A stretch of 64,000 nucleotides of DNA. Source: a virus. Its lineage: Duplodnaviria > Heunggongvirae > Uroviricota > Caudoviricetes. The stretch lies in IMG/VR virus record IMGVR_UViG_2563366977_000001, positions 15,651 through 79,650 of that record. One strand, given 5' to 3'. The notes beneath the pieces were generated by a model that made no database searches, was not told the DNA's origin, and saw only the letters and a list, made by a program, of their open reading frames with translations. This document shows positions 1 through 64,000 of this stretch, piece after piece; positions within the stretch are counted from its first letter, which is position 1, and each line of letters begins with the position of its first letter. The position numbers were made by a program, and so were the translations under genes.

Positions 1-799
1 CGCCATCTGTACCGCCTTCAAACGCTACATCTTCGAAAGTCAGCAAGTGAGCGGAGTCTTCGGCACCATCAGCCAGTACAGCTCCAAGCCTGGTGGACTG
101 ACTTTCTAACAACGCAGGAATCCATGCTGGCTGGCCCATATCGTTCGTTGCATCCGGATCGAAAGAAACCTGGTAGCTTTCCAAAGTTTCTACAGAACCA
201 TCGGTCTGTGTCTCTTTCAGTTCCAGAGTGAACAGGTCATTTTCTTCATCCTCACGGATCAGTGATAACGTGCGGTTGGTCGAAGCATCACCGTCCTTAA
301 TGTAAAAAATAGCCAGTTCATCCCCGGAAATTTCAGGTGTTTCGCTTGCAGCGAAAGTTACCGGAGAAGTGGCACCAGAAACGGCACGAACGGTCAGTGT
401 ATCGCCGATGTTTACCGTTGCTTCGGTCGGAGCAATTTGCAGAGTTTTTGCAGACTTAGTGCTTTTCGACCTGGCCTGAACAGAAACGGCAATGCCCGGT
501 ACTTTCATGTCTTTTGCGCATACGCGAACCACATAACCGGTGCCGCCTTTTACTGCGCGTTCAACGTGGCGATATGGTTCAAATGCGGCCCCAGTGCGCG
601 GGTGAAGAGGTGAACCTAACACGCTCTGATAGTTGGCTGCTGTAACCTGCAAAACCTTGCCTGGTGCCCCTCTGCGGGAAATAACCAACCCGGCAAAGAC
701 GGAAGCACCGCCAGATGTGTTGGACAGACTAGCATCGGCATTTACGTCCGCTACCGCAACGCCCGCCGCCTGACCAACAGAAAAACCAATTTTATTCAT
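1..799 (-). CDS. Phage structural protein, partial (runs off window start); Ig-like region
   Basis: Minus-strand ATG near 799 with AGGAAA RBS; open to position 1; translated by hand (MNKIGFSVGQAAG...); not in ORF track because incomplete. Confidence 0.4.
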   Translation of the reverse strand, partial: MNKIGFSVGQAAGVAVADVNADASLSNTSGGASVFAGLVISRRGAPGKVLQVTAANYQSVLGSPLHPRTGAAFEPYRHVERAVKGGTGYVVRVCAKDMKVPGIAVSVQARSKSTKSAKTLQIAPTEATVNIGDTLTVRAVSGATSPVTFAASETPEISGDELAIFYIKDGDASTNRTLSLIREDEENDLFTLELKETQTDGSVETLESYQVSFDPDATNDMGQPAWIPALLESQSTRLGAVLADGAEDSAHLLTFEDVAFEGGTDG

Positions 800-864
800 G
801 CTGCTCTTTTCCTCTTTATCGAGCGGATTAGAGAAGCCTCCCCATTTGCATGGGGAGACTTTTA

Positions 865-1155
865 TCAGGCTTCGCCGACCGTGAAGCTGTCACCTACCGT
901 CACTTCTTTGGTTGACGGTTCAACGCTGACGGCGCTTACGCTCTTTGGGGCTTCATTAACCGTTACGGTGCATGTTGCCGTTTTATTGCCATCGGTGGTC
1001 TTGATAGTGAGCACAGCCTGACCTGCTTTAAGTGCGGTACAGGTTTTGCCATCTACGCTCACAATTTCCGGATGATCTGACTCGATAGTGAAAGATTTAT
1101 CTGTCGCATCGGAAGGTGTAATAGTTACCTGAATATCAGCCATTTTTTCCTCCAT
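865..1155 (-). CDS. Small Ig-like (Big_2-type) protein next to capsid gene
   Basis: 96-aa ORF, Thr/Val-rich beta-strand pattern typical of bacterial Ig-like domains; directly downstream of capsid candidate. Confidence 0.4.
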   Translation of the reverse strand: MEEKMADIQVTITPSDATDKSFTIESDHPEIVSVDGKTCTALKAGQAVLTIKTTDGNKTATCTVTVNEAPKSVSAVSVEPSTKEVTVGDSFTVGEA

Positions 1156-1284
1156 ATAGCCCCCTATTCAGGGGCTGGTCTTACTTCTTTTTGGGTGTTT
1201 TTCGTGTCTTTGAAGTGCTCGCGGCGATAGTTTCACCTTCGTTTACTTCAATTGCCGTTGGTGAAACTGACACGTTCGCCACTG

Positions 1285-2982
1285 CTACTTTTTTTCGTTG
1301 ATTTGCCCGCTCAACATGTCAATCGCACCTTCTTTCGAACGTGTCAGGCGAAGGCGAGTGAAATAGTTCTCACCGTTGCGCGGATGCACATCGTTGATTG
1401 CTGTACCCCAAAGAGTGGTGCGGTTTACCAGGGCTGGATTTGTTTCGTGGACATACGGAATAGCAGGCACAGCATCACCAGCGACCAGGCCAGCTTTACC
1501 AATGCCTTCGCCACGACCATAGAAGTAGATGTCGTCCAGGCCAAAGTCGTAGCCATGTTCCTGGAATTGTTTGCAGATAGGCTTCGGCACTTCGTAGATA
1601 CGAATGGAACCAAACAGGGTGCCGATGTATTGAATGTACGGCGACTGTACATAGCCCGGTGCCAACTGGAAGTGCTGCGGCGGTAAGGAACGCAGGAAGT
1701 TAGCAGCATCGCCACCAGCAAAGCCACCACGGATACCGGTGGTCAGGGTGCGGTCAGCCATATCCTGTGACAGCGCGTTCACAACATGGCGAATTAAACC
1801 AACCCACGACTCGTAGTTCTGCGCTTCTGGCAGTGCCACATCAAATTCACGACCGTAAACTGTGTGGAATACCAGAGTGCGTAGGCGCATCATATCGATT
1901 TCGTGGGAAATCCAGTTGCGCATTGCGGAAAATTGCAATGCTGCCAGTTCGAGTCCGTGTTCACGGCTCAGGTCAGATGCTGTCATAACCGTATGTTCGG
2001 ATGCGATCACGTACTGCGACGGGCGCAGGGCGTAATTGCGCATGGACTGGTTAATGACTGGTATCAGGTTCGGATTGCGTTCAATGTTGATTTCAACCTG
2101 AACAGCGATTTCTGTACCCTCTGCTGGTGCTGTACCAAATGTGATATCGATAACGCCGGTATCGTATTTAACTTTTGCTGTAACAGAGAAAGAGTTGCCG
2201 TTGACGTCTTTGTCGTTGAAATACAGGTTGCCGTCACCATCATCTACTTTGGACGGTTTGCGGTTAATCAGCAGTTTGTTGTAGCCCTGGCGTAGCGGGC
2301 AGGCCTGGCCTTCGAAGTTCTGGATATCAAACTGGAAGGTGGTTTTGCTGCCATCGCCTTTTTCGGTCAGGATGTACAGGCGTTTCATCTGCGAATACAC
2401 GCCAGCAGACTGCATGTTCAGTTCATCGCCCTGCTCGAATGTACCGAATTTTGTACCAGCAACGTTGGTCAGCTCGTAAATATTGGTTTCATCACGATCA
2501 CAAGGGATAAACGTACATGCGTCGCTGGTGGCTGCACCGAGAGAAGCAGGCAGGATCAGTGCGGCATATTGTGCAACCTTCATTACACCATCGGAGGTGC
2601 GCATGTCCTTGGCTACTGATTCAAACATGGCTTTGCCAGCGCCTTCATGCGTCTCTTTAGCGGACTCCATCATCAGGCGCTCAAGTGCTACATGGGCGTT
2701 GGCTAATACATCGCTTGCCGGATAATGCCCATGCTGGCGTTTGTATTCATGAATAGACATGGCCCAGCTACCAATGATCTGGCGAGCTGCTTCTGGTCCA
2801 ACGCCTTCAAACATTGGCTCTTTCTGGATAGCTTTTTCCAGGTTAGCCATCATCACTTCGTTGTCGGTAATCATGTTACCGGCAGCATCAGTGGTTGGAT
2901 CGACGGTCATAGCCATGACGCTTGCCGCCCGATTCATAATCTCGCGCTCGCGCTTACGAGCTGGCTCAATGTTCTTGTTCAC
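1285..2982 (-). CDS. Major capsid protein candidate (P1 gp23-like)
   Basis: 565-aa ORF; size matches unprocessed P1 major head protein; lies beside the partition region as in P1; no motif proof. Confidence 0.5.
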   Translation of the reverse strand: MNKNIEPARKREREIMNRAASVMAMTVDPTTDAAGNMITDNEVMMANLEKAIQKEPMFEGVGPEAARQIIGSWAMSIHEYKRQHGHYPASDVLANAHVALERLMMESAKETHEGAGKAMFESVAKDMRTSDGVMKVAQYAALILPASLGAATSDACTFIPCDRDETNIYELTNVAGTKFGTFEQGDELNMQSAGVYSQMKRLYILTEKGDGSKTTFQFDIQNFEGQACPLRQGYNKLLINRKPSKVDDGDGNLYFNDKDVNGNSFSVTAKVKYDTGVIDITFGTAPAEGTEIAVQVEINIERNPNLIPVINQSMRNYALRPSQYVIASEHTVMTASDLSREHGLELAALQFSAMRNWISHEIDMMRLRTLVFHTVYGREFDVALPEAQNYESWVGLIRHVVNALSQDMADRTLTTGIRGGFAGGDAANFLRSLPPQHFQLAPGYVQSPYIQYIGTLFGSIRIYEVPKPICKQFQEHGYDFGLDDIYFYGRGEGIGKAGLVAGDAVPAIPYVHETNPALVNRTTLWGTAINDVHPRNGENYFTRLRLTRSKEGAIDMLSGQINEKK

Positions 2983-3113
2983 GGTTAAACCCTAAATTCG
3001 GGCGCGGCGTGAAGATTCTTTTGACGAGGTGACAATACTCACTTTGTTATTTAGTCAATAGCATTAGAAAAATAATTTTCGTTAACAATCTTGTGTTAGT
3101 ATGGTTTAATCTT

Positions 3114-3126
3114 AATTTTCTAACAT
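3114..3126 (+). promoter_or_regulatory. Recurrent operator-like motif AATTTTCTAACAT, 16 bp upstream of ORF 3142
   Basis: One instance of a motif found at 12 or more promoter-proximal sites in the window; variant copy in opposite orientation at about 3062-3074. Confidence 0.45.
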
Positions 3127-3141
3127 AAAGCATTAGAACAA

Positions 3142-3534
3142 ATGGCGTACAAGATCTTCGTTTCATACAAAAATGGTGCTAAAAGCCATTCTCTGAATAC
3201 AAGCAGCAGATGCCTTGTAGAAGCTCAACTGTCATCAATCCTTACTGAAAGAGACATTCTTTCCCTGGCTGAACGGATCGTGATTCTCCATTCAGGAAAG
3301 GCTATTCTTAATGTTCCCGCGCTTACCCCGCCTTCTGACGTTTTGGCATCTGTTAAGTGGCCTCAAATTGGCACGCCTGTAAGAGTGGAAGATCCTGTAA
3401 CGACCACTCTTTATATGCCGAAGTCAGTAAGGGATTGGCTTGCTGCGGTTGGTAATGGGAAGGTCAGCGCGGGGCTTAGGAAGCTGGTTGAAATGGCTGA
3501 TATTCCGGAGCTGAAAAATGCATGGAGACAGTGA
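3142..3534 (+). CDS. Hypothetical protein
   Basis: 130-aa ORF preceded by operator-like motif; no recognisable domain. Confidence 0.35.
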   Translation: MAYKIFVSYKNGAKSHSLNTSSRCLVEAQLSSILTERDILSLAERIVILHSGKAILNVPALTPPSDVLASVKWPQIGTPVRVEDPVTTTLYMPKSVRDWLAAVGNGKVSAGLRKLVEMADIPELKNAWRQ

Positions 3535-4004
3535 GTAGAGGAAACATGAGTCACGCGAACCCATCGAAAACACAATATCGTTTAATGCTGGCTATCGCGT
3601 CAGCTATACCAACCAGCCTGAATCCACCCGCTGGCTATCCCGCTATTGTTGATGATTGTTTTCAGTATTACGGTGAAGACATCCTGAGTCAGTCTAAGGC
3701 ACTCAAACAGTTATGCAAGGCAGGCATTCTTCACTGCATAGGCGATCCAGATGATTTTGTAGTCATGCTGGCAGATCGTGACTCTTTTCTGCTGTCCTGG
3801 AAAGCCGGGGCGCGCGAAGCGCGTTTGGGTAATGGTATTGGCTACATCGACTATAGCGATTGTCCGCTGGCATTTGCTGGTGGATATATGCATTGGCATG
3901 AGCGAAATAGAGGCCGTCAGCGCCAGTATCGCTTGAGTGACTTTAACGTCTGTCACGGTTTCGAAGAAGCTGACAGCCAGGACATCTGGCTTCAGGAGCC
4001 TTAA
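3522..4004 (+). CDS. Hypothetical protein
   Basis: 160-aa ORF overlapping the previous ORF by 13 nt. Confidence 0.35.
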   Translation: METVSRGNMSHANPSKTQYRLMLAIASAIPTSLNPPAGYPAIVDDCFQYYGEDILSQSKALKQLCKAGILHCIGDPDDFVVMLADRDSFLLSWKAGAREARLGNGIGYIDYSDCPLAFAGGYMHWHERNRGRQRQYRLSDFNVCHGFEEADSQDIWLQEP

Positions 4005-4324
4005 CCCCCCTTCCCTTCCCAAATCTCCCTATTCCTTTGGTTATTCAGTGCGTTTCGTTGGTTGCATTCATCGATAGTGCTGAATAACTGTTCAGCGTAT
4101 GCCGGATACTTGTTTAACAGCACAGGCGTGTCCTCTGGCACTATGCAAGGGGTATAATCAATCAGATTTCCCTGCGGTTTGCTGGTGGCTTCTACGGTAA
4201 TTTGCATTGGCACGCTGATTGATTTCTTTTGCCCGTTCCCGCTGCATCCTGATAACGTCATCAGGCACACGCACATCATTAACCCCGGCATTGCGTAACG
4301 CAGTTTCAAGACGATTGATTTCAT
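4001..4324 (-). CDS. Rz1-like outer-membrane lipoprotein spanin, overlapping Rz in another frame
   Basis: Lipobox LSGC after a hydrophobic signal, Pro-rich mature part; embedded in and extending past the Rz 3' end. Confidence 0.55.
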   Translation of the reverse strand: MKSIVLKLRYAMPGLMMCVCLMTLSGCSGNGQKKSISVPMQITVEATSKPQGNLIDYTPCIVPEDTPVLLNKYPAYAEQLFSTIDECNQRNALNNQRNREIWEGKGG

Positions 4325-4616
4325 TCTGGCTTTCCTCCCGTTGTTTGATCAGGCTGGTATTCAGTTCTGCTGTTTTGCGCTGGTACTCCTTCTCCAGTGT
4401 TTTAATTCTTTCGTTTTCAGCCATCATGGCAGATCGCGATTTTTCACTTAACTGCAATGCGGTAGAAAGCGTGTTGTTCTCGCTTTCAAGTTGTGATTTT
4501 GAGTCTTCCAGGGAACGGATATACCTGATGTGATCGATAACTGCCGCCGTAGTACGGTAAATTCCATAAATGGCTAAAAGCGCAACTACTATCAAAATTA
4601 TCTTTTTCAAAACCAT
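4158..4616 (-). CDS. Rz-like inner-membrane spanin
   Basis: 152 aa; N-terminal TM helix (IILIVVALLAIYGIY) followed by long coiled coil. Confidence 0.6.
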   Translation of the reverse strand: MVLKKIILIVVALLAIYGIYRTTAAVIDHIRYIRSLEDSKSQLESENNTLSTALQLSEKSRSAMMAENERIKTLEKEYQRKTAELNTSLIKQREESQNEINRLETALRNAGVNDVRVPDDVIRMQRERAKEINQRANANYRRSHQQTAGKSD

Positions 4617-4686
4617 CCTCTTCAGATTTTTTGTTGGTGTGATATGTGTACCAATTTGTAACCATTTATGGGCTTAAATGGTGTGT

Positions 4687-5481
4687 TTATGGTTCCTTTT
4701 TAGTGTTGCTTTGGAGCGCATCGATCACACCTTGTGGCATGATCAAACTGATTGCCGGACTCATTACTTCATCGCCCAGTAGAGAACCGGTTAACGTAAT
4801 AGCTACAGCATTCTCCAGTCCCTGTTTGGCTTTTCCGGTAGAGTCCTTAACTTGCTGTACAAGTGTTGAGAGACTACTGCTCGTGTTGTTTATTGCATTT
4901 ATTTGTTCTGTTGCTGCTTCCACAGCGTCTTTTAGTGCTTTGATCTCTTCTTCTGTTAGTGCTGGTTGCTGTGTTGTTCCGGTGGAACTTCCGTTGCCTG
5001 AAGCCTCCCCGCTTGACGCCTGAACTTTTGCATTTATAGCGGTCATGGCTGAAGTGATTGGCACCAGTTCAAATGCTGCCAACGCGTCAATAAGCGATTG
5101 CGGATGCAGGGTATCTCCCATAACTGTTACGAGAGCAAATTCTGGCGCAGGAGATAACTCATTACCTTTGACGTAACATTCCCAGCCAATTTTCATCTGA
5201 AGTAATTCAGTTGGCGAAGTATACGGAGACAGCGAGTCGGCTAAATTGGTTGCTTCTGCACTGACAGTTTTCAGTTGTTCTGAAAAGACAGAAAGCTGAT
5301 TGACCCATGAAACCACCGACGCCGGGTATGCTTTATCCTTCAGGATAAGAGCCTGGATATTCTCTTCCAGAGAACTGGCATTGGATGACGCTGTTTTACT
5401 TAGCGTGATAGATGCAGGCGTAGTTGTGCCTGATGCATTTAGAATTTTGAATGCATTAACTTCAGCGATTGAATCAAGCAT
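4687..5481 (-). CDS. Hypothetical protein (possibly virion-associated)
   Basis: 264-aa ORF abutting PAAR-like gene stop; Ser/Thr/Ala-rich. Confidence 0.35.
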   Translation of the reverse strand: MLDSIAEVNAFKILNASGTTTPASITLSKTASSNASSLEENIQALILKDKAYPASVVSWVNQLSVFSEQLKTVSAEATNLADSLSPYTSPTELLQMKIGWECYVKGNELSPAPEFALVTVMGDTLHPQSLIDALAAFELVPITSAMTAINAKVQASSGEASGNGSSTGTTQQPALTEEEIKALKDAVEAATEQINAINNTSSSLSTLVQQVKDSTGKAKQGLENAVAITLTGSLLGDEVMSPAISLIMPQGVIDALQSNTKKEP

Positions 5482-5765
5482 TATGACACCTGAAAAATTG
5501 CCTCACCATTGGCGATGACTGAGCCACAAGAAAGGGGATCTCCCACACAAACAACTCCTTTCCCGCCTATTGCAAACCATGAGCGTGTCGATACGGCTGA
5601 TCCGGGGTGCGCGCTATTTCCGTCTGTATGGCTGGGGAACGCTCCCCCATCTACAACCACTGGCTTTCCATTTACGGTAAACCAGGAAACTGTTTCTGCT
5701 ACAGGTCGCGGAGGGAATCCTCCATGACCAGAACAAACTGTGTCACTGGTCGCTATTGCACTCAT
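5481..5765 (-). CDS. PAAR-like spike-tip protein
   Basis: 94 aa, Gly/Pro-rich with CSGHGG and repeated G-x-P / NGKPVV motifs resembling PAAR/DUF4150. Confidence 0.4.
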   Translation of the reverse strand: MSAIATSDTVCSGHGGFPPRPVAETVSWFTVNGKPVVVDGGAFPSHTDGNSAHPGSAVSTRSWFAIGGKGVVCVGDPLSCGSVIANGEAIFQVS

Positions 5766-5829
5766 CTAACACCTCCTTTTTCTTAAATCTTCTCCACTTT
5801 GTGATTTTCACTCTTCAGATTTCTTACTT

Positions 5830-6000
5830 CTCATATTTGTCTCTGATTTGTCTCAAACTGGTATCGTGGGCACATCATGTATCATCTAAGTCTCTTTTGT
5901 GTCTCTCTTGCGTCTCTAGTTTGATGCTTTTTACGCTATCTAACTTCTGGTCTTATTTTGTTTTCTCATATAAAATTCAATTCTTTCTCAAATGTGTCTC
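5830..6000. repeat. parC-like centromere: at least 6 GTCTC-containing iterons upstream of parM
   Basis: Repeated TTGTCTC / TGTGTCTC / GCGTCTC in AT-rich leader before ParM start. Confidence 0.45.
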
Positions 6001-6014
6001 AGAAGTGGAGCAAT

Positions 6015-6974
6015 ATGATGCGCATTTTTATCGACGATGGTTCTACCAATATCAAAATGCTGTGGGAACAAGACGGGGAAACTCGAACCCATATCTGTCC
6101 GAACAGTTTTAAACGTGGATGGTCCGCCACATTTGGCGCAGGAAAGCCGTTTAACTACATCATTGATGACGAAAAATATTCATATGACTTGATCTCGCCG
6201 GATGTGCTGCCGACGAATAACGTTGAATGGCAATACAGCCCGCTTAATGTGCTTGCTGTTCATCATGCCCTGCTTACAAGTGGCATTGAGCCTCAAGAAG
6301 TGGAAATAGTTGTCACGTTGCCACTGGCAGAGTTTTATGACGACGACGCACAATACAACATGAAAAATATTGAGCGGAAAAAGGCCAGCCTGATGCGACC
6401 AGTCACCCTTAACAAAGGTCAGGTTTTTACTATCAAAAAAGTGACTGTGCGCCCGGAGTCAATACCCGCAGGGATCGGTCTGTGCGACAGCCTTGTGCCA
6501 GCGCATTCTGTGCTTATTGTTGATCTTGGTGGGACTACTCTGGATGTGTCGATGGTCGCCGGGCAAATGACCGCCGTTTCTCGCGTATTTGGCGATTCTA
6601 ATCTCGGCGTTTCGCTGGTAACTAAAGAGGTCAGACAGGCACTTGCAAAAGCGAATACCGAAACCTCTAATTATAATGTCGATCAATTAATCATTAATCG
6701 TGATGATGAGGATTATTTGACCGACAATATTAACGATCCGTCTGCTATTGATGATGTTAAGAAAGCCATTTCGTCAAGCATAGAACGACTCCGTACACGC
6801 GTACTGGATGTGATCAGTGATTTCAAAGGATACACGCATGTTATGGTCATTGGTGGCGGCGCGCCGCTTGTTGCTGATGCTATCCGTGAGCAGGTAAACA
6901 TTCGTGACGATAGGTTTTTCGTTGCTGATGATCCACAACTTGCTCTTGTCTATGGTCTAAAATCTATCGGTTGA
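6015..6974 (+). CDS. parM: ParM/StbA actin-like plasmid segregation ATPase
   Basis: ORF trimmed to ATG 6015 with GTGGAG RBS; N-terminal IDDGSTNIK motif and DLGGTTLD phosphate-2 motif. Confidence 0.8.
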   Translation: MMRIFIDDGSTNIKMLWEQDGETRTHICPNSFKRGWSATFGAGKPFNYIIDDEKYSYDLISPDVLPTNNVEWQYSPLNVLAVHHALLTSGIEPQEVEIVVTLPLAEFYDDDAQYNMKNIERKKASLMRPVTLNKGQVFTIKKVTVRPESIPAGIGLCDSLVPAHSVLIVDLGGTTLDVSMVAGQMTAVSRVFGDSNLGVSLVTKEVRQALAKANTETSNYNVDQLIINRDDEDYLTDNINDPSAIDDVKKAISSSIERLRTRVLDVISDFKGYTHVMVIGGGAPLVADAIREQVNIRDDRFFVADDPQLALVYGLKSIG

Positions 6975-6984
6975 TGAGGTTGCC

Positions 6985-7350
6985 ATGTCTCAGGAACGTC
7001 GAAAAGTATTGTTTTATCTTCGTCCTGGTCTTAACGCCAGTGAGCAATATGCTGATGCAAAACTTGAGGGCCATCCATTAAGAGATCGCAATGATATGGC
7101 GCGCACAGCGATGCTTGCAGGTATCGCTCTTGGCGAGGTTGATAGCAGATTACCTCCCATGTTGGCATCGCTTTTATCCGGTGATAATAGCCCTGAAGTG
7201 ATCAGAAAAATGCTGGTTTCATTTCTTGAAATTTCGCCTGAAGTTCGGGAAAACCCTGAAGGAAACCCCTCTGCCTCAGCGGATGTTAAAAAACCTGGCG
7301 TTTCGAAAAGCCGCTCTGCACAGAATTTGGCAAACTCACTCCCTGATTAA
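6985..7350 (+). CDS. parR: ParR/StbB-like centromere-binding adaptor
   Basis: 121-aa ORF 10 nt after parM; size and position fit type II partition operon. Confidence 0.5.
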   Translation: MSQERRKVLFYLRPGLNASEQYADAKLEGHPLRDRNDMARTAMLAGIALGEVDSRLPPMLASLLSGDNSPEVIRKMLVSFLEISPEVRENPEGNPSASADVKKPGVSKSRSAQNLANSLPD

Positions 7351-7365
7351 CAAATCTACATCTTC

Positions 7366-7391
7366 AAAGGCTGCAATTTGCAGCCTTTTTT
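7366..7391 (+). terminator. Rho-independent terminator after parR
   Basis: AAAGGCTGCAAATTTGCAGCCTTTTTT-type hairpin followed by T-run. Confidence 0.6.
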
Positions 7392-7404
7392 ATACTGTTA
7401 TGGT

Positions 7405-7475
7405 TCTAATTTGGTGCTGTTTTAGTACCAAAACGGTGTTGTTGTGGTGCTGTTTTGTGTCTGGTTCCACTTTGA
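7405..7475. repeat. Centromere-like repeats upstream of parA (GGTGCTGTTTT x2, TAGTACCAAAACGGTGTTGTTG)
   Basis: Direct repeats; related copy TAGTACCAGAATGGTGTTGTTAG downstream of the operon at about 8618-8640. Confidence 0.4.
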
Positions 7476-7635
7476 GGCTGATTTCGTGTTAAACAGGATG
7501 CAACAGAGGGCAAATTTCGAGTGTTTAGTGTTATACTTTTGCAAAGCATAGTGACTCCACTATAGAGCCAAAACCGCATCAATAAGGCTTCTGTTTGGAG
7601 CCATTTTGATACCAAAATAACACCGAGGGACGGAT

Positions 7636-8277
7636 ATGATTATATTGGTAGCCAGCCAAAAAGGTGGCTGTGGCAAATCAACCACCAGCGTAAACATTTG
7701 TGCGGAGCTTGCCCGCGCAAATAAGGACGTAGTTCTACTTGATGCAGATAAGCAAGGAACATCTGCCCGTTGGGCATCGGACCGTAATGCGGCAGAGGTT
7801 TCTCCAGTAATTCATTGCGTCCAGAAGTTTGGGAATATTCGTGAAACACTTCTTGATCTGGACAAGCGTTATGAATTTGTGGTTGTTGATACCGCTGGTC
7901 GTGATAGCAAAGAGATGCGCACCGGTATTACTGCGGCGGATGTTTTGCTTGTTCCATTCAGGCCATCTCAGCCAGATTTAGACACGCTGGCGCATTTTGT
8001 TGAAGTCTTTGAAGAGGCTTTGGATCTGATGCCTAATCCTAGCATTAAGGCGTGCGCAGTTTTAACAATGGCCCCATCCAATCCGGTTGTGAATGAAGCC
8101 AATGAGGCCAAAGAGTACCTGGCTGAATATCCGCAACTGAAGTTGCTGAAAACCATCATTCGCGATCGCAAGGTTTACCGCGATTGTATGGCTGAAGGGA
8201 AGGGCGTTGTTGAGATGGACAACGGGAAAGCTAAAGGTGAAATCCAGATGTTGGTTAAGGAGTTATTAAGTGATTAA
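7636..8277 (+). CDS. parA: ParA/ParF-type small partition ATPase
   Basis: 213 aa; deviant Walker A KGGCGKST at N-terminus; DTAG motif. Confidence 0.8.
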   Translation: MIILVASQKGGCGKSTTSVNICAELARANKDVVLLDADKQGTSARWASDRNAAEVSPVIHCVQKFGNIRETLLDLDKRYEFVVVDTAGRDSKEMRTGITAADVLLVPFRPSQPDLDTLAHFVEVFEEALDLMPNPSIKACAVLTMAPSNPVVNEANEAKEYLAEYPQLKLLKTIIRDRKVYRDCMAEGKGVVEMDNGKAKGEIQMLVKELLSD

Positions 8278-8557
8278 GCCTCGTAAATCGGTAAAAGCCC
8301 CCGAAGTAAAAGACCTCGATCTTGAACGCCGAATTGAGGCTTTTGCCAGCAAAGCTGATTTGGTGCCGGGTGAGCAACCAGAAGACAACAAAGTGCTCGA
8401 TAAGGACGCCCCACGTGATTTTAAATCCATTCGTGTTGGCTTCAATGAATACGAGTACCAGGTACTTGATGCGTTAAGCAAAAAGCATAATCGCAGCAAA
8501 TTGAATATGATCCGCCATGCTATCCTCATGCTTGCAGAGTCTGAGGATACAAAATGA
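8270..8557 (+). CDS. ParG/ParB-like small partition DNA-binding protein
   Basis: 95-aa ORF overlapping parA stop by 8 nt; C-terminal ribbon-helix-helix-like segment. Confidence 0.45.
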   Translation: MIKPRKSVKAPEVKDLDLERRIEAFASKADLVPGEQPEDNKVLDKDAPRDFKSIRVGFNEYEYQVLDALSKKHNRSKLNMIRHAILMLAESEDTK

Positions 8558-8670
8558 CGCCGGAATGACACCGTTTTGGTTCCATGTGTTATTTTGAGGC
8601 TACTTTGATTCCTTTTTAGTACCAGAATGGTGTTGTTAGTGTACCGTAACGGTGCTTGTTTGATGTTATA

Positions 8671-8691
8671 AAAGCCCCATATGGGGCTTTT
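8671..8691. terminator. Bidirectional hairpin terminator (AAAGCCCCATATGGGGCTTTT)
   Basis: Perfect stem with flanking A/T runs between ParG-like gene and Dam gene end. Confidence 0.6.
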
Positions 8692-8692
8692 C

Positions 8693-9727
8693 TTAATTAA
8701 GTGTGGCTATAATGTCGTTAGCTATCATTCGCGTTGATGCTTTACAGGATACAGAGCGACGGGATGGCATAGGATACACCTTGAAGCCATTGCCAACGTA
8801 AAGTTCGCGAATGTTAGGCGCACCACTGTTTGTTATCACAATTTTCGCTCCGCGTCTGTGGGCATCCACCAGCAGTGACACCAGCCGTTGTTGATCTTCA
8901 AACCTAAAGCTATGCCCTGAGTAATTTGTAAATCCGGTAGTGTCGGGCAATGGTTCATAGGGGGGATCGCAGAAAATCACATCATCATTCCCGGCAGCCT
9001 CAATTACACCAGCAAAATCGCCGGACACAAATTCCGAATACTTTGAAATATCGTCAGCCAGGAACGCCTCCATTTCCGCGAGAGGGAAGTGGGGTGATTT
9101 CTGCTTTCCATATCCGACGTTGAACTCTCCTTTACGGTTATAGCGAGTGACGCCATTAAAACAATGACGATTGAGATACAGGAACGCCGCTGCATGGTGA
9201 AGGGAATCATAAGCACCATTGTTGAATGCATTGCGAACATTCAAAAATGCATCAGCAGAGTTGTAATCCTGAAAAAAACGATATGCCAGTGTGATAAGAG
9301 AATGCCCTTCACGCTGCAATGTCTGATAGAAGTTAATCAGGTCATTATTGATATCGTTCAGCAGGTTGCTTTTAAATCCGGCATTAGTGAAAACAGCGCC
9401 ACCTCCAACGAAAGGTTCTATCAACCGTTTTCCGTGGGGCAGGTGTTCGAAGATAATGGGCAGTGCAGAAAATTTGCCGCCGACCCACTTAAAGACTGGG
9501 CGATCAAATTCGTCCTCCGAGCGAATACGTCGCATATGGCTGATAGTGGCTTCCGCCGCAGGACGATGATTGTCGCTATAAGAAATAAATTTAGCACCAA
9601 TATCAGCCACGGATTCCCTCCTTATTTGCTTCAAATACAGCTCTTGCAAAACCGTAAGGTGTCGCGCTACGAAAATTCGCTCTTTCAGGCCCTGGCGGTG
9701 CCTTGTGTATTCGGTTATCTGGATCAC
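8693..9727 (-). CDS. dam: Dam-type N6-adenine DNA methyltransferase
   Basis: FKWVGGK N-terminal motif, FVGGGAV SAM-binding motif, DPPY catalytic motif; alternative ATG at about 9535 would remove overlap with upstream ORF. Confidence 0.8.
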   Translation of the reverse strand: MIQITEYTRHRQGLKERIFVARHLTVLQELYLKQIRRESVADIGAKFISYSDNHRPAAEATISHMRRIRSEDEFDRPVFKWVGGKFSALPIIFEHLPHGKRLIEPFVGGGAVFTNAGFKSNLLNDINNDLINFYQTLQREGHSLITLAYRFFQDYNSADAFLNVRNAFNNGAYDSLHHAAAFLYLNRHCFNGVTRYNRKGEFNVGYGKQKSPHFPLAEMEAFLADDISKYSEFVSGDFAGVIEAAGNDDVIFCDPPYEPLPDTTGFTNYSGHSFRFEDQQRLVSLLVDAHRRGAKIVITNSGAPNIRELYVGNGFKVYPMPSRRSVSCKASTRMIANDIIATLN

Positions 9728-10409
9728 CTAACGACTTGTCGATTCGCGGAGTTGGCATGATGAATCCTTGTCCGCTCCACAGGCATGTTTTTTTGGTGTA
9801 ATTGTCTTCCTTGCAATATGCAGTGAAGTGATAAGGATGGAATATGTGATCAGGTTTACGCCAGAATGTCGATATTTGGCTGACCGGGTTTTCAATCATG
9901 TACGGGCAACCAATCATCTTTGCAATGTCGTAACACTGCCAGACAACCTGCATTGCTTTGAACTGGAAAACCGGATCTTTTTTTGCTTTATCTGCGAACC
10001 AGCGTGCGCCAGATACAGCCAGGTCAGTACATGGAGGGAAACCGGCTAAAAATACAACTCTGTGCAAATTTTTCCGAAGGAAATTGTAGACCTCATCACT
10101 GTCAATAATTGCGCTGATACGTGTGAGTACAGCACCTGACTCCATCAATTGGCTGCCGGACTCCTGGTGTTGCGGATCGACAATGACTGCATCAATGCCG
10201 TGTTCCAGCCAGGGGGAAACCATATTCCCTGTATAATCACAAAGACTCACCGCCAGCGGTCGGTTATTAATGCTCTGCTTCACCGCCAATGGCCTCCACC
10301 AGCGAGCTAAACATCGCGGATAATTCGCTTGTGAACAGAATGAAGTCAGCATCAAATCGCTGGGCAACATCTTCACGGTCGATGTCATCGTTCTGGTCAT
10401 AGAGATCAT
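9603..10409 (-). CDS. dcm: C5-cytosine DNA methyltransferase (short Dcm-like)
   Basis: GFPPCTDLAVSG (PC motif IV) and YMIENPV (ENV motif VI); overlaps Dam ORF by 125 nt in a different frame. Confidence 0.65.
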   Translation of the reverse strand: MISMTRTMTSTVKMLPSDLMLTSFCSQANYPRCLARWWRPLAVKQSINNRPLAVSLCDYTGNMVSPWLEHGIDAVIVDPQHQESGSQLMESGAVLTRISAIIDSDEVYNFLRKNLHRVVFLAGFPPCTDLAVSGARWFADKAKKDPVFQFKAMQVVWQCYDIAKMIGCPYMIENPVSQISTFWRKPDHIFHPYHFTAYCKEDNYTKKTCLWSGQGFIMPTPRIDKSLGDPDNRIHKAPPGPERANFRSATPYGFARAVFEANKEGIRG

Positions 10410-11172
10410 CGCAAAACGTCAGTGCTTTGATGCTCATATCATCGTTTAACCTGAAGGTCGCGCGGTCCTGCCAGTTGATTGCAACTGTTGTTGCAACTTT
10501 TCCGGCTTCAATATGAGTCATTATTTCCTCTGACTGTAGGTCTACTTTCTTGCAACGAACTGCGCTGCCGTCATCGAACAGAGATTTCAATATGGCTTCT
10601 TCACCTGCTTTAAAGCCTTGAGGAAATGTTGACTTGAACCATTCGGTCATAGTCATTTCGAGCGGTTCTATCGGCGTGAATGGAATCACCGGAAGGCTGC
10701 CAAGTGATTTACGTAAGAGCGCCAGCATTTCTTCTGCTTTTCTGGCGCTGGAAGCTTCCACGAAGACCAGATAGTTGTCGCGATCAATAAGGATTCGCGA
10801 CAATGATTTGCGAGTGAATGCGCGAGGTAACAAAGAGTGGAGAACTTCATCCTTCAGGGTGTTTTTTTCCGACTTCTTCAGCTTACGAGATTGCTCATTT
10901 TCGAGCTTTTCCACTTTTTTCTGCACTTCCTCCTTAATGACATGAGAGGGCAGGAGCTTAATTTCTCGCTGTTGCTGGAGAAGTAGAAAACCGTGGTATT
11001 CATGGATCAGGTTGTCAGCCAGAACCGGCACCCATCCGACTTTTGCCATTTCTTGTGATGCGCATGGAGTGAATGTGAATTGGCTTAAGGCATCACTAAC
11101 GGTGGTTGAGTCCAGTTTAATTTCGCGGGCAAGGCGATAGACGTATATGTTTTTAAAGGCGACTAATCTCAT
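10267..11172 (-). CDS. rdgC: RdgC recombination-associated protein
   Basis: ORF trimmed to ATG at 11172 (MRLVAFKNIYVYRL, cf. RdgC N-terminus). Confidence 0.7.
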   Translation of the reverse strand: MRLVAFKNIYVYRLAREIKLDSTTVSDALSQFTFTPCASQEMAKVGWVPVLADNLIHEYHGFLLLQQQREIKLLPSHVIKEEVQKKVEKLENEQSRKLKKSEKNTLKDEVLHSLLPRAFTRKSLSRILIDRDNYLVFVEASSARKAEEMLALLRKSLGSLPVIPFTPIEPLEMTMTEWFKSTFPQGFKAGEEAILKSLFDDGSAVRCKKVDLQSEEIMTHIEAGKVATTVAINWQDRATFRLNDDMSIKALTFCDDLYDQNDDIDREDVAQRFDADFILFTSELSAMFSSLVEAIGGEAEH

Positions 11173-11182
11173 GTTTCGCAAA

Positions 11183-11220
11183 ACTGTGTTAGAAAATGAA
11201 ACTAAATTATCTAACACAGT
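11183..11220. promoter_or_regulatory. Operator-like inverted repeat ACTGTGTTAGA-N16-TCTAACACAGT upstream of rdgC
   Basis: Perfect 11-bp inverted repeat carrying the recurrent TGTTAGA / TCTAACA motif. Confidence 0.45.
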
Positions 11221-11231
11221 TTTGCATTTTG

Positions 11232-11909
11232 CTATCCCTTCACAAAGGAGAAATTGCTCGCTGTTGCTTTTAGCGCGCCACCAGCTTTCAGGGCTATATC
11301 ACCATCAGCGGCGACGGTTACATTGCTGCCTTTTACATTAACGTCTCCATCAGAGGATACATTGGTTTTGCTGCTTGATTTGACGTTAACCTCACCTCCA
11401 GCATTAAGCACTATATTCGCCGGGCCGATTATGTAAATCTGGCCGGATTCGTTCATCCCTATCCTTGATCCTGCGGCGGTGTTTGCTATTTCATAGCCAC
11501 CGCCAGCCGTTCTTACCTCAAGGATATTGTTTCGGTGAATAACAAAATCTTCAGTCGCCGAAAACTGGGGGCGGGCAGGAGCACCATCAACTTCTTCTGG
11601 CGACCATCCACTTCCTTGTCCGGAGGCTTCCGGAGGCACATTTGGTACGCCTCCTGGGGCATCCTGCGCCGCGCCAACGATTAAAGGTCGGCGCGTGTCT
11701 ATCCTGCCTTTAGCATCCAGATAAGGAAATTCGACCCAGACTAAATCGCCGCTGACTGTAGGTGTAAAGGCGTTACCGATAGGCATTTGATACTCTGCCC
11801 ATGGGAGGTCTTCATCCGGTACACCGTTCCAGTCAGGCAGTATGCGGACCTGCGCTCGCATAAGTCCGGCAGGGTGTTTGGTCCCTACGATTTGCGCTCT
11901 GCGTTTCAC
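11232..11909 (-). CDS. Baseplate central spike protein (gpV-like)
   Basis: N-terminal OB-fold-like pattern (RILPDW...PxGDxVWVEF) and C-terminal repeated NVKxS / VxVxGD beta-helix-like repeats. Confidence 0.45.
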   Translation of the reverse strand: MKRRAQIVGTKHPAGLMRAQVRILPDWNGVPDEDLPWAEYQMPIGNAFTPTVSGDLVWVEFPYLDAKGRIDTRRPLIVGAAQDAPGGVPNVPPEASGQGSGWSPEEVDGAPARPQFSATEDFVIHRNNILEVRTAGGGYEIANTAAGSRIGMNESGQIYIIGPANIVLNAGGEVNVKSSSKTNVSSDGDVNVKGSNVTVAADGDIALKAGGALKATASNFSFVKG

Positions 11910-12886
11910 TGGTTGGGTACTCCTAATATCATTCGTGTTGTATAGCCGATCCGGTCTTCAAAATGGGCTACGTTTTTCACCAGCAGCTTACGAGGCAACG
12001 ATTCGTCCAGCTTATTTTCCTGGTCGTAACGATACACGAGGATCTCAATAACCATTCCCGGCGTGATGTCGGGATTACCCGCGACCTCAATATCCATTTT
12101 GGGTACGAGCGACAATTGCATATTGCGCAGAGTTTCCATATCCGGATCGGATATATAGCGTATTGGAAGTGAGCTATCGCCATATTCGACATAGCCTTCA
12201 GTCATTGAATAGCCGGTAAATCGATACTGAGTATTTGCCGTAACGGCATACTCTTGCTGTATAAGCCTCATTTTTGAAATCGTGTATTCCGCCCTGGGGT
12301 TGTTCCCTTCATAGGTGAATGATGGTTTGGCTTTCATAAGGTCAGCTAATGTATAAAAGTTAAACTGACCACGGCAGGCCCAGCATAAAGCGCCTTTGTC
12401 GCGGGCCATTTCAGATAGCATTTTGGAGGGTTTTTCCCCGGCGGAAAGATGGTACGTACAGCTTCGTTTCAATGCGCTGGAGGCGATTTTCAGTGTACCG
12501 GTATACGTCTTGAAGATGGTATCAGGCGTTTTATTTGTATGCAGGTTAGCCCGTAGAGCGGGGATCTTAAATATCCGAACGTCTTCACTGACTGCAATGA
12601 CCGTAATGACATCACCAGCCAGCACCGCAGATGTTACGAAAAAAGTTGTTTTAAACGTACCTGAATTGCCTTGTGGATCACCCATCTCTGCAACCAGTGC
12701 TGCGCCGTATTTTGTTTTCCAGTCATCAATTATGGTGCCGGTAATGTCGTGAATTTCCAGTTTCAGCAATGGTGCACGCAGGTTTGCCTTTTCCACATAT
12801 ACGGCAGTGAATATCCACTCCCTGGGCACTTTGTTTCCGTTGATGGTAATGGACTGTAGAAAGTATTGCTGTAGCTCCTGGGACAT
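11906..12886 (-). CDS. Putative baseplate/tail protein
   Basis: 326-aa ORF translationally coupled upstream of spike gene. Confidence 0.3.
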   Translation of the reverse strand: MSQELQQYFLQSITINGNKVPREWIFTAVYVEKANLRAPLLKLEIHDITGTIIDDWKTKYGAALVAEMGDPQGNSGTFKTTFFVTSAVLAGDVITVIAVSEDVRIFKIPALRANLHTNKTPDTIFKTYTGTLKIASSALKRSCTYHLSAGEKPSKMLSEMARDKGALCWACRGQFNFYTLADLMKAKPSFTYEGNNPRAEYTISKMRLIQQEYAVTANTQYRFTGYSMTEGYVEYGDSSLPIRYISDPDMETLRNMQLSLVPKMDIEVAGNPDITPGMVIEILVYRYDQENKLDESLPRKLLVKNVAHFEDRIGYTTRMILGVPNQ

Positions 12887-12889
12887 GGC

Positions 12890-13657
12890 TTACCCCATTC
12901 TCAGAGAGGTTTCAGTAATAATTCGTTTCGCGTCCAGCTCCCAGGCGGTGATCACGTCTGCTATAACACTAATTGCCGTTTGTGCAGCATAAATACGCTC
13001 TTCCCCAATTGGGGCTGAAACATCAGTAAAACTGATGTCTTTAGCATCCTGAATCGCGCAGATTAGCGGGACGGGTACTCGTACCAGCGGGGTTGTTGCT
13101 TCAAACTGCGTTCCTGCCATCAAGCGAAGACGTGCTCCTAGCGAATTACACATCAGACTCATGGTCGCCTTATCCGTCGCCATTAACGTAACGTCATACG
13201 TCAGATTTGCCTGGGTGTATTCCAGGGCTACTAAAGGCATACCGCTGCCAGGTTCGCAGAAGTGATCACAGCTTTTGCGGTCTATCTGCTGGTCATTGTT
13301 GATATAGCTGATATCCATTGAGCGCGAGATATTAATCAGAGGGAGCGCATCGCGATTAATGTTCGGATTCTCTGGCTTTCTCCCTTGCCCGGCATTAGCA
13401 CGGCGAACCGCTTTAAGGAACTCGACCGCGTTATCAAAACGGGCAACATAAACACGCTCCGCTGGTGGGCGACTCAGGAATGATGCAAAGCGCCTTTCTT
13501 CTTTTGCTGGTTCCACCAGCGTTACGTCAGAAAAAATGTCGCTGATTAGCGTAGCAAAAGCGTTATCCACTCTTTCCAGACCAGTTGTCTGGAATTTTCC
13601 GGTACGCGTTGTCTGCCACTCGCCAATGCGGGACAGGAGAGTTTTGTTGGGTGTCAT
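12890..13657 (-). CDS. Putative tail/baseplate protein
   Basis: 255-aa ORF in same minus-strand cluster. Confidence 0.3.
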   Translation of the reverse strand: MTPNKTLLSRIGEWQTTRTGKFQTTGLERVDNAFATLISDIFSDVTLVEPAKEERRFASFLSRPPAERVYVARFDNAVEFLKAVRRANAGQGRKPENPNINRDALPLINISRSMDISYINNDQQIDRKSCDHFCEPGSGMPLVALEYTQANLTYDVTLMATDKATMSLMCNSLGARLRLMAGTQFEATTPLVRVPVPLICAIQDAKDISFTDVSAPIGEERIYAAQTAISVIADVITAWELDAKRIITETSLRMG

Positions 13658-14457
13658 TCGATCACTCCGTTTTGAGTGGTATCAAAGTTCCTGGCCGGGA
13701 TGCAGTAATACAGGGAGCCGACGTGTTGTGTTCCGTAGCTGAAGATTCGATGCACGTACCACCAGCGGCGGGCGAGGCCATTCGCCATTTCTTCGTTCCA
13801 TTCCAGGATTGAACCAACAGGTACGTTGTTTGCAGCAATACGCAGGATTAGCACTTCATCAGCAAGACCATCCTGTTCTCCATCGGCATCAATGGCATGA
13901 AACGAATCCCTTCCGTCCGGGTTATCCAGGACGTATACGATTTCCGGTTCCAGATAGGTAAGCTCACGCTGGTTGTTGTCCAGTTGCGTGAAAGACTCTT
14001 CACCTGTTTCATCGTTTACGACGCCATAGGTGCCATCAGCCGGGCGGTATAAAAGCGCCTCGAACGCGTCAGGGCTTGATTCAATAATGAGCATCCAATC
14101 GGCGCGGATCTGGTCGTTGAACGCTTTATGTCCGTTATATCGGGTTTTAAGCTGCTGGTTTGGTTCTCTGTTAGCGAGCGATGCCGGTAGGGGAGCGATG
14201 TCAGGTTCAATCACTTCCGTAACAGAGTCACCAGCATTATCAGGCCAATTATCATGGCTATTAGATTGGGTGGCGGCGTGCTCTTCCAGAATACTGAATG
14301 GCCCTGCACTGACATTCCCATTTTCCGTTGTGCTTCCTTCATTCGCTTCAACCGTCGTTGTCTCTTCTCTCTGCGTGCTGTCATGTTCTGTTCCCTTTCT
14401 CATCAGGCTTGCATCATCAGCAAGCCATTCATCAAAACGGCCCATAAGCGTCCTCAA
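13654..14457 (-). CDS. Hypothetical acidic protein, first gene of minus-strand cluster
   Basis: 267-aa ORF overlapping next gene by 4 nt. Confidence 0.3.
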   Translation of the reverse strand: MRTLMGRFDEWLADDASLMRKGTEHDSTQREETTTVEANEGSTTENGNVSAGPFSILEEHAATQSNSHDNWPDNAGDSVTEVIEPDIAPLPASLANREPNQQLKTRYNGHKAFNDQIRADWMLIIESSPDAFEALLYRPADGTYGVVNDETGEESFTQLDNNQRELTYLEPEIVYVLDNPDGRDSFHAIDADGEQDGLADEVLILRIAANNVPVGSILEWNEEMANGLARRWWYVHRIFSYGTQHVGSLYYCIPARNFDTTQNGVIE

Positions 14458-14608
14458 AGGTCGATTTATCAGGTATCGAAAGGAAGATTTTCGGGAGATT
14501 GTGATTTTGGATGGAGGAGGGGAATTGTTGCAATATGCACTTGCGCACGGTGCAACGGTGCGCTATCATTATGACATTCATTAATAATCATGGAGGATAA
14601 GATGATCG

Positions 14609-14911
14609 ATGAGCAAAAAGATTAACATAAAGAATTTCAGGGATGAGTGGCTTGATGATTTTTTTGAATTTTCAATACCACACAAAAAGATACCTTCTGA
14701 TATTCAGATTACATTGTTGCGGAAGCTGGATATTATCAATGCTGCAACTACTTGGAAGGACTTGAGATCACCACCAGGTAATCGGTATGAGGAATTGTCA
14801 GGGAAGCTAAACGGCTATTCATCAATAAGGGTGAATAAGCAATACAGGTTAATTTTTAAGTGGGTTAACGGAAAGGCCGAGGACTTGTATCTCGACCCTC
14901 ACAAATACTAA
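14609..14911 (+). CDS. higB: HigB-family toxin (plasmid maintenance killer protein)
   Basis: 100 aa; toxin-first arrangement with HTH antitoxin directly downstream. Confidence 0.7.
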   Translation: MSKKINIKNFRDEWLDDFFEFSIPHKKIPSDIQITLLRKLDIINAATTWKDLRSPPGNRYEELSGKLNGYSSIRVNKQYRLIFKWVNGKAEDLYLDPHKY

Positions 14912-14982
14912 AACAAATACCCGGCGGATGGGCCGGGTACTGACCAGAGTCCACTTAATACGCACGCTAGTAAGGGCAAAAA

Positions 14983-15321
14983 ATGAAACAGGCAACCAGA
15001 AAACCGACGACTGTAGGTGATATCCTGCTGTACGAATACCTGGAGCCGTTAGAGCTTAAGATCAACGAGTTAGCAGAAATACTTCATGTTCATCGTAACA
15101 CCGTAAGTGCTCTTGTTAATAATAATCGTAAGCTAACGATGGATATGGCATATCGCCTGGCAAAAGCATTCGATACTTCTGTAGATTTTTGGATTAATCT
15201 TCAGACCGCAGTAGACCTGTGGGAAGTCGAAAATGATATGCGCGTTCAGGAAGAGTTAAGTCGTATCAATACTGCTGAAAAATTTATTTCTCAGCGGAAC
15301 CTGAATAAAAAAGCAGCCTGA
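14983..15321 (+). CDS. higA: HigA-family antitoxin (XRE-type HTH)
   Basis: 112 aa with HTH (ELAEILHVHRNTVSALVNN) and HigA-like C-terminus. Confidence 0.7.
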   Translation: MKQATRKPTTVGDILLYEYLEPLELKINELAEILHVHRNTVSALVNNNRKLTMDMAYRLAKAFDTSVDFWINLQTAVDLWEVENDMRVQEELSRINTAEKFISQRNLNKKAA

Positions 15322-15340
15322 TATAGTAAAACACATACAA

Positions 15341-15366
15341 AAAGCCCACTTAACAAGTGGGCTTTC
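15341..15366 (+). terminator. Hairpin terminator after higA
   Basis: AAGCCCACT-TAACA-AGTGGGCTT stem-loop followed by T-rich tract. Confidence 0.5.
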
Positions 15367-15377
15367 CTTTGGAATTA

Positions 15378-15738
15378 ATGAACATTAAACCTATCCGTAC
15401 AGAACAAGATTATGAGGCCGCACTGCGTGAAGTCGAACCGATGTTCGATAACGAACCGGAAATGAATACCCCGGAAGGTGATTTCTTTGAGGTCATGTGT
15501 CTTCTCATTGAGGAGTACGAGAAAAAACATTATTCCAATTGAGCCACCATCACCTATTGAAGCCATTAAGTTCCGTATGGAACAGCAAGGGCTGACCGTG
15601 AAGGATCTGGAACCGGCTATTGGTAAATCAAATCGTGTTTACGAGGTGCTAAATGGGACACGAAATTTGACGTTACCTATGATTCGCCGTTTACATTCCC
15701 AGTTTGGCATTCCTCTTGAAAGCCTAGTTGGTGTTTAA
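15378..15738 (+). pseudogene. Second HigA-like HTH antitoxin gene split by a 1-nt frameshift in an A6 tract
   Basis: ORFs 15357..15542 and 15478..15738 together resemble one HTH antitoxin; they differ by +1 frame at GAGAAAAAACATT (about 15521-15533). Confidence 0.45.
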
Positions 15739-15799
15739 GTTTGGCGGTCTGGATGACCGCTTTTACCAAAAGTAAAGTTAAGAAGGTTTGATTGTTTAT

Positions 15800-16537
15800 A
15801 TGAGCAAAGATTCATCATTAGAAAATAAAGATGAAAATATCACTGTCAAGAATACAATCGAAGAAGCCATTAGAGACAAGTTATTTAATAAGTTGTTTGC
15901 ATATGTTGTGGTTTCTTTTTTTGTCGTTAACTGGCAGGATATTTTCATTTTATTTAAATCAAAGTACGATATATATACGACATTATCTATAGTATGGGTA
16001 GGTGATGAGTATAATATCCCCTTTTTGCCATCATTCATTTTGCCACCATTTGTAGCTCATTTTGTCATGCCATTTATATATGGCACTGTTGCGTCTGTTA
16101 TTATACCTTATGTTACGTTGTTTATATCGAAAGCCACAGGTAGAAATTATGCAAGGATACGATATCTTGATTATGAATTTGATTTGAAAGAGAAAGCCAA
16201 AATAGAAGATTTAATGTTTGATCTGCGTAGCAAAGAAAGCGCCAGATTAGATTTGGATGCAGCAATAGAGGAGAGAATAAAATCATTAAGTGCAATCGAC
16301 TCTAAGAACAAAGAGCTTCTGGACGACAGAGTTGCTTTGTTCGAAGGCATAAAAGCGATAGTGGATGTATATACAGAAAAAAATAAAAGAATCTCCTCGC
16401 CTGAAGATTTTGTTGATTTATTAAAGGCTGTGGAAAGAACTGATTTTTATAAGGATATTGGTTTGTCTGGCATAAATGATTTAATAGCTGATTTAAAGAA
16501 TACTTACGAAGACATACTTAAACCCATGTCCGACTAA
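15800..16537 (+). CDS. AT-rich two-TM membrane protein with cytoplasmic coiled-coil domain (defence/exclusion candidate)
   Basis: Two hydrophobic helices then charged helical C-terminal half; very low GC relative to flanks; own terminator. Confidence 0.5.
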   Translation: MSKDSSLENKDENITVKNTIEEAIRDKLFNKLFAYVVVSFFVVNWQDIFILFKSKYDIYTTLSIVWVGDEYNIPFLPSFILPPFVAHFVMPFIYGTVASVIIPYVTLFISKATGRNYARIRYLDYEFDLKEKAKIEDLMFDLRSKESARLDLDAAIEERIKSLSAIDSKNKELLDDRVALFEGIKAIVDVYTEKNKRISSPEDFVDLLKAVERTDFYKDIGLSGINDLIADLKNTYEDILKPMSD

Positions 16538-16545
16538 CGCTTAAA

Positions 16546-16563
16546 AGGCGGATTTTCCGCCTT
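16546..16563 (+). terminator. Hairpin terminator (GGCGGATTTTCCGCC)
   Basis: Stem-loop immediately after stop of the membrane protein gene. Confidence 0.5.
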
Positions 16564-16630
16564 GCTTTGATGACTTTGATGTAAAACATTTTTTCAGCTA
16601 TTTGAACACCATGATGGTGTTATTCGTGAT

Positions 16631-17110
16631 TTGTCATTTCTTGATGCTCATCAGGCTGTGTTTGTTCAGCAACAAGAAGGAAAGCAACCGATAGAGTATC
16701 GCTTTTGGGTTACGTACTCTTTTCACTGCTTCACAAAAGACTATGCACACCAGACTGAGGAAGAGAAACTGGCGTTAATGTACCACGCCCCTAAAGAGTC
16801 TCGTCCATTTTGTGAGCGTCGCTATAATCTTGCCAAACTTCACTTAAAAGAGGCAATTCTGTCATTGTCGGAAGGTAAGGTGATCCATGCCGGATACGGA
16901 AGCTATGCCGTTATTGAGGTAAATATTGGGGAGGGTAACAAGGAGTATTATTTTGTTGCGTTTAAGGCTTTCAGGGAAAAGAAAAAGTTGCGGTTACACA
17001 TCACTAGCGCCTACCCGGTATCAGAAAAACCAAATGGCAGGTCAGTGAAGTTTTTCGCAATCGCATACAATCTGTTAAGGAACAAACCGCTTCCTAAGCC
17101 ACCAAAATAA
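16631..17110 (+). CDS. Hypothetical protein, independent cargo unit
   Basis: 159-aa ORF followed by hairpin AAAGCCCACCTTAAGGTGGGCTT at about 17111-17133. Confidence 0.4.
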   Translation: MSFLDAHQAVFVQQQEGKQPIEYRFWVTYSFHCFTKDYAHQTEEEKLALMYHAPKESRPFCERRYNLAKLHLKEAILSLSEGKVIHAGYGSYAVIEVNIGEGNKEYYFVAFKAFREKKKLRLHITSAYPVSEKPNGRSVKFFAIAYNLLRNKPLPKPPK

Positions 17111-17335
17111 CAAAGCCCACCTTAAGGTGGGCTTCGCCAGAAATTATTTTCTGGTATTCAGAACGCCATTACCGGACTTTGCCTTGACCAAGTATCACAA
17201 CAGGCTTGACCTGTTATGATAGCTGGTTGCGGGATGTCTGAATTTCTTCAGTCTGCTGCATCCTCGAAGGTTTGGTTCAACATGTACCATTCCTTCACCG
17301 TCATAATAGTGAACTATTCACGTCCTTACAAACAC

Positions 17336-18541
17336 TTATACATTTTTTACGTTGTTCTTCACATACGCCATGAACATCTTTTCGGCTTGTGCTGGTGGTG
17401 TTCCTGCCATAACAAGCGCGTCAATGAACGCCTGCTTCTTCAGTGCGAACTGGTCAGCAAGACGTTGCTGAAGTTCCTTGTTTTTCTGCTTCTCCCGTTG
17501 CAAAGCAGCTTCTTTTGCCGCTGCCCGTTTTTTCTGTGCGTCGGATAACTTTCTGGCCCTCGTCAGTTGGTCGCGCAGCTTGTCGATCTTACCGTTGTCC
17601 TTTGCCAGTTTTGAGCTTAAAGCGGCCTGGCGTTTCTGATAGAGCTTCCATTCACGTTTAGCTGCCTCAACATTCGTTTTGCTGCTACGGTTTCGATTGA
17701 ACGCCTTCTCGTCTTCTTTTGTGAAGTGTTTTGTCGTGCGGCGGCGATCGTCACCAAAGGCAACTTGCGTTGCAGCTTTTTGCAGGGCGCGAGCAATACT
17801 CATCTGCCAACTGGCAGACTGTAGTCGTGTCATTGAGTGGATCACATGTTTACAGGCGACGCCTTGCAGCTTAGGGTTGCGAACTTTTGGATAGGCGTAT
17901 TCTTTTGGCGGGGCCAGGGCAAAGTTACCCGCAGTGGCGATGTAGCGATACCAGTATTGATGGCGACCGCAGTCACAATCGAAAGACACTCGCCCGGCAC
18001 ACAGTGATTTTGTGACTTTCAGGGCTGATTTATCGTCTTCTGCGATGTCATCGACCATCTGATCCCATTCTTCAAAACGTACCCGGACAATGTGGTGCTG
18101 GTGAACGGATATATCGGACGCTTCCACGCGGATATTAATCACATTGTGACGAAGAGATACGGGCGTAGCTCTTTTGATACCAGAACCGTCGTCTACGGCG
18201 TTATTTGCTCGCTTAATATCGATAGCCTGGCTGGACGCTACCAGTTGTGCGTATGTAATGCCAGCCGTCTTGCTGTCGTATTTTTCGCGTGCTTTGCTTC
18301 GCAGCTTTTCGAAGCCTTTCAGATCGTCACGCGTAAAGAACGTGCCGCCTTTCTTTTTCCCCAGCTTAAGAATGTCTTCGGCTGATTTATTCCTAAGCCT
18401 GCCCGGCGTGAGTGTCCTGTGCGCCTGGCGGCGTTTGCGGTTTTGCTCTTTCCTGATGAGTTCAAATACGCGTGTGAAATCCTTAGAGGACAGGCCGTCA
18501 GTGATATATCGCCCGTCCTGATTTTTCAGGAAGTCAGGCAT
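17336..18541 (-). CDS. SWIM zinc-finger protein with lysine/arginine-rich coiled-coil tail
   Basis: C-x-C-x(n)-C-x-H pattern (FDCDCGRHQYW ... CKHVIH); C-terminal K/R/Q/A-rich helical region. Confidence 0.5.
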   Translation of the reverse strand: MPDFLKNQDGRYITDGLSSKDFTRVFELIRKEQNRKRRQAHRTLTPGRLRNKSAEDILKLGKKKGGTFFTRDDLKGFEKLRSKAREKYDSKTAGITYAQLVASSQAIDIKRANNAVDDGSGIKRATPVSLRHNVINIRVEASDISVHQHHIVRVRFEEWDQMVDDIAEDDKSALKVTKSLCAGRVSFDCDCGRHQYWYRYIATAGNFALAPPKEYAYPKVRNPKLQGVACKHVIHSMTRLQSASWQMSIARALQKAATQVAFGDDRRRTTKHFTKEDEKAFNRNRSSKTNVEAAKREWKLYQKRQAALSSKLAKDNGKIDKLRDQLTRARKLSDAQKKRAAAKEAALQREKQKNKELQQRLADQFALKKQAFIDALVMAGTPPAQAEKMFMAYVKNNVKNV

Positions 18542-18863
18542 TTTCTATCTCCGGTGCCGAGCCAGCGTAATCGCGAATCTTGTTTCTTAGCCATGCTGCG
18601 TCAGGAAGAGTTAACGTTGTCCCTACCGGCATTTCTTCCATTTCTGACTCATGGCCCACCAGCACGCGAAATACCCAGCGCAAATCAGCGTTGCCATAGG
18701 CGCGATAGGCCGCCAGGTCTGAGCGATAAACCTCATCAATTTTTATCGTGTACTGGAAATTATCGGAGTGATACTCCGATACCCGCTTGATCATCTCCTG
18801 ATGGAATAGTGCGCGCAGCACATCGTCTTCAATGCATCGATCGTCGAGCCTGCTGTAACTCAT
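18534..18863 (-). CDS. Hypothetical protein co-transcribed with SWIM protein
   Basis: 109-aa ORF overlapping SWIM gene start by 8 nt. Confidence 0.4.
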   Translation of the reverse strand: MSYSRLDDRCIEDDVLRALFHQEMIKRVSEYHSDNFQYTIKIDEVYRSDLAAYRAYGNADLRWVFRVLVGHESEMEEMPVGTTLTLPDAAWLRNKIRDYAGSAPEIENA

Positions 18864-18955
18864 AACAGTTCCTCACAGTCATAACCTGGGGGGAACTGTA
18901 TGCAGGGTGTGAAATGCGAGAAAGCAGCGTCACCTTGCCTGGTGACGCTGTGAAA

Positions 18956-19237
18956 TTATGCGTGTGAAAATAATGGACGGATGTTTGGGCGAGCGGTTTG
19001 CGAAGCAACCCAAAGCTCATACTGGGATTGCATACCGGTCCACATTTCGGCACTGGTTCCAAGAGCGGACTCCAGACGAAGTGCCATATCAGCGGAAATA
19101 CCTGTTTTTTCGTTCAAAATTCGGGAAAGTGCCGTGCGAGTAATGCCTAATGCAGCAGCGGTGTCTGTGACTGATATGTCTCCCAAATATTCACGAAGAA
19201 CCGCGCCTGGATGCGCGGGATTATGCATACGACTCAT
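18956..19237 (-). CDS. HigA-family HTH antitoxin-like protein (third gene of a TA operon)
   Basis: 93 aa; [21 protein letters not shown]; start overlaps upstream antitoxin stop (ATGA). Confidence 0.6.
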
Positions 19238-19533
19238 ATGTGGAAAGCAACCCGTTTACCGGTTGGCAATTCAACGTCCAGACTCAACTTCCCACCCATA
19301 GCCTCAACGTAACGTTTAAGCGTTGCCACTTTCAAGTCATTGCCTCGTTGTTCAAGTTTTGTGATGGCTGGTTGACTAATTCCCATCGCATCGGCAACTG
19401 TTTTTTGTGATAACTGAAGCTCCTCTCTCAACATCTGCAATCCGACTTCCAGAATCATTTCATCAGCCTGCTCTTTGATACGAGCTTGGCTTTCAGGGGA
19501 TTGCGCAGCAATAACTTCTCTTAGAGTTCTCAT
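19234..19533 (-). CDS. XRE-family HTH antitoxin
   Basis: 99 aa; [24 protein letters not shown]; overlaps toxin stop. Confidence 0.65.
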
Positions 19534-19880
19534 TATTTTTTCTCAAGTTCTGCAAGATGGTTGGAAAATTCGTCGTCTGCAATCCGTATCATTCTTTCGT
19601 AGAACTTTTTATCGTTACTTTTATCTCCGGCGCACAGGATTATGGCTTGCCTTACCGGATCAAATGCGAAGAATGCTCTGATAGGGCGACCAGCGTACTG
19701 AATCCGTAACTCCTTCATGTTTTTATGGCGTGAGCCTTTAACTGTGTCGGCATATGGCCTTGATAATGAAGGGCCATATGTTTCCAGATTGATCAGGTCA
19801 ACCAGGATTTTTTCTTTTAATGCAGGTTCCTGTTCCTGGAACCATTCATCAAAAATTTTTCCAAAATAAATTTGCCACAT
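19533..19880 (-). CDS. RelE/ParE-superfamily toxin (phage Gp49-like / HigB-like)
   Basis: 115 aa; conserved KELRIQYAGRPIRAFFAF...IILCAGDK pattern typical of Gp49-like toxins. Confidence 0.7.
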   Translation of the reverse strand: MWQIYFGKIFDEWFQEQEPALKEKILVDLINLETYGPSLSRPYADTVKGSRHKNMKELRIQYAGRPIRAFFAFDPVRQAIILCAGDKSNDKKFYERMIRIADDEFSNHLAELEKK

Positions 19881-19916
19881 AGTTATTCAAAATCCTTTTT
19901 AATAAACTACATGTTA

Positions 19917-19951
19917 TAAACTACAGGTTATAGCATATAACCTGTAGTTTA
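19917..19951. promoter_or_regulatory. Palindromic operator upstream of the toxin-antitoxin operon
   Basis: TAAACTACAGGTTATA-GC-ATATAACCTGTAGTTTA perfect palindrome plus a direct half-repeat AAACTACATGTTATA. Confidence 0.55.
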
Positions 19952-19985
19952 TATTTTCAAGACCGTTTTTTATTCGATTTAGCAT

Positions 19986-20639
19986 TTAAAGTATCACGGT
20001 ATCCTCATCAACTTCTGTCCCTGCCAGTGACTTTGGCTGGGAGGCGGCTGCTTTAACCTTCTCATGCCCAATAATGGACAGGAACGAGGCCATTATCCCT
20101 GCTTTGTTTTCTTTCTCTACCGATCCAGTCATTTGCTTCAGGTAATCCGCGCTGGCAACATTGTGGTATACCGTTGCATAGCAGCACAGAATCATCAGGA
20201 TGTGCTCTGGTCGGATATCTTGCCAGTTAACTCGATAAACCTCTTCACCGTTGCCGTTGTATTCGGTATCGACGATAGAGTCGGGGATCTCGAATGCCCC
20301 TTTGTTCTTGTCAGGCAGGGATAGCAGCCTTTGTAGTTTCAGCTCTCGGTATCTCTCCATGCCGACAATGATCGCCGCTCTGCCGTCGGCGTGCCGTGTT
20401 TTTAATGTTACCTGGCTGGCACCTGTACCGGCTGAAATGGTTGGCGTGATTTCGTCAACCAGCACCTTAAATTCACTTTTACGCAGCTCGGCAATTGCTG
20501 GTGGAATTTTTCGTTTTTGTTCAATAGCAGATGCTGGGAGGGGCTTTACTTTGTCAATTACAAGCGCACCGTCTTTCAGGACTGCCGTAGCCATCAGCGG
20601 CTTGTTAGTCGAAAGGCTGAATATTGCGATCTTTTGCAT
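19986..20639 (-). CDS. Hypothetical protein
   Basis: 217-aa ORF, no recognisable motif. Confidence 0.4.
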   Translation of the reverse strand: MQKIAIFSLSTNKPLMATAVLKDGALVIDKVKPLPASAIEQKRKIPPAIAELRKSEFKVLVDEITPTISAGTGASQVTLKTRHADGRAAIIVGMERYRELKLQRLLSLPDKNKGAFEIPDSIVDTEYNGNGEEVYRVNWQDIRPEHILMILCCYATVYHNVASADYLKQMTGSVEKENKAGIMASFLSIIGHEKVKAAASQPKSLAGTEVDEDTVIL

Positions 20640-20667
20640 GGCTTTTACTCCACGATAGCAGGCACAA

Positions 20668-20692
20668 AAAAAGGCCGCACATGGCGGCCTGC
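20668..20692 (-). terminator. Strong minus-strand rho-independent terminator
   Basis: AGGCCGCCATGTGCGGCCT hairpin followed by TTTTTTT on the minus strand. Confidence 0.55.
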
Positions 20693-20904
20693 TTTGGCGT
20701 TATGACTCCCTACCGCGCATCGGCTGAAAGTTAGTCGTCAAAAGAACCTTCAACGGGAGCCGTTTGCGCAATGGATTTTGTCCAGATTGTGATTTCCAGA
20801 ATAGTGTCAACAATTTTTTTGAATTTTTTATTCGCGCTGAATTTGGCCTAAGTCATTTTGGCGTAGATGTTTGCTTTTGTAACATAAAACTTCAGTTTGT
20901 TTAC

Positions 20905-21534
20905 ATGAAGGATGGTTTTGTGAAGTTAAGGGTTTTGGGAGCAGTGCTCGCGGTTATATTGGGGGGAGTTTCTCTTAATGCTGCCTATGCAGGCGCGTTA
21001 CCTGCAAAGTATGAGGCTGGGCTGAAGGTGTTGCGAAACGCCAAAACAAACTATACGCCTGATGAAGTTTCAAACTATTGCCAGAAAGAAAATATCCCGC
21101 TGAAACCTGTAGAGCCATTCTTTAAAAGCAACATTGAGTTCTGTGTATTTGCATATGCAGCAGATGAAACAGGCAAAGCCATACAAAAGACAGGGTATTC
21201 CACCAAAGACACAATGTCGGTGTTAAGTAACGGCGTGTTGCAGTTTGAGCTTTATCGTCAGCAAGGAATGGGAGATCTATTGCAGCCTTTGTATATGCTG
21301 GCTTGGGTGCCTGAAGGGCAGCAGTTTCTTATCCGGAAAGGGATGCTTCGGCAAAGTGATGTGGCAGGATTCAATAACATGATGGAACTTGAACGAGCCG
21401 CGAAGCAAAAACAAGCACCTAAGCAACCTACAGCGGAATGCATTCGTAGTGAGATCCAAAAGATATTAAGTGAGCAGCCTTACATTGATCGTGGGGTAGC
21501 CGAAGTCGCTGCAAAAATGAAATGTACTAATTAA
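20905..21534 (+). CDS. Secreted protein (signal peptide), AT-rich cargo
   Basis: Trimmed to ATG 20905; N-terminal signal LRVLGAVLAVILGGVSLNAAYA. Confidence 0.5.
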   Translation: MKDGFVKLRVLGAVLAVILGGVSLNAAYAGALPAKYEAGLKVLRNAKTNYTPDEVSNYCQKENIPLKPVEPFFKSNIEFCVFAYAADETGKAIQKTGYSTKDTMSVLSNGVLQFELYRQQGMGDLLQPLYMLAWVPEGQQFLIRKGMLRQSDVAGFNNMMELERAAKQKQAPKQPTAECIRSEIQKILSEQPYIDRGVAEVAAKMKCTN

Positions 21535-21577
21535 AGTCAAATAGAATAACAAAATGGTAACATCTGGAGTTTGTGAA

Positions 21578-22399
21578 ATGTTTTTAAAGAAATGCGGAAA
21601 CATATTTTGTTCAACAGCGTTTACTGCTGTTATTGCTCTTTCGGTTCCCAGCATATCTTTTGCTGAAGATTTTAGCAAAATTGACTGTAACGCCACAAAA
21701 ACAAGGCAGATGTTGATCGATGATTATAACGAACTTTTAAAAGATGAACCGGAAAAAGTAACAGTAATTGATGCTTACGATCAGGTTAATGAAATAAGCG
21801 AAAAAAATAAACTCCAATGCTTGGGAACGTATGAGTTCTCTGATGGAAGCACGCTTAGAGTTAGGTATAATTTATACCTAAACAGCCTAGGTACACCTAT
21901 ATATAAATTTGTCCCAGTTGAGGATTTAACGCAATATGACGTAAGCGCATCTATTCATAATGCTCCTGCAACCATTACGAGTGCGCCTGAAAATAATGGA
22001 AAAACATACGCCTGTAAGGTCGCTGTAACCTACAATGGAAAACGCTCTAACTACATGGGGGATTCTGGTACATGGGATCGTGTGATTACTGATTATGGAT
22101 CTTACTTCTCATGGGATTTGCCACGCGGAAACAGAGGTAACAGCACTGGGCAGGATGCTTTTAGTGGTATAGACGAATCAAAGCCTGTATTAGAAAATCA
22201 GTTGGTGAGAAAGGAAGTCGAAAAAGATGGTAGTGTGGTTGATGAGTTCAGGACTGAAGTAAGCTATGGTGAGAGACAATCAGCACATAAGTTTGTATAT
22301 GCCCGTAGAATAAAACCTACAGGGACGAGAGAATATTATGTCACAGATCTGACTGATAAACGGGCATTTATGTTTCTGAATTGTCAGCAAGATTCGTAG
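21578..22399 (+). CDS. Secreted protein (signal peptide), AT-rich cargo
   Basis: Trimmed to ATG 21578; signal peptide ending SISFA; low GC. Confidence 0.5.
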   Translation: MFLKKCGNIFCSTAFTAVIALSVPSISFAEDFSKIDCNATKTRQMLIDDYNELLKDEPEKVTVIDAYDQVNEISEKNKLQCLGTYEFSDGSTLRVRYNLYLNSLGTPIYKFVPVEDLTQYDVSASIHNAPATITSAPENNGKTYACKVAVTYNGKRSNYMGDSGTWDRVITDYGSYFSWDLPRGNRGNSTGQDAFSGIDESKPVLENQLVRKEVEKDGSVVDEFRTEVSYGERQSAHKFVYARRIKPTGTREYYVTDLTDKRAFMFLNCQQDS

Positions 22400-22407
22400 T
22401 TGATATA

Positions 22408-22432
22408 GCAGGCTTAAAGATTAAGCCTGCTA
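22408..22432 (+). terminator. Hairpin terminator (AGCAGGCTTAAAGATTAAGCCTGCT)
   Basis: Perfect stem followed by ATTTGTTTT. Confidence 0.55.
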
Positions 22433-22438
22433 TTTGTT

Positions 22439-22789
22439 TTACTCGGTAATTGTTTTACAGTTGTTTTTATTTAAGGCCAACCCAAGTTTACTTGAGGCCA
22501 ACTCATTTTCGGTGTGAGTGCCAGCAAACACAAAGCCTTGTTTTATCTTGTTTATGGTGAAATATTTGTTGTACATGAAAGCCCAAATAAAAGAGGCGAT
22601 CCAGGGGCCAATTCCGGCAGTGAGGAATGCCAGTATCAGCATCACCACGAACACCCCAATGAAGGTTATAAAGTCTTTCCTGAACAAAGCAGGAAAAGCA
22701 CCAAACAAGAATGTAGTCCAAGAAAAACCATAAAAACCGGTTATTGACTCGCCAGTTTGAGGATTTTCAAGTTTAATTTTAGTAGCCAA
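22439..22789 (-). CDS. DUF2628-like small membrane protein
   Basis: 116 aa; GFYGFSWTTFLFGAFPALFRKDF motif and two TM helices. Confidence 0.5.
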   Translation of the reverse strand: MATKIKLENPQTGESITGFYGFSWTTFLFGAFPALFRKDFITFIGVFVVMLILAFLTAGIGPWIASFIWAFMYNKYFTINKIKQGFVFAGTHTENELASSKLGLALNKNNCKTITE

Positions 22790-22920
22790 AACTATTCATC
22801 CTTTAACATAAAAAACAAATACTTATAAAGCTGTGTGAGTCCGCAATACTACTAATTTACACTTTGTAATGCAATGAGTTGATGTATGTCTTGTGACGCT
22901 GTTATTCATATCTGTAGGAG

Positions 22921-23259
22921 TTAAGATTTTTCGGTAATGGTGATTTCATCTCCTAGCCGATAACGGCGGGGAACGGAATTCTCCATCAGGTCGCGAATTG
23001 CTCCCGCCTCACGCAGTTCCTCTGTCTCCCAGTATCTGTTTGTCACCAGGTCAAGGCTGGCAATGACTTTATGCCGGTCATTCGGCATGGCTTCTTTTTC
23101 AGCCATTATCATCAGTGAGAACTCTTCATCCAGTAGAATTTGATACCAGACTTTTGACAGTTCCAACTCTCTAATGAGGGTGAAGCGCCGCTCAATTGTG
23201 GCGGAAGAATAAGTGAAATCAATTTTTTTCGTGGCATACATTTTGCTGTGTCCGGTCAC
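22921..23259 (-). CDS. Hypothetical protein
   Basis: 112-aa ORF downstream of ant. Confidence 0.35.
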   Translation of the reverse strand: MTGHSKMYATKKIDFTYSSATIERRFTLIRELELSKVWYQILLDEEFSLMIMAEKEAMPNDRHKVIASLDLVTNRYWETEELREAGAIRDLMENSVPRRYRLGDEITITEKS

Positions 23260-23297
23260 TTAGTAGTTAAAGCCCCGGCATGACCGGGGCAAATCTA

Positions 23298-24239
23298 TTA
23301 ACTAACAATCCAGTCGGTCGCTGCTACATCTTCTGGCTGTAAATCAATCGCATAGATCTTGCCGTCGCGAATGGTGCGCCAGTTTTTCCGTGAGCCTCTT
23401 TCGGGCCATACCCAGACACTTTCAGGCCAGGATGCTCGACGGCATACGGTTGCATACCCTGTTTTAATCTTCTCTCTGGCGGTATGCAACGACAGGTTTG
23501 CCTTTGGACTTTCAGGCACAGGATGGTGAATGGCCTGAAATAGCCCCATCTTGGGATGATACCAGCGTTTGTTGCGTGGTTCTGCCTCCGACATAACCTG
23601 CTTAAAGGCTTTCCGGAAGGGGGCCAGGGCCACAATGGAGCGCCGCGCAAGCAAACCGTCGGGAGTTAAAAACTCATGCGTATCAGTGGGTATCCGGTAA
23701 GCGTTGACCAGGTTACGGCATTTGGCTTCAGTCAGGCCACATTTCGCCGCCAACTGGCGGTAGCCAATGTAGCCTTCCGGAATATTACCTTTCTTGATCT
23801 GCTCGACGGTTTCAGCGACTTTGGACACTTGTGCCGATACTTCGGCTACCTGGGCATTAACGGCGTTGATCCGGCGTTCATGCTCAAGATGCATTTGCGC
23901 CATTTCAGCCAGAATTTCGGCTTTTGATTTTAACTGTACCCGGGCATTCTCCAGTTCGCGCCAGCGGTCCACCAGCCGGGCGGTGAATTCGGGAGAGAGC
24001 TGCGCGACGACGACAATACTATCGCGCTTGCCTTGCTCGCCTTCGAAGACATAGACCGGATCTTTGACAACCTTCCCTAAGTTATTGATTCTTTCGACGA
24101 ACTCATTTTGAGTTTCTCGGATGACACCGCTAGCCATCATATTGCGAATGGTACGTAAAACATTGCCGTGACGACTACCAACTAACTCTGCAATATCTAG
24201 GCTACTCATTGTCGCTTTTTGAGAGATGGACAGATTCAT
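23298..24239 (-). CDS. ant: Antirepressor (Rha-family N-terminal domain), P1 ant-like
   Basis: 313 aa; N-terminal SSLDIAELVGSRHGNV Rha-like motif; follows icd-like ORF with ATGA overlap. Confidence 0.65.
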   Translation of the reverse strand: MNLSISQKATMSSLDIAELVGSRHGNVLRTIRNMMASGVIRETQNEFVERINNLGKVVKDPVYVFEGEQGKRDSIVVVAQLSPEFTARLVDRWRELENARVQLKSKAEILAEMAQMHLEHERRINAVNAQVAEVSAQVSKVAETVEQIKKGNIPEGYIGYRQLAAKCGLTEAKCRNLVNAYRIPTDTHEFLTPDGLLARRSIVALAPFRKAFKQVMSEAEPRNKRWYHPKMGLFQAIHHPVPESPKANLSLHTAREKIKTGYATVCRRASWPESVWVWPERGSRKNWRTIRDGKIYAIDLQPEDVAATDWIVS

Positions 24240-24454
24240 CAGTGCACCTCCACGCAGTTCATCGGCAGATTCCAGTAATTGAGGATCTCCATCGCATCAA
24301 GAGTGAAGCGAGCAGCAAAAATGCAGGGTTCTTCGGGAAGGTATGAGCGCGCTTCTGCTTCGGTTGCAGCCATGACGCAGATATACAGGTGTTTTTGGCA
24401 GGAATAGAAACGCCAGATAAATTCAGAATGAGTTGGGGTAGGGATAGTAGCCAT
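24239..24454 (-). CDS. icd: Icd-like small protein (immI operon, cell-division interference)
   Basis: 71-aa ORF upstream of and overlapping ant, as in P1 c4-icd-ant. Confidence 0.45.
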   Translation of the reverse strand: MATIPTPTHSEFIWRFYSCQKHLYICVMAATEAEARSYLPEEPCIFAARFTLDAMEILNYWNLPMNCVEVH

Positions 24455-24455
24455 A

Positions 24456-24560
24456 TTGGCAGCCTCCTTTTGCTAATTTAAGGAGCTACCGCGTGAGGTC
24501 TCAATCTCAATGGCGGTAGCACTGGCTGGGTTGAGACTACCGGCGCAAAAGGGAACCGGC
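24456..24560 (-). ncRNA. Candidate c4-like antisense RNA region
   Basis: Noncoding leader before icd with complementary stems (GCTACCGC / GCGGTAGC, GGTCTCAA / TTGAGAC); by position only. Confidence 0.3.
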
Positions 24561-25256
24561 CTGCCTTTCGGCAGCCCAGCCAGCACTACCATTGATCTTG
24601 GAGCTATACGCTACGTATGGCTGTGCGATGGCATGACACAAAAAAAGACGCTTTCGGCGTCTGTGTCGCCTTTTGCATTATCCGGGGTCTCAATCCCGGC
24701 ACCCGTTTTTCTAAGGTGCCGTAGAAATATACCTCACGATAATGCCAGGGCGCAACAGTCAGTATTTTATGCTTTGGCGGATTTCTTCCGGGCTTGCTTG
24801 CAGGCGTAGGCCATTGCTTTAGCTTTCACTTCATCCAGCTTTCCGGTGATCACTTCTTTTCCGAGAGTGACAAACCAGTCATAGCAACCGCCAGTGATGT
24901 TCTGGATTTGAAAGTTGAGGTAGCGAACGGTCATTTTGACACCCCCAGCGCGAGTAAAGAATGCAGATTATCGCGTGAGTGGCGGACAACGAGTGATGGG
25001 AAAGGACAGTAGCTGTTCATAGTGTAGTGACTCCTTGCTTTCGGAGCCGCCATCGACTGTTCCACGGTCTGGTGGCGGCGCAATAAAGGTTGGAACACCG
25101 TGAGTCAACGGGGGCTTTTCAGCCACCTATATTGCACCGCCATTGGTATGGCGGCGGCAATCATACGAAAAACCAAACGGTTTGTCTCAAAAAGTTGACC
25201 GGTGTACCAATCGGTTGTGAATGTACAACGGCGAATCTCACAATTCAACTTAAAAT

Positions 25257-25268
25257 GTTAGAAAATTA
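25257..25268 (-). promoter_or_regulatory. Operator-like motif (TGTTAGAAAATT) at head of the immI leader
   Basis: Recurrent motif about 800 bp upstream of icd. Confidence 0.4.
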
Positions 25269-25841
25269 ATTCATTAATTCAGTCACCATCTGATACAACG
25301 TCATTTCATCAGCATTGTGCCGCCTGAAATCTGCTTTGCCGCCTATTTTTCCATCAGCATGAACAGGAACCAACCAGGGGTATTGCTCGCGGATCTCTGC
25401 TGGCGCTGCGTGTTGATGGTGCCATTTACACAAAGGGAGGACGTATTTATGCGCGTTCTCTGCTGTTCTCCCAAAGATGTGGTGCAGGGATACCACAGGG
25501 CTATGCTGTCCGTGCATATGGCAGGCAATGCAGGGGAGAGCACCGATGGCAGTTTGTATCCGGCGCTCATCTGCTGTGAGTGTTCTGCCTTTCAGGCCGC
25601 GTGACGCGCGCGTTTTTTTGACAGGAGCAGAAGCGGCCTTCTCTTTTCTTCGCTGTTCATATTGCTTCGCTTTTTCAATTTTCTTTTGCCGATATTCAGG
25701 CGATGCGGCTTTTTCTCGCGCACGCTGCTGCTGGCGTTGAGCTTGCTGAAGACGCTTTGCCCTTTGTTCCTCCCGCCATTTCGGATCAGCCAGTTTTTGC
25801 AGGGCTTTTTGTGTCTGTTTCTCCCAATAGCTTTGCTTCAT
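25266..25841 (-). CDS. ref: Ref-like HNH endonuclease (recombination enhancement function)
   Basis: Trimmed to ATG 25841; K/R/Q-rich N-terminal region then Cys/His-rich HNH-like C-terminus (CIACHMHGQH ... CKWHH). Confidence 0.65.
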   Translation of the reverse strand: MKQSYWEKQTQKALQKLADPKWREEQRAKRLQQAQRQQQRAREKAASPEYRQKKIEKAKQYEQRRKEKAASAPVKKTRASRGLKGRTLTADERRIQTAIGALPCIACHMHGQHSPVVSLHHIFGRTAENAHKYVLPLCKWHHQHAAPAEIREQYPWLVPVHADGKIGGKADFRRHNADEMTLYQMVTELMN

Positions 25842-25886
25842 AGAAATACCCGGTTTGTCTACATAGCCGCTATGGTTGATCAAACG

Positions 25887-25918
25887 TGTTAGAAAATCAA
25901 AATTGATTTTCTAACACA
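25887..25918. promoter_or_regulatory. Palindromic operator pair GTGTTAGAAAATCAA / TTGATTTTCTAACAC between ref and DUF4406 gene
   Basis: Perfect inverted repeat of the recurrent motif in a divergent promoter region. Confidence 0.5.
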
Positions 25919-26113
25919 AAATGAAGATACTTTTTTTCAGACGCTATATCAGGAGGTCATGATGCTTGTCGCAATAAGTGCAATCCACCAGCAATCCGGT
26001 ACAGAAATTGGGTTGCTATATGCCCTGTTTTTCACTGTCCTGGCGTTGTTTGAGCTGGGCATTGAACTCTTTGCTCTCATCAACTTTTGCGTAACGTTCC
26101 TGGGGAAACTTTG

Positions 26114-26725
26114 ATGTCAAAACGCATTATGAAAATTTACATCGCGGGTCCGATGACTGGTTATCCCGACTACAACCGCACAGCGTTTTTTTCGAAAGCA
26201 AAAGAGCTGATGGAGGTAGGGCATATTGTTCTGAATCCGGCGCTGTTACCTGCTGGCCTCTGCCAGAGCGAATACATGGATATTTGCCTTGCAATGGTGC
26301 GTTCGGCTAATGCGGTCTATTTGCTCAAGGGGTGGGAGGAATCAGTTGGCGCTCGTGCAGAGCACGAGCTGGCTCAAAAGCTGGGGCTGAATGTAATTTA
26401 TGAGTCACCAACCAACATTGAATGCCAGGTTGCTCCGCATATTTACCGGGAACTGGTCAATGCACTGCGTGATATCGCTGCTGTATATCACGGCACAGAA
26501 CAGCTTCGTGAGCGTTTAGCCCATACCATTTCCTATTACCTGTCTGCATCTCATGAGCACAAGCTCCGTCAGAAGGTAATGATCAAATTTATCATGAGGT
26601 TATCGAAATCCCTGGCAAACGCCGATCCAAAGAATCCATTACCGAAAGTGGCAATGAATTACCTGAAGTCCTGCAACATTGTTTCTGAAGATGGCGTTCT
26701 TTTGGTTAGAAGGAGTTCTGCGTGA
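26114..26725 (+). CDS. DUF4406 / nucleoside 2-deoxyribosyltransferase-like protein with C-terminal extension
   Basis: N-terminal MKIYIAGPMTGYPDYNR motif; ORF trimmed to ATG 26114. Confidence 0.5.
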   Translation: MSKRIMKIYIAGPMTGYPDYNRTAFFSKAKELMEVGHIVLNPALLPAGLCQSEYMDICLAMVRSANAVYLLKGWEESVGARAEHELAQKLGLNVIYESPTNIECQVAPHIYRELVNALRDIAAVYHGTEQLRERLAHTISYYLSASHEHKLRQKVMIKFIMRLSKSLANADPKNPLPKVAMNYLKSCNIVSEDGVLLVRRSSA

Positions 26726-27039
26726 GCTGGCGGGGATGGGGAAGGGCAGAAATCATGATACTCCGCCAGTGCGCCGGGACTATGACAGTCGAGGGTATTG
26801 GGAGACTGATCGGGCGTACCGGTGGTGCTGTCAGGACTAAAGCGCGGCAATTGCGGATCAGCATGATTCTGAAAGGTGACTTTCACCAGTCAGCCAAATA
26901 CCGGCAGAGCGATATAGAGCTGGCGCGGCAGCTTCATCAGTGTGGCGTTCCCCGCCGTGAGATCGCAGAAAAACTCGAAATGCCCCTGGGAATGATTAAT
27001 CAGTACGTTTATTTCGAAAGGAGAGTGCATGAAGTCTGA
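26722..27039 (+). CDS. Small HTH-like protein
   Basis: 105-aa ORF overlapping previous stop; VPRREIAEKLEMP helix-turn-helix-like segment. Confidence 0.35.
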   Translation: MSWRGWGRAEIMILRQCAGTMTVEGIGRLIGRTGGAVRTKARQLRISMILKGDFHQSAKYRQSDIELARQLHQCGVPRREIAEKLEMPLGMINQYVYFERRVHEV

Positions 27040-27595
27040 AGGTTTAACGCCCGCACAACTGGCAGAGCGTAACGCTGAGTATGTAACGGAAATTTCCCGA
27101 CTTGAGAAAGAGCGCGCGGCGCTGGCGGCGGAGAATGCAAGACTGAAGGCCGGGGCTATGTATTTCTCATATGGCTCTGAATTTAGTTTCGAGTGTCACA
27201 AAACTGCTGAGGAGGCTATCGCTGCTGCTGAGGCTGCAATTGACGACTATAGAGGCGATGCTTGCGATGGATGGAGCGAAGAGGTCGAAAGCATTTGCTG
27301 GGGGGTAATTATTCAGCAGGCAACCAAGGTCGGTGAACGCAAGAAGAGGAAATGCGACAGAGTATCACCATGGATTGAAAGAGTTTGTGATTATGAGCTT
27401 CGACCTAATGTCGAAACCCCAGCCACCGACGCTTTCCTGGCTGAAGTCCGGGCGCAGGGATTGGAGATGTTTGCACAGAAATGTAACTCAAAATCCGAAC
27501 AGTCGCTTGCATCTGATATACGCGATAACTGGAAACTACTCGGTGAACATGCAACTGACTTTGCCGATGAGCTTCGAAGAGGAATCAGCAAGTGA
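27029..27595 (+). CDS. Hypothetical protein
   Basis: 188-aa ORF in same-strand operon. Confidence 0.35.
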   Translation: MKSEGLTPAQLAERNAEYVTEISRLEKERAALAAENARLKAGAMYFSYGSEFSFECHKTAEEAIAAAEAAIDDYRGDACDGWSEEVESICWGVIIQQATKVGERKKRKCDRVSPWIERVCDYELRPNVETPATDAFLAEVRAQGLEMFAQKCNSKSEQSLASDIRDNWKLLGEHATDFADELRRGISK

Positions 27596-27867
27596 ATATC
27601 GACACGACAATAACGATCGATACGCTCCTAAATACCGGTCTGGCACTTCTCGGTTGGCTTTACATCATGTCCCGTACATGGCGATGGCTGGGTTCCATTT
27701 TCCTGAAACAGTGGAAAAAACGGCGCAAACAGGAACTACGCCAGAAGGCATTAGAAGCGTTCTATGACGCATTTGAGCTTAGCCGCATTGAACCAGGTAC
27801 AACAGCCAGGATAGCGACAAAAGGCGACCTGATGATAGTGATGTTCAGACAGGAGAAAACAAAATGA
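27592..27867 (+). CDS. Small membrane protein
   Basis: 91-aa ORF with one hydrophobic helix. Confidence 0.3.
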   Translation: MNIDTTITIDTLLNTGLALLGWLYIMSRTWRWLGSIFLKQWKKRRKQELRQKALEAFYDAFELSRIEPGTTARIATKGDLMIVMFRQEKTK

Positions 27868-28088
27868 CAGAACAGACGATGACAAATCGCGAACTTGTTG
27901 ATGCCGCGATTGAACTTGCTGGCGATTTTTATTCCATGTTGGGTTACGAGCATCGACCTGGTTTTAAGTATTGGGAGTCACCGCATCCGCAAGAACAACA
28001 GGTGTTTGAAATGGCCTGCCGTGCTTTTGAGGTTATTCGCGGTTCTGATGTGATGGAGGCCGTTGCCGACTTGGAGGATGAAGAGTGA
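27864..28088 (+). CDS. Hypothetical protein
   Basis: 74-aa ORF, overlapping stops and starts in operon. Confidence 0.3.
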   Translation: MTEQTMTNRELVDAAIELAGDFYSMLGYEHRPGFKYWESPHPQEQQVFEMACRAFEVIRGSDVMEAVADLEDEE

Positions 28089-28396
28089 GCATCATTAAAG
28101 AAATGCCGGTAGAACGTGATGAATATGGCTGCTGGACACATCCGGAGTATGAAAAGTTTTGCGCAGGTCGTGAATATATATCCACTGAGGAATTTGACGC
28201 CTGGATGAAGGAAAATAATCTTCAGTGGACTATTCGCAGTATGGATGAAGATCATTTTAATCTGGACGCAGATGGTCCCGATATTGCCGCCTGGGAACCA
28301 GAGCGACCAGAGGGCGAAGGATGGTTTGTTGGCTCTATTCATGACACTGAAGATGGCCCGGTTTGTATCTGGCTGCGGGAGAAGGTTGCCGCATGA
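28085..28396 (+). CDS. Hypothetical protein
   Basis: 103-aa ORF. Confidence 0.3.
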
Positions 28397-29079
28397 CCCA
28401 GGCGCTGCATGAAGTGAATTTATATAGCCGTATTGATGGTTCAGGCTACAGAAACATATGGGTTGTTGGTGATCTGCATGGTTGCTACACCAGATTGATG
28501 TCTGAACTTCATCGTGTGGACTTTGACCCGACACAGGATTTACTGATATCGGTTGGCGACCTTATCGATCGCGGCACCGAAAATGTTGAATGCCTGGAGC
28601 TATTGCAGATGCCCTGGTTTCGGTCGGTTATGGGAAACCACGAGCGATTAATGATCGATGCGTTAAGCCCCGCAGGCAACGTGAATAACTGGCTAATGAA
28701 TGGCGGCCAATGGTTCTTCATGCTGGACGCTGATCGGGAAATATTAGCCAGGGCGCTGGTGGAACTGGTAAGACGTTTACCCTATATCATTGAGTTGAAC
28801 ACCGGGCATGAAACTATCGTTATAGCCCATGCCGACTATCCTGATAACGAATACCAGTTTGGTAAACCTGTTAGCGATCTCAATGTTACCTGGCGGCGTG
28901 AGCGATTTTATGACGCGGTTGATGGTGTTGGTGGAATGATCACTGGTGCAGATAGCTTTATTTTCGGGCATACGCCAGTAAACAGCCCGAAATCTTTCTG
29001 GAACCAGCACTACATAGACACTGGCGCGGTTTTTTGCGGAAATCTGACGCTAAAGCAGGTGAAGGGAGGACAGCCGTAA
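28393..29079 (+). CDS. ppp: Ser/Thr protein phosphatase (lambda-PPase family), P1 Ppp-like
   Basis: GDLHG, GDLIDRG and GNHE metallophosphatase motifs; trimmed to ATG 28393. Confidence 0.8.
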
Positions 29080-29110
29080 TCCTGAACACATCGTTTATGC
29101 ACTCAAAACC

Positions 29111-29142
29111 GTGTTAGAATATTGATTTTAATTTTCTAACAT
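29111..29142. promoter_or_regulatory. Operator pair GTGTTAGAATATTGA / AATTTTCTAACAT upstream of ORF 29184
   Basis: Inverted pair of the recurrent motif about 40 bp before start codon. Confidence 0.5.
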
Positions 29143-29183
29143 ATTATTTTACCGCTCGGAACAAAACAGAGTCGGTATACATT

Positions 29184-30179
29184 ATGAGTGCAATAATCAC
29201 ACCTCATTTCGTAAACGGAGCTGGTGTGGCTGTCTTTCCGGTAGACAAGCCCACCAGCAACTACATTGGCGCAGGTCGCCGTTTCATTATCTCTCCACTT
29301 CCGCGCGAACAGGCTGAAAACACGCCAGATGGCGTAGTGGATCTGAACTATTCGCTGGTTGCCAACCAGTCTCTGAAAGCATTTTTTCAAAGCGAGCGCG
29401 TATTTAACGCATTAGGCGGTGAAGATTCGCTTGTTCATTGGGTAAGTTCCAATATCCACGATTGCCAGGCGCACGATAAGCGCGATTGCAGCCACCAGCT
29501 AACCACTCATTTCTATAACGGCTCTGCCGTTCGCCTGTGCTGGAAGCATGATGCGGAATACATGATGAAGGGGTACGGCAAGCTGGATGACCAGTTATCC
29601 CTGAATCGTGCCAACTGGGTTATGAACTGGGCTGCGAGCGAGTTAAAACTACCGCCAGAACGCGATCTGAGCATGGTTGAACTCACTTTTTGGGCCATTC
29701 GCCGGAATCTGAAAGACGAGCTGCCAGATGAAGCCGGTCGCATTGCATTTTGTCAGCCAAAACAGGAAATCCCTACCGGCACACTGAAAGAATCGGATAT
29801 CACCTGGGAGCACAGCACCCGTGAGCTGGTGGACATAACCGCAGAGCAGATCGTCAACCTGTCTGTAGATGAGGATTCCGGCCTGCTGTATATGCGCCGA
29901 CCAAAAGCGGTTCTCGGTAAAAGCCCGGCTTATCTCCGGTTTGTGATTTCTCGTCCGTGCATCGGATGCGGAGGCAAAGTTAATCACCCGTTCATGTACC
30001 GCGCCCGCTCGTTAAACGAACACGATCGCTGGGCCGTTCCTCTTTGCGATGAATGCGCCAGAAGCGCAGAAAACGATGTCCGGGCATGGGAAAAAACACA
30101 TGGCATACGCCTTTACGTAGCCGCCAACCAGCTTTTCGACTTCGCCATCGAGCGCGGAGTGATCACGTTCAATAACTGA
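29184..30179 (+). CDS. Hypothetical protein with C-terminal Cys-rich (zinc-binding-like) region
   Basis: 331 aa; CIGCGG ... CDEC cysteine pairs near C-terminus. Confidence 0.4.
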   Translation: MSAIITPHFVNGAGVAVFPVDKPTSNYIGAGRRFIISPLPREQAENTPDGVVDLNYSLVANQSLKAFFQSERVFNALGGEDSLVHWVSSNIHDCQAHDKRDCSHQLTTHFYNGSAVRLCWKHDAEYMMKGYGKLDDQLSLNRANWVMNWAASELKLPPERDLSMVELTFWAIRRNLKDELPDEAGRIAFCQPKQEIPTGTLKESDITWEHSTRELVDITAEQIVNLSVDEDSGLLYMRRPKAVLGKSPAYLRFVISRPCIGCGGKVNHPFMYRARSLNEHDRWAVPLCDECARSAENDVRAWEKTHGIRLYVAANQLFDFAIERGVITFNN

Positions 30180-30183
30180 TGGA

Positions 30184-30762
30184 GTGGATCAAAAAATGAA
30201 AGAACGCGGGATGATTTTTAACGATGAGATGGTCCGGGCAATTCTTGGCGGGAATAAAACACAGACTCGCAGGATTGTTGAAGAAAAATTCTATGGACGA
30301 GCAGTTGCCGCAGAGTTGCTTGCTAAGCATTGTCCATATGGTCAACCGGGCGATCGTATTTGGGTTCGCGAAACCTACCGGGTACATGGCAAAGCGACGG
30401 ACGTCGCAACGCTGGTTTATCGCGCAAGCGTGCGTAACTCCTGGACAGAACAAACGCACCGGGTTCCGGTCGAGGTTTGTAATAAACCAGTATCAGAAAA
30501 GTGGACGCCATCAATTCACATGCCGCGCTGGGCATCGCGCATTCTTCTGGAAATTACCGACGTGCGTGTGGAACGGCTGCATGACATGAGCGAGGCGGAT
30601 GCTAAAGCAGAAGGCGCAGCTCCGGCGACGTACAAGATTACGCCACCTGAAGCTGTTTATCGCGTTGGTTTTGGTGATATCTGGCGCAGTATTTACGGGC
30701 AGGATAACTGGCTATCTAACCCGTGGGTATGGGTAATCGAGTTTAAGCGCATTCAGGAATAA
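30184..30762 (+). CDS. ASCH/PUA-like domain protein
   Basis: N-terminal FNDEMVRAILGGNKTQTRR and IWVRETY resemble ASCH fold signature. Confidence 0.4.
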   Translation: MDQKMKERGMIFNDEMVRAILGGNKTQTRRIVEEKFYGRAVAAELLAKHCPYGQPGDRIWVRETYRVHGKATDVATLVYRASVRNSWTEQTHRVPVEVCNKPVSEKWTPSIHMPRWASRILLEITDVRVERLHDMSEADAKAEGAAPATYKITPPEAVYRVGFGDIWRSIYGQDNWLSNPWVWVIEFKRIQE

Positions 30763-30765
30763 ACC

Positions 30766-31644
30766 GTGAGTATGCATCAAGTCGTCAGCTTTTCAGGTGG
30801 ACGAACATCGGCTTATCTCGTTCATCTGATGGAAGCACAGCGAAAAGCTGGCGCTAGCGTCCATTTCATTTTTATGGATACCGGCTGTGAACATCCTCTG
30901 ACGTATCGCTTTATTCGTGAGGTTGTGAAGTTCTGGAACGTACCGCTAACGGTGTTGCAGGTCGATATAAATCCAGAACTTGGGCAGCCAAATGGTTATA
31001 CGGTATGGGAACCAAAGGATATTCAGACTCGACTGCCGGTGCTTAAACCGTTTATGGACATGGTTAAAAAGTACGGTACGCCATACATCGGCGGCGCGTT
31101 CTGTACCGACAGGCTAAAACTCACCCCTTTCACGAAATATTGCGATGACCATTTTGGGCGAGGGAACTACATCACGTGGCTGGGTATTCGTGCAGACGAA
31201 CCCCGTAGGCTGAAACCGAAACCGGGCGTCCGGTATCTTGCCGAGCTGTCAGATTTTGATAAGTCGGATGTTATCCGGTGGTGGCGAAAACAACCTTTTG
31301 ATTTGCAAATCCCGGAGCACCTCGGGAACTGTGTTTTTTGCATCAAAAAGTCAACGCAAAAGCTGGGGCTTGCATGTAAAGACGAACCAGGTCTGATGCG
31401 GGTTTTTAATGAACTGGTTACAGGCAAACACGTCAGGGATGGTCATCGCAGAACAGGTAAAGACGTTATGTACCGTGGTCACCTGACGCTTGACGGGATT
31501 ACCAGAATGTATGCCGACAGCGACTACAGAAATTTGTATCAGGCGATGGTGCAGGCCAAGCGGTTTGATACTGGTTCGTGTTCCGAATCATGTGAAATCT
31601 GGGGTGACCAATTGGAGTTGAAATTCGAAGAGGTAGTGGAATGA
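30766..31644 (+). CDS. pap: PAPS reductase-family (PP-loop) protein, P1 Pap-like
   Basis: SFSGGRTS PP-loop motif near N-terminus; 292 aa. Confidence 0.7.
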   Translation: MSMHQVVSFSGGRTSAYLVHLMEAQRKAGASVHFIFMDTGCEHPLTYRFIREVVKFWNVPLTVLQVDINPELGQPNGYTVWEPKDIQTRLPVLKPFMDMVKKYGTPYIGGAFCTDRLKLTPFTKYCDDHFGRGNYITWLGIRADEPRRLKPKPGVRYLAELSDFDKSDVIRWWRKQPFDLQIPEHLGNCVFCIKKSTQKLGLACKDEPGLMRVFNELVTGKHVRDGHRRTGKDVMYRGHLTLDGITRMYADSDYRNLYQAMVQAKRFDTGSCSESCEIWGDQLELKFEEVVE

Positions 31645-31844
31645 CAATCGTAAAAACCCATACCGGTACCGTGATCACCAAAGATGGCCCGCAGGTAAAA
31701 AAACTGCACCAAACAGAGCGGATGTGGGGCGTTGGCAAAAACGAGTTTTACCACAAAGAAACTGGACGCCGCCATTTTGCAGAAAATACGCGCCGCCGAC
31801 TGCTGTTAGACACCATCAAGCCTATCGAGGTGAAGCATGTTTAA
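31641..31844 (+). CDS. Hypothetical protein
   Basis: 67-aa ORF overlapping pap stop. Confidence 0.3.
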   Translation: MTIVKTHTGTVITKDGPQVKKLHQTERMWGVGKNEFYHKETGRRHFAENTRRRLLLDTIKPIEVKHV

Positions 31845-32076
31845 ACAGAACGAAAAAGCTATCGCTCAAATTGCTGATTATATCCCGCGTGCGTGCCGGG
31901 GTATGCAGTTGCAGGAAGCCAAAGCGCGCCTGGAGAAAAAAATTGCGCTCTATATTGATGACGGCTGTGATGCCGCCGTTCTTAACGCGGCGTTCGCACC
32001 AGCTCTTAACTGTCATACTCGGGAGTCTTTTTTTTCGTGCATCGCAGCGCAACTCCGCAAAGGAGGCAACCAGTGA
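31837..32076 (+). CDS. Hypothetical protein
   Basis: 79-aa ORF. Confidence 0.3.
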   Translation: MFKQNEKAIAQIADYIPRACRGMQLQEAKARLEKKIALYIDDGCDAAVLNAAFAPALNCHTRESFFSCIAAQLRKGGNQ

Positions 32077-32339
32077 GTGAGTCAAAATGCCAAATTAATG
32101 GCAACAAGATAGAACCGTGCGCGGCGTTGACGCAATCCCTGGAACATGACGCTGAATACACGACGCGAAAAGGTCTGCTGAAATACAAAATCTATAACCA
32201 TGCATTAATTCATTCACAAGACCTGATCATGCTGCGGTCAGGCGAGTTTTCTAAATCGCCGATTCGAATTTCATTTTGCCCGTTCTGTGGTGAAAGTCTG
32301 AAAACGTGGGAAGCGGAGGCAACCAGTGATCAAAATTAA
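32037..32339 (+). CDS. Hypothetical protein (start uncertain)
   Basis: 100-aa ORF overlapping neighbours; C-terminal CPFCG motif. Confidence 0.3.
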   Translation: MHRSATPQRRQPVSESKCQINGNKIEPCAALTQSLEHDAEYTTRKGLLKYKIYNHALIHSQDLIMLRSGEFSKSPIRISFCPFCGESLKTWEAEATSDQN

Positions 32340-33057
32340 CTATCAAGAACTGCGCGAGGCGGCGGAACAGGCAACGCAAGATGAATGGGTAGCATATATT
32401 TTGCCGGGTCATAACGGCATTTATCCTGCGCGCACGTCTGAGGGTAGGCATTGCGGATACTTTATTGACTGGCCTGGCATTGATGGGCAAAGGAATGCTG
32501 GTGCTAATGCCCGTTATATCGCGGCTATCCCACCAAAAGTTGCGCTGGCACTACTGGATGAGATCAACGCATTAGAGGAAACGCGTATCAACGATGTTTG
32601 CCGTATTGTGGAACTAACAAAACAACTGGAGTCGGCAAAATCAAAACTCAACGAGCAGCGCGAGCATTACGAGGGAGTAATCGCGGATGGAGGTAAGCGC
32701 ATAGCAGAACTGGAAAAACAATGCGCTGAATCGGAGCGAAAAGCATTAAGCAACTTTGAAGAGTGTGCTGCGATGGCTGAACGTATCGAAGAGTTGGAGC
32801 AGGCCAACACAAGACAGGACGCCAATATAAACCACCAGCAGGAGGGCGTGACTCAATCAGTCACCCGATACATATATCACTACAACGCAGTGAATGGTTC
32901 TGACTCTATGTCTGGAATTGCGCGGTTAACTTTCATGATCAAATCACAATCTGACCTTGACGCACTTAAAAGCGCACTTAGCAAGGTTGGTGGTTTCCGT
33001 GCAAAAGCAATTACATCTCTTTCATATCTTGGGTGTGAGGAAGATAGCAAACGATGA
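32326..33057 (+). CDS. Ead/Ea22-like protein
   Basis: N-terminal INYQELREAAEQATQDEWVAY ... ARYIAAIPPKVALALLDE typical of Ea22-like prophage proteins. Confidence 0.5.
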   Translation: MIKINYQELREAAEQATQDEWVAYILPGHNGIYPARTSEGRHCGYFIDWPGIDGQRNAGANARYIAAIPPKVALALLDEINALEETRINDVCRIVELTKQLESAKSKLNEQREHYEGVIADGGKRIAELEKQCAESERKALSNFEECAAMAERIEELEQANTRQDANINHQQEGVTQSVTRYIYHYNAVNGSDSMSGIARLTFMIKSQSDLDALKSALSKVGGFRAKAITSLSYLGCEEDSKR

Positions 33058-33587
33058 AAGAAGGATTTAAAGATAATTCAGGTGCAGCGCAAAACACTGG
33101 AGAAATCATTGAGGCATTTAATGGGGAGGAAATGCCCACTTTATTCAGAAAAGAATATCCGCGAAAGAGTAGAGCAATAGAATTGCTGTTTATCATTCTG
33201 TTTTTCGTGTTGCTGATACCAATAGCCTCAATATTAGTGACTGTTCTAATGGGGAAAGTATTTGAACCGTTAGTTGAACTGTATATCGATATAGTGTGGA
33301 CCCCATTCAGGAAGCTACACAATAAAATTAACCCACATAAGGAAACAGATATGGCAACTTTGAAAAAAGAAGATCGTTTTACCAAAAAACAAATCGCCGA
33401 GGCAAAAATCCTCGATAACAACGGAACCTACTTCATCAACGGTTCCATTCTTCCAGTTTATATCAATGAGGATGGAGACACTTACCTTATTGAAGAGTAC
33501 GAAAAAGGCGAGCCGAGCGAACACCTCATTAAAGATTTGTTCGCGGATGGCGTTATTGTTGCGGTTAATCCAATCGGATACAACTGA
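33054..33587 (+). CDS. AT-rich membrane protein
   Basis: 177-aa ORF with hydrophobic helix LLFIILFFVLLIPIASILV; low GC. Confidence 0.35.
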   Translation: MKEGFKDNSGAAQNTGEIIEAFNGEEMPTLFRKEYPRKSRAIELLFIILFFVLLIPIASILVTVLMGKVFEPLVELYIDIVWTPFRKLHNKINPHKETDMATLKKEDRFTKKQIAEAKILDNNGTYFINGSILPVYINEDGDTYLIEEYEKGEPSEHLIKDLFADGVIVAVNPIGYN

Positions 33588-33597
33588 GGCATAATTT

Positions 33598-34344
33598 ATG
33601 ACCACTTTAACCGACAAAGAACTGATTAAAGAAATCAAAGAGCGCATAGGCAGTCTGGACGTGCGAGACAATATTGAGCGCCGTGCTTATGAAATTGCGC
33701 TGGCATCTCTGGAAGCAGAGCCAGTTGGTGATTTTTATGAATACAAACCGGGTGACTGGTATCAGCGTTCGGTCGGGGATAAAGCACCAAAGTGGGTGCC
33801 GTTATATGCCACTCCGCCAGTTCCGGAATTGCAGGCTGATGTCGCACAAGCAATTGAAAATCTCAAGCAGAAGTTAGTGGAATGCAATCGCTATAACTAC
33901 TGCGCAGATGCAGTTAAAGGCGTAGAGGATGCCTGCCGTGCTGTTAGCTATAGCCAAGCCGACAATCAACCAGCATCTGGCAACCAGGCTGCCGAATCCA
34001 ATCGCGGTAATGAGTGGACCGGCAATCCTGATATTGATAACGCCATCATCATGCTCGACCGCATAGATACGCTGGAAAATTGCGATGATGACCGTATTGA
34101 GGGTGTTAAGGCTGTTTTGCGCAGACTGGCTGTCAACTATCCGGTAACTCCGGATGGTTGGATAAGCTGTAGTGAGCGAATGCCAGCTCAAGATGATTGG
34201 ATTTTAATTTATTCAAAGCACGGTGAGTATATGGCAGGCCAGGTGCAAGGGGAATACGTGGAGTTGAGCGACGGCACTTTATCGTGGTTAGGGAACGCCT
34301 TGTTCTGGATGCTGCTACCAGAACCGCCCCAGGAGGCTGGTTAA
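33598..34344 (+). CDS. Ead-like protein with C-terminal DUF551-like domain
   Basis: C-terminal WISCSERMP ... DWILIY ... FWMLLPEPP pattern. Confidence 0.45.
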   Translation: MTTLTDKELIKEIKERIGSLDVRDNIERRAYEIALASLEAEPVGDFYEYKPGDWYQRSVGDKAPKWVPLYATPPVPELQADVAQAIENLKQKLVECNRYNYCADAVKGVEDACRAVSYSQADNQPASGNQAAESNRGNEWTGNPDIDNAIIMLDRIDTLENCDDDRIEGVKAVLRRLAVNYPVTPDGWISCSERMPAQDDWILIYSKHGEYMAGQVQGEYVELSDGTLSWLGNALFWMLLPEPPQEAG

Positions 34345-34439
34345 TGAGCTGGCCTGAAGCATTCGCAACGGTAGGAATTGCAATGGCGGTAGCACTGGTG
34401 GTGTATTCAATTTGCCGTTGGGGGTGATAAGTGAAATAG

Positions 34440-34461
34440 TGCGGGGTATCGTGCAGCCCCG
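34440..34461 (+). terminator. Hairpin terminator (GCGGGG-N10-CCCCGC) with T-rich tail
   Basis: Stem-loop after ORF 33598..34344. Confidence 0.45.
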
Positions 34462-34555
34462 CTGATTTGATTATTTTGTAGAGTTGCATAACAGCATCTG
34501 GCTTGAGTTTCTCCTCCATCTTGGATTATTATTACCGCCCCTATACTTAACTGTA

Positions 34556-34591
34556 ATAATAACTATCTGTTAAACCTGATAGTTATTATTT
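34556..34591. promoter_or_regulatory. Palindromic operator AATAATAACTATC-N10-GATAGTTATTATT upstream of perC-like gene
   Basis: Perfect 13-bp inverted repeat about 25 bp before start codon. Confidence 0.45.
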
Positions 34592-34616
34592 AATATTTAG
34601 TGTGATAGGAGGTTGT

Positions 34617-34916
34617 ATGGTTAAAGATAAAAAAGCTGAAGAACTTGAAAATAAAGGGCTTTGGCGCAGAGCCGCGGCTCGCTGGCAAGATGTGCTGATG
34701 GATTATCTCCAGGATAATCAGACAGACCAGCGGATGTATATTCAGAGGCAAATTCAACGTTGCATTAAATCAGCCACATCAAAAAATGTAAGTTCAAGAG
34801 AAGTCACGACCTCAAGAGCATTACGCAATTCAGCAATACGCGTAGAGAAAGAAATGGGAATACATCGCAATCGCAAGGCTGCACATGATGAATTATATAC
34901 CTATCGGGGTAGGTGA
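34617..34916 (+). CDS. PerC-family transcriptional activator-like protein
   Basis: MVKDKKAEELENKGLWRRAAARW N-terminus resembles PerC/Pch family. Confidence 0.55.
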   Translation: MVKDKKAEELENKGLWRRAAARWQDVLMDYLQDNQTDQRMYIQRQIQRCIKSATSKNVSSREVTTSRALRNSAIRVEKEMGIHRNRKAAHDELYTYRGR

Positions 34917-35162
34917 TTTAAATAATGTGATAGCGTTAAGAGAAATTTTATAAATTGTTTATATGTGACGGGTTAATAGGGGTATTACAGACACTCTTGA
35001 TAAGATAATAAATATTTAAAAGTCATTAACATCACCTATCAAAAATATGCACGTTTTATTTCTACATCGTAATAGTGTACAGGTATATGATTCACCCATG
35101 CTGATGGAGCTTACCGTGGTGACTACACCTTGCAGCCAAAGGTGAATAAGATATAAGGATTC

Positions 35163-35576
35163 TTGATGCACTGGCTGCGAGTAGCCTATAAGGCCGATAC
35201 TAAGCCGGTAATTAACACCATCCTTGAAAAATATCATCTTGAAGCGGCATTGATGACTAAGTCTGGCGATACTCTAGGCATGGTGAGCACAACGTTAGTT
35301 CATGAAATGGCTAAGGCTTTATTGCTGCTGGTGGCTGACAACATGAGGCGGACCATGCCAACGAAAGCTGAGTTACAGGCGCGCGTAGAGATTCTTGAAA
35401 AAGAGAATGCTAGCCTCAAAGGAATGCTGGCGCGGGCGGAAAGGGAAATTATCAGGCAAATTATTGCCAGAGGAGCGACCACCAGCAGATATACCCGACC
35501 GAGTGTCCCGGTGGATGAAGTCTTTTTGTTTGTCGTGGGAGACTTTTTGGTGCTACGACCATCGCAGATGGTGTGA
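35163..35576 (+). CDS. Hypothetical protein
   Basis: 137-aa ORF with central coiled coil. Confidence 0.35.
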   Translation: MMHWLRVAYKADTKPVINTILEKYHLEAALMTKSGDTLGMVSTTLVHEMAKALLLLVADNMRRTMPTKAELQARVEILEKENASLKGMLARAEREIIRQIIARGATTSRYTRPSVPVDEVFLFVVGDFLVLRPSQMV

Positions 35577-35624
35577 TGAACTTGATAGCAGTTTCCCCTA
35601 CTTTGCGGAAGGTAACACCTGCCC

Positions 35625-35975
35625 TCAATGCAGGGGATGAGATTTAACGAAATCGATCACCCTATCTTGAACTTCAGAAAGAAGGTCTTTTTCACGCGCC
35701 AGGACGTCCGGATATTGACGTTCTGGCCTCACCAGATGCCGAAGCTTCCCATTAAGCAGGATGGCCTCAGAAAACACTTTTACGCTGTGCTTTATCCCCT
35801 CTGTTTCACTTTTCAGCGTCAAAATAAAGCGCAATTGCTTATTAGCCTGATTCAGATTCAATACACGAATTTGCAGTTCGTCTATGCTGTTTCGCAATGG
35901 GATTGATGCCACCACACTGGTGCAGTCTCTGATTGTCTGAATTGAACGGCTAACATTGAGAACGTTATTGTGCAT
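35625..35975 (-). CDS. Hypothetical protein
   Basis: 116-aa minus-strand ORF among plus-strand genes. Confidence 0.35.
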   Translation of the reverse strand: MHNNVLNVSRSIQTIRDCTSVVASIPLRNSIDELQIRVLNLNQANKQLRFILTLKSETEGIKHSVKVFSEAILLNGKLRHLVRPERQYPDVLAREKDLLSEVQDRVIDFVKSHPLH

Positions 35976-36007
35976 GTGCCTGATCCACTAACTCCGGGAG
36001 GTTTCTT

Positions 36008-36259
36008 GTGTCAGATCGAAATATAGCAGCTAAAAGCCAGGAAGAGCGAGACAAGGTGAACGTAGACCTTGCCGCCAGCGGCGTTGCTTACAAAGAACGA
36101 CTGAATATACCTGTGATTGCAGAGCAGGTGGCCCGTGAGCAACCGGAAAACCTGCGCGCCTATTTCATGGAACGGCTACGGCACTACCGGCAGTTAAGCC
36201 TCCAGTTGCCAAAAGGGAGCGATCCGGTGTATCAGAACGAGGATGCACCAAAAAAATAA
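36008..36259 (+). CDS. hot: Hot, homologue of DNA polymerase III theta subunit
   Basis: [39 protein letters not shown] closely parallels E. coli HolE. Confidence 0.75.
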
Positions 36260-36635
36260 CGGCAAGATGGGGGAGACATTAAACATGCTTAACTATCACG
36301 ACAACACGCGTTCTATGCAGACAATCCGCACCAATACAGCGGTGGTCGATAGCTTTCCTGTACATACTCAAGGCCGTGAAGATACCGTGGAAGTGCGACG
36401 CATGTTGTGTCGCCGGTCACCGGGCCACCAGCACTTCATCGTAACGTTTAAAAGCGATGTAGAGCGCGCCGAGAAAATCTCTAACTCCACATCTCTGGTT
36501 AAGCCGTTAGCGGAGGTTATTGTGCGCAACAATAAGGCGCGCTTTGTCCTTGAGGAGCATCATTCTGATTTTAATGAAAAAATCGAGTCAAGCATTTTGC
36601 AATATATGAATGGCACGTTCACGCCACCAATGTGA
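36243..36635 (+). CDS. Hypothetical protein at the P1 lxr position
   Basis: 130-aa ORF between hot and humD; start uncertain. Confidence 0.35.
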
Positions 36636-36698
36636 TTAGCCCCCAGCGTGGCGCGCGTACAAACCCCGCTTTCACAAACTATGCCTTTTCAATGTATA

Positions 36699-36714
36699 CT
36701 GTATGAATAAACAG
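36699..36714. promoter_or_regulatory. LexA (SOS) box CTGTATGAATAAACAG upstream of humD
   Basis: Exact CTGT-N8-ACAG consensus 20 bp before humD start. Confidence 0.7.
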
Positions 36715-36734
36715 TATTATTGAGGTAAAACGCT

Positions 36735-37124
36735 ATGGGCTTCCCTTCTCCTGCGGCGGATTATGCAGAGAGCCGTATTTCTCTTGATCAGCAACTAATC
36801 AGACATCCTTCTGCGACCTACTTCATGCGGGCGGCAGACAGCCATCACCGTGAGGGAATATTGCAAGGTGCTTTGCTGGTGGTTGATTCCTCACTTACTC
36901 CGGTTGATGGTTCACTGCTTATATGCGCTATGGAGGGTGAATATCGCATAAAGAGATACAGGAAGTATCCGCGCCAGCACATGGAGGATTTAAGCACCGG
37001 GAAGAAAGAGGCGTTACCAGTGGATGACGATGGATACACGGGCAGTAATGCTGTTTTTGGTGTGATCACCCACATTATCAATGACGCCAGGGGCGGTGAA
37101 TTTGATGATAGTCCTGCTATATGA
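36735..37124 (+). CDS. humD: HumD, UmuD-like S24 peptidase
   Basis: 129 aa; LexA/UmuD-like C-terminal domain; SOS box upstream. Confidence 0.8.
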   Translation: MGFPSPAADYAESRISLDQQLIRHPSATYFMRAADSHHREGILQGALLVVDSSLTPVDGSLLICAMEGEYRIKRYRKYPRQHMEDLSTGKKEALPVDDDGYTGSNAVFGVITHIINDARGGEFDDSPAI

Positions 37125-37258
37125 TTTGTTTTCAGAGAAACCATAGAGAGGCATGACTGGACCTATATCGCCCTGGCCATTTAAATGATTCCTCCCATTA
37201 GACGCGGTTACTCACTTGAAGATAAGATGAGGTTATAATTCTCTTTTTAGGTACGCGA

Positions 37259-37681
37259 ATGAGTTCGTCTGCTTTTGTCACTGTTGTCACTGGAGTAAGC
37301 GTTTTTGTCCTAGGTCGACTCATCATCAAGGGGGTTGAGTCTTACATTTCATTCAAGGAACAGTTGGGGGAAATATCGCATCTGTTATTGTCTAACCAAG
37401 CAAAGCTATCGAATCCCCGCTCTGACTTAAAACAAGAAATCATCCATGATTTGAAAGATGCGGCAGCACAGTTACGGGTGAAGTACGAACTATTACCTTT
37501 CTATATCAAAATGTTACCCATCGGTTTTCGCCTTGTTCCATCAGAAACTGAAATTCGTAAAGCGGCGCAAGAATTGAATCTGATAGCCTCGATACATGAT
37601 GGTAAAACCGGAGAGCTGCCATATGAGCACATAGCCAAGATTGGATTACTGCTCAGAATTCCAACCACTTATTCTGCTTAA
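37259..37681 (+). CDS. Membrane-anchored hypothetical protein (insertion between humD and phd)
   Basis: 140 aa with N-terminal TM helix FVTVVTGVSVFVLGRLII. Confidence 0.4.
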   Translation: MSSSAFVTVVTGVSVFVLGRLIIKGVESYISFKEQLGEISHLLLSNQAKLSNPRSDLKQEIIHDLKDAAAQLRVKYELLPFYIKMLPIGFRLVPSETEIRKAAQELNLIASIHDGKTGELPYEHIAKIGLLLRIPTTYSA

Positions 37682-37789
37682 TCCCAGCAATTGCAAGACT
37701 GCATCTCGAGGATTTAAGGCACCAAGAAGTGGTATTCAGCATCATTAAAACCTATAATTGCGTACACATAACGAGTACACGAGGTGTTT

Positions 37790-38011
37790 ATGCAATCCAT
37801 TAACTTCCGTACCGCGCGCGGCAACCTTTCTGAAGTGCTCAACAATGTTGAAGCCGGGGAAGAGGTTGAAATCACCCGCAGAGGCCGTGAGCCAGCAGTA
37901 ATTGTCAGCAAGGCTACTTTCGAAGCCTACAAAAAAGCGGCGCTGGATGCTGAATTTGCATCCCTGTTTGACACCCTGGACTCCACCAACAAGGAACTGG
38001 TTAACCGATAA
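37790..38011 (+). CDS. phd: Phd antitoxin
   Basis: [39 protein letters not shown] ... matches my recollection of P1 Phd essentially residue for residue. Confidence 0.9.
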
Positions 38012-38391
38012 TGAGGCATATATCACCGGAAGAACTTATTGCGCTTCATGATGCGAATATAAACCGCTACGGCGGCCTGCCGGGAATGTCAGATCCGGGT
38101 AGGGCAGAGGCCATTATCGGGAGAGTTCAGGCCAGAGTTGCCTACGAAGAGATCACCGACCTTTTCGAAGTCTCCGCCACCTACCTGGTGGCTACAGCGA
38201 GAGGGCATATATTCAATGATGCCAATAAGCGTACCGCGCTAAACAGTGCGCTGCTATTTCTACGCCGTAACGGTATACAGGTATATGATTCTCCCGTGCT
38301 GGTGGAACTTGCGGTGGGGGCTGCAACTGGTGAAATCCCCGTATCTTCAGTAGCGGAAAAACTACGTGAACTATATGGTTCCAATATTTGA
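38011..38391 (+). CDS. doc: Doc toxin (Fic-fold kinase)
   Basis: 126 aa immediately after phd with overlapping stop/start; matches my recollection of P1 Doc. Confidence 0.9.
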
Positions 38392-38393
38392 AA

Positions 38394-38419
38394 AGAAGCC
38401 CGCTCAACCAAGCGGGCTT
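38394..38419. terminator. Bidirectional hairpin terminator (GAAGCCCGCT-N6-AGCGGGCTTC)
   Basis: Perfect 10-bp stem between convergent doc and ORF 38472..39269. Confidence 0.6.
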
Positions 38420-38471
38420 CCTACTATCACTCAATGATTTTTTCTGCTGTCAGCCAGCTAATTTCTTGCTT

Positions 38472-39269
38472 TTAGGCGTCAGCATCAGCATCCTCTGCTT
38501 CCACATCTGCCGCGACTTCATCGGACTGTTCTTCTTTGGCCTGTTCTGCAATCGCCGCACGGCATTTCGCCCTGGCTGTAGCGATGGCCTCAACTTTCAC
38601 GTCATTAGGAATACTTGAGGTGACATACATATCCAGTTCTTCAGCACGGAATACTGTTTTGTCCAGGAATTCATCAAGCATCCAGGTTAAGGAAAAGTCG
38701 CAGGAAATCAGCTCTACTTCGCCTTCCGCGCCGTTTGGGAAATGGATAAACATCTGCTTGCCCAGGCCAAGCACGCGACAAGCAGCCATCATTACTGCAA
38801 GTTCCAGGTCTTTGTTTTCACCTGCTACTGGTTGATCCACACCAGTAATAGTGCCGTTCAAATGGATATTATATGGCTGATATTTAGAGATGCGTTCTAC
38901 ACGCCATGTGCCGGTTAAGGTTCCCTGGCGGAAGATTATTGGCGTGACCGAAAGCGACAGCTCTCGAATGAGTTGTTGCGCTATGGCTGGGTCATACAGG
39001 GGATCTAACGCGATGCATCCATAAGATTGCGCCAGTTCAAACAATTCTTCCTGTGTGCACTGAATGCCTCTTGCCGTAATAAAACGTCTGACTCCCGTTT
39101 TCCCATCACGCCAGATAGCAATGCCATTCTCACTATCTAACTCTTCGTCTAAGCCCAGGTATGTAAGGATGGTTCGCTCAATGGTAGCAAAGGGCAGGGA
39201 CATATCATCGTTTACATCCACCAGCAGGCCATTACGCAGGCGATATTGAATGTTTTTGGTATTTTCCAC
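38472..39269 (-). CDS. Hypothetical protein with acidic C-terminal tail
   Basis: 265-aa ORF ending in a D/E/A-rich tail. Confidence 0.4.
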   Translation of the reverse strand: MENTKNIQYRLRNGLLVDVNDDMSLPFATIERTILTYLGLDEELDSENGIAIWRDGKTGVRRFITARGIQCTQEELFELAQSYGCIALDPLYDPAIAQQLIRELSLSVTPIIFRQGTLTGTWRVERISKYQPYNIHLNGTITGVDQPVAGENKDLELAVMMAACRVLGLGKQMFIHFPNGAEGEVELISCDFSLTWMLDEFLDKTVFRAEELDMYVTSSIPNDVKVEAIATARAKCRAAIAEQAKEEQSDEVAADVEAEDADADA

Positions 39270-39275
39270 GTTAAA

Positions 39276-39911
39276 TCACTCCACAACAAACCAGTCACAG
39301 GCCAGTAAATCATCCACAGACGGCAACCAAACGCTGTCCATATTTTGTGCATCTTTCAATACAAAATGGTCACCATAAGGAACGTGAATGCCGTGTAAAT
39401 TGACGCTTCCAGCGAGAACTAACCAGCAGAATTGCTTTTCGCCTTTCCACTCGCGTCGGGCAACTTTCTTGCCTTCCTTCAACCACATTAGCGCGTCAGA
39501 GAAGTCGGCTGCTTCAAGGTCGATTTCTTCTTGTGTGGTAATGATGCCACCGGCAGCAATAGTTACGTCCCTGGCTGTAATGAATGTCACCCCATTGTGA
39601 CCTTCAATGCTGAGCGATACCCCATTTTCGGAGGCGTCGTTAACCCGGCTATAGCATTTTTCAAATGCTTTCTCTGGCACATAGACCAGATAGCCATTTT
39701 CAGCAGTGACGAGATATCCTCCTATTTGCGGTCGGAATTTTTCCAAGAACACACCATCAACACGAAGCGTCATTCCTTTTGGCTCAACGACTTCGATACT
39801 GCCAAAAATGGGCGCATAAGCTTCGCCGACAATAACAATATCTTTGATTTTCGATGCCCGAATGATGCTGTGGCATTTGTATTTGGGGAACACCTGAAAA
39901 GTGCTGACCAT
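39276..39911 (-). CDS. DUF2829 (Tad2-like) domain protein with 135-aa N-terminal extension
   Basis: C-terminal ALMWLKEGKKVARREWKGEK ... VWLPSVDDLLACDWFVVE matches DUF2829 signature. Confidence 0.55.
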   Translation of the reverse strand: MVSTFQVFPKYKCHSIIRASKIKDIVIVGEAYAPIFGSIEVVEPKGMTLRVDGVFLEKFRPQIGGYLVTAENGYLVYVPEKAFEKCYSRVNDASENGVSLSIEGHNGVTFITARDVTIAAGGIITTQEEIDLEAADFSDALMWLKEGKKVARREWKGEKQFCWLVLAGSVNLHGIHVPYGDHFVLKDAQNMDSVWLPSVDDLLACDWFVVE

Positions 39912-39925
39912 AATCCTTCCTCTAC

Positions 39926-40420
39926 TTAAAACTTTGCGTACTGAAGCGGTGTACGCTTGATTTCAACGCGGTCTTCCGATGTGCTACCAAAGCCACCAGC
40001 GCCTCGCTCTGTTTCATCGAGTTCATCAACTTCTACCAGCGATACCGGTTCAACACGCTCAAAAATGCCTTGCATGACCGCCATTCCTGGCTTGAGGCAA
40101 ACGCCTTCACCACCGGGATCTGTAATCAGTTTTGCCATGATTTCACCGCGATAATCGGAGTCGATAATTCCTACGCAGTTAGCCAGGCGCGTATGCTTTT
40201 TGCAGCCCAATCCGGAACGAGGATAAAGTTTCAGACACCAGCCAGGAGGGATCGCCATAGCGAGGCCGGTATGCACCCACCAGCTTGAGGAAATAGCGCC
40301 GTTGCTATCGATACCCGGCGTTATTTCAACAGCAACAAAATCCATCGCCGCCGATCCGGCGGTGGCGTAAACGGGGAGTTTTGCCGCCGGATGAAGGCGT
40401 TTCACTTTCACGTTAATCAT
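39926..40420 (-). CDS. dut: dUTP diphosphatase (trimeric dUTPase)
   Basis: Motifs AGSAAMD, PRSGLG, GIIDSDYRGE and C-terminal RGAGGFGSTS. Confidence 0.8.
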   Translation of the reverse strand: MINVKVKRLHPAAKLPVYATAGSAAMDFVAVEITPGIDSNGAISSSWWVHTGLAMAIPPGWCLKLYPRSGLGCKKHTRLANCVGIIDSDYRGEIMAKLITDPGGEGVCLKPGMAVMQGIFERVEPVSLVEVDELDETERGAGGFGSTSEDRVEIKRTPLQYAKF

Positions 40421-40905
40421 TGCTTTTTAGCTCTCCGGGTAAATGTATAAATCCGGCGTTTGATATGCGGAGCGGTCGGAACGGAGACGCAGGTATTCTC
40501 GATAACACCTTGTTCCTCCAGCGATCGCACAGCACGCAAGAACTGTGATGCATCACCACCGCCAGACAGCCAGAATTTGCGGGCATAGACGCTGCCATTA
40601 CGGATAATTTCTGCGATCACCCGCGCTTGCGTCTGGCTTTCTCGATAGCCAAAGAGTTCTCTTGCCTCTCCTTGTGGGATAGCCAACTGATAGCCTTTCC
40701 CGCTACGGTGACGAACAAAACCGTGAGCAATGAGGTTCTTCAGCTCATTTCTGGTGCGGATACACCCGTACTCAGGGAACTGTGTGTTGATATCACCAGG
40801 CTTATGCCATTCATCAGGACTATCAGCCAGGAGGGACAGAAGTTTCCCTGACAGCTCAGGATTAGTGGTTGGATAACAGTTCAGGGATGGGTAGTAAGTT
40901 TTCAT
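40417..40905 (-). CDS. Hypothetical protein
   Basis: 162-aa ORF overlapping dut start by 4 nt. Confidence 0.4.
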   Translation of the reverse strand: MKTYYPSLNCYPTTNPELSGKLLSLLADSPDEWHKPGDINTQFPEYGCIRTRNELKNLIAHGFVRHRSGKGYQLAIPQGEARELFGYRESQTQARVIAEIIRNGSVYARKFWLSGGGDASQFLRAVRSLEEQGVIENTCVSVPTAPHIKRRIYTFTRRAKKQ

Positions 40906-41246
40906 TTGCGCCCCCTTGCCGGATAGCGCCCGGCATTCGCATCAGGGGCAATGAAGCCGCTGGTGGGGCGAGTGAAAACATGGTTAATTTTCTCGGTCAT
41001 AGCGCGATAATTTTCCTGATAGTGGGCCAGGAGTTTTTCAGCAGCAATGACGGTTACTTTCCGGACGTAGCGTTCAGCTTCCTCCAGATTTCGCCAGTTT
41101 TTTTCGAGGGTAAATACGGGAACGGCATCAAGTCCGGTCATAACACCGAACACCACGACCGCCTGGTCGCGCTTAACGCCCGCAGTGAAGGTTATGGTGT
41201 AACCGTCAACAGTGAAGCGTTTTGATTCCGTAATACGATTGTGCAA
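40902..41246 (-). CDS. Hypothetical protein downstream of recombinase (P1 cra position)
   Basis: 114-aa ORF; listed start is TTG inside a hairpin, true start uncertain. Confidence 0.3.
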   Translation of the reverse strand: MHNRITESKRFTVDGYTITFTAGVKRDQAVVVFGVMTGLDAVPVFTLEKNWRNLEEAERYVRKVTVIAAEKLLAHYQENYRAMTEKINHVFTRPTSGFIAPDANAGRYPARGRK

Positions 41247-41303
41247 AGTACCCTCCGCAATAGGCGAGGGTACTTTACATTAAAATGCACTGTCTAAAAA
41301 GAT

Positions 41304-41317
41304 TGTTAGAAAATTAA
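41304..41317 (-). promoter_or_regulatory. Operator-like motif TGTTAGAAAATTAA just after recombinase stop
   Basis: Recurrent motif instance. Confidence 0.4.
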
Positions 41318-41318
41318 T

Positions 41319-42347
41319 TTATGAATCCATCAGGCGACTATTTGCACCAACGGATGCCCCGCTACGGCGCAAATATCGCATAAGTGTTTCGGGCTTTTTC
41401 CATGTGCCTTCCTGCATGATCTCGACCATTGACACCTGTTTCTCAGCCATATCAATTGCCGCACCAACACGCGCACTATGGCCTGTCCACGTCCGGTATC
41501 TTCCCTTGTTCGGCGTGGCATCTCGTTTGTTCAGCAACCCCCAGGCATCGCTGAATATTTTCTCCATTGCAGGTGCAGTAAGGGGCGTTGTCGTGATTCT
41601 GGCCTTATTACTGCGGTGTATTGGCGGGAATAGCACCGCGTCCGGATGTTCTCGAAGTCCGGACACCTCCAGCCAGTCGTTCAGTACGGCGGTAGTGTAA
41701 CGAGAAAGCACCTTATCAAGTCCGGCGGCGGTCGTGATGGTCTTCGTGTGTGAAATATGCAGCGTTACAGTGTCACCTGTTTGGTCCAGATCTCCGACGC
41801 GGATGCGCGAGATTTCTGACATACGCATCAGGGTATTGTATGCCACGAAGAGAAACGCCCGATTGCGCAGGTCCACCAGCCGCTCGGAACGGGAAAGCAA
41901 CACGTCGAGCAATTTCAGATCATCCCACCGCAACGGTATAGCCTGGCCTGTTCGCTCACCTTTTTCCGTTGCCGCTTCGCGCCGGATGCGCCGCATGGCC
42001 AGAGACACACTTTTATCGTCCGACAGCGGCGGGAGGCCACATTGCGAAAGCAGCATGTTAAGCATGGCATAGTGCTTATCAATGGTGGTCGAGGCCAGAT
42101 CGGCCTCATGCAACTGGAGAAGATACTCGCGGGCCATTTCCGGCGTAATCGGGAACCAGGGGTGCTGGCGCGAATTACACCACCGCGCCCAGGAATGAAA
42201 CACCAGACGGAGATCTCGAAGCGTATTTGGGGCATAAGCTCCCTGGTCGTTCATGAACTGCATAAAGTTTTTTGCAGCTTCCTGGTATTCGGTGCCTATA
42301 TCGCGCAGAAAACCACCAGAACCGCCGGAGATAACTAGTTCACCCAT
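41319..42347 (-). CDS. cre: Cre-family tyrosine site-specific recombinase (Dre-like)
   Basis: 342 aa; colinear with P1 Cre (SWARWC, LNML, RN.AFL..AYNTL, TKT, GHSARVGAA, C-terminal Tyr in RYLRR). Confidence 0.9.
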   Translation of the reverse strand: MGELVISGGSGGFLRDIGTEYQEAAKNFMQFMNDQGAYAPNTLRDLRLVFHSWARWCNSRQHPWFPITPEMAREYLLQLHEADLASTTIDKHYAMLNMLLSQCGLPPLSDDKSVSLAMRRIRREAATEKGERTGQAIPLRWDDLKLLDVLLSRSERLVDLRNRAFLFVAYNTLMRMSEISRIRVGDLDQTGDTVTLHISHTKTITTAAGLDKVLSRYTTAVLNDWLEVSGLREHPDAVLFPPIHRSNKARITTTPLTAPAMEKIFSDAWGLLNKRDATPNKGRYRTWTGHSARVGAAIDMAEKQVSMVEIMQEGTWKKPETLMRYLRRSGASVGANSRLMDS

Positions 42348-42499
42348 GAAACTATTAAACCTCTATATACAGATAACGCTACGTGAAAAATAGAAAACTG
42401 ACAGGGTAGTTATAAGTTAATTTTCAAAATTCAAGCCTTTGATTCGAGGCATGATTTTTCATCCTTGTCAATACTACCTGTTTACTGGAGATTATAGCC

Positions 42500-42531
42500 T
42501 AACTTTAAATAATGCCAATTATTTAAAGTTA
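42500..42531. other. lox-type recombination site (rox-like)
   Basis: TAACTTTAAATAATGCCAATTATTTAAAGTTA perfect palindrome; readable as 13-8-13 (arm CTAACTTTAAATA vs loxP ATAACTTCGTATA, 9/13); 150 bp upstream of recombinase. Confidence 0.8.
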
Positions 42532-42612
42532 GAAATCAGGACTTTTTTCCCAAAAAAAACACCGACCAGATCACTTCGCAAATCCGTCAGCCATGCGGTA
42601 GCTGTTCCTGGT

Positions 42613-42714
42613 TACATTTTCTAATAGGAACAATCAAAAAAAAGCGGTTTTATCCTTTACTCACCTTGTTATTCAGCATAAATTTGTCACAGGACTTTTA
42701 TGTTAGAAAACTAA
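42613..42714 (+). promoter_or_regulatory. Two operator-like motifs (ATTTTCTAATA at about 42616, TGTTAGAAAAC at about 42701) upstream of ORF 42729
   Basis: Recurrent motif in both orientations in the leader of the gene at the c1 position. Confidence 0.45.
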
Positions 42715-42728
42715 ATCGAGTAGGAATA

Positions 42729-43766
42729 ATGAGTAAGAAGTCGATCGAGAATGAGTACAAACGGTTCCTGCAAACCGCTGAACGGTGGAAAGAGCTGGTG
42801 GTCGCAAACTCTGTTTTCCATGATACCAGTTATGTTGGCGAGGAATTTCGCCATGTTGCATTAACACATGATCCGGCTGTATTAGAAGAAGCTGAAAAAT
42901 GCATAGCCGAATGGAAAGCCTTTGTTGATCTGTGTCGCAAGGATGATGACAAAGCCTCAAACATTGTTGAGTCGGTTTATTTACCGATCCCATTCATTGT
43001 TGAGGATACTAATCAGAGTACGCATATCGTTATGCAAAGCGCAACCACAACGAGAACATTTACGCGCGAAGACCTGCTGAAAAAATACGATAAAACTATA
43101 AAGAAAAGCATGAAAAACAGGATATTTTCACAGGTTGTCGGTGCGCTTGAAGAAGAACGCAGATTCTTCGCCGCTGAACGTGAGGGCGAGGTATACCGCG
43201 CAAGAAAAGAAGGTTATACCGATGTGGTGATTACCACCAATATCGAGGGCAACAATGGACTTTCACGCTTCCGAGTGGGTGCGCACGGTGCGCTGATCTT
43301 TGCAAGAAAAGCAAACACAGAGATTCCCGTTGTTAACAACGTTGGTGAGCGCCGTACCCTTACCATTTACACTGGCATTAAACCGCTTCCGTGCGGACTT
43401 CTCGGCGAATTTGACCTTTATCGGGTTCGTGATCTGGAAAAGCAGCAGCCAAGCTATGTCGTGAAGTCATATATCCTGAGAAACATTGATATCCGCAATC
43501 AGAGTTTAAAAAACAAATCAGATAAAATGCTGGCCGAAGCCGATCCAGCCATACACCAGATCGTTAGCCGGAAAATTCAAGAGGCTAAAGATGCAATGGC
43601 AAGGCTGGATAAAATGGACCTGGAACTACTGGAAGTTATGATTGCCTCCGGCGATGACCTGACAGGCATCCGCCTTACTGAAGCCAGGAAAAAATACGGT
43701 AAAAGCGTTGAAGAACGCTATGGGTACACATTCACACAAACGATGTACGCGGCAAAACTCTGGTAA
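42729..43766 (+). CDS. Hypothetical protein at the position P1 uses for c1 repressor
   Basis: Trimmed to ATG 42729 (AGGAA RBS); no similarity to P1 C1 that I can recognise. Confidence 0.4.
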   Translation: MSKKSIENEYKRFLQTAERWKELVVANSVFHDTSYVGEEFRHVALTHDPAVLEEAEKCIAEWKAFVDLCRKDDDKASNIVESVYLPIPFIVEDTNQSTHIVMQSATTTRTFTREDLLKKYDKTIKKSMKNRIFSQVVGALEEERRFFAAEREGEVYRARKEGYTDVVITTNIEGNNGLSRFRVGAHGALIFARKANTEIPVVNNVGERRTLTIYTGIKPLPCGLLGEFDLYRVRDLEKQQPSYVVKSYILRNIDIRNQSLKNKSDKMLAEADPAIHQIVSRKIQEAKDAMARLDKMDLELLEVMIASGDDLTGIRLTEARKKYGKSVEERYGYTFTQTMYAAKLW

Positions 43767-43781
43767 TCGCAAACCACCCAC

Positions 43782-43805
43782 AAGCCCCGAATCGCCGGGG
43801 CTTTT
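43782..43805. terminator. Bidirectional hairpin (GCCCCGAATCGCCGGGGC) between convergent genes
   Basis: Stem-loop followed by TTTTAAAT. Confidence 0.5.
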
Positions 43806-45312
43806 AAATGTCAATATCAGGAATATCCACTTCTGCCAACACCTGATCGCGGAATGTTGCGAGTTCTGCGCCAATGTCTTCATTAGCAGGCACGTAATCC
43901 ACCAGCATAGTGAAGCAGTAGGTATCCCATCTGTCCGGCGACTTGATGTTTAACTTCTGCCGCATGTGCTCCTTGCGCATCATCGCTACCTTCCCTTCTT
44001 CGTTAAGCATATACGGGATTTTTGATGCCTGATCTGCGGTTTTGGGGTCACTATCGATACGCATACGCCCTGATTTAATGGCATCCCCTGCCATAATATT
44101 GGCGTAAGCACGCTGATTGACAAAGCGTTCTCTGTCTCTTAGCGCAAACATAGGCTTACCCCAACGGATGCGAACGGGATTAGCACCACGGCGGACAAGC
44201 TGCGCACACGTATCTGAACCAAAGCCATCAGCATCCACAGCAATGGTGATGTTCGGGTATTTATCAGGAGTGCATTCGTTATAGATAAAGTCGGCAAAAG
44301 CCAACGGGTCCATAGTGCCTGGCATCTCCAGTATCTTAAAGTTCACAACGCGTCGTTTCTCACGATAACCGGATACTTTGCATATATTGAGCACCGATTT
44401 GTCGCGACCATTACCGACGTCAGCGGTCGCTACCCAGCCCCAATCTTTCTCCAGCAACACTTTACGCCGTGCGGCGCGGTCGCACTCATCACGACCAAGC
44501 AAATACCCGTTAATTGCACGCGGGAACTGGCCCAGCACCTTAACCATGTACTCCAGCGAATCCCTGCCGCCGTACTCCAGCAATTTCTCACGAATAAAGC
44601 TCGGTTCAACGAATGGAGATTCTTCAGAGTTAAGGACTATTGCCGTCCAGACTCCTTCCGGATTGCCTTCTGCCTTTGCCCTTGAATGGTGGGATTCATA
44701 AAAGTAACCGCTTGGACGCGTAGGCTGGGAAAGCATGAGCATACGGTTATCTTTCTGCGTTAACGCCCCCGTCATGACGTTAATCGCCTTATCGGATATG
44801 CCCGATGCTTCATCAAGGATTAGCAGTAAATGCTCCGCGTGCTCCCCCGCCAGTGCCTCTTCGTTACCGAGTCGATAACCTTTACAGAGCACTTCCCATA
44901 TCCCTTTACGGGAACGCTCATAAAACATGGTGTCAGACAGGACAAAATAGGTCTGTAACCAGCCGTGGCGCTTAACAGCATTCGCCCAAAACTGTTTCAC
45001 GTATTTGAATACGCCTGTTTTTACCTGGCCTATTTTGTTCGCAACAATAATGACGCGGGCGTCGGGGAACAGGATCATAAAAATTAGTAGCAACATCGCG
45101 GTAAGGGATGACTTACCCGTTCCGTGTCCGGACGTAACGGTCGTCCTGCTCCCCGTCTCCTGCACTGACTGAATGATCTGCTGCTGCTGATGGGAGGGGA
45201 ACATCCCAAAAATATCGACAACCGCCTGGGTAAAGTTGTATCGATACCTGATAACCATATCGCGCCAACGTGGATCACTGGTGACGCACTTAATCTTACG
45301 ACCACCAGCCAT
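43804..45312 (-). CDS. pacB: Terminase large subunit PacB
   Basis: 502 aa; Walker A TSGHGTGKS; directly downstream of pacA with 1-nt overlap. Confidence 0.85.
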   Translation of the reverse strand: MAGGRKIKCVTSDPRWRDMVIRYRYNFTQAVVDIFGMFPSHQQQQIIQSVQETGSRTTVTSGHGTGKSSLTAMLLLIFMILFPDARVIIVANKIGQVKTGVFKYVKQFWANAVKRHGWLQTYFVLSDTMFYERSRKGIWEVLCKGYRLGNEEALAGEHAEHLLLILDEASGISDKAINVMTGALTQKDNRMLMLSQPTRPSGYFYESHHSRAKAEGNPEGVWTAIVLNSEESPFVEPSFIREKLLEYGGRDSLEYMVKVLGQFPRAINGYLLGRDECDRAARRKVLLEKDWGWVATADVGNGRDKSVLNICKVSGYREKRRVVNFKILEMPGTMDPLAFADFIYNECTPDKYPNITIAVDADGFGSDTCAQLVRRGANPVRIRWGKPMFALRDRERFVNQRAYANIMAGDAIKSGRMRIDSDPKTADQASKIPYMLNEEGKVAMMRKEHMRQKLNIKSPDRWDTYCFTMLVDYVPANEDIGAELATFRDQVLAEVDIPDIDI

Positions 45313-46676
45313 TAGTCATCCTCCGGCTGGTCTATCACAATCTCGTCATCTACAGCATCAAAACCGGTATCCCCCGCGTCATAATCACCGTAGATATCAG
45401 CCGTGGCGGAAGGGTCTATATTCAGGTCTTCATCATTGGCCTCAAATTCACCGGCTTTACGTTCTCCGTTCCGGTCGTAATCCCCCATCCCAAGCCTATC
45501 AACGATTTTCGCTACTTCAGCCCGGCGTTGTGCAAGCCATTGTGGGAGTCCAGCTTGTTGCTCGGCAAACTGCTTCGCCTCTTTATCCAGTTGCTCATCA
45601 TCAACATCGTTAACGTCAGAAACCGGAGGCTCCAGAAGTGAGATCGCTTTTGCCGCTCGTGCCGCCAGGATAGCTGGGACACTGACGCCCTGCCGCTCGA
45701 TATATTCAGCTACGCCTATATCGTCCAGCTCCTCGCGCTCACGCATACGTATAGCGGCGGCGATAACCCTGGCGGCGCGTGCGTCAGCGCCAATGCGATA
45801 CTCAATCTCCTTGCCACGCTGCTCGGCCTGCAGGCGGGCAATCGCCAGTTTTTCTCTGGCCTCAGCCTCCCTGAATGCCTGCTGACGCGCGCCCTGCGCA
45901 AGTTTTTCATCCCCCTGGCGTAGCTTCTGCTCGGTCTGGTAGATGGCTGCCAACCTACTGATAAAGTCATTCATGTAGTAGGCCGCATCGCTTATTAGGC
46001 CGAGAAGACGCTGCCCTGGGTGCATCCCCTCTGGCTGTGTATCGCCGAGGGCGTCAATCTCTTCCTGTAGTCGCTCCGCTTCCTGGTCAACGATGGCCTG
46101 ATACTGAATTGCTCGTTCCTGCGCCATCTGTATCGCAAGTCGTAAATGTTCAGTCGCGCCGTTCTTCATCATCTCACGGGCGACGTTGGTGGCAGGCAAA
46201 GTGGCGCTTTGAGCTGATGAGTCAGGGATCATTTGCAATGATCCCTTGTTTCGTTGGGCTTTTTCGCTGCTTTTAGGGATCATTTCTCCCATTTCATCAC
46301 AAAATGATCCCTTCACATCCTTGTGTATCCTGTTGTTATTACTTGGTTTTTCTTTGTGATCCGCATTTTGTTTTTGCGGCATGGCGCGGAACTGTCCACC
46401 AGCTAACGATTTGTCAGTTTTTGTAAATTCTGTGCTTTTATCAGCCTTTTTTTGCTCTTTTTTTGAGCCGGTGGCGCTGCTTTTTGCGCGCTGTTTTGTA
46501 CTTTTCCCGGCAGCCTTAGCTTTCGCCTTAACCTCATTTTTTTTCATATTGAGATGCTTTCTGGCGGTGTTAAAGCTGAGGTCATGCTGCTCGCAATATT
46601 CTTTTATGGTGATCCCGGTTTCTTCTCTTAACTCCAGGAACTTAGCTCGATGCGCCTCCCAGTTAATTAACGTCAT
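45312..46676 (-). CDS. pacA: Terminase small subunit PacA (contains pac site)
   Basis: 454 aa; N-terminal HTH-like segment, K-rich linker, acidic C-terminus; GATC-rich pac repeats inside 5' part. Confidence 0.7.
   Translation of the reverse strand: MTLINWEAHRAKFLELREETGITIKEYCEQHDLSFNTARKHLNMKKNEVKAKAKAAGKSTKQRAKSSATGSKKEQKKADKSTEFTKTDKSLAGGQFRAMPQKQNADHKEKPSNNNRIHKDVKGSFCDEMGEMIPKSSEKAQRNKGSLQMIPDSSAQSATLPATNVAREMMKNGATEHLRLAIQMAQERAIQYQAIVDQEAERLQEEIDALGDTQPEGMHPGQRLLGLISDAAYYMNDFISRLAAIYQTEQKLRQGDEKLAQGARQQAFREAEAREKLAIARLQAEQRGKEIEYRIGADARAARVIAAAIRMREREELDDIGVAEYIERQGVSVPAILAARAAKAISLLEPPVSDVNDVDDEQLDKEAKQFAEQQAGLPQWLAQRRAEVAKIVDRLGMGDYDRNGERKAGEFEANDEDLNIDPSATADIYGDYDAGDTGFDAVDDEIVIDQPEDD
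46225..46373. other. Candidate pac packaging site: clustered GATC-containing octamers
   Basis: GGGATCAT / ATGATCCC at about 46225, 46238, 46276, 46304 plus GTGATCCG at 46366, inside the pacA 5' region. Confidence 0.55.
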
Positions 46677-47065
46677 AGGGAAGCCTCACGTTTTTTCACA
46701 GCGGCGTTCCATAGCTGGTTAGTCATCGCCACCAACTGACGCTGCTCCTTTCGTAATTGAGCTTCTATCTTTCGGTTGGTGTTTTTCACCAACAGCCGAC
46801 CGAATTCAGGAGTGCGCCCGCGCACCTTGAACTGGTATCCATTCAGGCCATGTAACCAATATTTCCGGGGGTATACGCGGTCGTCTATTTCGCAAATGGC
46901 ACGACTGGAACGAACAAAAAAACGTATGATGTTATTTACGTTTACGCGCGACACATGAAGGTGAGGATATTGTGCTTTTGCACGGCTGGTGATTTCGGTG
47001 ACCGTCAGATAGCAGTCAGCCCTGATCATGATATCCGCTATTTCGGCGCTACTGATTTGCTCCAT
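46673..47065 (-). CDS. Putative late promoter activator (P1 lpa / gene 10 position)
   Basis: 130-aa ORF immediately upstream of pacA, overlapping its start; called by synteny only. Confidence 0.4.
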   Translation of the reverse strand: MEQISSAEIADIMIRADCYLTVTEITSRAKAQYPHLHVSRVNVNNIIRFFVRSSRAICEIDDRVYPRKYWLHGLNGYQFKVRGRTPEFGRLLVKNTNRKIEAQLRKEQRQLVAMTNQLWNAAVKKREASL

Positions 47066-47140
47066 TTATCCCCCGGATAGAAAAAGACCGAGGGGATGAT
47101 AATCAGCTTGTTAATACTGAGAAGACTGTCAAAAACATGA

Positions 47141-47172
47141 TGTATTAGAAAATTAATATTAATTTACTAACG
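47141..47172. promoter_or_regulatory. Operator pair TATTAGAAAATTAA / TTAATTTACTAACG upstream of lpa-position gene
   Basis: Inverted pair of recurrent motif about 75 bp before the start codon. Confidence 0.5.
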
Positions 47173-47556
47173 CTACCAGCGGGATAAACGAACAACATGC
47201 TTAACTTTTGCCTCCCACTTCCCTTTATGTTTGTTGATCACCGCCTGCGCCATCTTCAGACTGGCTTCAAAATCGGCTTTTCGACCACTATTGCCCACCA
47301 GCAACGCTCCGTCTATTTCGGGTAAGCATAAGTAATCCTGCTCGACGGTAAGCGGCATTGATGATGTAACCTGGCAGGCTTTCCATCTGAAGCGTATGCG
47401 CACACTCCTGACTGACATCACGACATAACCTGATATTGTGCTCTTGTGTCCGGCGTCTGTGCGTGTAGCCTTGCATGATGTTATCTTGCAGGTGATGATG
47501 TCCCAACCAATGTGCATCGCATCCTCAATGCGTAATTTAGTAGCCTCGTACATCAA
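47173..47556 (-). CDS. Hypothetical protein
   Basis: 127-aa ORF. Confidence 0.35.
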   Translation of the reverse strand: MMYEATKLRIEDAMHIGWDIITCKITSCKATRTDAGHKSTISGYVVMSVRSVRIRFRWKACQVTSSMPLTVEQDYLCLPEIDGALLVGNSGRKADFEASLKMAQAVINKHKGKWEAKVKHVVRLSRW

Positions 47557-48128
47557 AAAACCTCCCAGTCAGTAGCGATAATATCAACACCAGTTGCAAA
47601 CCAGTCTGTCTGCGCCTGTAAATCCCCATTCATCATTACCAGGCGAGGCATAACCATCACATCACAACCTTCAACAATATCGAATGCCTCTTCCGGCAGG
47701 AATTCGACGAGCTTTTCTTTGCTACCAACACTGCCACGGAGCATCGATATATAGCTCCCTTTAGGCCATGATGTTCGCCGGGCATCAAGCCCCTTCATCA
47801 TCCAGTAAAAGGCCGATGAGAACGGGATGTTCTTTTTGGCGATGAGCACGTTATTCGCTTCTGTGTACTTCAGGAACTTAACTAACCTTACCATCGACTC
47901 GGATAACGCAATGTACGGCTCGTGATTGATTGCTGACACACTTACGCCGTGCAGTCCAACACTTACCACTGTCATATCACCGTTCTGTGCGGTTTCGATG
48001 TTGACGCCTTTACGAACTAACGCTGCATAAAGCTCCTCGCGCTTTTGCGTCCAGCATTCTCGTCGCCCTATAAAGTCACTCAAAACGAGATCATCTTCTG
48101 AATACGCGTTATCGTTCGCCGTTAACAT
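47553..48128 (-). CDS. Hypothetical protein
   Basis: 191-aa ORF overlapping next gene by 4 nt. Confidence 0.35.
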   Translation of the reverse strand: MLTANDNAYSEDDLVLSDFIGRRECWTQKREELYAALVRKGVNIETAQNGDMTVVSVGLHGVSVSAINHEPYIALSESMVRLVKFLKYTEANNVLIAKKNIPFSSAFYWMMKGLDARRTSWPKGSYISMLRGSVGSKEKLVEFLPEEAFDIVEGCDVMVMPRLVMMNGDLQAQTDWFATGVDIIATDWEVF

Positions 48129-48582
48129 AACGTCTCCTTTTTTACACGCGCGACTATCCCCCGGCTGAACCGGTAGTGACGTCGTAACTTCGTATTAATT
48201 AAGGGTTACAGCCTGAGCGGCTATATGATGAATTGAAAGGAGTTGTGGCGGTGGTGCCTCCACCTGCCAGGTTAGCCACGCCCGGCGACGACACTTATCA
48301 GAACGTAGTGAATGAAAATGGCTTCGTCACGAGCGCATAGCCGCAATTACCACAACGGAGAAGGCGCTCGTATTAATTAAACACCTTTTCCTGTTGTACG
48401 CCGTGCTATTCCGGCTGTCACACCGAATCGCCAGGATGGTGAGTCCCTGAGTCCGCTATCCTACCAACGGTGACTTGCACATTCCGGCTACCTGATGTGC
48501 CCATGCAGTGTTAGTAAGGCACCTAACAGCTACACCAGACCGCTAACGACGCATGTGCCATACGCCGTGTTACAACCAAATG

Positions 48583-48658
48583 TGGTGGCCCCTACCGGAC
48601 TTGAACCGGTGACCGTGCGATTATGAGTCGCCCGCTCTAACCACTGAGCTAAAGGGCC
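48583..48658 (-). tRNA. tRNA with CAU anticodon, most similar to tRNA-Ile2 (lysidine) rather than tRNA-Met
   Basis: Hand-folded cloverleaf: acceptor GGCCCTT/AGGGGCC, anticodon arm GGCGA-CTCATAA-TCGC, T-loop GGTTCAAGTCC, 3' CCA. Confidence 0.75.
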
Positions 48659-49087
48659 AGATTACTGTTAATTACGCTTACGCTTTTTGCCAGAACCGCG
48701 TAAGGCTTTTGCCGCTTGCTCTACCCCGTATGCAACCACCAGCAGAAACAATAATGTCCACTCCGGGTTTTTATCGGCAAACGCCCAAAAATCCATCACT
48801 TGCAGCCACCTTTTAAGACAAAACGCCATTGCTGTTAGGTTGCGGTGCCGGGTGCCTCCCGGTGACGTTAACCAGTTAACAATTAACGCCGGATCACTTA
48901 TGGATTCTCGTTACGCCAGTAAAAAGACCACCTTTACTGTTTTAACTGTTCCGCGTGCGCTTAGCCGCATTCACCGCAATGGTAAGAGCATTTGGCTGAC
49001 TGGGCGGCGATGACGCCTGTACGCATTTGGTGATCCGGTTCTGCTTCCGGCATTCGCTTAATTAGCCAAATACTCTTAACGTTGCGA

Positions 49088-49174
49088 TGGCGGAGAGTAA
49101 TGGAATCGAACCATCATCGCTTGCGCGACGGGACGGTTTTCAAGACCGCTTGAGCACCATGCTCCCTACTCTCC
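49088..49174 (-). tRNA. tRNA-Ser (UGA anticodon), long variable arm
   Basis: Acceptor GGAGAGT/ACTCTCC, discriminator G, anticodon loop CTTGAAA, 17-nt variable arm, T-loop TTCGATT, CCA. Confidence 0.6.
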
Positions 49175-49415
49175 AGTGATTGTGGTGGTCGGTACTGATC
49201 TCCGACTGCGCCTCTTTTTTTCATAGCCCATAAGGCCGGTCAGTGCGCTTGATGACTGAGGCATCGATATTTACTACGCCGCCTCGTTGCCATAGGGCGG
49301 ACTTGCGCGCCAGCAACGCGCATTCACCACAACGGAAAGAGCATTTATGGCTCGCATCGCGGGAAAAAGCCCACGGTAGAGAGTCGAACTCTACAAATGC
49401 TCTTACCTGTTGTGT

Positions 49416-49491
49416 TGGTGCCGGTTAACGGGATCGAACCGCTGACCATTCGCTTACAAAGCGACTGCTCTACCAACTGAGCTAAACCGGC
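49416..49491 (-). tRNA. tRNA-Thr (UGU anticodon)
   Basis: Acceptor GCCGGTT/AACCGGC, D-arm AGCTCAGTTGGTAGAGC, anticodon loop TTTGTAA, T-loop GGTTCGATCC, CCA. Confidence 0.8.
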
Positions 49492-49495
49492 AATT

Positions 49496-49582
49496 TGGTG
49501 GGGAGTGATGGAGTCGAACCACCCGAGTCGCAATGACAGTAGATTTACAGTCTACACCGCTACCTCTACGGACTAACTCCCC
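49496..49582 (-). tRNA. tRNA-Tyr (GUA anticodon)
   Basis: Acceptor GGGGAGT/ACTCCCC, anticodon arm GTAGA-CTGTAAA-TCTAC, long variable arm, CCA. Confidence 0.8.
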
Positions 49583-49587
49583 TAAAT

Positions 49588-49662
49588 TGGCGATGGTGGG
49601 TGGATTCGAACCACCGACCAGTTGGTTAACAGCCAACTGCTCTACCGCTGAGCTACACCATC
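49588..49662 (-). tRNA. tRNA-Asn (GUU anticodon)
   Basis: Acceptor GATGGTG/CACCATC, anticodon arm GTTGG-CTGTTAA-CCAAC, T-loop GGTTCGAATCC, CCA. Confidence 0.85.
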
Positions 49663-50121
49663 ACTTGCCGGGTACGTCTCCGGCGAGGGCTTCCACCTCC
49701 GTATGCTTTTCGGCGCACCGCGCCCTGGCTGCAATTCGGTAACAGGGGATGCATAACCCTGGCTTCCAGCGTGATTAGCGCCTTCAGCATGACGGGATAT
49801 ACCCGTTACAAGACATTATTCCAGAAAGCCATTAACCAATGGCTGTTACGCGGGAAGGACGTAACAGGTAAGGGCGCTGACCAGAAAGACCTGACCCTTC
49901 TCATTCATCTGGTTAATCACACCAGCGCCCTTGCCTGTTATGCCTCCCCGTTCCCTAATACACAGACGGGGACACTCTGCGGTCGATTTTTTGACGGGGG
50001 ACGACTCATACCCCGTGGCGTCAGGCTTCTTAGGCCGCTACCATCATCAGATCATCGTTTGCATTTACTTTAATGGTCAGTTTCTAAACCGCCGCAAAGT
50101 CGCTAACCATGACGAAAACAC

Positions 50122-50148
50122 TGAAAAAACACCCACCCGAAGGTGGGC
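50122..50148 (-). terminator. Minus-strand rho-independent terminator
   Basis: GCCCACCTTCGGGTGGGTG hairpin followed by TTTTTT on minus strand. Confidence 0.5.
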
Positions 50149-50975
50149 AAATATCCCACTCGCGGTATTGCCACTTAGGCGTATGGTCAACCTGGCAACT
50201 CGGTGTCCTCAACGGGGAAGGAATAACCCCGCCATACTTACCGCCGCGCCTGTCGCGGTTATCGCTACGTATCAACATAAAAGCCGACTGCCTGAGCAAG
50301 ATTCACTTTCAAAGGCCCGCAGAAAGGAATCCATAGTCGGCTTTTATCTTGAAGCGGCTCTCTCTCCGCCCGTCACCGTCCTATCCCGGTTGTCGCGTTT
50401 GCCACGCCAGCCGTAACGAGGTTTAAAGTCTTTTCACGTTTTCATCACTCGACTGCCGTCTATGGCTGTTCGTTGCAGCGGGGGTGCCTCCCCCTGGGGA
50501 TATCCCCGGCCTTACCCCCATTCTTTCAAAACACAATGCAAGGCCACATCCGCATAGGTGCATTACCGCAACGTTAAGGAGACTCAGAGTCAGCAAAATA
50601 AGAGGAAAACCCAACTCTGCGCCTCCTTAACGTTGAGGATGTTCACTGATGATGACCCGATGCAGCCTGGCCCACTTAACATACTCACTGCCAGATCATC
50701 ATCAATGAACACCTTAAAAAGACCTTCCGTGGCTCAAGTCACTGTCGTTTACTCCGTAAAATGCTCTCGCTGAAACCACTTTACGCACTAAACCTGCCGG
50801 GCATGTATTTGCACGGTGCCGGAGCTTTCCCTTACCTTAAAATTTACTTTCTAACACTTAAATTTGTTTGATGCTGGTGGGGAAAGACAATGAAGTGACT
50901 ATCAAACCCGCAAGCGACATGGGAAGCTCCCCACCAGCACGAAAAATTCTATGTTAAGTTAACCCTATAATCAAT

Positions 50976-51008
50976 ATGTTAGAAAGACAATTTTAATTTT
51001 CTAACACA
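50976..51008. promoter_or_regulatory. Operator pair ATGTTAGAAAGACAA / AATTTTCTAACACA abutting stop of ORF 51009..52217; single copy at about 50841-50857
   Basis: Inverted pair of recurrent motif heading a 1.3-kb noncoding stretch upstream of the tRNA cluster. Confidence 0.45.
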
Positions 51009-52217
51009 TTATTTCCCGTAAAGATTTTCAACTCCACCGTTCTTCTTATCCCACTCGTTCGCCCATACCCGGCAAGCATCAATTATTTCCTGACGGCGAT
51101 CGCCCTGCATGAACGGAATGCTTTCATGAAAGCTGCTTGGAATGCAGGCCACACTGAACACTGTATCAAACTCAGTCTGCTTGATTGCCTCCAACGTCTC
51201 TGGACGCATTTTCAATTCGTCGATCGGTGCATCCTTAGAGTCCATAATCCGGCGATGCAAGCGTGGAAAATCCGTTTCAAGGTACGCCATAATTTTATCT
51301 GCCAGACATTCGTCTATGTCGGTATTCCAGTCAGTTTCGAAGCCAGGAATTCGGTAGTAAAGCGGCGTTCCCCATACTGATGGGATCACATCCATCGTCA
51401 GCAGGCGGCTGGTTCTGATTTGCTGATGGTAATTTGCCGTCAGCAACGCTTCGCCACGTTGCCCAGTCTCCGCGACCAGACCATGCGGAAACTCATGGAT
51501 ATAGGCAATAGCTTCTCTTCCGTCATACATTAGCGGGAATGTCTCTGGCCTTTGCCCCATGCCACAGGCGCGATTCAGATCATGACCAAGCTCTGAACAC
51601 TCTCGTTTCAATGTTTCAATAATGCTCTGCGCCGCTGCTAACTTTTTACGCAGTGTGACGAGTTCGCCTTGATACTCAACGCATTGCTGATTTAGCTTGG
51701 TTAAACGCTCTTTTAGTTCGCGACGCTCTCTTTTCAGCGTGCGGTTATCTTTCTCCGCAACATCCAGTCGTTTTGTCAGGCTTGGCGGATAGTCTTTTTT
51801 GTAACGACTCAAATCGACTTCAGCAGATTTGCGCAGTGTATTTGCCTGCTCAAGACGCGCCTCCAGATTGCCGATCTCATTACGCATATTCGCGGCAAAT
51901 TGATTAACTGCATCCCCCAGGCTTTCAACTGTCGCTGATACACCAGTGACTTGAGAAAAACGGATCAAGCCATCATTAACGGCTTGCTGATATTCCTCAA
52001 ACTGATCCACCAGCTTATTGTAATCAACTGCCCCATCATCAAGGAGCTGGTTGATTTCCGCCACCAGGTTATCTGTAGTGGCAATGACGCTCTCATGCAG
52101 TCGCTTTGACAGGTCATCGCCCGGATTTCGTTTCTGTATAAGCGCGATTTGTGTCCGCAGCGTTTCAATTGCGGTTGAGATGATCTCCAGGCTTGATGAT
52201 TCTACTTGCTGACTCAT
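51009..52217 (-). CDS. Hypothetical protein, N-terminal coiled coil
   Basis: 402-aa ORF; long heptad-like N-terminal half; operator motif 20-35 bp upstream. Confidence 0.45.
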   Translation of the reverse strand: MSQQVESSSLEIISTAIETLRTQIALIQKRNPGDDLSKRLHESVIATTDNLVAEINQLLDDGAVDYNKLVDQFEEYQQAVNDGLIRFSQVTGVSATVESLGDAVNQFAANMRNEIGNLEARLEQANTLRKSAEVDLSRYKKDYPPSLTKRLDVAEKDNRTLKRERRELKERLTKLNQQCVEYQGELVTLRKKLAAAQSIIETLKRECSELGHDLNRACGMGQRPETFPLMYDGREAIAYIHEFPHGLVAETGQRGEALLTANYHQQIRTSRLLTMDVIPSVWGTPLYYRIPGFETDWNTDIDECLADKIMAYLETDFPRLHRRIMDSKDAPIDELKMRPETLEAIKQTEFDTVFSVACIPSSFHESIPFMQGDRRQEIIDACRVWANEWDKKNGGVENLYGK

Positions 52218-52235
52218 GTTTGTTCCCTTCCTTGA

Positions 52236-52254
52236 AATTAGTTTTCTAACACAT
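52236..52254. promoter_or_regulatory. Operator-like motif (AATTAGTTTTCTAACACAT) upstream of ORF 51009..52217
   Basis: Recurrent motif followed by GGAAGGG RBS and ATG. Confidence 0.45.
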
Positions 52255-52295
52255 TTTATTAGTATGCAATTTCAATAAAAAGACTCAGGCAACAA

Positions 52296-52320
52296 AAAAC
52301 CCGCCAACTGGCGGGTTTAT
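52296..52320 (-). terminator. Minus-strand terminator (AAACCCGCCAGTTGGCGGGTTT + T-run)
   Basis: Perfect hairpin followed by TTTTTTG on minus strand, after stop of ORF 52327..52653. Confidence 0.55.
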
Positions 52321-52326
52321 GACCGT

Positions 52327-52653
52327 TTAGACGTGTTGGAGTAGCATGTATGCCATATAAATCAAAGCTATCAGTACGACAACTACCTCTGAAATTCTAA
52401 ACGCGCGCTTTACTATCTGCCGCTCACCGTGGGGTATACCATCCGAGTATTCCTGATCCGTCATTTTCCCCAGCCAGCTTACCGATAACAGAGCTGCATT
52501 CTCACTCATATCAAGTTCACTTACGGCCTCTCGTATAAGTGGCGCGGTTACTTTCCTGGAAGCAACTTTCATGGTTATGCTTCTGGTTCTTCCGGCGTCA
52601 TCAGCAAACGTCAGATTTACGTGGTGTTTTCTGCTCAATGAACAAACTCCCAA
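52327..52653 (-). CDS. Hypothetical protein with C-terminal TM helix
   Basis: 108-aa ORF; C-terminal VVVVLIALIYMAYMLL. Confidence 0.3.
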   Translation of the reverse strand: MGVCSLSRKHHVNLTFADDAGRTRSITMKVASRKVTAPLIREAVSELDMSENAALLSVSWLGKMTDQEYSDGIPHGERQIVKRAFRISEVVVVLIALIYMAYMLLQHV

Positions 52654-52835
52654 TCATTGGCTTTCGCGCTTTCCGGGGTAATGCATACCTTGTCGCCGGT
52701 AACTATGTTTCGGGCTTCTAATGCCCCATCATCCATCTTTTTAAGCTCTATACAGAAAGAATGAGGCCATGAGCAGCGACGAGCAACAACGTTAGCACCG
52801 GCAGGGATAAGTTCAGCCACGTTAAGTAAACGCAA
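52635..52835 (-). CDS. Hypothetical small protein
   Basis: 66-aa ORF in operon. Confidence 0.25.
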   Translation of the reverse strand: MRLLNVAELIPAGANVVARRCSWPHSFCIELKKMDDGALEARNIVTGDKVCITPESAKANDWEFVH

Positions 52836-52849
52836 AACGATTTCTCCGT

Positions 52850-53293
52850 TTAATCAAGATTTACATATTCCGTGATAGCTTTTATGGCTTCATCGGCACT
52901 GCGCGCCTCAAAGCAGTAATAGCCTGCTTCCGTGAGGCGGGTCATCCAGACGAGCTGTTCGGGAGTCAGACGGTTTCTCCCGTGCTTCATCTCAATGCGC
53001 ATTCCGTGATACCCACCACGAGCAAGGTCAATAGAAAGGTCCGGATAGCCCTTCTTCTGACCTTCTGCCACCATCTTAATGGCTGTCCTTTTGCCTCTCA
53101 GGCCGCCGTTCGGTGTTGAGTGTGTGTGCTCATACACGTATCGCATGTTGCGATACAGCCAATCCAGAACGCGAACCTGTTCGTAATGTTCGTAATTCCG
53201 TTTTAATAAGTCAGGATTTCTTTCTAACTCTCTCAGTGCAGCAGCGTGCGGGGATATTTCAGAATACGCACTATGATGCCTGCGTCTTCGCAT
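52850..53293 (-). CDS. VRR-NUC-like (PD-(D/E)xK) nuclease domain protein
   Basis: Trimmed to ATG 53293; GYPDLSIDL ... EMKHGRNRLTPEQ pattern; operator motif AAATTTCTAACACAAA abuts start. Confidence 0.5.
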   Translation of the reverse strand: MRRRRHHSAYSEISPHAAALRELERNPDLLKRNYEHYEQVRVLDWLYRNMRYVYEHTHSTPNGGLRGKRTAIKMVAEGQKKGYPDLSIDLARGGYHGMRIEMKHGRNRLTPEQLVWMTRLTEAGYYCFEARSADEAIKAITEYVNLD

Positions 53294-53482
53294 TAAATTT
53301 CTAACACAAACTTCCTGAAATAATGAACACGATAATAACAAGAGCGTTAGTTTTATCAAAACCGAGGGAAATACTACTAAAGAGATAGGCGGATGCAACA
53401 GGTCGGACTTGTTTTTAGAGTAAATGGTGATGCGGGTCAACAAGCCGGGTAAATTGTATGTCATTTACCCAACTTGTTATTT

Positions 53483-53743
53483 TTAATGGTTTATTTTATC
53501 CGGTTCGTTAATTTCCGTAACCGACTTGTCGATAGCAATCATCCATCCTTCATAGGATAAATCATCAACAAGCCCCACCAGCTTATCGTCAGTGTGCGGA
53601 AAATAAATCCATCCCCATTTCGAAGGGTTTTCTATATGCCGCAGGGTAAATACCCGCTTATAACGGTGGTATTCAAGGGCGTATCCCTTCCCTTGTGAGT
53701 ACGCTTTTAAGTCGTCGATCGTAAACCTACGATTCTTTCGCAT
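53483..53743 (-). CDS. Hypothetical protein
   Basis: 86-aa ORF. Confidence 0.3.
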   Translation of the reverse strand: MRKNRRFTIDDLKAYSQGKGYALEYHRYKRVFTLRHIENPSKWGWIYFPHTDDKLVGLVDDLSYEGWMIAIDKSVTEINEPDKINH

Positions 53744-53745
53744 GG

Positions 53746-54180
53746 CTACCCCACGATTCGATATTTCTCTATAGACTCGTCGTAACTTGTGTATACGTAT
53801 GGCTCTGTATCATCAGCATAAGGCGCGACTTCCAGAGCATGAACGGGATTGTATACCGCGTCATTTTCCAGGCGATCGCTCGAATACAGATGCCCGGCTA
53901 AAACCGTAAGCGCCGGGCGACTCATTTTGTAGATCTCTGCCACATCACTATCTACAACTTGTCCAAATGATATGTCGCCGCGCTCCAGCAATAACGTTTT
54001 AAGCGCAGGCCACCACGGCCCATAAAGGTGATAAAGCTGTGGATCTCTTTTCAGCCTTTCCACCATGCCATCCAGATATGCATCCAGAAACGCCTCTTCA
54101 CTCCTGCCATTGAGCGCCTGCGGCAAAATGTCCTCAAGGTAGGATTCCGTCGGTTTTACAGTGTCAATTAATGTCGTCAT
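53746..54180 (-). CDS. Hypothetical protein immediately downstream of darB
   Basis: 144-aa ORF. Confidence 0.35.
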   Translation of the reverse strand: MTTLIDTVKPTESYLEDILPQALNGRSEEAFLDAYLDGMVERLKRDPQLYHLYGPWWPALKTLLLERGDISFGQVVDSDVAEIYKMSRPALTVLAGHLYSSDRLENDAVYNPVHALEVAPYADDTEPYVYTSYDESIEKYRIVG

Positions 54181-54216
54181 TCAAATTCGGCCCCGGATGG
54201 GGCCGCTCCTTATCTG

Positions 54217-57200
54217 TTAGGCCGCATCGGCGATTATTTTACGCAGTTCATCTACCGAGTAACGCGTAGATACCATCCATGCCGGACGGTCAAAGTTCAC
54301 ATCAGCAACCGGGTTTGCTTCAAAATTCCAGAAACGCCCGCCAATCTTCTTAATCGCGTCTTTGGCGTTCCGTATTGTCGAGGAACCTGGTTGGTCGGCA
54401 ATGAGATAAACCGCACCGACGTCCTCGCTGACGCTCCACCAGCGCCCGCGAACACGCGCCTTCGCGCGAATCGGCTTATCATTAACCACAATGATATAGT
54501 CATCATTCGCCGCTTCATCAGCTCTGGCTTCAGCCACTGCCGCCTGCTCTTCTCTTTTGCTTTCAGCCTGTTCAAGCCTTTCCGCGATCTCTGATTCGGT
54601 GGCCCCGCCGTTTTTCAGCGATACATAGTCTTGCCACGTTGCTGATTTGAGCGCATCCGGCAACTCATTCACATAGTCACCGTCTTTCAACTCACGGGCG
54701 CGGCGGGTAGCCATTTCTACCAGGCGATTAACAGAAACAGCATCAGCAAAATCGTCCTTACTAATGTGTTTTTCATCAAATGCATTGATGACAGCCCCCA
54801 CCTTAATCCACTGTGCTGCCGGTGATTCCAGGGGGTTATCAGCCTGGACAATGGCGAGTTTCGCTCCATCTACCCCATTATTCGCCAACTGTTCCAGTGC
54901 CGCCCATCCATCTGCATCACTGAGTGATTTATATTGCTCAAACAATGCATCGCGCCAGGCCGCCAGCGCAGAACGTGTTTTTTCGATCTTCGTCTTAATT
55001 TTCGCGATCTTGACCTGATTAAACATCCGTTCAATATCATCGATATTGCTAAAGGCTTTCATCCTGCCCTTGAATAAACGGTATGCCAGCACGGTCCTCC
55101 AGAATGATTCCAGACCTTCTCCGGACGGTTTGCGGAACAAGCTAAGAATATCTTCAGAAGTGACTTTATTAAGCGAACGACCTGACAGACCACGCCCAGC
55201 CATCCAGTTTTCGAACTCCTGGGCAACATCATCCATCGTTGCCTGTGCGCCCCATGCCTGCATTCCCTGGATGTAATCATACCCATACAATGCCTGGAGG
55301 AATCCCTCACCGTCCACGATATTCAGCGGGTTATCACTGGCTTGTATTTTTGCCACTTCACGCTTCAGCGCCTCATCGTTGCCATCTGGATATATCCATC
55401 GTTCAGGTACTATATCCGATGCTCGCCCGATTTTTTGGCCTATCACGCCATCATAGGCCGATGACAGCGCGATCTGACCATCATCTGTGCGATATGCCCA
55501 GTATTTAATAGCTGACCCACCGCCCCATGCATTACCAGGTTTACCAGCAATAACATTCATTACCCCATTGCGAATAGCATCATAGAACTGATCGCGAGTA
55601 AGTATTGTTGATAGCTGGTGGCACTGAACACCACGCGCAGCCGTTGCGCGCGATTCAGCTACCCCCTCTTCAAAAGTTACCGCTTCAATCACAGAGTCAA
55701 ACGGCAATGTAACGATTGACCCCGGTGATCGAGCGTAACGACTTGCTCTATCCAGCCAGGCGATACGGCAGAGGTATTGTGCTTTTTCACCGTCAATTTT
55801 TTCCACCCGGACAATCGCTGTTGTTTCGCGATCATCAATGACTGCACGGTAATAACTACCTTTATGCAACAGGATATTCTTGTCAGTGCGCATATATTCC
55901 TGTGGGTTCTGAATAACATCGATACTGATATCCAGCACACCAGACTTAATAGCGCGCTCCACATCACCACGAGAGCGTTTCATTATGGTATCCGCGTCTT
56001 TTGCCCTGGTGATCGCAAACCGCAGCACCCGCGCACGTTTTCTGTAGCTACTCAACTGCTCAAGCGCGAATTTTTGCCCATTCCTGTTCGTACCCGCTTT
56101 TATCAGGTCGTCAAGATTTCGCTGGTAATACTCTATCTGTTCCATCGCGCTTTTCAGTTCTGTCTCCATCATGCCGATATCTTTTCCAGCGGCGTTTGCC
56201 GCTTTCAGGTAGATATCGAGAGCATTGTTGGCCTCGCGCTGTGCTTTCAGTTTCAGACGTTCTTCACGCTCTTGCGCCTGGCGAGCCATGATTGCGCGGC
56301 GTTCTTCCGGGTTTGCCGCCAGCATAATGGCGCGTTCATCAGCATCATCCGCATCACCATTGGCGATCTCTGACATGTCGGAGGTCATCACCATCTTGAT
56401 CCAGTCTTTCTTACGTTTCAGCGTATCCAGACGGAAGTCGTCGAATGTGCCTTTGCCACAATAGTAGTGAACATTGACCTTCTCTTGCGGTGAACCTACG
56501 CGCGCACCGCGCCCATTTCGTTGGTCGATACTGGCTGGTGTCCAGGGTAGTGTCAGGTGGTGGATATCGGTTGTCCCGATATGCAGGTTAATACCTACTT
56601 CAGCCTTCTTGTTACAGATAATGATGCGCGTGCGCCCTTCGTTATAGTCGGCGGCAATGCCTTCCATACCCTCAAGGCCAGCATCATTTTTAGCTGAGAG
56701 ATAATCCTCATATTGGGCAAGTTTGCTGTAGTAGGTTTCCCATGCCCCTTCTTTGTATTCACCGTTTTTATTCGGAGTAGGTTCAGTCGGCTTATTCACC
56801 TTCTTCAGCTTGATGCCGCCAGCCTGGCTAACGGTCGTCGCATTGATAATGCCTATCTCCTGCTCCGGCATTTGCAGTGCACTGGCGATAATACGGCGCA
56901 GCTTCTGGTGCTGGGCTTTTTCATCAATGAAGACAATTTGTTTACCGTTCTTCAGACCTTCACGAAGGTTTTCGATCAGCGCGGCATACTTCGGCGGGAT
57001 GGGGTGTGATACCTGCTGCAGATCAATCCCGGCGGCAGCAATGGCCTTCAGTATTTCAGCTTCCAGTTCAATGCTGGCACGTATTTCAACATGCGCCGGA
57101 TGTTCACTAAAGGTGGTCTTCACTACCTTACTGGTGCGCGTACTAACCAGCCCACCAGCGCCGTCTTCTTCGGCCTCGTCTGCATCATCTGCCACTTTAC

Positions 57201-60200
57201 CGCCAGCTACTTTTGGCAGGGCATCAGCAATAGCTTTTACCTTGTCTGCAAGCTCAACGGGGAACTGGAATGTAATCGCACTGGCATACAGATCCGGATC
57301 TATAGCAACCTTATCCATGTCGCGGATGATGGAGAAGATGAAATCATCCGGTTTTTCGTTTGTGATATGCCCGTTTTCATCAACCGTCAGCGCATCTTTA
57401 CTACTTAACTCCTGTGCACGCTTACGAAGCTCTTCATAAGCAGCCTCCTGCTCCCCTGTCATCGGGATCTGCAAGGTATTCTCGACAATATCAGGGATTT
57501 TAACCGTCGCCCCGACGTCCGCAGCAGTCTTCAGAGTAGTCCAGCGATGGAAAATACCACGCAGGCCATCAAGGTTCTGGAAGCCAACCAGCCCCTGCTT
57601 CTCTTCCACTTCCCCGGAAATTTTCTGGACCTGAACTGTGGCTGTTTTACCAAACACACGAACGAAATCATCAGGCGTAATGATGCCCATGCGCATCCAC
57701 TCTTCCTGCGGAATGACAGTAGACAGCATGTTGAAGGCATCAATCGGACTGTTCACCAGCGGTGTTGCCGTCAGCATGACTACACCACGCCCGTTGTTGC
57801 GTTTCATCATGTACGCAGCTTTTACAGCCATGTCGCGGGCCATCTTGGATACTGCCGGGTTAGGCAAATATGCCAGTTGTCCCGCTTCACGCCCGGCATT
57901 AAAGGAGTTGCGGTAGTTATGCCCCTCGTCGGCAATCACGCTATCGAAGTTCATATCCTCAAAGTACGGGATATTCTGCTTCTTCGTTGTACCGGTATTC
58001 GCGGCCTGATCCTTAATCTTGTTCTTCTTCTGCGCATCACGGTGTTTACCAGACGCCAGGTCAAGACGCCCCATTTCCACAGCATTAAAGACAGCTTGCT
58101 GTGAGTTCTCCTCGATGGTTTTTTCTCGTAGCGGGATAGACGCGAATTGTTCTTTTGTCATGATGACCGTTCGCCAATTTGACGACGGGATCATGTTCAT
58201 GCGCTGAACGATAACGGCGCTGGCGGACTCTTTCACAACATTTCTGGTAAGAGGCTGCCCGTTACTGTCGAGGCGTGGTTCGCCATTTTCATCAAGCACC
58301 GGCGCGGTCAGAATATTTCCGCTGTCATCACGAACTTCATCCAAACCGATAAACATCATATTGGCGAAGGCATCAGCACTGTAGAAACTCTGTGCCTCGT
58401 GATACCAGTTCTGATAAACCGCCTTCGGAACAACAATACACGTGCGTTTAGTGCGACCTGTTTCGAAGTTATACGCCTCAAGCGCAAGCGCGGTCGTGGT
58501 TTTACCCAGCCCGGTACCAAATCCCATGATGCCGCGCCCATCTTCTGACAAGCGACGAACTTCTTCATTCTGATAAGTCAGAGGAATGCGCTTTCCACTA
58601 ATCCCTTCCAGGCCAAGCGGTGCGTTAGAGTGCGTGAACGGAATGAAGCCATTGAATGCGTCGTTATAGTCACGGGCTATCTGATCCGCCTGCGGGTGGG
58701 TGCGTAACCAGTCGTTAAAGCTAACTTCCAGTTGAGCAATTTTATCCAGGTACTCGTTAGCGTTCTGCCCACGCGGTTTAACACCGTTCAGGTAGTTTTC
58801 TAACTGGTTCAGGAAGCCGTCTTTATTGTTGGCCTTCTTGAACTCATTCCCGTTTTTGCCGTTTACGGTTCGTAGTTGATAGCCGGTAAATACCCCGTCC
58901 TTACCTTCGTAATCGTCCGGAGATACCAGAATGCCATCGACGACCTTCAGATCAGGTTCAGTGTACTTAAACTCGTCATAGCCCTGCTCTGCCAGGAACT
59001 CTTTTATCAAGCGGCGATCCAGCCAGCGGGCGTTCAGATTAACGGTGACTTTATTTAGTGGCGTGAAAATGCGTTTCTCTTCGATTTTCGCCAACTGACG
59101 CTCAAAGTTCGCTTTCTGTTCACCTGTTGACGCATCACGCCAGCCCACCAGCAATGTTGTTTTGGTTGCAATATCGCCGCTGGTGGCGCGGTCCATCGGC
59201 AGCAGGCAGCCATACCCATCAATAGCGATATCATCAAATTTCGCCAGGTATTCAAGGGCCGCGTCGTCGTCCTCTGGCAGTTCACCAGCAAACGCCTCAC
59301 GAAAGTCGCCCAGCGTTATAGGATTAAGGGCTACATCACTGAAAAGATGTGCTATCACTTGTTCCGGACGTGTAAAGTCAATACCGGCAGCACCATCCGT
59401 TACATCAAGTCGCCCTGCCAGAAGGTCAGAAGTGGAACCATCCTGTTTCACATTGCCAGTGAACGTCATCCAGTTTTTAGCGCCAGCTTCAGCAAGCCCA
59501 TTCAGCTTAATCGCGTGCGGTGGTCCATACTTCGCAACTTCTGCTGCCGCCAGGCGGGATGCATCTGCCAGTTTGTCATCAACGTTCACCCCCAGGTTAC
59601 GCAAATCAAGTGCCTTGTTGATCAACTGCCCTATCAACGCACCGCGCATAACGCGCTCCCTGTCTTTTTCTCGCTGTTTGCCAGCAAAGCGAATCATTGC
59701 TGCCACTTCATCACTGACAACCGATGGATAGTCGGACGCGATCGCCGATATCTGGTCCCATGACAAAGCCAGAATCCCGTTTGTTGACTGGAATGCGATC
59801 TGCAGATCGCCAAACGTCGAAACACCATATCGACTTACATCAAGCGCGGAGGATTTGGTTGTCGTGTCCTTAACCCATTTCAGGCCATCAAACTCATGCC
59901 AGATACCGCCTACAAGACGCTTATCCCCTACTTTTGCGCCCTGCCATGCCTGGGTAGTTACTCCGAGCAAATCCCAATTAATACGGCTTTCAAAGCGGCG
60001 TGATAACGCGGTTTTCATCGACTCATTGGATACACGACCGTCCTTTTTCACCACCAGGGTATTGCGGAAGCTGGTGCGTTCCATGTCGCCGTAAACAAAT
60101 CGCTTCCCTTCGGTTGTAAACCATTTCCCTTTGAGGAAGGTATCCCAAAGGACGTTTGCCGATTTGAGCGTTGCATCATCCGTGTCGGGGATCATCTCCA

Positions 60201-61068
60201 GGAAGGTTTCCGGGTGTTTACGCAATACCCATACGTCCACCACGGTATCTGTACCGGACTCGCTGAACGTACCAGAAGGCATACGATGCGCGCCCAAAAA
60301 TTCCGCTTTACGGCTGACTTTATCGCGCAATTTTTTGTATTTCGTACCATCGGTCATGCCATTCGGCACCACCAATACAATTAGTCCACCAGGCTTAACC
60401 TTGTCGATCGTGCGCAGCACAAAATAATTGCCAACGTTCTTCTCGTTTGCATATGCCGGATCAAGCCCGGCGACGCCGGAACGCCCTTCGCCAAACGGTA
60501 CGTTACCAACTGCGTGGTCATACATTGCATCTTTCGCCGCCAGCGCCTCAAACGCCCCGATATTCACATCATCTTCCGGGTGCAAAAGCTGGTTTATTCG
60601 ACCGGAGATCGGAGACAGTTCGGCGCTGGTCATTATCATGCCCTGCCGTTTTGTCTCCTGGAAAATACCTGTGCCTGCTGACGGTTCCAGTACGTGACCG
60701 CTATCAATACCGTAGTCGCCGAAGAGATCCCATATACCTTCTGCCATAAACTGTGGCGTATAGTATTCGTATTGGCTGCCCTCACCATCTGTCAGGCCGC
60801 CTTCACCGGTATACCCGGCAAGAATCTGGCGCTGTTCGTCAGTTAATTTCGCCCCATCGAAGCCAGGCGGAAGGGAATTAAGAAGATTTACTGCGGCGTT
60901 GTTTGCTGCCCGGCGTGTTTTCTGAATACTGACGCCATCGACTTTCTTAACGCCAAAGGTCACTACAGCTCGCGGTTTATGCAACCGACTAACAATTTCA
61001 ATCAGCGCCCCAATGCTGGTGGCCTGGCTAATTGAATCAATTATTTTGTCCAAAGGAAGCCCCCTCAA
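54217..61068 (-). CDS. darB: DarB-like giant methyltransferase-helicase (capsid-packaged anti-restriction protein in P1)
   Basis: 2283 aa; N-terminal MTase motifs (LEPSAGTGIF, NVPF), central helicase Walker A GFGTGLGKTT and DEGH box. Confidence 0.85.
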   Translation of the reverse strand: MRGLPLDKIIDSISQATSIGALIEIVSRLHKPRAVVTFGVKKVDGVSIQKTRRAANNAAVNLLNSLPPGFDGAKLTDEQRQILAGYTGEGGLTDGEGSQYEYYTPQFMAEGIWDLFGDYGIDSGHVLEPSAGTGIFQETKRQGMIMTSAELSPISGRINQLLHPEDDVNIGAFEALAAKDAMYDHAVGNVPFGEGRSGVAGLDPAYANEKNVGNYFVLRTIDKVKPGGLIVLVVPNGMTDGTKYKKLRDKVSRKAEFLGAHRMPSGTFSESGTDTVVDVWVLRKHPETFLEMIPDTDDATLKSANVLWDTFLKGKWFTTEGKRFVYGDMERTSFRNTLVVKKDGRVSNESMKTALSRRFESRINWDLLGVTTQAWQGAKVGDKRLVGGIWHEFDGLKWVKDTTTKSSALDVSRYGVSTFGDLQIAFQSTNGILALSWDQISAIASDYPSVVSDEVAAMIRFAGKQREKDRERVMRGALIGQLINKALDLRNLGVNVDDKLADASRLAAAEVAKYGPPHAIKLNGLAEAGAKNWMTFTGNVKQDGSTSDLLAGRLDVTDGAAGIDFTRPEQVIAHLFSDVALNPITLGDFREAFAGELPEDDDAALEYLAKFDDIAIDGYGCLLPMDRATSGDIATKTTLLVGWRDASTGEQKANFERQLAKIEEKRIFTPLNKVTVNLNARWLDRRLIKEFLAEQGYDEFKYTEPDLKVVDGILVSPDDYEGKDGVFTGYQLRTVNGKNGNEFKKANNKDGFLNQLENYLNGVKPRGQNANEYLDKIAQLEVSFNDWLRTHPQADQIARDYNDAFNGFIPFTHSNAPLGLEGISGKRIPLTYQNEEVRRLSEDGRGIMGFGTGLGKTTTALALEAYNFETGRTKRTCIVVPKAVYQNWYHEAQSFYSADAFANMMFIGLDEVRDDSGNILTAPVLDENGEPRLDSNGQPLTRNVVKESASAVIVQRMNMIPSSNWRTVIMTKEQFASIPLREKTIEENSQQAVFNAVEMGRLDLASGKHRDAQKKNKIKDQAANTGTTKKQNIPYFEDMNFDSVIADEGHNYRNSFNAGREAGQLAYLPNPAVSKMARDMAVKAAYMMKRNNGRGVVMLTATPLVNSPIDAFNMLSTVIPQEEWMRMGIITPDDFVRVFGKTATVQVQKISGEVEEKQGLVGFQNLDGLRGIFHRWTTLKTAADVGATVKIPDIVENTLQIPMTGEQEAAYEELRKRAQELSSKDALTVDENGHITNEKPDDFIFSIIRDMDKVAIDPDLYASAITFQFPVELADKVKAIADALPKVAGGKVADDADEAEEDGAGGLVSTRTSKVVKTTFSEHPAHVEIRASIELEAEILKAIAAAGIDLQQVSHPIPPKYAALIENLREGLKNGKQIVFIDEKAQHQKLRRIIASALQMPEQEIGIINATTVSQAGGIKLKKVNKPTEPTPNKNGEYKEGAWETYYSKLAQYEDYLSAKNDAGLEGMEGIAADYNEGRTRIIICNKKAEVGINLHIGTTDIHHLTLPWTPASIDQRNGRGARVGSPQEKVNVHYYCGKGTFDDFRLDTLKRKKDWIKMVMTSDMSEIANGDADDADERAIMLAANPEERRAIMARQAQEREERLKLKAQREANNALDIYLKAANAAGKDIGMMETELKSAMEQIEYYQRNLDDLIKAGTNRNGQKFALEQLSSYRKRARVLRFAITRAKDADTIMKRSRGDVERAIKSGVLDISIDVIQNPQEYMRTDKNILLHKGSYYRAVIDDRETTAIVRVEKIDGEKAQYLCRIAWLDRASRYARSPGSIVTLPFDSVIEAVTFEEGVAESRATAARGVQCHQLSTILTRDQFYDAIRNGVMNVIAGKPGNAWGGGSAIKYWAYRTDDGQIALSSAYDGVIGQKIGRASDIVPERWIYPDGNDEALKREVAKIQASDNPLNIVDGEGFLQALYGYDYIQGMQAWGAQATMDDVAQEFENWMAGRGLSGRSLNKVTSEDILSLFRKPSGEGLESFWRTVLAYRLFKGRMKAFSNIDDIERMFNQVKIAKIKTKIEKTRSALAAWRDALFEQYKSLSDADGWAALEQLANNGVDGAKLAIVQADNPLESPAAQWIKVGAVINAFDEKHISKDDFADAVSVNRLVEMATRRARELKDGDYVNELPDALKSATWQDYVSLKNGGATESEIAERLEQAESKREEQAAVAEARADEAANDDYIIVVNDKPIRAKARVRGRWWSVSEDVGAVYLIADQPGSSTIRNAKDAIKKIGGRFWNFEANPVADVNFDRPAWMVSTRYSVDELRKIIADAA

Positions 61069-61163
61069 AACCGTTAAATCCGCCTTAAGCGGTACGGTTT
61101 GAGAGGGTATGGAGTGTGTTAATTTCGCAGAATCACACCCCGAAGGTTCTTACTCAAAAGGGA

Positions 61164-61637
61164 TCATGGTTGTACCTGGATAACATCCCCGTTCTTAACG
61201 GTGATGATTTCATCCAGAATAATAACTTGCGGATAATTACCTGCATACCAACTGAACGAACCAAACACCTCATATTGGCCTGGTGGTACGTTTTCAAATT
61301 CAAATTTGCCTTGAGCATCTGTCAGGACAGTTTTGTCATATTCCACAGCCCGGCCATCGATTGTTTCCAAGATCTGCGTATTGTAATTAATTTGTGGGGT
61401 GTTTTTGATATACGTCGTATATGGGCGGAGAGTAATTTTAGAACCAGCCCCAATCTTCACATCGCCGCCACGCGTCATACCAAATAACTCCCCCTTAACC
61501 TTGCCAGTGCCTTCTTTCGGCAATGCCTGGTACTCTTCTACGGGAAATGCAGGGCGTTTTACGACTTGCTTTTGAATAGGCGCACATCCTGATAATGCAA
61601 ATGCACAAACAATAGCCGCTAATATTGTTTTTTTCAT
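61164..61637 (-). CDS. Lipoprotein
   Basis: Start placed at MKKTILAAIVCAFALSGC by codon arithmetic from the ORF track; lipobox LSGC. Confidence 0.5.
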   Translation of the reverse strand: MKKTILAAIVCAFALSGCAPIQKQVVKRPAFPVEEYQALPKEGTGKVKGELFGMTRGGDVKIGAGSKITLRPYTTYIKNTPQINYNTQILETIDGRAVEYDKTVLTDAQGKFEFENVPPGQYEVFGSFSWYAGNYPQVIILDEIITVKNGDVIQVQP

Positions 61638-61824
61638 GACAATCTCTTTACTCAAATAGATAACGCAAGCTAACAATAACCAATGTTATCACTAACTTAG
61701 CGCAGTTTAACTTTTCTGTTAGATAATACATTGAATAAAGTTAAAGATGAATGCCGTTTAATAATGTTTGGTGTAATAGAAATCACATTCTCAACATAGT
61801 TATTGCTCTTTTTTCATTCGGAGC

Positions 61825-62316
61825 ATGATTATGATCAATAATGAACCTCGCTGGCTTATTGAAGCCCGTAAAAATATTGGAGTCACCGAAATAAAAGGAG
61901 CGAAACACAATCCTGAGATCGTCCAGTTCTGGCGGGATATTAAGCGCAGCGGAATTAAAGACGACGAAACGCCGTGGTGCGCTGCATTTGTTGGTGCAAT
62001 GCTGGAACGTGTAGGCATCCGCTCAACAAGATTTGAGTCGGCAAAATCCTATCTGGATTGGGGCGAGAAATTAGATACACCGGCATATGGATGTATCGTT
62101 GTATTTACTCGCACAGGCGGTGGGCATGTAGGCTTTGTTGTCGGACGCCGCGCCAATGGCGATCTGCTTGTCTTGGGTGGGAACCAGGGGGATGCTGTTA
62201 ATATTCGCGCATTCCCCACATCAAGAGTGTCTGGCTATCGCTGGCCTACTGGAGAACCACGCAATACAGCTCTGTTACCAGTCGGAGACGCAGCGACCTC
62301 AACTAATGAGGTATGA
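61825..62316 (+). CDS. Putative cell-wall hydrolase (CHAP / NlpC-P60-like)
   Basis: 163 aa; conserved Cys (ETPWCAAFVG) and His (GGGHVGFVVG) spaced as in papain-fold amidases. Confidence 0.45.
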   Translation: MIMINNEPRWLIEARKNIGVTEIKGAKHNPEIVQFWRDIKRSGIKDDETPWCAAFVGAMLERVGIRSTRFESAKSYLDWGEKLDTPAYGCIVVFTRTGGGHVGFVVGRRANGDLLVLGGNQGDAVNIRAFPTSRVSGYRWPTGEPRNTALLPVGDAATSTNEV

Positions 62317-62347
62317 AAAAGCCCCGGCCAGGCCGGGGCATCACACT

Positions 62348-63252
62348 TCAAGTTACGATCCAATCATTACCGACTGCATCCGCCGTCGATAAATCGACTT
62401 CCCGGATCTGGCATCCATTAATACAAAACCATCCGGTAGTAGAGCAATTATCAGGCCAGACCCATACACCAACACTCCATGCTTCACGGCGGCACACTTC
62501 AGCCTGTCCTTCCCTGATTTTTTTTACCGCCTGCATGATGTCCATCACTCGCCTCCCCAACCGATCACCTGGAATTGCCCCATCCTTGGGTGATACCAGC
62601 GTTTTCCTCGGTGTTCAGCCTCCGACATCATCAGGGTAAAGGCATTCATGAAGGGAGATAAGGCCACAATAGTACGACGCGACAATACCCCCTCTGGCGT
62701 CAAAAACTCATGAGTATCTGTGGGGATCTGGTAAGCGTTGACCAGGTTGCGGCATTTGGCTTCAGTCAGGCCGCATTTCGCCGCTAACTGGCGATAGCCA
62801 ATGTAGCCTTCCGGAATATTGCCTTTCTTTATTTGCTCGACGGTTTCAGCAACCTGGCTAACCTTTGACTCAACAACATGAAGCCGCTTTTGCTGCTGAA
62901 CTGCATTTGCAGCCATTGCAGCGATCATCTCTATTTCGGTCAACGGCTGGCGTACTTGTTCTTCCAGTTCGCGCCAGCGGTCCACCAGCCGGGCGGTGAA
63001 TTCGGGAGAGAGCTGCGCGACGACGATAATACTATCGCGCTTGCCTTGCTCGCCTTCGAAGACGTAAGCCTCGACACTACGGCGTAGTCCTAAGTTATTG
63101 ATTTTTTCGAAAACCTGCAATGCAGGAAGTTGAATAACTCCAGATTTAGCCAGGCGCTCTATTGATATTTTTACGTTATCTGGACGACTTCCCACCAGCT
63201 CCGCGATCTCAATGCTGGTCATTGATGGCTTTTCGAGAATGCAGATATCCAT
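62348..63252 (-). pseudogene. Second ant-like antirepressor copy, split into two ORFs by a frameshift
   Basis: ORF 62545..63252 matches ant residues 1-about 235 and ORF 62348..62560 matches the ant C-terminus in another frame; long stretches over 90% nt identity to 23600-24060. Confidence 0.5.
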
Positions 63253-63476
63253 CAGTGAGCCTCCGCAATGCCGGGATTGGTAATATTGCGATACCAGGGA
63301 TTAGTGTTTGGTTGTGGGGAAGTAGAGAAACGACCAGTAAGAACACCATATTGATCAGGGATCAGAGAACGGGCTTCTTTTTCGGTTGCGGCAATTGCGA
63401 AGTGATCGCAGTGTTTTTGCAGGGAGTGGAAACGCCAGATGAATTCTGGACGTGAGCAAGGATTGGCATTAACCAT
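63252..63476 (-). CDS. Second icd-like small protein
   Basis: 74 aa; shares EFIWRF.S.QKH...AATE.EAR with ORF 24239..24454. Confidence 0.45.
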   Translation of the reverse strand: MVNANPCSRPEFIWRFHSLQKHCDHFAIAATEKEARSLIPDQYGVLTGRFSTSPQPNTNPWYRNITNPGIAEAH

Positions 63477-63804
63477 AGTTACGGCCTCACTAACAGGTTT
63501 AACAACCTGCTACCCGCTGTCAAACAGGTGGCAGGACGTGACAGGGTTGACAGACTGGCGTTAGTGAAACCAGCAGGCCGAAGCCTCCCCATCACGCCCC
63601 ACCATAATTCGGGCGTAACGCGGTTTACGGACACAAAAATACCGCAATATCGGAAATCTGCGGTTGTCCGCACTAACATTCAGGCTGTCAAACCTGGTCG
63701 CAGAATTTGCTACGACGGCATGAATATAAGCCTGAACATTAGAAAGATCAACAGAATTTTTATCAGATGCTGTTTTTTTGTGACGATGTAAATCATACAT
63801 TCTT

Positions 63805-63838
63805 GATTAGAAACATCAATTTAATTTTCTAACATACA
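63805..63838. promoter_or_regulatory. Operator pair TTGATTAGAAACATCAA / AATTTTCTAACATA upstream of second immI copy
   Basis: Inverted pair of recurrent motif. Confidence 0.45.
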
Positions 63839-63891
63839 TTTTCGAGCGATGAAATTCCCGCCGCACGGTTATTGTACAGTCAATCGCAACA

Positions 63892-64000
63892 TCATCCCCG
63901 AAAGCCCTCCGGAATTGACCAGTCTTCCCGGTCAAATTCAGACCTATAGCCACGCTGTTTCATCAGGTCAAATGCTTCATTGATGGTTGCACATCCCTGG
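63892..64000 (-). CDS. C-terminal fragment of a minus-strand gene running off the window end
   Basis: Open frame ending in TGA at about 63892 (..EAFDLMKQRGYRSEFDREDWSIPEGFRG). Confidence 0.3.
   Translation of the reverse strand, partial: QGCATINEAFDLMKQRGYRSEFDREDWSIPEGFRG

Follow-up and report, generated by a model that had tools for sequence, protein, structure and literature searches.

Dispersed 17-bp sites as a candidate operator set of a C1-family repressor in a D6-like plasmid prophage

The prophage and its C1 homologue

The window, that is, the whole stretch of 64,000 nucleotides analysed here, is a D6-like plasmid prophage of the P1 family and is collinear with phage D6 (NC_050154 / AY753669), the type of the clade. 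Its gene order dre-rox-c1-pacB-pacA-lpa places a C1-family gene next to a lox/rox-type recombinase gene and pacAB, as in the immC region of P1. The lpa gene (46673-47065, minus strand) is identified by the Pfam domain BPP1_LPA (E 3.7e-50).

42729..43766, plus strand: c1 homologue, candidate repressor, 345 aa, 81% identical to the annotated D6 c1 product

This protein belongs to phrog_1678 (E 1.7e-159), the same PHROG as P1 C1, with which it shares 21% identity over 241 aa in BLASTP (E 2e-7), and it scores 23.9 bits (E 2.5e-5) against the NCBIfam model phage_rep_C1 (NF041318), short of the 500-bit cut-off. Judged by these comparisons, it is a distant homologue of P1 C1, not an equivalog, and it is longer, at 345 aa compared with 283 aa in P1. 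Searches of the window and D6 with P1 proteins (tblastn, E < 0.01) matched only Icd, RepL and PmgT; Coi and Lxc were found in neither genome, and ImcA/B and Ant1 likewise have no detectable homologues in the window, although the P1 accessory proteins are small, so that remote homologues could be missed by tblastn.

The repeated motif and its sites

The word TGTTAGAAAAT occurs nine times on the two strands of the window, compared with 0.03 copies expected from dinucleotide-preserving shuffles, and 20 times with at most one mismatch, compared with 1.42; no shuffle matched either count. In an unbiased 10-mer count, TGTTAGAAAA is the top over-represented word (11 copies, about 0.16 expected). The motif extends over about 17 bp, TGTTAGAAAATtAAtTT, and a 19-mer position weight matrix (PWM) trained on the window itself yields 23 sites of at least 15 bits, compared with about 0.2 in Markov simulations. 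Because the matrix was trained on the window, the independent tests are the TGTTAGAAAAT counts, the 10-mer count and the cross-genome scans. Nineteen of these 23 strong sites are intergenic, in a window with 13.5% non-coding sequence (binomial P = 1.6e-13). An earlier sequence-only reading had described a recurrent promoter-proximal motif and proposed a PWM scan; the counts against shuffled sequence and the scan, both run here on the window, bear the recurrence out, and the motif is present at every position which that reading had listed.

The inverted pairs have an exact register, 11-mer, 8 bp, 11-mer, which forms a 30-bp palindrome, and not the spacing of 14-18 bp initially given. Five pairs keep this register (11187-11216, 25887-25916, 29112-29141, 47143-47172 and 50977-51006) and a sixth, at 63805-63834, is degenerate; single sites have 6-10 mismatches at the partner position. 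The distance to start codons, first put at 3-50 bp, ranges from overlap to about 110 bp, and in the case of icd reaches about 340 bp, with the c4 RNA in between.

42701..42717, plus: putative single operator proximal to c1, 11 bp before its ATG, 22.9 bits
42610..42626, minus: putative distal single operator between rox and c1, toward dre, 12.9 bits
41304..41320, plus: putative single operator at the dre 3' end, upstream of the orf117-orf116-dut block, 27.2 bits
25887..25916, no strand assigned: putative perfect 30-bp palindromic operator between ref (minus) and orf88 (plus), both halves exact
25256..25272, plus: putative single operator that overlaps the stop codon of ref and runs antiparallel to the gene, 26.1 bits
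11187..11216, no strand assigned: putative 30-bp bivalent operator in front of the hrdC(rdgC)-methylase operon, one half-site exact and the other with 1 mismatch
29112..29141, no strand assigned: putative 30-bp bivalent operator upstream of a pdcB-like HNH/DUF968 gene (29184-30179, plus)
3062-3078, plus, and 3109-3125, minus: two single sites in the divergent gene 23/orf52 spacer, 21.0 and 25.7 bits
47143..47172, no strand assigned: putative bivalent operator of 30 bp before lpa, its halves scoring 26.9 and 22.0 bits
50977..51006, no strand assigned: putative 30-bp bivalent operator adjoining a predicted promoter directed into the tRNA cluster (48583-49662, minus)
50840..50856, minus: putative single operator about 90 bp downstream of the tRNA-cluster promoter, 24.7 bits
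52235..52251, minus: putative single operator shortly before pmgS, following a terminator-like hairpin (52297-52318), 26.8 bits
53290..53306, minus: putative single operator where the pmgM-like (VRR-NUC) gene starts, 20.8 bits
63805..63834, no strand assigned: putative ImmI operator, a strong half-site (63818-63834, minus, 27.7 bits) and a degenerate partner with 4 mismatches

Correspondence with P1 operators and with relatives

P1 has 22 operators, dispersed and with an asymmetric consensus of 17 bp (PMC8546580), and the window resembles it in having about 20 asymmetric sites of about 17 bp, mostly intergenic, scattered over a plasmid prophage of about 90 kb. The C1 operators listed in the P1 record lie at ref, the ref 3' end (Omat), uhr-hrdC-dmt, the ban/tRNA operon (bivalent), pmgL/M, pmgR/S, lpa, c4, kilA-repL, c1 and cre. 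Among the shared genes, nine of the 11 that bear the motif in the window also bear an operator in P1 (hypergeometric P ~6e-4 under a liberal classification and 0.02 under a strict one), in agreement with the earlier observation that the sites are scattered like P1 C1 operators. The targets common to both comprise c1, cre/dre, lpa, ref, the ref 3' end, hrdC/dmt, the tRNA operon, pmgR/S, pmgL/M, c4-icd-ant (immI) and repL; the repL site is observed in D6 only, just beyond the window, because the window ends inside repL.

The individual positions agree as well. The site before c1, the positional counterpart of P1 Oc1, is fully kept in D6 and in a Shigella plasmid, and so are a putative -35 (TTTACT) and -10 (TAAATT). 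The distal site, TTTTCTAA, is the sole conserved island in an otherwise diverged stretch and corresponds to P1 Oc1e, which faces cre. The ref palindrome, the counterpart of Oref, is as a whole the conserved block of the ref/orf88 spacer, and its centre, AATCAAAATTGATT, holds two TTGATT -35-like hexamers back to back. At the ref stop codon, the site shares place and orientation with Omat, which overlaps the ref stop in P1, and recurs in D6 (75978) and the Shigella plasmid (9516). The hrdC pair, matched in D6 at 64114/64129, is the counterpart of Odmt, upstream of uhr-hrdC-dmt, and the lpa pair, kept in D6 and Shigella, that of Olpa. The pair at the tRNA cluster, which abuts a promoter-like TTGATT-17-TAGAAT (50974->50946), corresponds to the bivalent Obanab at the head of the tRNA/ban operon. 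The pmgS site has a D6 equivalent at 10315 and corresponds to OpmgRa/b; for the pmgM site, which has a Shigella equivalent at 63674 and lies just downstream of a promoter-like TTGATA-16-TATTAT with a TG extension (53359->53332), the nearest P1 counterparts are O26 and Oppp. The ImmI site, the counterpart of Oc4, precedes c4-a1b1 (63677-63729), the C4 RNA (63524-63609), icd and ant, and this order of operator, a1b1, C4 RNA, icd and ant is common to the window and P1.

Three positions in the window are additional to those annotated in P1. The pdcB pair is kept in D6 (80707/80722) and in the Shigella plasmid (6940/6961); the dre 3'-end site is kept in the same two (89946 and 75802), and a Citrobacter relative has its own motif type at that place (55344); the gene 23/orf52 spacer has a site also in D6 (54201), Shigella (25698) and Pantoea (73431).

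In sequence, the sites differ from the P1 operator consensus, ATTGCTCTAATAAATTT: a P1-operator PWM, which finds sites in P1, gives none in the window and one in D6. The best alignment of the two consensus sequences is with the reverse complement, at about 10-11 of 17 positions, as had been noticed from the sequence; its significance is marginal, the motif-to-motif score of 9.8 falling just below the 95th percentile (9.9) of a column-shuffled null (7.7 +/- 1.3). Monovalent and bivalent sites coexist, as annotated for P1, but the bivalent sites span 30 bp compared with 28 bp in P1 and are far commoner, with 5-6 of about 13 loci compared with 2 annotated in P1. If a shared TTAGA core is the true register, the window pairs read TTAG-N18-CTAA, as opposed to CTAA-N8-TTAG in P1 and Pantoea, so that the half-site polarity is possibly inverted relative to the P1 bivalent sites.

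Among the relatives, the window PWM finds 15 sites in D6 (at least 12 bits) and 18 in the Shigella plasmid, with about one expected in each, at the same gene positions as in the window; the C1 proteins of these two elements are 81% and 69% identical to that of the window. The copies form conserved islands within diverged spacers. Some D6 pairs, at ref and lpa, are degenerate where their window counterparts are intact. The same PWM finds no sites in P1, Citrobacter or Pantoea. The Citrobacter and Pantoea relatives, with C1 about 30% identical, have WWTCTAAGG instead at c1, lpa, ref, rdgC and the dre 3' end. All genes co-diverge between these genomes, Lpa included, and the clade-specific replacement of the motif alone therefore does not set C1 apart.

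The candidate C1 regulon and competing readings

We consider it highly probable that the motif represents the operator set of the C1-family repressor encoded at 42729-43766 in this D6-like plasmid prophage. This reading, already put forward from the sequence, is supported by positional homology with P1, conservation across the D6 clade, the change of motif along with the diverged C1 and the intergenic bias; the identification of C1 as the binding protein, and of its binding as repressive, is our inference. The sites are most likely the D6-type operators to be expected in this phage family, unlike those of P1 in sequence.

In the lysogen, C1 would occupy about 13 dispersed loci consisting of 17-bp asymmetric half-sites, either single or arranged as head-out palindromes of 30 bp, each of which would accommodate two C1 molecules, and would shut early and lytic-entry promoters. 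The predicted targets are lpa, and hence all late genes; the c4-icd-ant immunity module and repL; ref, hrdC with the methylases, the tRNA operon, pmgS and pmgM, pdcB and orf52. Binding near c1 itself would provide autoregulation. A strict sigma-70 scan supported three loci, with promoter-like matches not enriched overall, and the promoter candidates at ref and pdcB fell below its threshold; the overlap of the sites with sigma-70 promoters is at most suggestive.

This lack of consistently strong sigma-70 promoters at the sites would also fit activator-dependent promoters, and covariation between clades is not specific to C1, given that all phage genes co-diverge. The sites might bind another regulator, such as a phage-encoded DNA-binding protein (an orf72-type regulator or an antitoxin HTH protein, for instance) or a host factor, perhaps one that activates early or middle genes and does not repress. 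We regard this as unlikely: the sites lie where experiments have placed C1 operators in P1, also immediately before c1, and the motif is retained wherever a D6-clade C1 is present. Moreover, their position and orientation relative to starts and predicted promoters vary (overlapping, upstream or downstream). Operators typically show such variation, unlike an activator box.

Another reading takes the motif as a promoter element in its own right, such as an extended -10-like TGnTAGAAAAT of a constitutive or early class, with no dedicated binding protein: -10-like hexamers (GAAAAT, or GATAAT in the copy at 11206) follow a TG within the half-site, and several single sites point toward the downstream gene. 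This is very improbable. In the best -10 register, TAGAAA, the invariant T at the end is missing, the sites at the ref and dre 3' ends run antisense into the upstream gene, and neither perfect 30-bp palindromes nor a conserved AT-rich 3' extension to 17 bp is a promoter feature; in addition, other clades share the same host RNA polymerase and yet have exchanged the motif en bloc.

The late operons have a promoter element of their own. P1 late promoters combine an Lpa-dependent -22 box, AAGTGACTT, with a -10; the same two-part layout is seen in a box of the D6 late operons that is separate from TGTTAGAAAAT, namely AAATCACA-N7-(T/C)AnnnT, located 38-63 bp from the start codon. The window has four exact sites of this box (0.27 expected) and a variant before gene 23 (3032-3052), separate from the motif sites at 3062 and 3109. 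Like P1, it combines an Lpa homologue with two-part late promoters before late operons. The 31-kb late-gene block of D6 (22.5 to 54 kb) contains no copy of the motif, and in the complete D6 genome none lies upstream of prt, ddrB/darA, lydA, R/S, sit/pmgB, gene 7 or gene 26. That the motif is a late-promoter box recognised by Lpa, the alternative offered by the sequence-only reading, is accordingly rejected as the least probable of these explanations: although two sites lie in the spacer upstream of capsid gene 23 and several are near 'putative morphogenetic' genes (pmgS, pmgM), the D6 late operons carry AAATCACA instead, the motif precedes lpa and c1 themselves as well as early genes, and pmgR/S and pmgL/M are C1-controlled in P1.

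Regulation by one repressor at many scattered operators is an unusual strategy of P1. To the extent that the predicted C1 operators are a guide, the comparison confirms that this strategy is kept even where C1 proteins are very diverged, with a change in the recognition sequence. More tentatively, the D6-clade C1 could constitute a separate immunity specificity within the P1 family that differs from P1 in detail, with a TGTTAGAAAATtAAtTT half-site sharing at most the TTAGA core, mostly 30-bp palindromic operators, possibly inverted polarity, a longer repressor and no Coi/Lxc layer. If so, the D6 clade, the Citrobacter and Pantoea relatives with WWTCTAAGG, and P1 would represent at least three mutually orthogonal C1/operator pairs, which would define immunity groups among enterobacterial phage-plasmids and be usable as orthogonal repressor parts. 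More than 100 PLSDB plasmids encode this type of C1, and plasmid prophages like D6 are often found in E. coli, Salmonella and Shigella. In the D6 records c1 is annotated without any operators, and public D6-like annotations in general name c1 and list neither operators nor late promoters. The operator consensus together with the late box would define the lysogeny regulon, make immunity groups predictable from sequence and supply targets with which induction and superinfection immunity can be tested in these potential carriers of resistance genes.

Two weaker candidates were also recorded.

23291..23307, minus: weak candidate at the stop codon of ant(orf82), upstream of pmgF, 16.3 bits, 2 core mismatches, possibly a chance match
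61717..61733, plus: weak candidate site in the darB/lysozyme spacer, 16.1 bits, intergenic

A recurrent motif and its geometry

The recurrent motif described in the sequence-only reading is real, and every site that it had located was recovered. The exact 11-mer TGTTAGAAAAT occurs 9 times on both strands of the window, against 0.03 expected from dinucleotide-preserving shuffles, and 20 copies are found at no more than one mismatch (1.42 expected), a frequency clearly above that of shuffled sequence. When all 10-mers are counted, with no motif presupposed, TGTTAGAAAA is the most over-represented word of the window; the identical count on phage P1 yields ATTGCTCTAA, the known operator of the C1 lysogeny repressor. 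Chi is the sole other recurrent class in these counts: Chi-containing words (GCTGGTGG) rank second among the over-represented 10-mers in every P1-family genome examined, with 6-20 copies against about 0.1-0.2 expected (the window, D6, P1, and the Shigella, Pantoea and Citrobacter plasmids). A loose 9-mer count that allowed one mismatch (16 found, 17.6 expected) was too permissive to reveal enrichment, and cross-genome scans with position weight matrices (PWMs) took its place.

Alignment of the copies extends the information 3' of the 11-mer to a 17-mer, TGTTAGAAAATtAAtTT, whose 5' flank is A/T-rich. A PWM scan of the window gives 23 sites at >=15 bits against about 0.2 expected, with a matrix trained on the window itself, so that independent evidence comes from the exact, one-mismatch and 10-mer counts and from the cross-genome scans. 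Non-coding sequence holds 19 of the 23 sites, though it makes up 13.5% of the window (P = 1.6e-13). At five loci, the half-sites are paired in an exact register, the 11-mer, 8 bp and the inverted 11-mer forming a 30-bp palindrome; a sixth pair is degenerate, and all other sites lack any partner.

The C1 homologue and the positions of its candidate operators

By sequence comparison, the replicon of the window is a D6-like plasmid prophage of the P1 family. It shares 98% identity with Escherichia coli plasmids, NZ_LR890273 among them, and about 88% with phage D6, with which it is collinear from the sheath gene round to repL (the D6 gene table was transferred onto the window). The c1 homologue is the open reading frame at 42729-43766 (+), whose product is 81% identical to D6 C1 and which lies in the order dre-rox-c1-pacB-pacA-lpa, as annotated in the D6 immC record. 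This protein and P1 C1 belong to one common PHROG, with only 21% identity between them, and the window protein scores far under the NCBI equivalog cut-off. Searches found neither a Pfam domain nor a solved relative for it, and its single-sequence AlphaFold model (mean pLDDT 42) is unusable.

AF234173, the P1 record, carries annotations for C1 operators as well as for Lpa-dependent late promoters. Its operators lie at ref and overlapping the ref stop codon (Omat); before uhr-hrdC-dmt and, as a bivalent site, before the tRNA/ban operon; at pmgL/M, pmgN...ppp, pmgR/S and pmgT; at lpa, c4 and kilA-repL; at c1 (several sites); and at one site facing cre. The corresponding sites of the window are as follows.

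Candidate C1 operators of the window
Ahead of ref: pair
Overlapping the ref stop codon: oriented relative to ref as Omat is
Ahead of hrdC: pair
Ahead of the tRNA cluster: pair and a single site
Ahead of pmgS
At the start of the pmgM-like VRR-NUC gene
Ahead of lpa: pair
63818: ahead of the c4-icd-ant module
Immediately ahead of c1
Between rox and c1: facing dre

Downstream of the 63818 site, Rfam matches and genes follow the ImmI order of P1, namely, a1b1 target, C4 RNA, icd and ant. Among the shared genes that bear the motif, 9 of 11 are operator-controlled in P1, an overlap with a hypergeometric P of about 6e-4 for operon-level calls and 0.02 under a strict classification, both resting on our own, rough assignment of genes. 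Three motif loci, pdcB, the dre 3' end and the spacer between gene 23 and orf52, differ from P1 in having no counterpart there; all three recur in D6 and the Shigella plasmid NZ_CP026808.

The proposal that these sites form the operator set of a C1-type repressor is thus supported by positions like those of the P1 operators, by conservation in D6 and the Shigella plasmid, and by their mostly intergenic location. Very probably, the motif marks the operators to which a diverged C1 repressor binds in this phage-plasmid of the P1 family. Such a set is an expected feature; apparently new here are the recognition sequence and the preference for 30-bp palindromes. The D6 records annotate c1 and not the operators, and full-text literature searches with the motif words and for D6 operators returned only unrelated papers, although an earlier description may exist.

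On the model of P1, a single C1 molecule would bind at each 17-mer and two at each palindrome. In a strict promoter scan, sigma-70-like promoters abut the pair of the tRNA operon, lie just upstream of the VRR-NUC site and follow the lpa pair by 18 bp. A lenient scan places TTGAT(T/G) -35-like hexamers within the central 8 bp of three palindromes, those at ref, pdcB and immI, each followed at 16-17 bp by a -10-like hexamer. The ref/orf88 palindrome holds two such -35-like hexamers back to back, so that a single operator could close two divergent promoters. The overlap of operators and promoters is no more than suggestive because the ref, pdcB and immI candidates fall under the threshold of the tool and promoter-like matches are not enriched overall. 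The c1-proximal site lies between a putative promoter and the start codon, a placement that fits autoregulation of c1. The site at 41304, at the dre 3' end, might act as a roadblock or loop with the c1-proximal sites; which promoter it controls is ambiguous because a terminator-like hairpin intervenes before orf117.

In tblastn searches (E < 0.01), the window and D6 gave no homologues of P1 Coi, Lxc, ImcA/B, Ant1 or KilA. The D6 clade therefore appears to lack the C1-modulating proteins of P1 or to have replaced them, and the antirepressor genes here belong to another family than those of P1.

Several other elements were recorded in the window.

Further elements of the window
17112-17297 (-): sroH match
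24509-24596 (-), 24641-24719 (-): second ImmI-like module, with an isrK-like RNA in place of a1b1
63524-63609 (-), 63677-63729 (-): first ImmI-like module, with the a1b1 target element
41247-41277: terminator-like hairpin, read by eye, between the dre-3' operator and the orf117 start
42491-42518 (-): near-consensus sigma-70 promoter TTGGCA-16-TATAAT (11/12 matches), directed toward dre, its -35 inside the spacer of the 32-bp rox site (42500-42531)
48583-49662 (-): five clustered tRNA genes (Met, Ser, Thr, Tyr, Asn), with the paired operator 50977-51006 upstream
52297-52318 (-): terminator-like hairpin between pmgR and pmgS, 9 pairs followed by a T-run

In each of the two ImmI-like modules, icd and an antirepressor gene are preceded by a C4 antisense RNA (Rfam match). 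The D6 annotation has just three tRNAs (Ser, Thr, Asn), placed on the other strand with respect to the neighbouring genes.

A separate, probable late-promoter box

The sequence-only reading had offered, as its second choice, that the motif is a late-activator box. We reject this alternative because the D6 late block is free of the motif and the late operons carry a different box. Complete D6 has 15 motif sites, one of them before repL and one before icd/ant, and the PWM scan of the complete genome leaves the late block (22.5-54 kb), with its operons for portal, Dar, lysis, tail fibre, baseplate, tail tube, sheath and capsid, without any. The P1 late-promoter box (AAGTGACTT-N4-TAnnnT) is essentially absent from the window, and D6-type late promoters were therefore sought de novo. 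The leaders of the D6 late operons share another word, GAAATCACA, located 38-63 bp before prt, ddrB, lydA, R, pmgB, gene 23, upfC, gene 7 and the lysozyme gene and 150 bp before mat, with a -10-like hexamer 7 nt past it. The pattern AAAT(C/A)ACA-N7-(T/C/G)AnnnT, also named by the short word AAATCACA, is probably the D6-type late-promoter box; its layout is that of the P1 -22 box plus -10, whereas the sequence differs. The window holds 4 copies of the box where 0.27 would be expected; they precede upfC, gene 7, mat and the lysozyme gene, and a variant precedes gene 23. The late operons that have the box upstream are those for capsid, portal, Dar, lysis, tail fibre, sit/pmgB, gene 7, upfC and lysozyme. 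None of the records examined annotates such a box.

Predicted D6-type late-promoter boxes
Window: 3032-3052 (-)
Window: 5787-5807 (-)
Window: 14487-14507 (-)
Window: 20775-20795 (-)
Window: 61780-61800 (+)
D6: 19214, 25234, 27740, 31524, 38128, 45504, 54137, 56911, 67406, 72113

Putative operator types across C1 clades

The C1 variants in PLSDB are about 99%, 81%, 67-69% and about 30% identical to the window protein; an apparent 46% identical variant (NZ_MK356557) was ignored because its assembly is riddled with frameshifts. The window PWM finds 15 sites in D6 and 18 in the Shigella plasmid (about 1 expected in each), at identical gene positions, none in P1 or Citrobacter NZ_CP099371, and one in Pantoea NZ_CP134736. 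The P1-operator PWM matches P1 only, with 0-1 hits in every other genome scanned. Citrobacter and Pantoea carry a word of their own, WWTCTAAGG, before c1, lpa, ref and rdgC and at the dre 3' end, a putative third operator type, judged from sequence, in relatives with about 30% identical C1. Its PWM finds 12 sites in Citrobacter, a circular count since the matrix was built from those sites, 6 in Pantoea (1.3 expected) and 0-1 in the window, D6, the Shigella plasmid and P1.

Putative WWTCTAAGG operators
Citrobacter NZ_CP099371: 42745, 50513, 50584, 55344, 56852, 63001, 63181, 66238, 76766
Pantoea NZ_CP134736: 21168, 27587, 73431, and palindromes upstream of ref and rdgC

Three C1 clades thus correspond to three motif types at conserved positions. 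This covariation fits C1 as the binder but is not specific to it because Lpa and all else co-diverge too; the C1-specific part of the evidence is site position. In aligned lpa, c1 and ref spacers of the window, D6 and the Shigella plasmid, the motif copies stand out as conserved islands, and the putative -35 and -10 of the c1 leader are likewise conserved.

The sequence-only reading also likened the motif to the reverse complement of the P1 operator. That is indeed the best register, with about 10-11 of 17 positions and a shared TTAGA core, but its score, 9.8, does not exceed the column-shuffled null (7.7 +/- 1.3, 95th percentile 9.9). The TCTAA/TTAGA core recurs in the Citrobacter/Pantoea word, a point for this register. 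Site orientation counts against it: when the forward register is used, four single sites, the c1-proximal one, the one facing dre, that of immI and that at the ref 3' end, are oriented to their genes as P1 Oc1a, Oc1e, Oc4 and Omat, respectively, are to theirs. Bivalent sites of P1 and Pantoea read CTAA-N8-TTAG, whereas D6-type palindromes read TTAG-N18-CTAA; if the TTAGA-core register is right, the half-site polarity of the D6 type is opposite to that of P1 and Pantoea.

An operator reading was ruled out for the top k-mers of two genomes. Those of Pantoea are RepB-type iterons (TGGTTTCATGG, about 12 copies flanking repB; 923-1299 in L011 and 45798-45861 in L012, both from NZ_CP134736), and those of Citrobacter are an 8-bp tandem repeat unrelated to operators (TGAGTATA, about 10 copies; 17163-17245 in L013, from NZ_CP099371). 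A true chimeric C1, suspected in the Enterobacter IncF plasmid NZ_CP058198, could have assigned specificity to a domain; only an IS-truncated c1 remnant is present there. This D6-type remnant (20001-20417), cut by IS5 and accompanied by a truncated terminase gene inside an IncFIA/FIB plasmid, is, with that gene, debris of a D6-like prophage.

Follow-up and report, generated by a model that had tools for sequence, protein, structure and literature searches.

A frameshifted HigA-family gene in a D6-like phage-plasmid, probably the decaying orphan antitoxin of a displaced HigBA module

Why should a locus that already holds a complete toxin-antitoxin pair carry a second antitoxin gene, and why is that gene in two pieces? 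The question is raised by the stretch of DNA analyzed here, a 64,000-nt window from a D6-like (P1-related) Escherichia phage-plasmid, in which a toxin gene (higB), an antitoxin gene (higA) and a broken third gene of the HigA family follow one another, in this order, between tail genes. Phage D6 (MF356679) has the same three-gene order (orf70-orf71-orf72) and the same flanking tail genes, at ~91% DNA identity to the window, which carries an additional yjaZ-like gene downstream. In D6, however, orf72 is intact and encodes 119 aa, whereas its counterpart in the window has TT replacing C at codon 52/53. The original prediction had left open whether the third gene was a decaying orphan antitoxin, a slippage-regulated gene or the product of a homopolymer sequencing error.

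The two overlapping ORFs that had been predicted are both present on the + strand, at 15357..15542 (61 aa) and 15478..15738 (86 aa), the second being read in frame +1 with respect to the first, and the proposal that together they represent one HTH antitoxin stands, the pieces being collinear with a single 119-aa protein. The third gene is a homologue of D6 orf72, which is intact in phage D6 and in many plasmids; in a tblastn search with the 119-aa protein, residues 1-52 align at 15378-15533 with 100% identity and the remainder at 15496-15735. Since ATG 15378 is the very point at which homology to the toxin-paired form of the gene sets in, we take this codon, rather than GTG 15357, to be the start, and the repaired protein is therefore 119 aa long and not, as first thought, 125. 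The 5' fragment (15378..15542, + strand) consists of 52 native codons, which make up the two-helix N-terminal domain, followed by Ser-Asn-stop, for a product of 54 aa. The 3' fragment (15535..15738, + strand) continues in the +1 frame with the linker and an Xre-type HTH domain in 67 codons (Pfam HTH_3, E=7.9e-6), and itself lacks any credible start or Shine-Dalgarno sequence.

No NCBIfam model matches the third gene, and in Pfam HTH_3 alone does so. By sequence, the repaired protein matches HigA of E. coli and Shigella (PDB 5IFG_B and 5YCL_A, E=4e-8) across both domains, over residues 6-112, and its AF2 model (pLDDT 93) places helices at residues 9-24 and 32-51, a non-helical linker at 52-58 and an HTH domain at 59-117. 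With this model, the top full-length matches returned by Foldseek are E. coli HigA in the HigBA complexes 6KMQ (6KMQ_B), 6KML (6KML_B) and 5YCL. When repaired, the third gene is hence, as judged from these matches and from the predicted fold, a two-domain HigA of the E. coli K-12 type, and the layout originally proposed for it (an N-terminal dimerization/toxin-binding part and a C-terminal HTH) agrees also with the literature on HigA. The HigBA systems of E. coli K-12 and Shigella (YgjN/YgjM; 5IFG, 5YCL, 6KML, 6KMQ) and SehAB of Salmonella share with it the N-terminal helical toxin-binding/dimerization domain, the linker and the C-terminal Xre HTH. It shares only ~30% identity with E. coli-type HigA, however, and has a shorter N-terminal domain, consisting of a two-helix hairpin, in a protein of 119 aa instead of 138; the copy in the window, moreover, lacks a cognate toxin and is frameshifted.

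The main value of the present analysis lies in correcting where the frame breaks and what the split is. The frame change had been placed exactly at GAGAAAAAACATT, that is, at an A6 tract (15522..15527, + strand), with deletion of one A as the repair; neither holds. The six A residues are the codons AAA AAA of Lys49-Lys50 and are in frame: the nearest intact alleles (loci L014, L016 and L019-L021) have the identical A6 in frame (GAGAAAAAACATTACCCAATTGAG), and other alleles have AAGAAA or AAAAAG at this position. DNA alignments locate the lesion instead at 15533..15534 (+ strand), where the window has TT against a single C in all intact relatives (TAC CCA becoming TAT TCC A); compared with the A6-bearing intact alleles, this is the sole difference at the frame-break site. 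The result is a +1 frame change at codon 52/53, in the inter-domain linker, followed by the stop codon TGA at 15540-15542. Deleting an A would yield ...EKNIIPIEPP... and lose K50, H51 and Y52; in an alignment of 32 family sequences K50 and H51 are nearly invariant and Y52 is the family consensus. Removing the extra T instead regains the consensus ...EKKHYPIEPP.... A possible intermediate allele, TAT CCA, was absent from scans of GTDB and IMG/VR. The frameshifted allele differs from the closest intact allele by 10-13 nt, all synonymous in the repaired frame, with no second lesion, and each difference between the 3' fragment and the intact alleles is synonymous in the +1 frame. Because no further damaging change has accumulated, the frameshift would seem to be recent. 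We note that synonymous-only differences, besides being what one would look for after a recent frameshift, would be compatible with both halves still being in use.

The pair that precedes the third gene is the canonical toxin-first HigB/HigA pair that had been predicted. The toxin gene (14609..14911, + strand) is intact and encodes a RelE-like HigB of the PF05015 type, of 100 aa (Pfam PF05015, E=1.2e-34, 119 bits against a cutoff of 27; PHROG 3066, "toxin of TA system", E=2.1e-35), the exact protein occurring on 604 contigs in an exact-protein look-up. Its cognate antitoxin gene (14983..15321, + strand) is likewise intact, and its 112-aa product matches NCBIfam TIGR02607, antidote_HigA (E=7.9e-30, 102.5 bits, cutoff 47.7), and Pfam HTH_3 (E=7e-11), agrees in length with the 112-aa WP_000806445.1 gene at the equivalent position in relatives, and is found in exact form on at least 1000 contigs in the same look-up. 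The two genes form an intact member of the Rts1/Proteus vulgaris type of HigBA (PF05015 plus TIGR02607), toxin first and with both curated models above cutoff; the pair is unrelated to the family of the third gene, and its toxin and antitoxin genes are parted by a 71-nt spacer. Within this spacer RNA folding finds a GC-rich hairpin of 8 bp (14918..14939, + strand; stem of the ACCCGGCG/CGCCGGGU type, positions 14-35 of the segment 14905-14990, with z = -1.34 for the whole segment), which a terminator scan also flags. Upstream of higB, a repeat search detected an imperfect palindrome, GCGCACGGT-gca-ACGGTGCGC (14543..14563; 9-nt arms, 89% complementary), a possible candidate for the HigA operator. 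Downstream of higA lies a 10-bp hairpin (15342..15364, + strand) with the core GCCCACUU-AAC-AAGUGGGC, followed by UUUCCUUU, found by RNA folding (-15.7 kcal/mol, z = -2.60) and by the terminator scan. It ends 13 nt before the ATG of the third gene and is probably the terminator of the PF05015 higBA operon; an Rfam search of 14300-16700 gave nothing above the gathering score, with sub-threshold terminator-like matches only, at this hairpin. The promoter region, both genes and the terminator hairpin make up a cassette of 870 nt (14508..15377, + strand), and we infer that the PF05015 HigBA pair would be a functional addiction module, independent of the third gene.

The former partner of the third gene can be read from its relatives. 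At three loci (L015, L017 and L018) the identical 119-aa protein (P0005) is encoded 3 nt after a 100-aa HigB of the PF09907 type, toxin first and with the short gap, as in E. coli-type HigBA, and the RefSeq annotation of CP066033 has the same arrangement of PF09907 HigB and HigA. The PF09907 HigB of the relatives (the L017-type sequence begins MKIISVKTLRDFW...) matches E. coli HigB (5IFG_A, 1e-7) and PADLOC model PD-Lambda-2_A (1e-41). The 64-kb window contains no homologue of this toxin (best tblastn E=0.36); outside it lie a further ~30 kb of plasmid sequence, as well as the host chromosome, where a cognate toxin might still be encoded. Alignment of the window with L017 and L014 reveals that the cassette at 14508-15377 stands where related plasmids, such as L017, have 390 nt of promoter and PF09907 higB, and an anchor search puts the breakpoints where the shared GGAGATTGTGATTT ends, at 14507, and where homology is back, at ATG 15378. 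Because the cassette replaces the PF09907 toxin together with its promoter, up to the antitoxin's ATG, the third gene is an orphaned antitoxin.

We would make the distinction between this displaced module and PD-lambda-2, an anti-phage system (Vassallo et al., 2022; PMC9519451). PADLOC model PD-Lambda-2_B is matched by the repaired protein over positions 1-119 (E=2.8e-43) and by the 5' fragment over positions 1-54 (E=4.9e-12). In PD-lambda-2, however, the B protein couples a HigA-like domain with a peptidase domain at the C terminus, and the third gene corresponds to positions 1-119 of 402 only; it ends at 119 aa in all relatives, so that the peptidase fusion is absent. The HigB-like A component has its counterpart in the displaced PF09907 toxin and not in the window, and the downstream genes of the window have no PADLOC match that would stand for the P4-antitoxin-like C component. 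Because these further features of PD-lambda-2 are absent here, we regard the module as its plain two-gene relative, not as the defense system itself.

The exchange of toxins would leave the old antitoxin with little to do. It has no toxin to neutralize, it comes straight after a terminator, and its ribosome-binding site is weak (GGA only upstream of the ATG, where the paired context has GGAG); we infer from these three features that it may be under relaxed selection and decaying neutrally. A promoter scan found nothing convincing for the third gene, the closest + strand match lying inside higA, at 15095-15123. Sister plasmids show the same tendency. Among matching PLSDB records, 73 of 112 fall below 80% coverage, and the truncated ones listed all end at codon ~61 and are all flanked by PF05015 higBA; in 73 of the 91 plasmids with the orphan context, a deletion appears to have removed the HTH domain. 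The stranded antitoxin has lost its DNA-binding half twice independently, whereas every PLSDB record without the PF05015 flank (21/21) is full length and intact, and paired with PF09907 where inspected. In complete E. coli genomes 51 of 95 copies are below 80% coverage, and RefSeq labels HTH-deleted copies pseudogenes. The pattern is what one would expect if antitoxins are retained only as long as their toxins are there. It is with good confidence, then, that we suggest the third gene to be a pseudogenized orphan antitoxin of a displaced E. coli-K12-type HigBA (PF09907 HigB plus 119-aa HigA) undergoing ordinary gene decay, as one of the original readings had it.

The sequence of events that we envisage is simple. 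In some D6-like phage-plasmids the site between the tail genes holds PF09907 higB with higA 3 nt on; in the lineage of the window, the 870-nt cassette of PF05015 higB and TIGR02607 higA, bringing its own terminator, stands where that toxin and its promoter would be; the stranded antitoxin then gained TT for C at 15533-15534, which leaves a 54-aa product and an HTH segment that would go untranslated; and the lesion has become fixed and been passed on as the plasmid lineage diversified. The locus also presents a clean exchange of toxin-antitoxin cassettes at one hotspot between D6-like tail genes, with a complete HigBA of one family substituting for just the toxin of a second family.

Two independent lesions, one a frameshift (codon 52/53) and one a deletion (codon ~61), both drop the HTH and leave the N-terminal ORF open; together with a 66-aa PHROG family that consists of the N-terminal domain only, they could hint at retention of this domain and not at pure decay. 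A functional split could be built on such a hint: the 54-aa domain would still be made and would serve as a mini-antitoxin, free of DNA binding, against the PF09907 HigB of competing D6-like phage-plasmids, with loss of the HTH tolerated or even favored. We consider this unlikely, but it deserves to be set out. Both lesions, the second of them in 73 PLSDB plasmids, cut at the domain boundary, where the AF2 model has its linker (residues 52-58), and the N-terminal-only family, PHROG 10398, is matched with E=2.9e-40. In HigA of E. coli and Shigella and in SehB, it is through the N-terminal domain that the protein homodimerizes and interacts with the toxin (PMC7160566), and the orphan protein is identical to the PF09907-paired one in sister plasmids, its would-be incompatibility rivals. 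Orphan antitoxins have, furthermore, been proposed as anti-addiction factors (PMC7354431), and the present orphan resembles modules such as the chromosomal CcdA of Erwinia chrysanthemi in being a toxin-less antitoxin gene, here on a replicon in competition with relatives that have the cognate toxin. Unlike those orphans, however, the one in the window is visibly decaying, sits behind a terminator and has a neutralizing role that is hypothetical. The poor ribosome-binding site, too, speaks against its being made; the truncated groups are each nearly clonal, so that two events amount to a very small sample; the fragment offers no variation on which selection could show; and the N-terminal domain is just a two-helix hairpin. 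The more specific proposal, that the N-terminal toxin-binding hairpin of the old antitoxin is kept (as 54 aa by frameshift, as 66 aa by deletion) and works as a repressor-free mini-antitoxin, disarming the addiction modules of sister plasmids with which the carrier is incompatible, is at least as doubtful. If it were true, a mini-antitoxin would let toxin-swapped D6-like phage-plasmids displace their sisters, and in either case the locus is a simple setting in which the anti-addiction idea for orphan antitoxins could be put to the test.

Much less survives of the idea that the split gene is regulated by slippage, the full-length antitoxin being restored in part of the products either by transcriptional slippage on the A6 tract or by a +1 shift of the ribosome near AAU UGA. 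The frames do overlap at 15478-15542, where a +1 event would fuse the ORFs, the 0-frame stop comes just two codons past the lesion, and the HTH segment still shows synonymous differences alone. In the intact alleles, however, the A6 tract is in frame, and its length does not vary between the window and all 14 A6-bearing loci inspected (nine frameshifted, five intact); the product of an A deletion would lack the conserved residues named above. Six A residues are, besides, short for RNA-polymerase slippage. As for the ribosome, a +1 shift on AAU-U would, as read from the sequence, leave tRNA-Asn with a central mismatch; the GAGGAG ~25 nt upstream of the stop is too distant to stimulate +1 shifting; and no downstream RNA structure is apparent (fold of 15500-15580, z = -0.16). 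The family homologues listed, single ORFs of ~119 aa, point the same way, and we regard slippage as very improbable.

A sequencing or assembly error in the window record, with the gene really intact, is less credible still. Single-base indels are a common assembly artefact, and the frameshifted allele occurs in no complete PLSDB plasmid and in no complete E. coli genome. Exact-pattern scans also failed to detect it in GTDB species-representative genomes, IMG/VR and JGI metagenomes, collections that lack the carrier lineage; the exact-protein look-up did find it, with hits in 128 index blocks: 50 contigs carry the exact 54-aa product and 95 the 61-aa GTG version. From the contigs with truncated products, 24 were read and nine loci checked for the lesion, which was identical in 9/9, from distinct samples (assemblies at NCBI, metagenome assemblies at ENA, and SRA runs re-assembled independently in Logan). 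The lesion lies outside any homopolymer run, contrary to the original suggestion of a homopolymer error, and it occurs in two different 3' contexts and on flanks that are 3-28 SNPs per 6.2 kb apart (seven loci aligning gap-free), while inside the third gene these seven loci have zero differences from the window. Because nine loci from different samples share it on diverged flanks, the lesion is inherited and not a sequencing error; it is fixed in a diversified plasmid lineage. We would therefore annotate the gene as a frameshifted HigA-family antitoxin with its lesion at 15533-15534, a genuine inherited pseudogene and not an artefact or a site of regulatory slippage. As a point against plain decay, the frameshifted allele is found on 50-95 contigs, more than the 8 that the cluster table gives (12 were read) for the nearest intact progenitor. 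The two frameshifted subtypes differ at five 3'-terminal sites only, four of them synonymous and the fifth the stop codon, and at least some of these sites are also found in intact alleles, a distribution consistent with recombination.

Finally, the third gene might be thought to act on the 245-aa membrane/coiled-coil gene downstream of it (15800-16537), as antitoxin or regulator in an antitoxin-first pair, given that the two are neighbors on one strand in D6 as well as in the window and several plasmids, but we reject this hardly tenable pairing because the genes vary independently, the 245-aa gene being missing beside intact (L014-L018) and frameshifted (L007, L010) copies and present elsewhere beside intact, frameshifted and deleted copies alike. 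The 245-aa gene has, moreover, no PADLOC or Pfam match, and a conserved terminator hairpin stands between the two. This hairpin, GGCGGTC-TGGA-TGACCGC with a T-run (15744..15765, + strand), was recognized by reading the sequence and comparing contexts; since it is kept in the paired and orphan contexts compared (L014, L017, L007, L001, L002 and L022), it probably served the ancestral higBA operon as its native terminator.

We conclude that the third gene of the antitoxin locus is an orphaned E. coli-type HigA gene, separated from its cognate PF09907 HigB toxin and bearing a real, inherited frameshift; the gene belongs to a known family and is an ordinary pseudogene, adjoining an intact and unrelated HigBA pair. 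In a sequence search, positions 14300-16600 are ~91% identical to Escherichia phage D6 and also match 118 PLSDB plasmids from Escherichia, Salmonella and Shigella, nearly all non-mobilizable, while the first 25 kb of the window are 97-98% identical to D6-like plasmid prophages of E. coli and E. marmotae. The locus is flanked by tail and baseplate genes in divergent orientation, which are homologous to genes 7 and 25 of P1, and is annotated in D6 as a RelE-family toxin (orf70) followed by two HigA genes (orf71 and orf72).

The two overlapping ORFs of the third gene (15357-15542, 61 aa; 15478-15738, 86 aa, in the +1 frame) were originally predicted to form one antitoxin, and they are indeed collinear with the single 119-aa product that relatives encode at this position, which tblastn places on 15378-15533 and 15496-15735 in two frames. 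ATG 15378 is exactly where homology to the toxin-paired gene sets in, and we therefore take it as the true start, giving a repaired protein of 119 aa. The frame change had been assigned exactly to the A6 tract (15522-15527). D6 and two plasmids read GAG AAG AAA CAT TAC CCA ATT here and the window reads GAG AAA AAA CAT TAT TCC AAT TGA; more tellingly, the closest intact allele, found in five loci, carries the same A6 tract in frame (GAGAAAAAACATTACCCAATTGAG) and differs from the window at the break site solely in having one C instead of TT (15533-15534). Judged from this comparison, the predicted position is off by 6-12 nt. The proposed repair, a 125-aa fusion obtained by removing one A, fails as well: it yields EKNIIPIEPP, replacing K50 and H51 (each conserved to at least 90% in an alignment of 32 sequences) and the consensus Y52, whereas deleting the extra T restores the family sequence EKKHYPIEPP.

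Both domains of the repaired protein match HigA of E. coli and Shigella (5IFG_B, 5YCL_A; E=4e-8), and a Foldseek search with the AlphaFold model of this protein (pLDDT 93) gave full-length hits only to E. coli and Shigella HigA structures. In the model, helices 9-24 and 32-51 are followed by a linker without helix (52-58) and an HTH domain of five helices (59-117). In this class the N-terminal domain mediates homodimerisation and toxin interaction, and the C-terminal HTH binds DNA (PMC7160566), so that the predicted domain order is correct. The family has at least 7999 hits across the Enterobacterales, of ~119 aa among the matches listed. In PADLOC the protein also matches PD-lambda-2B (E=2.8e-43) over the first 119 of 402 profile positions, which form the HigA-like portion of the fusion of HigA with a peptidase that Vassallo et al. 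reported (PMC9519451); unlike in PD-lambda-2, the peptidase domain and component C are missing at the window locus.

PF09907 HigB is the toxin with which HigA of the 119-aa class naturally pairs, from which we infer that a PF09907 higB-higA pair was ancestral. An identical 119-aa protein occurs in two contexts among relatives: in L015, L017 and L018 it starts 3 nt past a 100-aa PF09907 HigB gene, and in L014, L016 and L020, as in the window, it lies behind a PF05015 higBA pair. The relatives' PF09907 HigB resembles PD-lambda-2A (1e-41) as well as HigB of E. coli (1e-7), and the same HigB and HigA pair is annotated by RefSeq in CP066033. Aligned with L017, the window shares sequence as far as 14507, and then from ATG 15378 onwards; the interval holds 870 nt in the window (promoter region, PF05015 higB, higA and a terminator hairpin) and 390 nt in L017 (promoter and PF09907 higB). 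A PF05015 cassette would thus have replaced the toxin alone of the ancestral pair. A hairpin directly 3' of the third-gene stop (15744-15765; GGCGGTC-TGGA-TGACCGC plus a T-run) is kept in the paired and orphan contexts compared, and is for that reason probably the terminator of the ancestral operon.

The PF05015 pair is canonical and toxin-first, as predicted: gene 1 (14609-14911, 100 aa) matches PF05015 (E=1.2e-34), gene 2 (14983-15321, 112 aa) matches TIGR02607 (E=7.9e-30), and proteins identical to each occur on hundreds of contigs, so that the pair is real and intact. Its unusually long 71-nt spacer holds a GC-rich 8-bp hairpin (14918-14939), with one loop base different in L014, which might set the toxin:antitoxin expression ratio or serve as an mRNA processing site. 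An imperfect palindrome ~45 nt 5' of higB (14543-14563; GCGCACGGT-gca-ACGGTGCGC) is a candidate HigA operator.

Decay of an orphan antitoxin is the reading of the original prediction that we retain: tblastn finds no PF09907 homologue encoded in the window, and all disrupted copies seen, frameshifted or deleted, are in the orphan context, while all paired copies are intact. Each disrupted group is nearly clonal, so these represent about two independent events. Of 112 PLSDB records matching the third gene, 39 are full length, 18 with the PF05015 flank and 21 beginning at the ATG, which in inspected loci (L022, L015, L017, L018) corresponds to the PF09907-paired context. Coverage of the gene stays below 80% in the other 73; among the matches listed, all partial records end at codon ~61 and have the PF05015 flank. 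Complete E. coli genomes hold 44 full-length and 51 truncated copies. In truncated copies, which PGAP flags as pseudogenes, the gene runs into a different allele of the gene downstream, with loss of the HTH domain. Expression of the third gene is probably low, given a terminator hairpin upstream (15342-15364; 10 bp, U-rich tail, z = -2.6), ending 13 nt before the ATG, and a ribosome-binding site consisting only of GGA; the paired context has GGAG, located within the toxin gene.

A minority possibility is that the N-terminal hairpin is kept by itself as a mini-antitoxin, countering the PF09907 HigB carried by competing sister plasmids; this would amount to anti-addiction, a role that has been proposed for orphan antitoxins (PMC7354431). 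The N-terminal domain ORF survives both independent lesions; the frameshift falls at codon 52/53, the first linker residues, and hence leaves a 54-aa product consisting of the complete hairpin plus Ser-Asn. Moreover, PHROG 10398 (E=2.9e-40) is a 66-position family covering only the N-terminal domain, and its existence suggests that the HTH-deletion variant (L004 5039-5233) is frequent in phage records, as an "unknown function" family of its own. Regulated slippage fares worse than either decay or a mini-antitoxin: the A6 tract is equally long in the window and in each of the 14 A6-bearing loci inspected, RNA folding found no downstream structure at the frame break, and homologues are undivided among the matches listed. 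As for +1 shifting, the sole Shine-Dalgarno-like element lies ~25 nt upstream of the stop, and tRNA-Asn re-pairing from AAU to AUU would leave a central mismatch. A homopolymer sequencing error is dismissed by the identical TT lesion in all nine retrieved loci, drawn from distinct NCBI assemblies, ENA metagenome assemblies and Logan re-assemblies of SRA runs, on diverged flanks.

Per 6.2 kb, these flanks carry 3-28 SNPs relative to the window, in differing patterns (seven loci aligning without gaps), and L007 and L010 have a different gene 3' end and lack the two downstream genes; the lesion has therefore been inherited and kept through diversification and at least one recombination event. The exact 54-aa product is found on 50 contigs (as a "hypothetical protein" in Escherichia sp. 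KTE52) and a 61-aa GTG-started version on 95 contigs (128 index blocks). The frameshifted allele is absent from complete plasmids (PLSDB) and complete E. coli genomes, where the best match is 96.9% identical without the insertion. Against the closest intact allele there are 10-13 differences, every one of them synonymous once the frame is repaired and most of them common to other intact alleles, which makes the frameshift young relative to allele divergence.

Comparison of window 14508-15377 with L017 2611-3000 and across relatives distinguishes at least four locus states: a PF09907 higB-higA pair, or PF05015 higBA with an orphan higA that is intact, frameshifted or HTH-deleted, each with downstream genes present or absent. 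On this comparison, the site between the tail genes is a hotspot of exchange in D6-like phage-plasmids. Downstream in the window, 15800-16537 (+ strand) encodes a 245-aa protein that has hydrophobic segments in its N-terminal part and a C-terminal half that looks like a coiled coil. It falls in PHROG 8191 ("unknown function"; E=1.5e-107), and Pfam, NCBIfam and PADLOC gave no match; its gene is highly allelic, present or absent independently of the antitoxin state. A 159-aa YjaZ-like gene (16631-17110, + strand) follows, matching NF007263 "stationary phase growth adaptation protein" (E=4.4e-87) at 290.7 bits, under the 324-bit cutoff, and PF27200 in relatives; it occurs in some relatives only and is missing from D6. 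Slightly downstream of the intact orphan in L016, on the opposite strand (5006-5930), a HigB-like Gp49 gene (PF05973) and two HTH_3 genes form a further, putative TA-like cluster in the same tail-gene region.

Follow-up and report, generated by a model that had tools for sequence, protein, structure and literature searches.

A composite accessory island in the tail operon of a D6-like phage-plasmid: a putative inner-membrane protein gene beside a truncated yjaZ-like gene and its SroH-like sRNA

Imm of phage T4 is one of the inner-membrane proteins that confer superinfection exclusion. Type I toxin-antitoxin (TA) loci, e.g. par/fst RNA I-RNA II of plasmid pAD1, form convergent transcripts that share a bidirectional terminator. 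The gene yjaZ was formerly called htrC, the original 'heat-shock' label having been retracted, and SroH is an E. coli sRNA that has been known for 20 years. A moron, in the sense of Juhala and Hendrix, is extra DNA that one phage carries at a site where its relatives have none; a deviant GC content, an own promoter, an own terminator and expression from the repressed prophage are further criteria (PMC3594210). The HK97 protein gp15 is encoded by a moron within the tail operon and is an inner-membrane exclusion protein (Cumby et al. 2012, reviewed in PMC3594210); its N-terminus is conserved, its C-terminus has diverged, and homologues occur in chromosomes (PMC3594210). Another prophage-encoded inner-membrane protein is P22 SieA, whose types share one locus in spite of being less than 30% identical, and show no difference in target specificity (PMC10883804). 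The higBA genes of D6 have been treated as a post-segregational killing system (PMC6799933).

The DNA analysed here (the window) is a stretch of 64,000 nucleotides of the IMG/VR virus record IMGVR_UViG_2563366977_000001. Its host element is a D6-like, P1-family E. coli phage-plasmid, and P1-type phage-plasmids are frequently carried by clinical E. coli and Salmonella. In P1, the late operon has the gene order 26-25-7-24-6-5, and genes 25 and 7 are separated by 3 nt. In the window, the tail-gene operon is interrupted between the homologues of these two genes, assigned via the D6 annotation, by an accessory island in reverse orientation, the features of which are listed in Table 1. An initial annotation had described the distal end of this island as an AT-rich cassette of two independently acquired morons. 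Both open reading frames exist, ORF1 with an ATG start and 245 aa and ORF2 with a TTG start and 159 aa, and the sharp drop in GC content was also confirmed (0.31-0.35 over positions 15600-16600 versus approximately 0.50 in the flanking tail genes). Calculated by gene, the GC content is 0.327 for ORF1, 0.431 for ORF2 and 0.50 for the gene 7 and gene 25 homologues, the value for the whole window being 0.476.

Compared with related elements, the region is an ordinary moron island. P1 has only the 3-nt gap at this site, D6 and P31_YH1 carry the ORF1 type only, and pEC361_3 carries the yjaZ type only; both genes deviate in GC content. As for an own promoter, none is recognisable for ORF1, and the native promoter of ORF2 has been lost. 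The promoter-like matches across the region (10) were not above the number found in shuffled sequences (7.7 +/- 2.6), and a search upstream of the gene 7 homologue, with ≤1 mismatch allowed, yielded no P1-type late-promoter -22 box. The earlier view of independent morons thus stands as regards the low-GC accessory DNA and the separate occurrence of ORF1 and ORF2 in relatives, but ORF1 is not an independent unit of the island, being the last gene of a HigB/HigA block.

Table 1. Features of the island and their positions in the window.
Feature	Position	Strand	Remarks
Composite accessory island	14609-17335		ORF1/ORF2 region is the distal end
higB toxin gene, first in island	14609..14911	+	Pfam PF05015 HigB-like_toxin, E=1.2e-34; PHROG 3066
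higA antitoxin gene, 112 aa, HTH_3	14983..15321	+	Pfam PF01381, E=7e-11; PHROG 1381
HTH119 pseudogene, frameshifted second HigA-like HTH protein	15375..15738	+	
Hairpin between HTH119 stop and ORF1 start	15743..15765	+	GGCGGUC-UGGAU-GACCGCU plus UUUU
ORF1, 245 aa, probable 2-TM inner-membrane protein	15800..16537	+	PHROG 8191
Hairpin after ORF1	16545..16563	+	8-bp stem AAGGCGGA/UCCGCCUU, weak U tail (GCUUUG)
Fusion scar, 16 nt (AAACATTTTTTCAGCT)	16584..16599	.	3' end remnant of a different gene-25 allele
5'-truncated yjaZ-like gene	16600..17110	+	Listed ORF2 is 16631..17110, TTG start, 159 aa
SroH-like sRNA gene, full length, convergent to yjaZ-like gene	17112..17297	-	Rfam RF00372
SroH terminator stem-loop	17113-17134		U tract on minus strand
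Sigma-70-like promoter match for SroH-like RNA	17303..17331	-	TTGTAA-17-TATTAT, 9/12; consensus match only

The product of higA is 100% identical to D6 orf71, and the PHROG that it matches bears the label 'plasmid antitoxin with HTH domain'. The gene that follows, HTH119, has an intact counterpart in D6 (orf72, 119 aa). In the DNA alignment with D6 and P31_YH1, the window has an extra T at approximately 15533-15534 (CATTATTCC versus CATTA-CCC), which shifts the frame, and truncated HTH119 calls recur in independent assemblies. All loci in which HTH119 follows a PF09907 HigB have an intact copy of it; in ten other loci it is C-terminally deleted, and no HTH domain is left in L027, L029-35 and L039. 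Among the neighbours, only the HTH119 fragments gave a PADLOC match, to the N-terminus of PD-Lambda-2_B. The hairpin behind HTH119 (-13.3 kcal/mol, z -2.9) did not register as a terminator in the scan, and it is kept with compensatory changes across D6-like alleles.

ORF1 begins approximately 35 nt 3' of this hairpin with the ATG at 15800 (the mechanical open reading frame begins at TTG 15788), and no sigma-70-like site is found from the hairpin end at 15765 to the ATG. The protein matches PHROG 8191 with E=1.5e-107; other, weakly related PHROGs were also found, none with an annotated function. No match was obtained in Pfam or NCBIfam, PADLOC-DB v2.0.0 gave no family for either ORF1 or ORF2 at E≤1, and the PDB sequences searched with the ORF1 profile gave noise only. 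Among 1.8 billion representatives, a deep profile search detected 72 relatives, none of which is annotated; the Pfam matches and the PADLOC matches (LmuB, JetC) of distant relatives were rejected as coiled-coil artefacts. No homology to a characterised exclusion or defence protein was therefore detected in PHROG, Pfam, NCBIfam, PADLOC, PDB or BFVD.

By the Kyte-Doolittle scale, ORF1 has two hydrophobic segments, at residues ~30-52 and ~80-110, the cytoplasmic sides of which are flanked by positive residues, and a charged tail of 134 residues with 23 K/R and 30 D/E. Structure prediction, one of the checks proposed in the initial annotation, returned an AlphaFold model with one unbroken helix from residue 83 to 193, but the AF2 model is poor (pLDDT 65, pTM 0.28, from a 13-sequence alignment), with a pLDDT of 35-56 over residues 1-90, i.e. 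the membrane part, and Foldseek of the model against BFVD gave nothing below E=0.06. Because of the poor membrane part, the topology was taken from hydropathy and the positive-inside rule only; according to these, ORF1 is probably located in the inner membrane with both termini inside (N-in/C-in) and a long cytoplasmic helix, the C-terminus being modelled as a small helical bundle. The two TM segments and the long charged tail initially described are thus retained, but the coiled coil is less certain: the heptad analysis (hydrophobic a/d occupancy 0.52 versus a background of 0.42) lends weak support to a canonical one. The long helix is the fastest-evolving part of the protein, and such segments drift quickly under weak constraint. 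The hairpin after ORF1 (-12.6 kcal/mol, z -3.5, none of 200 shuffles being as stable) lies below the criteria of the scan for a plus-strand intrinsic terminator, and a different hairpin occupies the same place in most ORF1-family alleles.

A gene of the ORF1 type fills the slot in nearly all D6-like elements sampled, and the identical protein is encoded on at least 24 contigs. The D6 gene orf73 (ASR76396.1; PHROG 8191), annotated only as a hypothetical protein, is a true ORF1 homologue with the same position, length and architecture, but as a deeply diverged allele it has 36% amino acid identity overall; the literature on D6-like prophages mentions higBA and not orf73. The first 105 nt of the ORF1 gene still lie within a 91.8%-identical DNA match to D6, which, unlike the window, has an intact HTH119 and no yjaZ-like/sroH-like module. 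Mean pairwise identity among alleles is 73% in TM1, 58% in the loop, 55% in TM2, 27% in the central helix and 36% in the C-terminal bundle. Despite a C-terminal identity of 18-27%, the architecture is kept in intact alleles of approximately 242-259 aa, and 27 positions are invariant across eight diverse members of the family.

For pairs of ORF1 alleles, NG86 gave omega values of 0.2-0.4 at dS 1-2.5; when the same pairs of elements were compared, dS was 1.0-2.4 for ORF1, 0.08-0.69 for gene 25 and 0.11-0.26 for HTH119. In the C-terminal half, where dS is saturated and NG86 therefore unreliable, no positive selection was detected: omega was below 1 (0.2-0.6) in all pairs for which dS is defined, and hence there is no sign of positive selection on a recognition surface of ORF1. 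Within the lineage of the window, all three ORF1 differences are synonymous. Two alleles look decayed, one split into two frames (L023) and one truncated (L038), so the gene is presumably dispensable for the phage. These comparisons show ORF1 to be a functional single gene under purifying selection, and show alleles that are ancient and have been shuffled by recombination into much less diverged backbones, which is what population genetics would lead one to expect of a conflict gene. It is highly improbable that ORF1 has no current function and hitch-hikes through its linkage to the addiction module. The two decayed alleles, the lack of a known domain and the lack of an identified promoter would agree with such a passenger, but not the low omega over saturated synonymous distances, the maintenance of length, architecture and invariant positions, or the persistence of relatives in four other genera.

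The relatives outside phage-plasmids include solitary genes in Enterobacter, flanked by asr and an M32 peptidase gene, and in islets of Serratia and Citrobacter beside lysS-prfB-recJ, the Serratia islet adjoining an orphan CdiA-CT/CdiI pair. These genes bear on two further explanations. As ORF1 closes the HigB/HigA(-HTH119) block in every one of the >30 D6-like loci with this gene, always directly 3' of the HigB/HigA-type module and on the same strand, it could be a third component of the upstream TA operon, e.g. a membrane effector or toxin held in check by the HigA-like HTH119, that adds to plasmid addiction and not to phage exclusion. The same order is found with three HigB/HigA combinations, including that of the divergent element L024, ORF1 has no evident separate promoter, and the killing function ascribed to D6 higBA (PMC6799933) would also agree. 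However, ORF1 is intact and under apparent purifying selection where HTH119 is frameshifted, deleted or without its HTH domain, a hairpin with a U run lies between the two genes, and the strict co-occurrence of intact HTH119 with the PF09907 HigB fits an antitoxin of that toxin. Moreover, neither a TA nor an HTH gene adjoins the relatives in Enterobacter, Serratia, Citrobacter and Dryocola. The decay of HTH119 beside a persisting ORF1 and the existence of solitary chromosomal relatives led us to downgrade this explanation, which we consider unlikely.

The same chromosomal genes, which lie outside prophages, argue against a role of ORF1 in the phage life cycle, be it in lysis timing, as a holin/antiholin-like protein or as an accessory of tail or baseplate assembly. 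Such a role might be suggested by the small size and membrane location of the protein, by its position among tail and baseplate genes in almost all D6-like elements, and by one of 53 relatives that matches a 'hol-like' PHROG (E=1.8e-4). Nevertheless, ORF1 is transcribed opposite to the late operon, its GC content is far below and its allelic divergence far above that of the structural and tail genes, and it is missing from P1, P7 and pEC361_3-type elements, which retain the same tail genes. We therefore regard a life-cycle function as very unlikely.

For ORF2, the initial annotation had found no assignable motif, which holds for ORF1 in Pfam, NCBIfam and PADLOC but not for ORF2. This protein matches the NCBIfam family NF007263 (YjaZ) with E=4e-87 and 290.7 bits (cut-off 324) over profile positions 21-179, and carries a precomputed assignment to Pfam PF27200. 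Relative to its intact 179-aa counterpart in pEC361_3, ORF2 has lost 9 codons together with the native GTG start and the AAGGAG RBS; the alignment between the window and pEC361_3 yjaZ begins only at approximately 16596, and an in-frame stop is located at 16577. The missing N-terminus holds the nearly invariant residues F11, D20 and L21, and all three substitutions within the lineage are nonsynonymous, one of them at a nearly invariant Tyr. Judged by these alignments, ORF2 is a YjaZ homologue, but a truncated and not an intact member of the family, and in place of a working cassette we see a remnant without start signals that is most likely non-functional. Low-level translation from the TTG at 16631 may occur.

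The hairpin that had been read as the private terminator of ORF2 belongs to a gene on the other strand. Directly after the yjaZ-like stop at 17110, a minus-strand match to Rfam RF00372 (SroH) ends at 17112, the two genes being abutting and convergent as in K-12. The match is not truncated (113 bits against a gathering threshold of 80, E=6e-27, model positions 1-161 of 161). Both hairpins of the initial annotation fold more stably than shuffled sequences (z -3.5 after ORF1 and z -4.5 for the plus-strand fold at 17113-17134), but neither reaches the level set for a plus-strand intrinsic terminator. The second one lacks a plus-strand U tract, while on the minus strand it folds with -22.3 kcal/mol (z -6.0) and is followed by UUUU. 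The promoter-like site is placed for a start at approximately 17297, which agrees with the 5' end of the Rfam match. The sroH-like gene is thus predicted to be intact, with a promoter-like site and a terminator. A more general lesson is that a 'private terminator' read from the sequence alone may be a gene on the other strand.

In the K-12 locus as analysed, yjaZ occupies 1441..1980 and SroH runs from 2142 to 1982. A chromosomal yjaZ-sroH locus, approximately 77% identical, is present in approximately 69% of complete E. coli genomes, and the pairing recurs in six other loci. The analysis showed yjaZ-sroH to be a conserved, mobile protein-sRNA pair that ranges from E. coli to Aeromonas. YjaZ and SroH, two orphans, would each gain a concrete and testable partner, with which they travel jointly on mobile elements across two bacterial orders.

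The slot between genes 25 and 7 has two alternative contents, type A, i.e. higB-higA-(HTH119)-ORF1, and type B, i.e. the yjaZ-like gene with a convergent sroH-like sRNA gene. In the window, a 16-nt sequence between the two (Table 1) exactly matches the gene-25 3' end found beside the ORF1 alleles in L003, L019, L021 and L027, whereas the gene-25 3' end of the window itself differs from it. Eight independent assemblies show the same junction. This scar shows that the island arose by fusion of the two types, and the comparison with pEC361_3 shows that the fusion deleted the promoter, the RBS and the first 9 codons of the yjaZ-like gene, which is the reason why ORF2 is most likely a dead remnant. 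We have high confidence in this structural and evolutionary account of the island.

If ORF2 is a pseudogene, the active part of the second cassette could be the SroH-like sRNA, an extra copy of which may modulate host envelope physiology, or the yjaZ-sroH locus of the host, in the lysogen. This is consistent with the full-length Rfam match flanked by a promoter-like site and a terminator, with a yjaZ-like gene that has no expression signals and accumulates nonsynonymous changes in the sublineage, with the frequent chromosomal yjaZ-sroH locus of E. coli, and with the reported sensitivity of an sroH deletion to envelope stress (PMC5389530). On the other hand, the sample of substitutions is tiny, and the sRNA gene may have survived merely because the deletion struck the other end of the module. 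We consider an active sRNA possible but doubtful.

A more far-reaching reading would make yjaZ-sroH, in place of a housekeeping gene with an orphan sRNA for a chance neighbour, a single mobile, two-part TA-like or conflict module, in which YjaZ, with a RelE/HigB2-like core, is paired with a convergent, terminator-sharing sRNA. The module would move among chromosomes, conjugative plasmids and phage-plasmids in hosts that range from Enterobacterales to Aeromonas, the window would have kept the RNA partner after loss of the 5' end of the protein gene, as orphan antitoxins are kept, and ORF1 would represent a new family of membrane exclusion proteins, each encoded by a single gene, the alleles of which set exclusion specificity. 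The sequence-profile searches for such a toxin were negative: when the YjaZ alignment was compared by hhalign with two HigB toxins, the probability stayed below 2%, and a PDB profile search with YjaZ returned no toxin. A type I TA system was rejected as well, as YjaZ has 180 aa and no hydrophobic segment, and only the shared terminator overlaps. Duplex energies between SroH and the yjaZ translation-initiation region were not better than those of shuffles (z +0.35 to +1.2) in a crude test with RNAduplex and mononucleotide shuffles. We regard this combined reading as rather improbable.

The explanation that we favour for ORF1 is a role in conflicts between phages, namely that of a membrane-based exclusion protein. 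ORF1 would be transcribed in the lysogen, either from the autoregulated higBA promoter, with read-through into ORF1, or from a promoter that escaped recognition; lysogenic expression is an assumption here, because no promoter was found. The protein might block genome entry of a superinfecting phage, in the manner of HK97 gp15 and P22 SieA, or it might collapse the membrane once its cytoplasmic tail senses infection, i.e. act by abortive infection. An exclusion function is proposed tentatively, and the two modes appear about equally probable. Taken together, the best explanation of the whole island, exclusion role included, is one that we put forward with reservation, as nearly evenly balanced. 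If ORF1 does exclude phages, it would represent a new single-gene, membrane-based family among prophage-encoded defences, and the at least six deeply diverged natural alleles would make the mapping of specificity by allele swaps straightforward.

Among the known systems, the closest chromosomal counterpart of the second cassette is the K-12 yjaZ-sroH locus, with which ORF2 and the downstream 186 nt are colinear at approximately 77% nucleotide identity. In both cases the genes are convergent and share a hairpin, and 1 nt separates the yjaZ stop from the 3' end of SroH. Unlike in K-12, the yjaZ-like gene of the window is 5'-truncated and an additional hairpin is formed by a 21-nt insertion in the SroH-like gene; the module lies on a phage-plasmid here and between rpoC and thiH in K-12. 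The pair also resembles par/fst in combining a protein gene with a convergent small RNA that overlap at a bidirectional terminator, and in being mobile, plasmid-borne and patchily distributed, whereas YjaZ is a 180-aa soluble protein that is not known to be toxic, and not a small hydrophobic peptide. With regard to ORF1, no homology to P22 SieA was detected, and SieA blocks the ejection-protein conduit of P22-like podophages, a mechanism for which a P1-like myovirus offers no evident equivalent; nevertheless, the SieA types parallel the ORF1 alleles, which are 18-27% identical in the C-terminal half. HK97 gp15 is a far smaller protein than ORF1, with a single TM, and its gene has a promoter and a terminator of its own; ORF1, with two TMs and a 134-residue helical tail, has no sequence similarity to it. 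An exclusion phenotype has been demonstrated for gp15 and is proposed for ORF1. Yet both belong to accessory DNA of deviant GC content in a tail operon, both are small inner-membrane proteins (as predicted for ORF1) with a conserved N-terminal membrane part and a diverged C-terminus, and both have homologues in enterobacterial chromosomes outside prophages.

The phage closest to the window was Escherichia phage D6, a P1-like plasmid prophage (91.8% identity across positions 14404-15904). In P1, genes 26-25-7-24-6-5 form a single late operon with a gap of 3 nt between genes 25 and 7, and because of this spacing the plus-strand block found between the minus-strand gene 7 and gene 25 homologues of the window must be an insertion that splits the late operon in the opposite orientation. 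From left to right, the block contains higB (PF05015), higA, HTH119 (a second HigA-like HTH gene, coding for 119 aa in D6), ORF1, ORF2 and a minus-strand sRNA gene. Both ORFs of the initial annotation were recovered, together with the drop in GC content that it described (0.31-0.35 across 15600-16600 versus about 0.50 for the flanking genes; ORF1, 0.327; ORF2, 0.431; whole window, 0.476). The region has six terminator-like sites, versus 2.6 +/- 1.5 for shuffled sequences. Three GC-rich hairpins with U tracts on the minus strand were observed in the island. These three would halt late transcription from the gene 26/25 side ahead of genes 7-24-6-5, which share one P1 operon with genes 26 and 25; a search for a P1-type -22 late-promoter box upstream of the gene 7 homologue found none. 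A second small accessory block, located between the gene 26 and mat homologues, encodes two HTH_3 proteins (93 and 99 aa) and a Gp49/DUF891 protein (115 aa, PF05973), looks like another HigB/HigA-type toxin-antitoxin set, and is found in some window-type relatives only (e.g. locus L009).

Coordinates of features in the window and in related loci (L-numbers)
Feature	Locus	Coordinates	Strand
P1 gene 7 homologue (island flank)	window	13654..14457	minus
Inserted block	window	14609-17335	plus
GC-rich hairpins, minus-strand U tracts	window	14916-14941; 15339-15367; 17108-17139	
HTH119	window	15375-15738	plus
Hairpin-to-start spacing, ORF1 family	window	15743-15800	
Hairpin-to-start spacing, ORF1 family	L043; L046	~6950-7001 (each)	
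ORF1 (ATG, 245 aa)	window	15800..16537	plus
Gene 25 remnant	window	16584-16599	
ORF2 (TTG, 159 aa)	window	16631..17110	plus
SroH (RF00372), full length	window	17297->17112	minus
SroH terminator stem-loop	window	17113-17134	minus (U tract)
Sigma-70-like match	window	17331->17303	
P1 gene 25 homologue (island flank)	window	17336..18541	minus
Second accessory block	window	18956-19880	minus
SroH	L047	1982-2142	
SroH	L002	4516-4701	
SroH	L048	3045-3218	
SroH	L052	3083-3262	
SroH	L054	3051-3213	
SroH, partial (Raoultella)	L051	3042-3125	
Slot of Raoultella element	L051	2501-5145	
ORF1-like islet, Serratia marcescens	L040/L041	5398-8065	
ORF1-like islet, Citrobacter freundii	L043	6673-8140	

A tblastn map of 39 related loci indicates that the slot is a hotspot whose gene content varies from element to element. 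Four layouts were distinguished: (i) higB(PF05015)-higA-HTH119-ORF1 family, seen in D6, in P31_YH1 and in numerous IMG/VR contigs; (ii) higB(PF09907)-HTH119-ORF1 family; (iii) a yjaZ-like gene, either by itself (pEC361_3) or with umuDC (a Raoultella element); and (iv) that of the window, where ORF1 and the yjaZ-like gene are both present. In the Raoultella P1/D6-like element, the slot after the gene 7 homologue holds the yjaZ-like gene, a partial sroH and a umuD/umuC-like pair. Neither the 5,426 complete E. coli genomes searched nor PLSDB contained the window layout. HTH119 is intact in every locus with a PF09907 HigB ahead of it; in PF05015 layouts it is intact in some and cut to its first 65 residues in ten, and D6-like lineages other than that of the window have lost its HTH half. 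In the window type, a single extra T at about 15533 shifts the HTH119 reading frame, and since independent NCBI, ENA and Logan assemblies have the same frameshift, a sequencing error is not the cause. HTH119, whose fragments match the N-terminus of PADLOC PD-Lambda-2_B, thus looks like an orphaned antitoxin, decaying once its toxin gave way to the PF05015 higBA pair.

The initial annotation could assign no motif to either protein, which does not hold for ORF2, a member of the YjaZ family (NCBIfam NF007263, E = 4e-87; precomputed Pfam PF27200). Its NF007263 score (290.7) lies under the equivalog cut-off of 324, as ORF2 lacks the first 20 profile positions; these include the nearly invariant F11, D20 and L21 and cover two short beta-strands in a structure modelled with confidence (pLDDT 90, pTM 0.86). 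Identity of ORF2 to the yjaZ-like gene of pEC361_3 (179 aa) begins only at about 16596, and the ORF1 3' end and its hairpin stand in place of the native GTG start, AAGGAG RBS, promoter region and first nine codons (MSQEVEKWR). Upstream of ORF2 there is an in-frame stop at 16577, with no ATG or GTG and no RBS and with the ORF1 hairpin close by; depending on the gene caller, one and the same sequence yields 159 aa, 162 aa or no gene. We regard ORF2 as an assignable but truncated yjaZ. The 16 nt just before the junction (AAACATTTTTTCAGCT) exactly match the 3' end of the gene 25 allele that follows ORF1 in loci L003, L019, L021 and L027; gene 25 of the window itself has a different 3' end. This scrap and the loss of the yjaZ 5' end show that two island types were joined: a type (i) island, carrying a piece of the neighbouring gene 25, underwent illegitimate recombination with a type (iii) island, with the breakpoint inside yjaZ. 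Eight independent loci share exactly this junction. In one window-type sublineage, all three ORF2 substitutions are nonsynonymous, one of them at a nearly invariant Tyr, and all three ORF1 substitutions are synonymous; these numbers, although small, suggest that ORF2 is dead and ORF1 alive.

Each ORF had been proposed to end in a private hairpin terminator. Stable hairpins do follow both (z of -3.5 and -4.5 against shuffles), but by the criteria of the terminator scan none qualifies as an intrinsic terminator on the plus strand, and the one after ORF2 is instead the terminator of an intact convergent SroH gene (Rfam scan, 113 bits versus a gathering threshold of 80, E = 6e-27), with a sigma-70-like match, TTGTAA-17-TATTAT, at the expected promoter position. 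In E. coli K-12, SroH is likewise convergent to yjaZ, 1 nt past its stop, and the chromosomal pair occurs in about 69% of complete E. coli genomes. All yjaZ homologues examined have a full-length SroH gene, or a partial one in Raoultella, convergent to and 1-21 nt from their stop; among them are those on Enterobacteriaceae plasmids that also have conjugation-related genes close by (112 bits), on a Pantoea plasmid (89 bits) and on the chromosome of Aeromonas hydrophila (74 bits, E = 2e-15). The SroH alignment has conserved blocks, with compensatory changes in three hairpins. Because the pairing recurs on E. coli and Aeromonas chromosomes, plasmids and phage-plasmids, yjaZ-sroH looks like one conserved, mobile protein-sRNA module; to our knowledge, the linkage has not been described beyond the K-12 adjacency. 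SroH was no more complementary to the yjaZ initiation region than shuffled controls were. An sroH deletion has been reported to be envelope-stress sensitive (PMC5389530), one SroH target was demonstrated by EMSA (PMC6172242), and the distribution of SroH within E. coli is patchy (PMC3318445). The mobile pair is one of two leads worth bench time, the other being the ORF1 allele series.

ORF1 matches PHROG 8191 (function unknown; E = 1.5e-107), with no match in Pfam, NCBIfam or PADLOC. Its small family comprises 17 clusters at 90% identity, every one of them from E. coli or Salmonella contigs some 90 kb long, and a profile search of 1.8 billion representatives retrieved 72 relatives of 200-380 aa in six PHROGs, all unannotated. 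The proposed two-TM protein with a long coiled coil was upheld as to two hydrophobic segments (hydropathy, about 30-52 and 80-110) and a long helix, whereas heptad periodicity is weak; in a low-confidence AlphaFold model (pLDDT 65) the second segment extends as an unbroken helix up to residue 193, and a small helical bundle comes after it. The first segment has positive residues on its N-terminal side and the second on its C-terminal side (KATGRNYARIRY), an arrangement that favours an N-in/C-in topology and a periplasmic loop of 27 residues.

D6-like elements with flanking proteins 96-100% identical carry ORF1 alleles that share 36-70% identity. Nei-Gojobori estimates for ORF1 (dS 1.0-2.4, dN 0.12-0.64, omega 0.2-0.4), with dS far above that of gene 25 (0.08-0.69) and HTH119 (0.11-0.26) in the same pairs, indicate old alleles, each maintained in working order by purifying selection and recombined among much younger backbones; against D6, one breakpoint lies about 105 nt into the gene. 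That ORF1 lacks a function is on these values very improbable. Omega never exceeded 1 in pairs with estimable dS. Mean pairwise identity falls from TM1 (73%) through the loop (58%) and TM2 (55%) to the central helix (27%) and C-terminal bundle (36%). Such a fall is typical of specificity or conflict determinants, and long helices also drift fast; the gradient fits a determinant of this kind and is not proof of one.

Its place behind higBA and HTH119 would suit a third component of the toxin-antitoxin operon. However, HTH119 decays, and ORF1 relatives stand alone in chromosomal islets of Enterobacter (between asr and an M32 carboxypeptidase), Serratia, Citrobacter and Dryocola, where the small upstream ORFs are not HTH proteins; this argues against an obligatory partner, and we consider the three-component reading unlikely. 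A phage life-cycle role, which residence among late genes might suggest and solitary chromosomal relatives do not, seems less likely still. In Serratia and Citrobacter, distant ORF1-like genes of 354-379 aa share an islet adjoining lysS-prfB-recJ-dsbC-xerD. The Serratia islet also has an orphan CdiA-CT (RNAse_A_bac) and CdiI_2 pair beside the ORF1-like gene, which suggests a conflict-gene hotspot. Most ORF1 alleles have their own, non-homologous hairpin directly past the stop, so that, for ORF1, this part of the private-terminator proposal is a family trait. In D6-like elements, Citrobacter and Dryocola, the ORF1-family start lies 35-40 nt after an upstream terminator-like hairpin; a standard promoter would not fit into this space, and expression may rely on read-through of the terminator or on an unusual promoter.

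Taken together, the observations of the initial annotation were confirmed in part and its interpretation was supported in part: the island is real and a fairly ordinary moron-type one, and ORF1 is not an independently acquired unit but a stable, allelic resident of a toxin-antitoxin-linked island. We are highly confident of this structural and evolutionary account. More tentatively, the reading of its function that we favour is that ORF1 may be a lysogen-expressed inner-membrane protein acting against other phages, through a block of genome entry or through abortive infection, the conserved membrane hairpin being the putative working part and the variable cytoplasmic tail the interaction surface. 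No homology of ORF1 to HK97 gp15 or P22 SieA was found, and these closest documented parallels are functional analogies only. HK97 gp15 is a moron located inside a tail operon; its product is an inner-membrane protein whose N-terminus is conserved and whose C-terminus is diverged, and it has homologues on chromosomes (PMC3594210).
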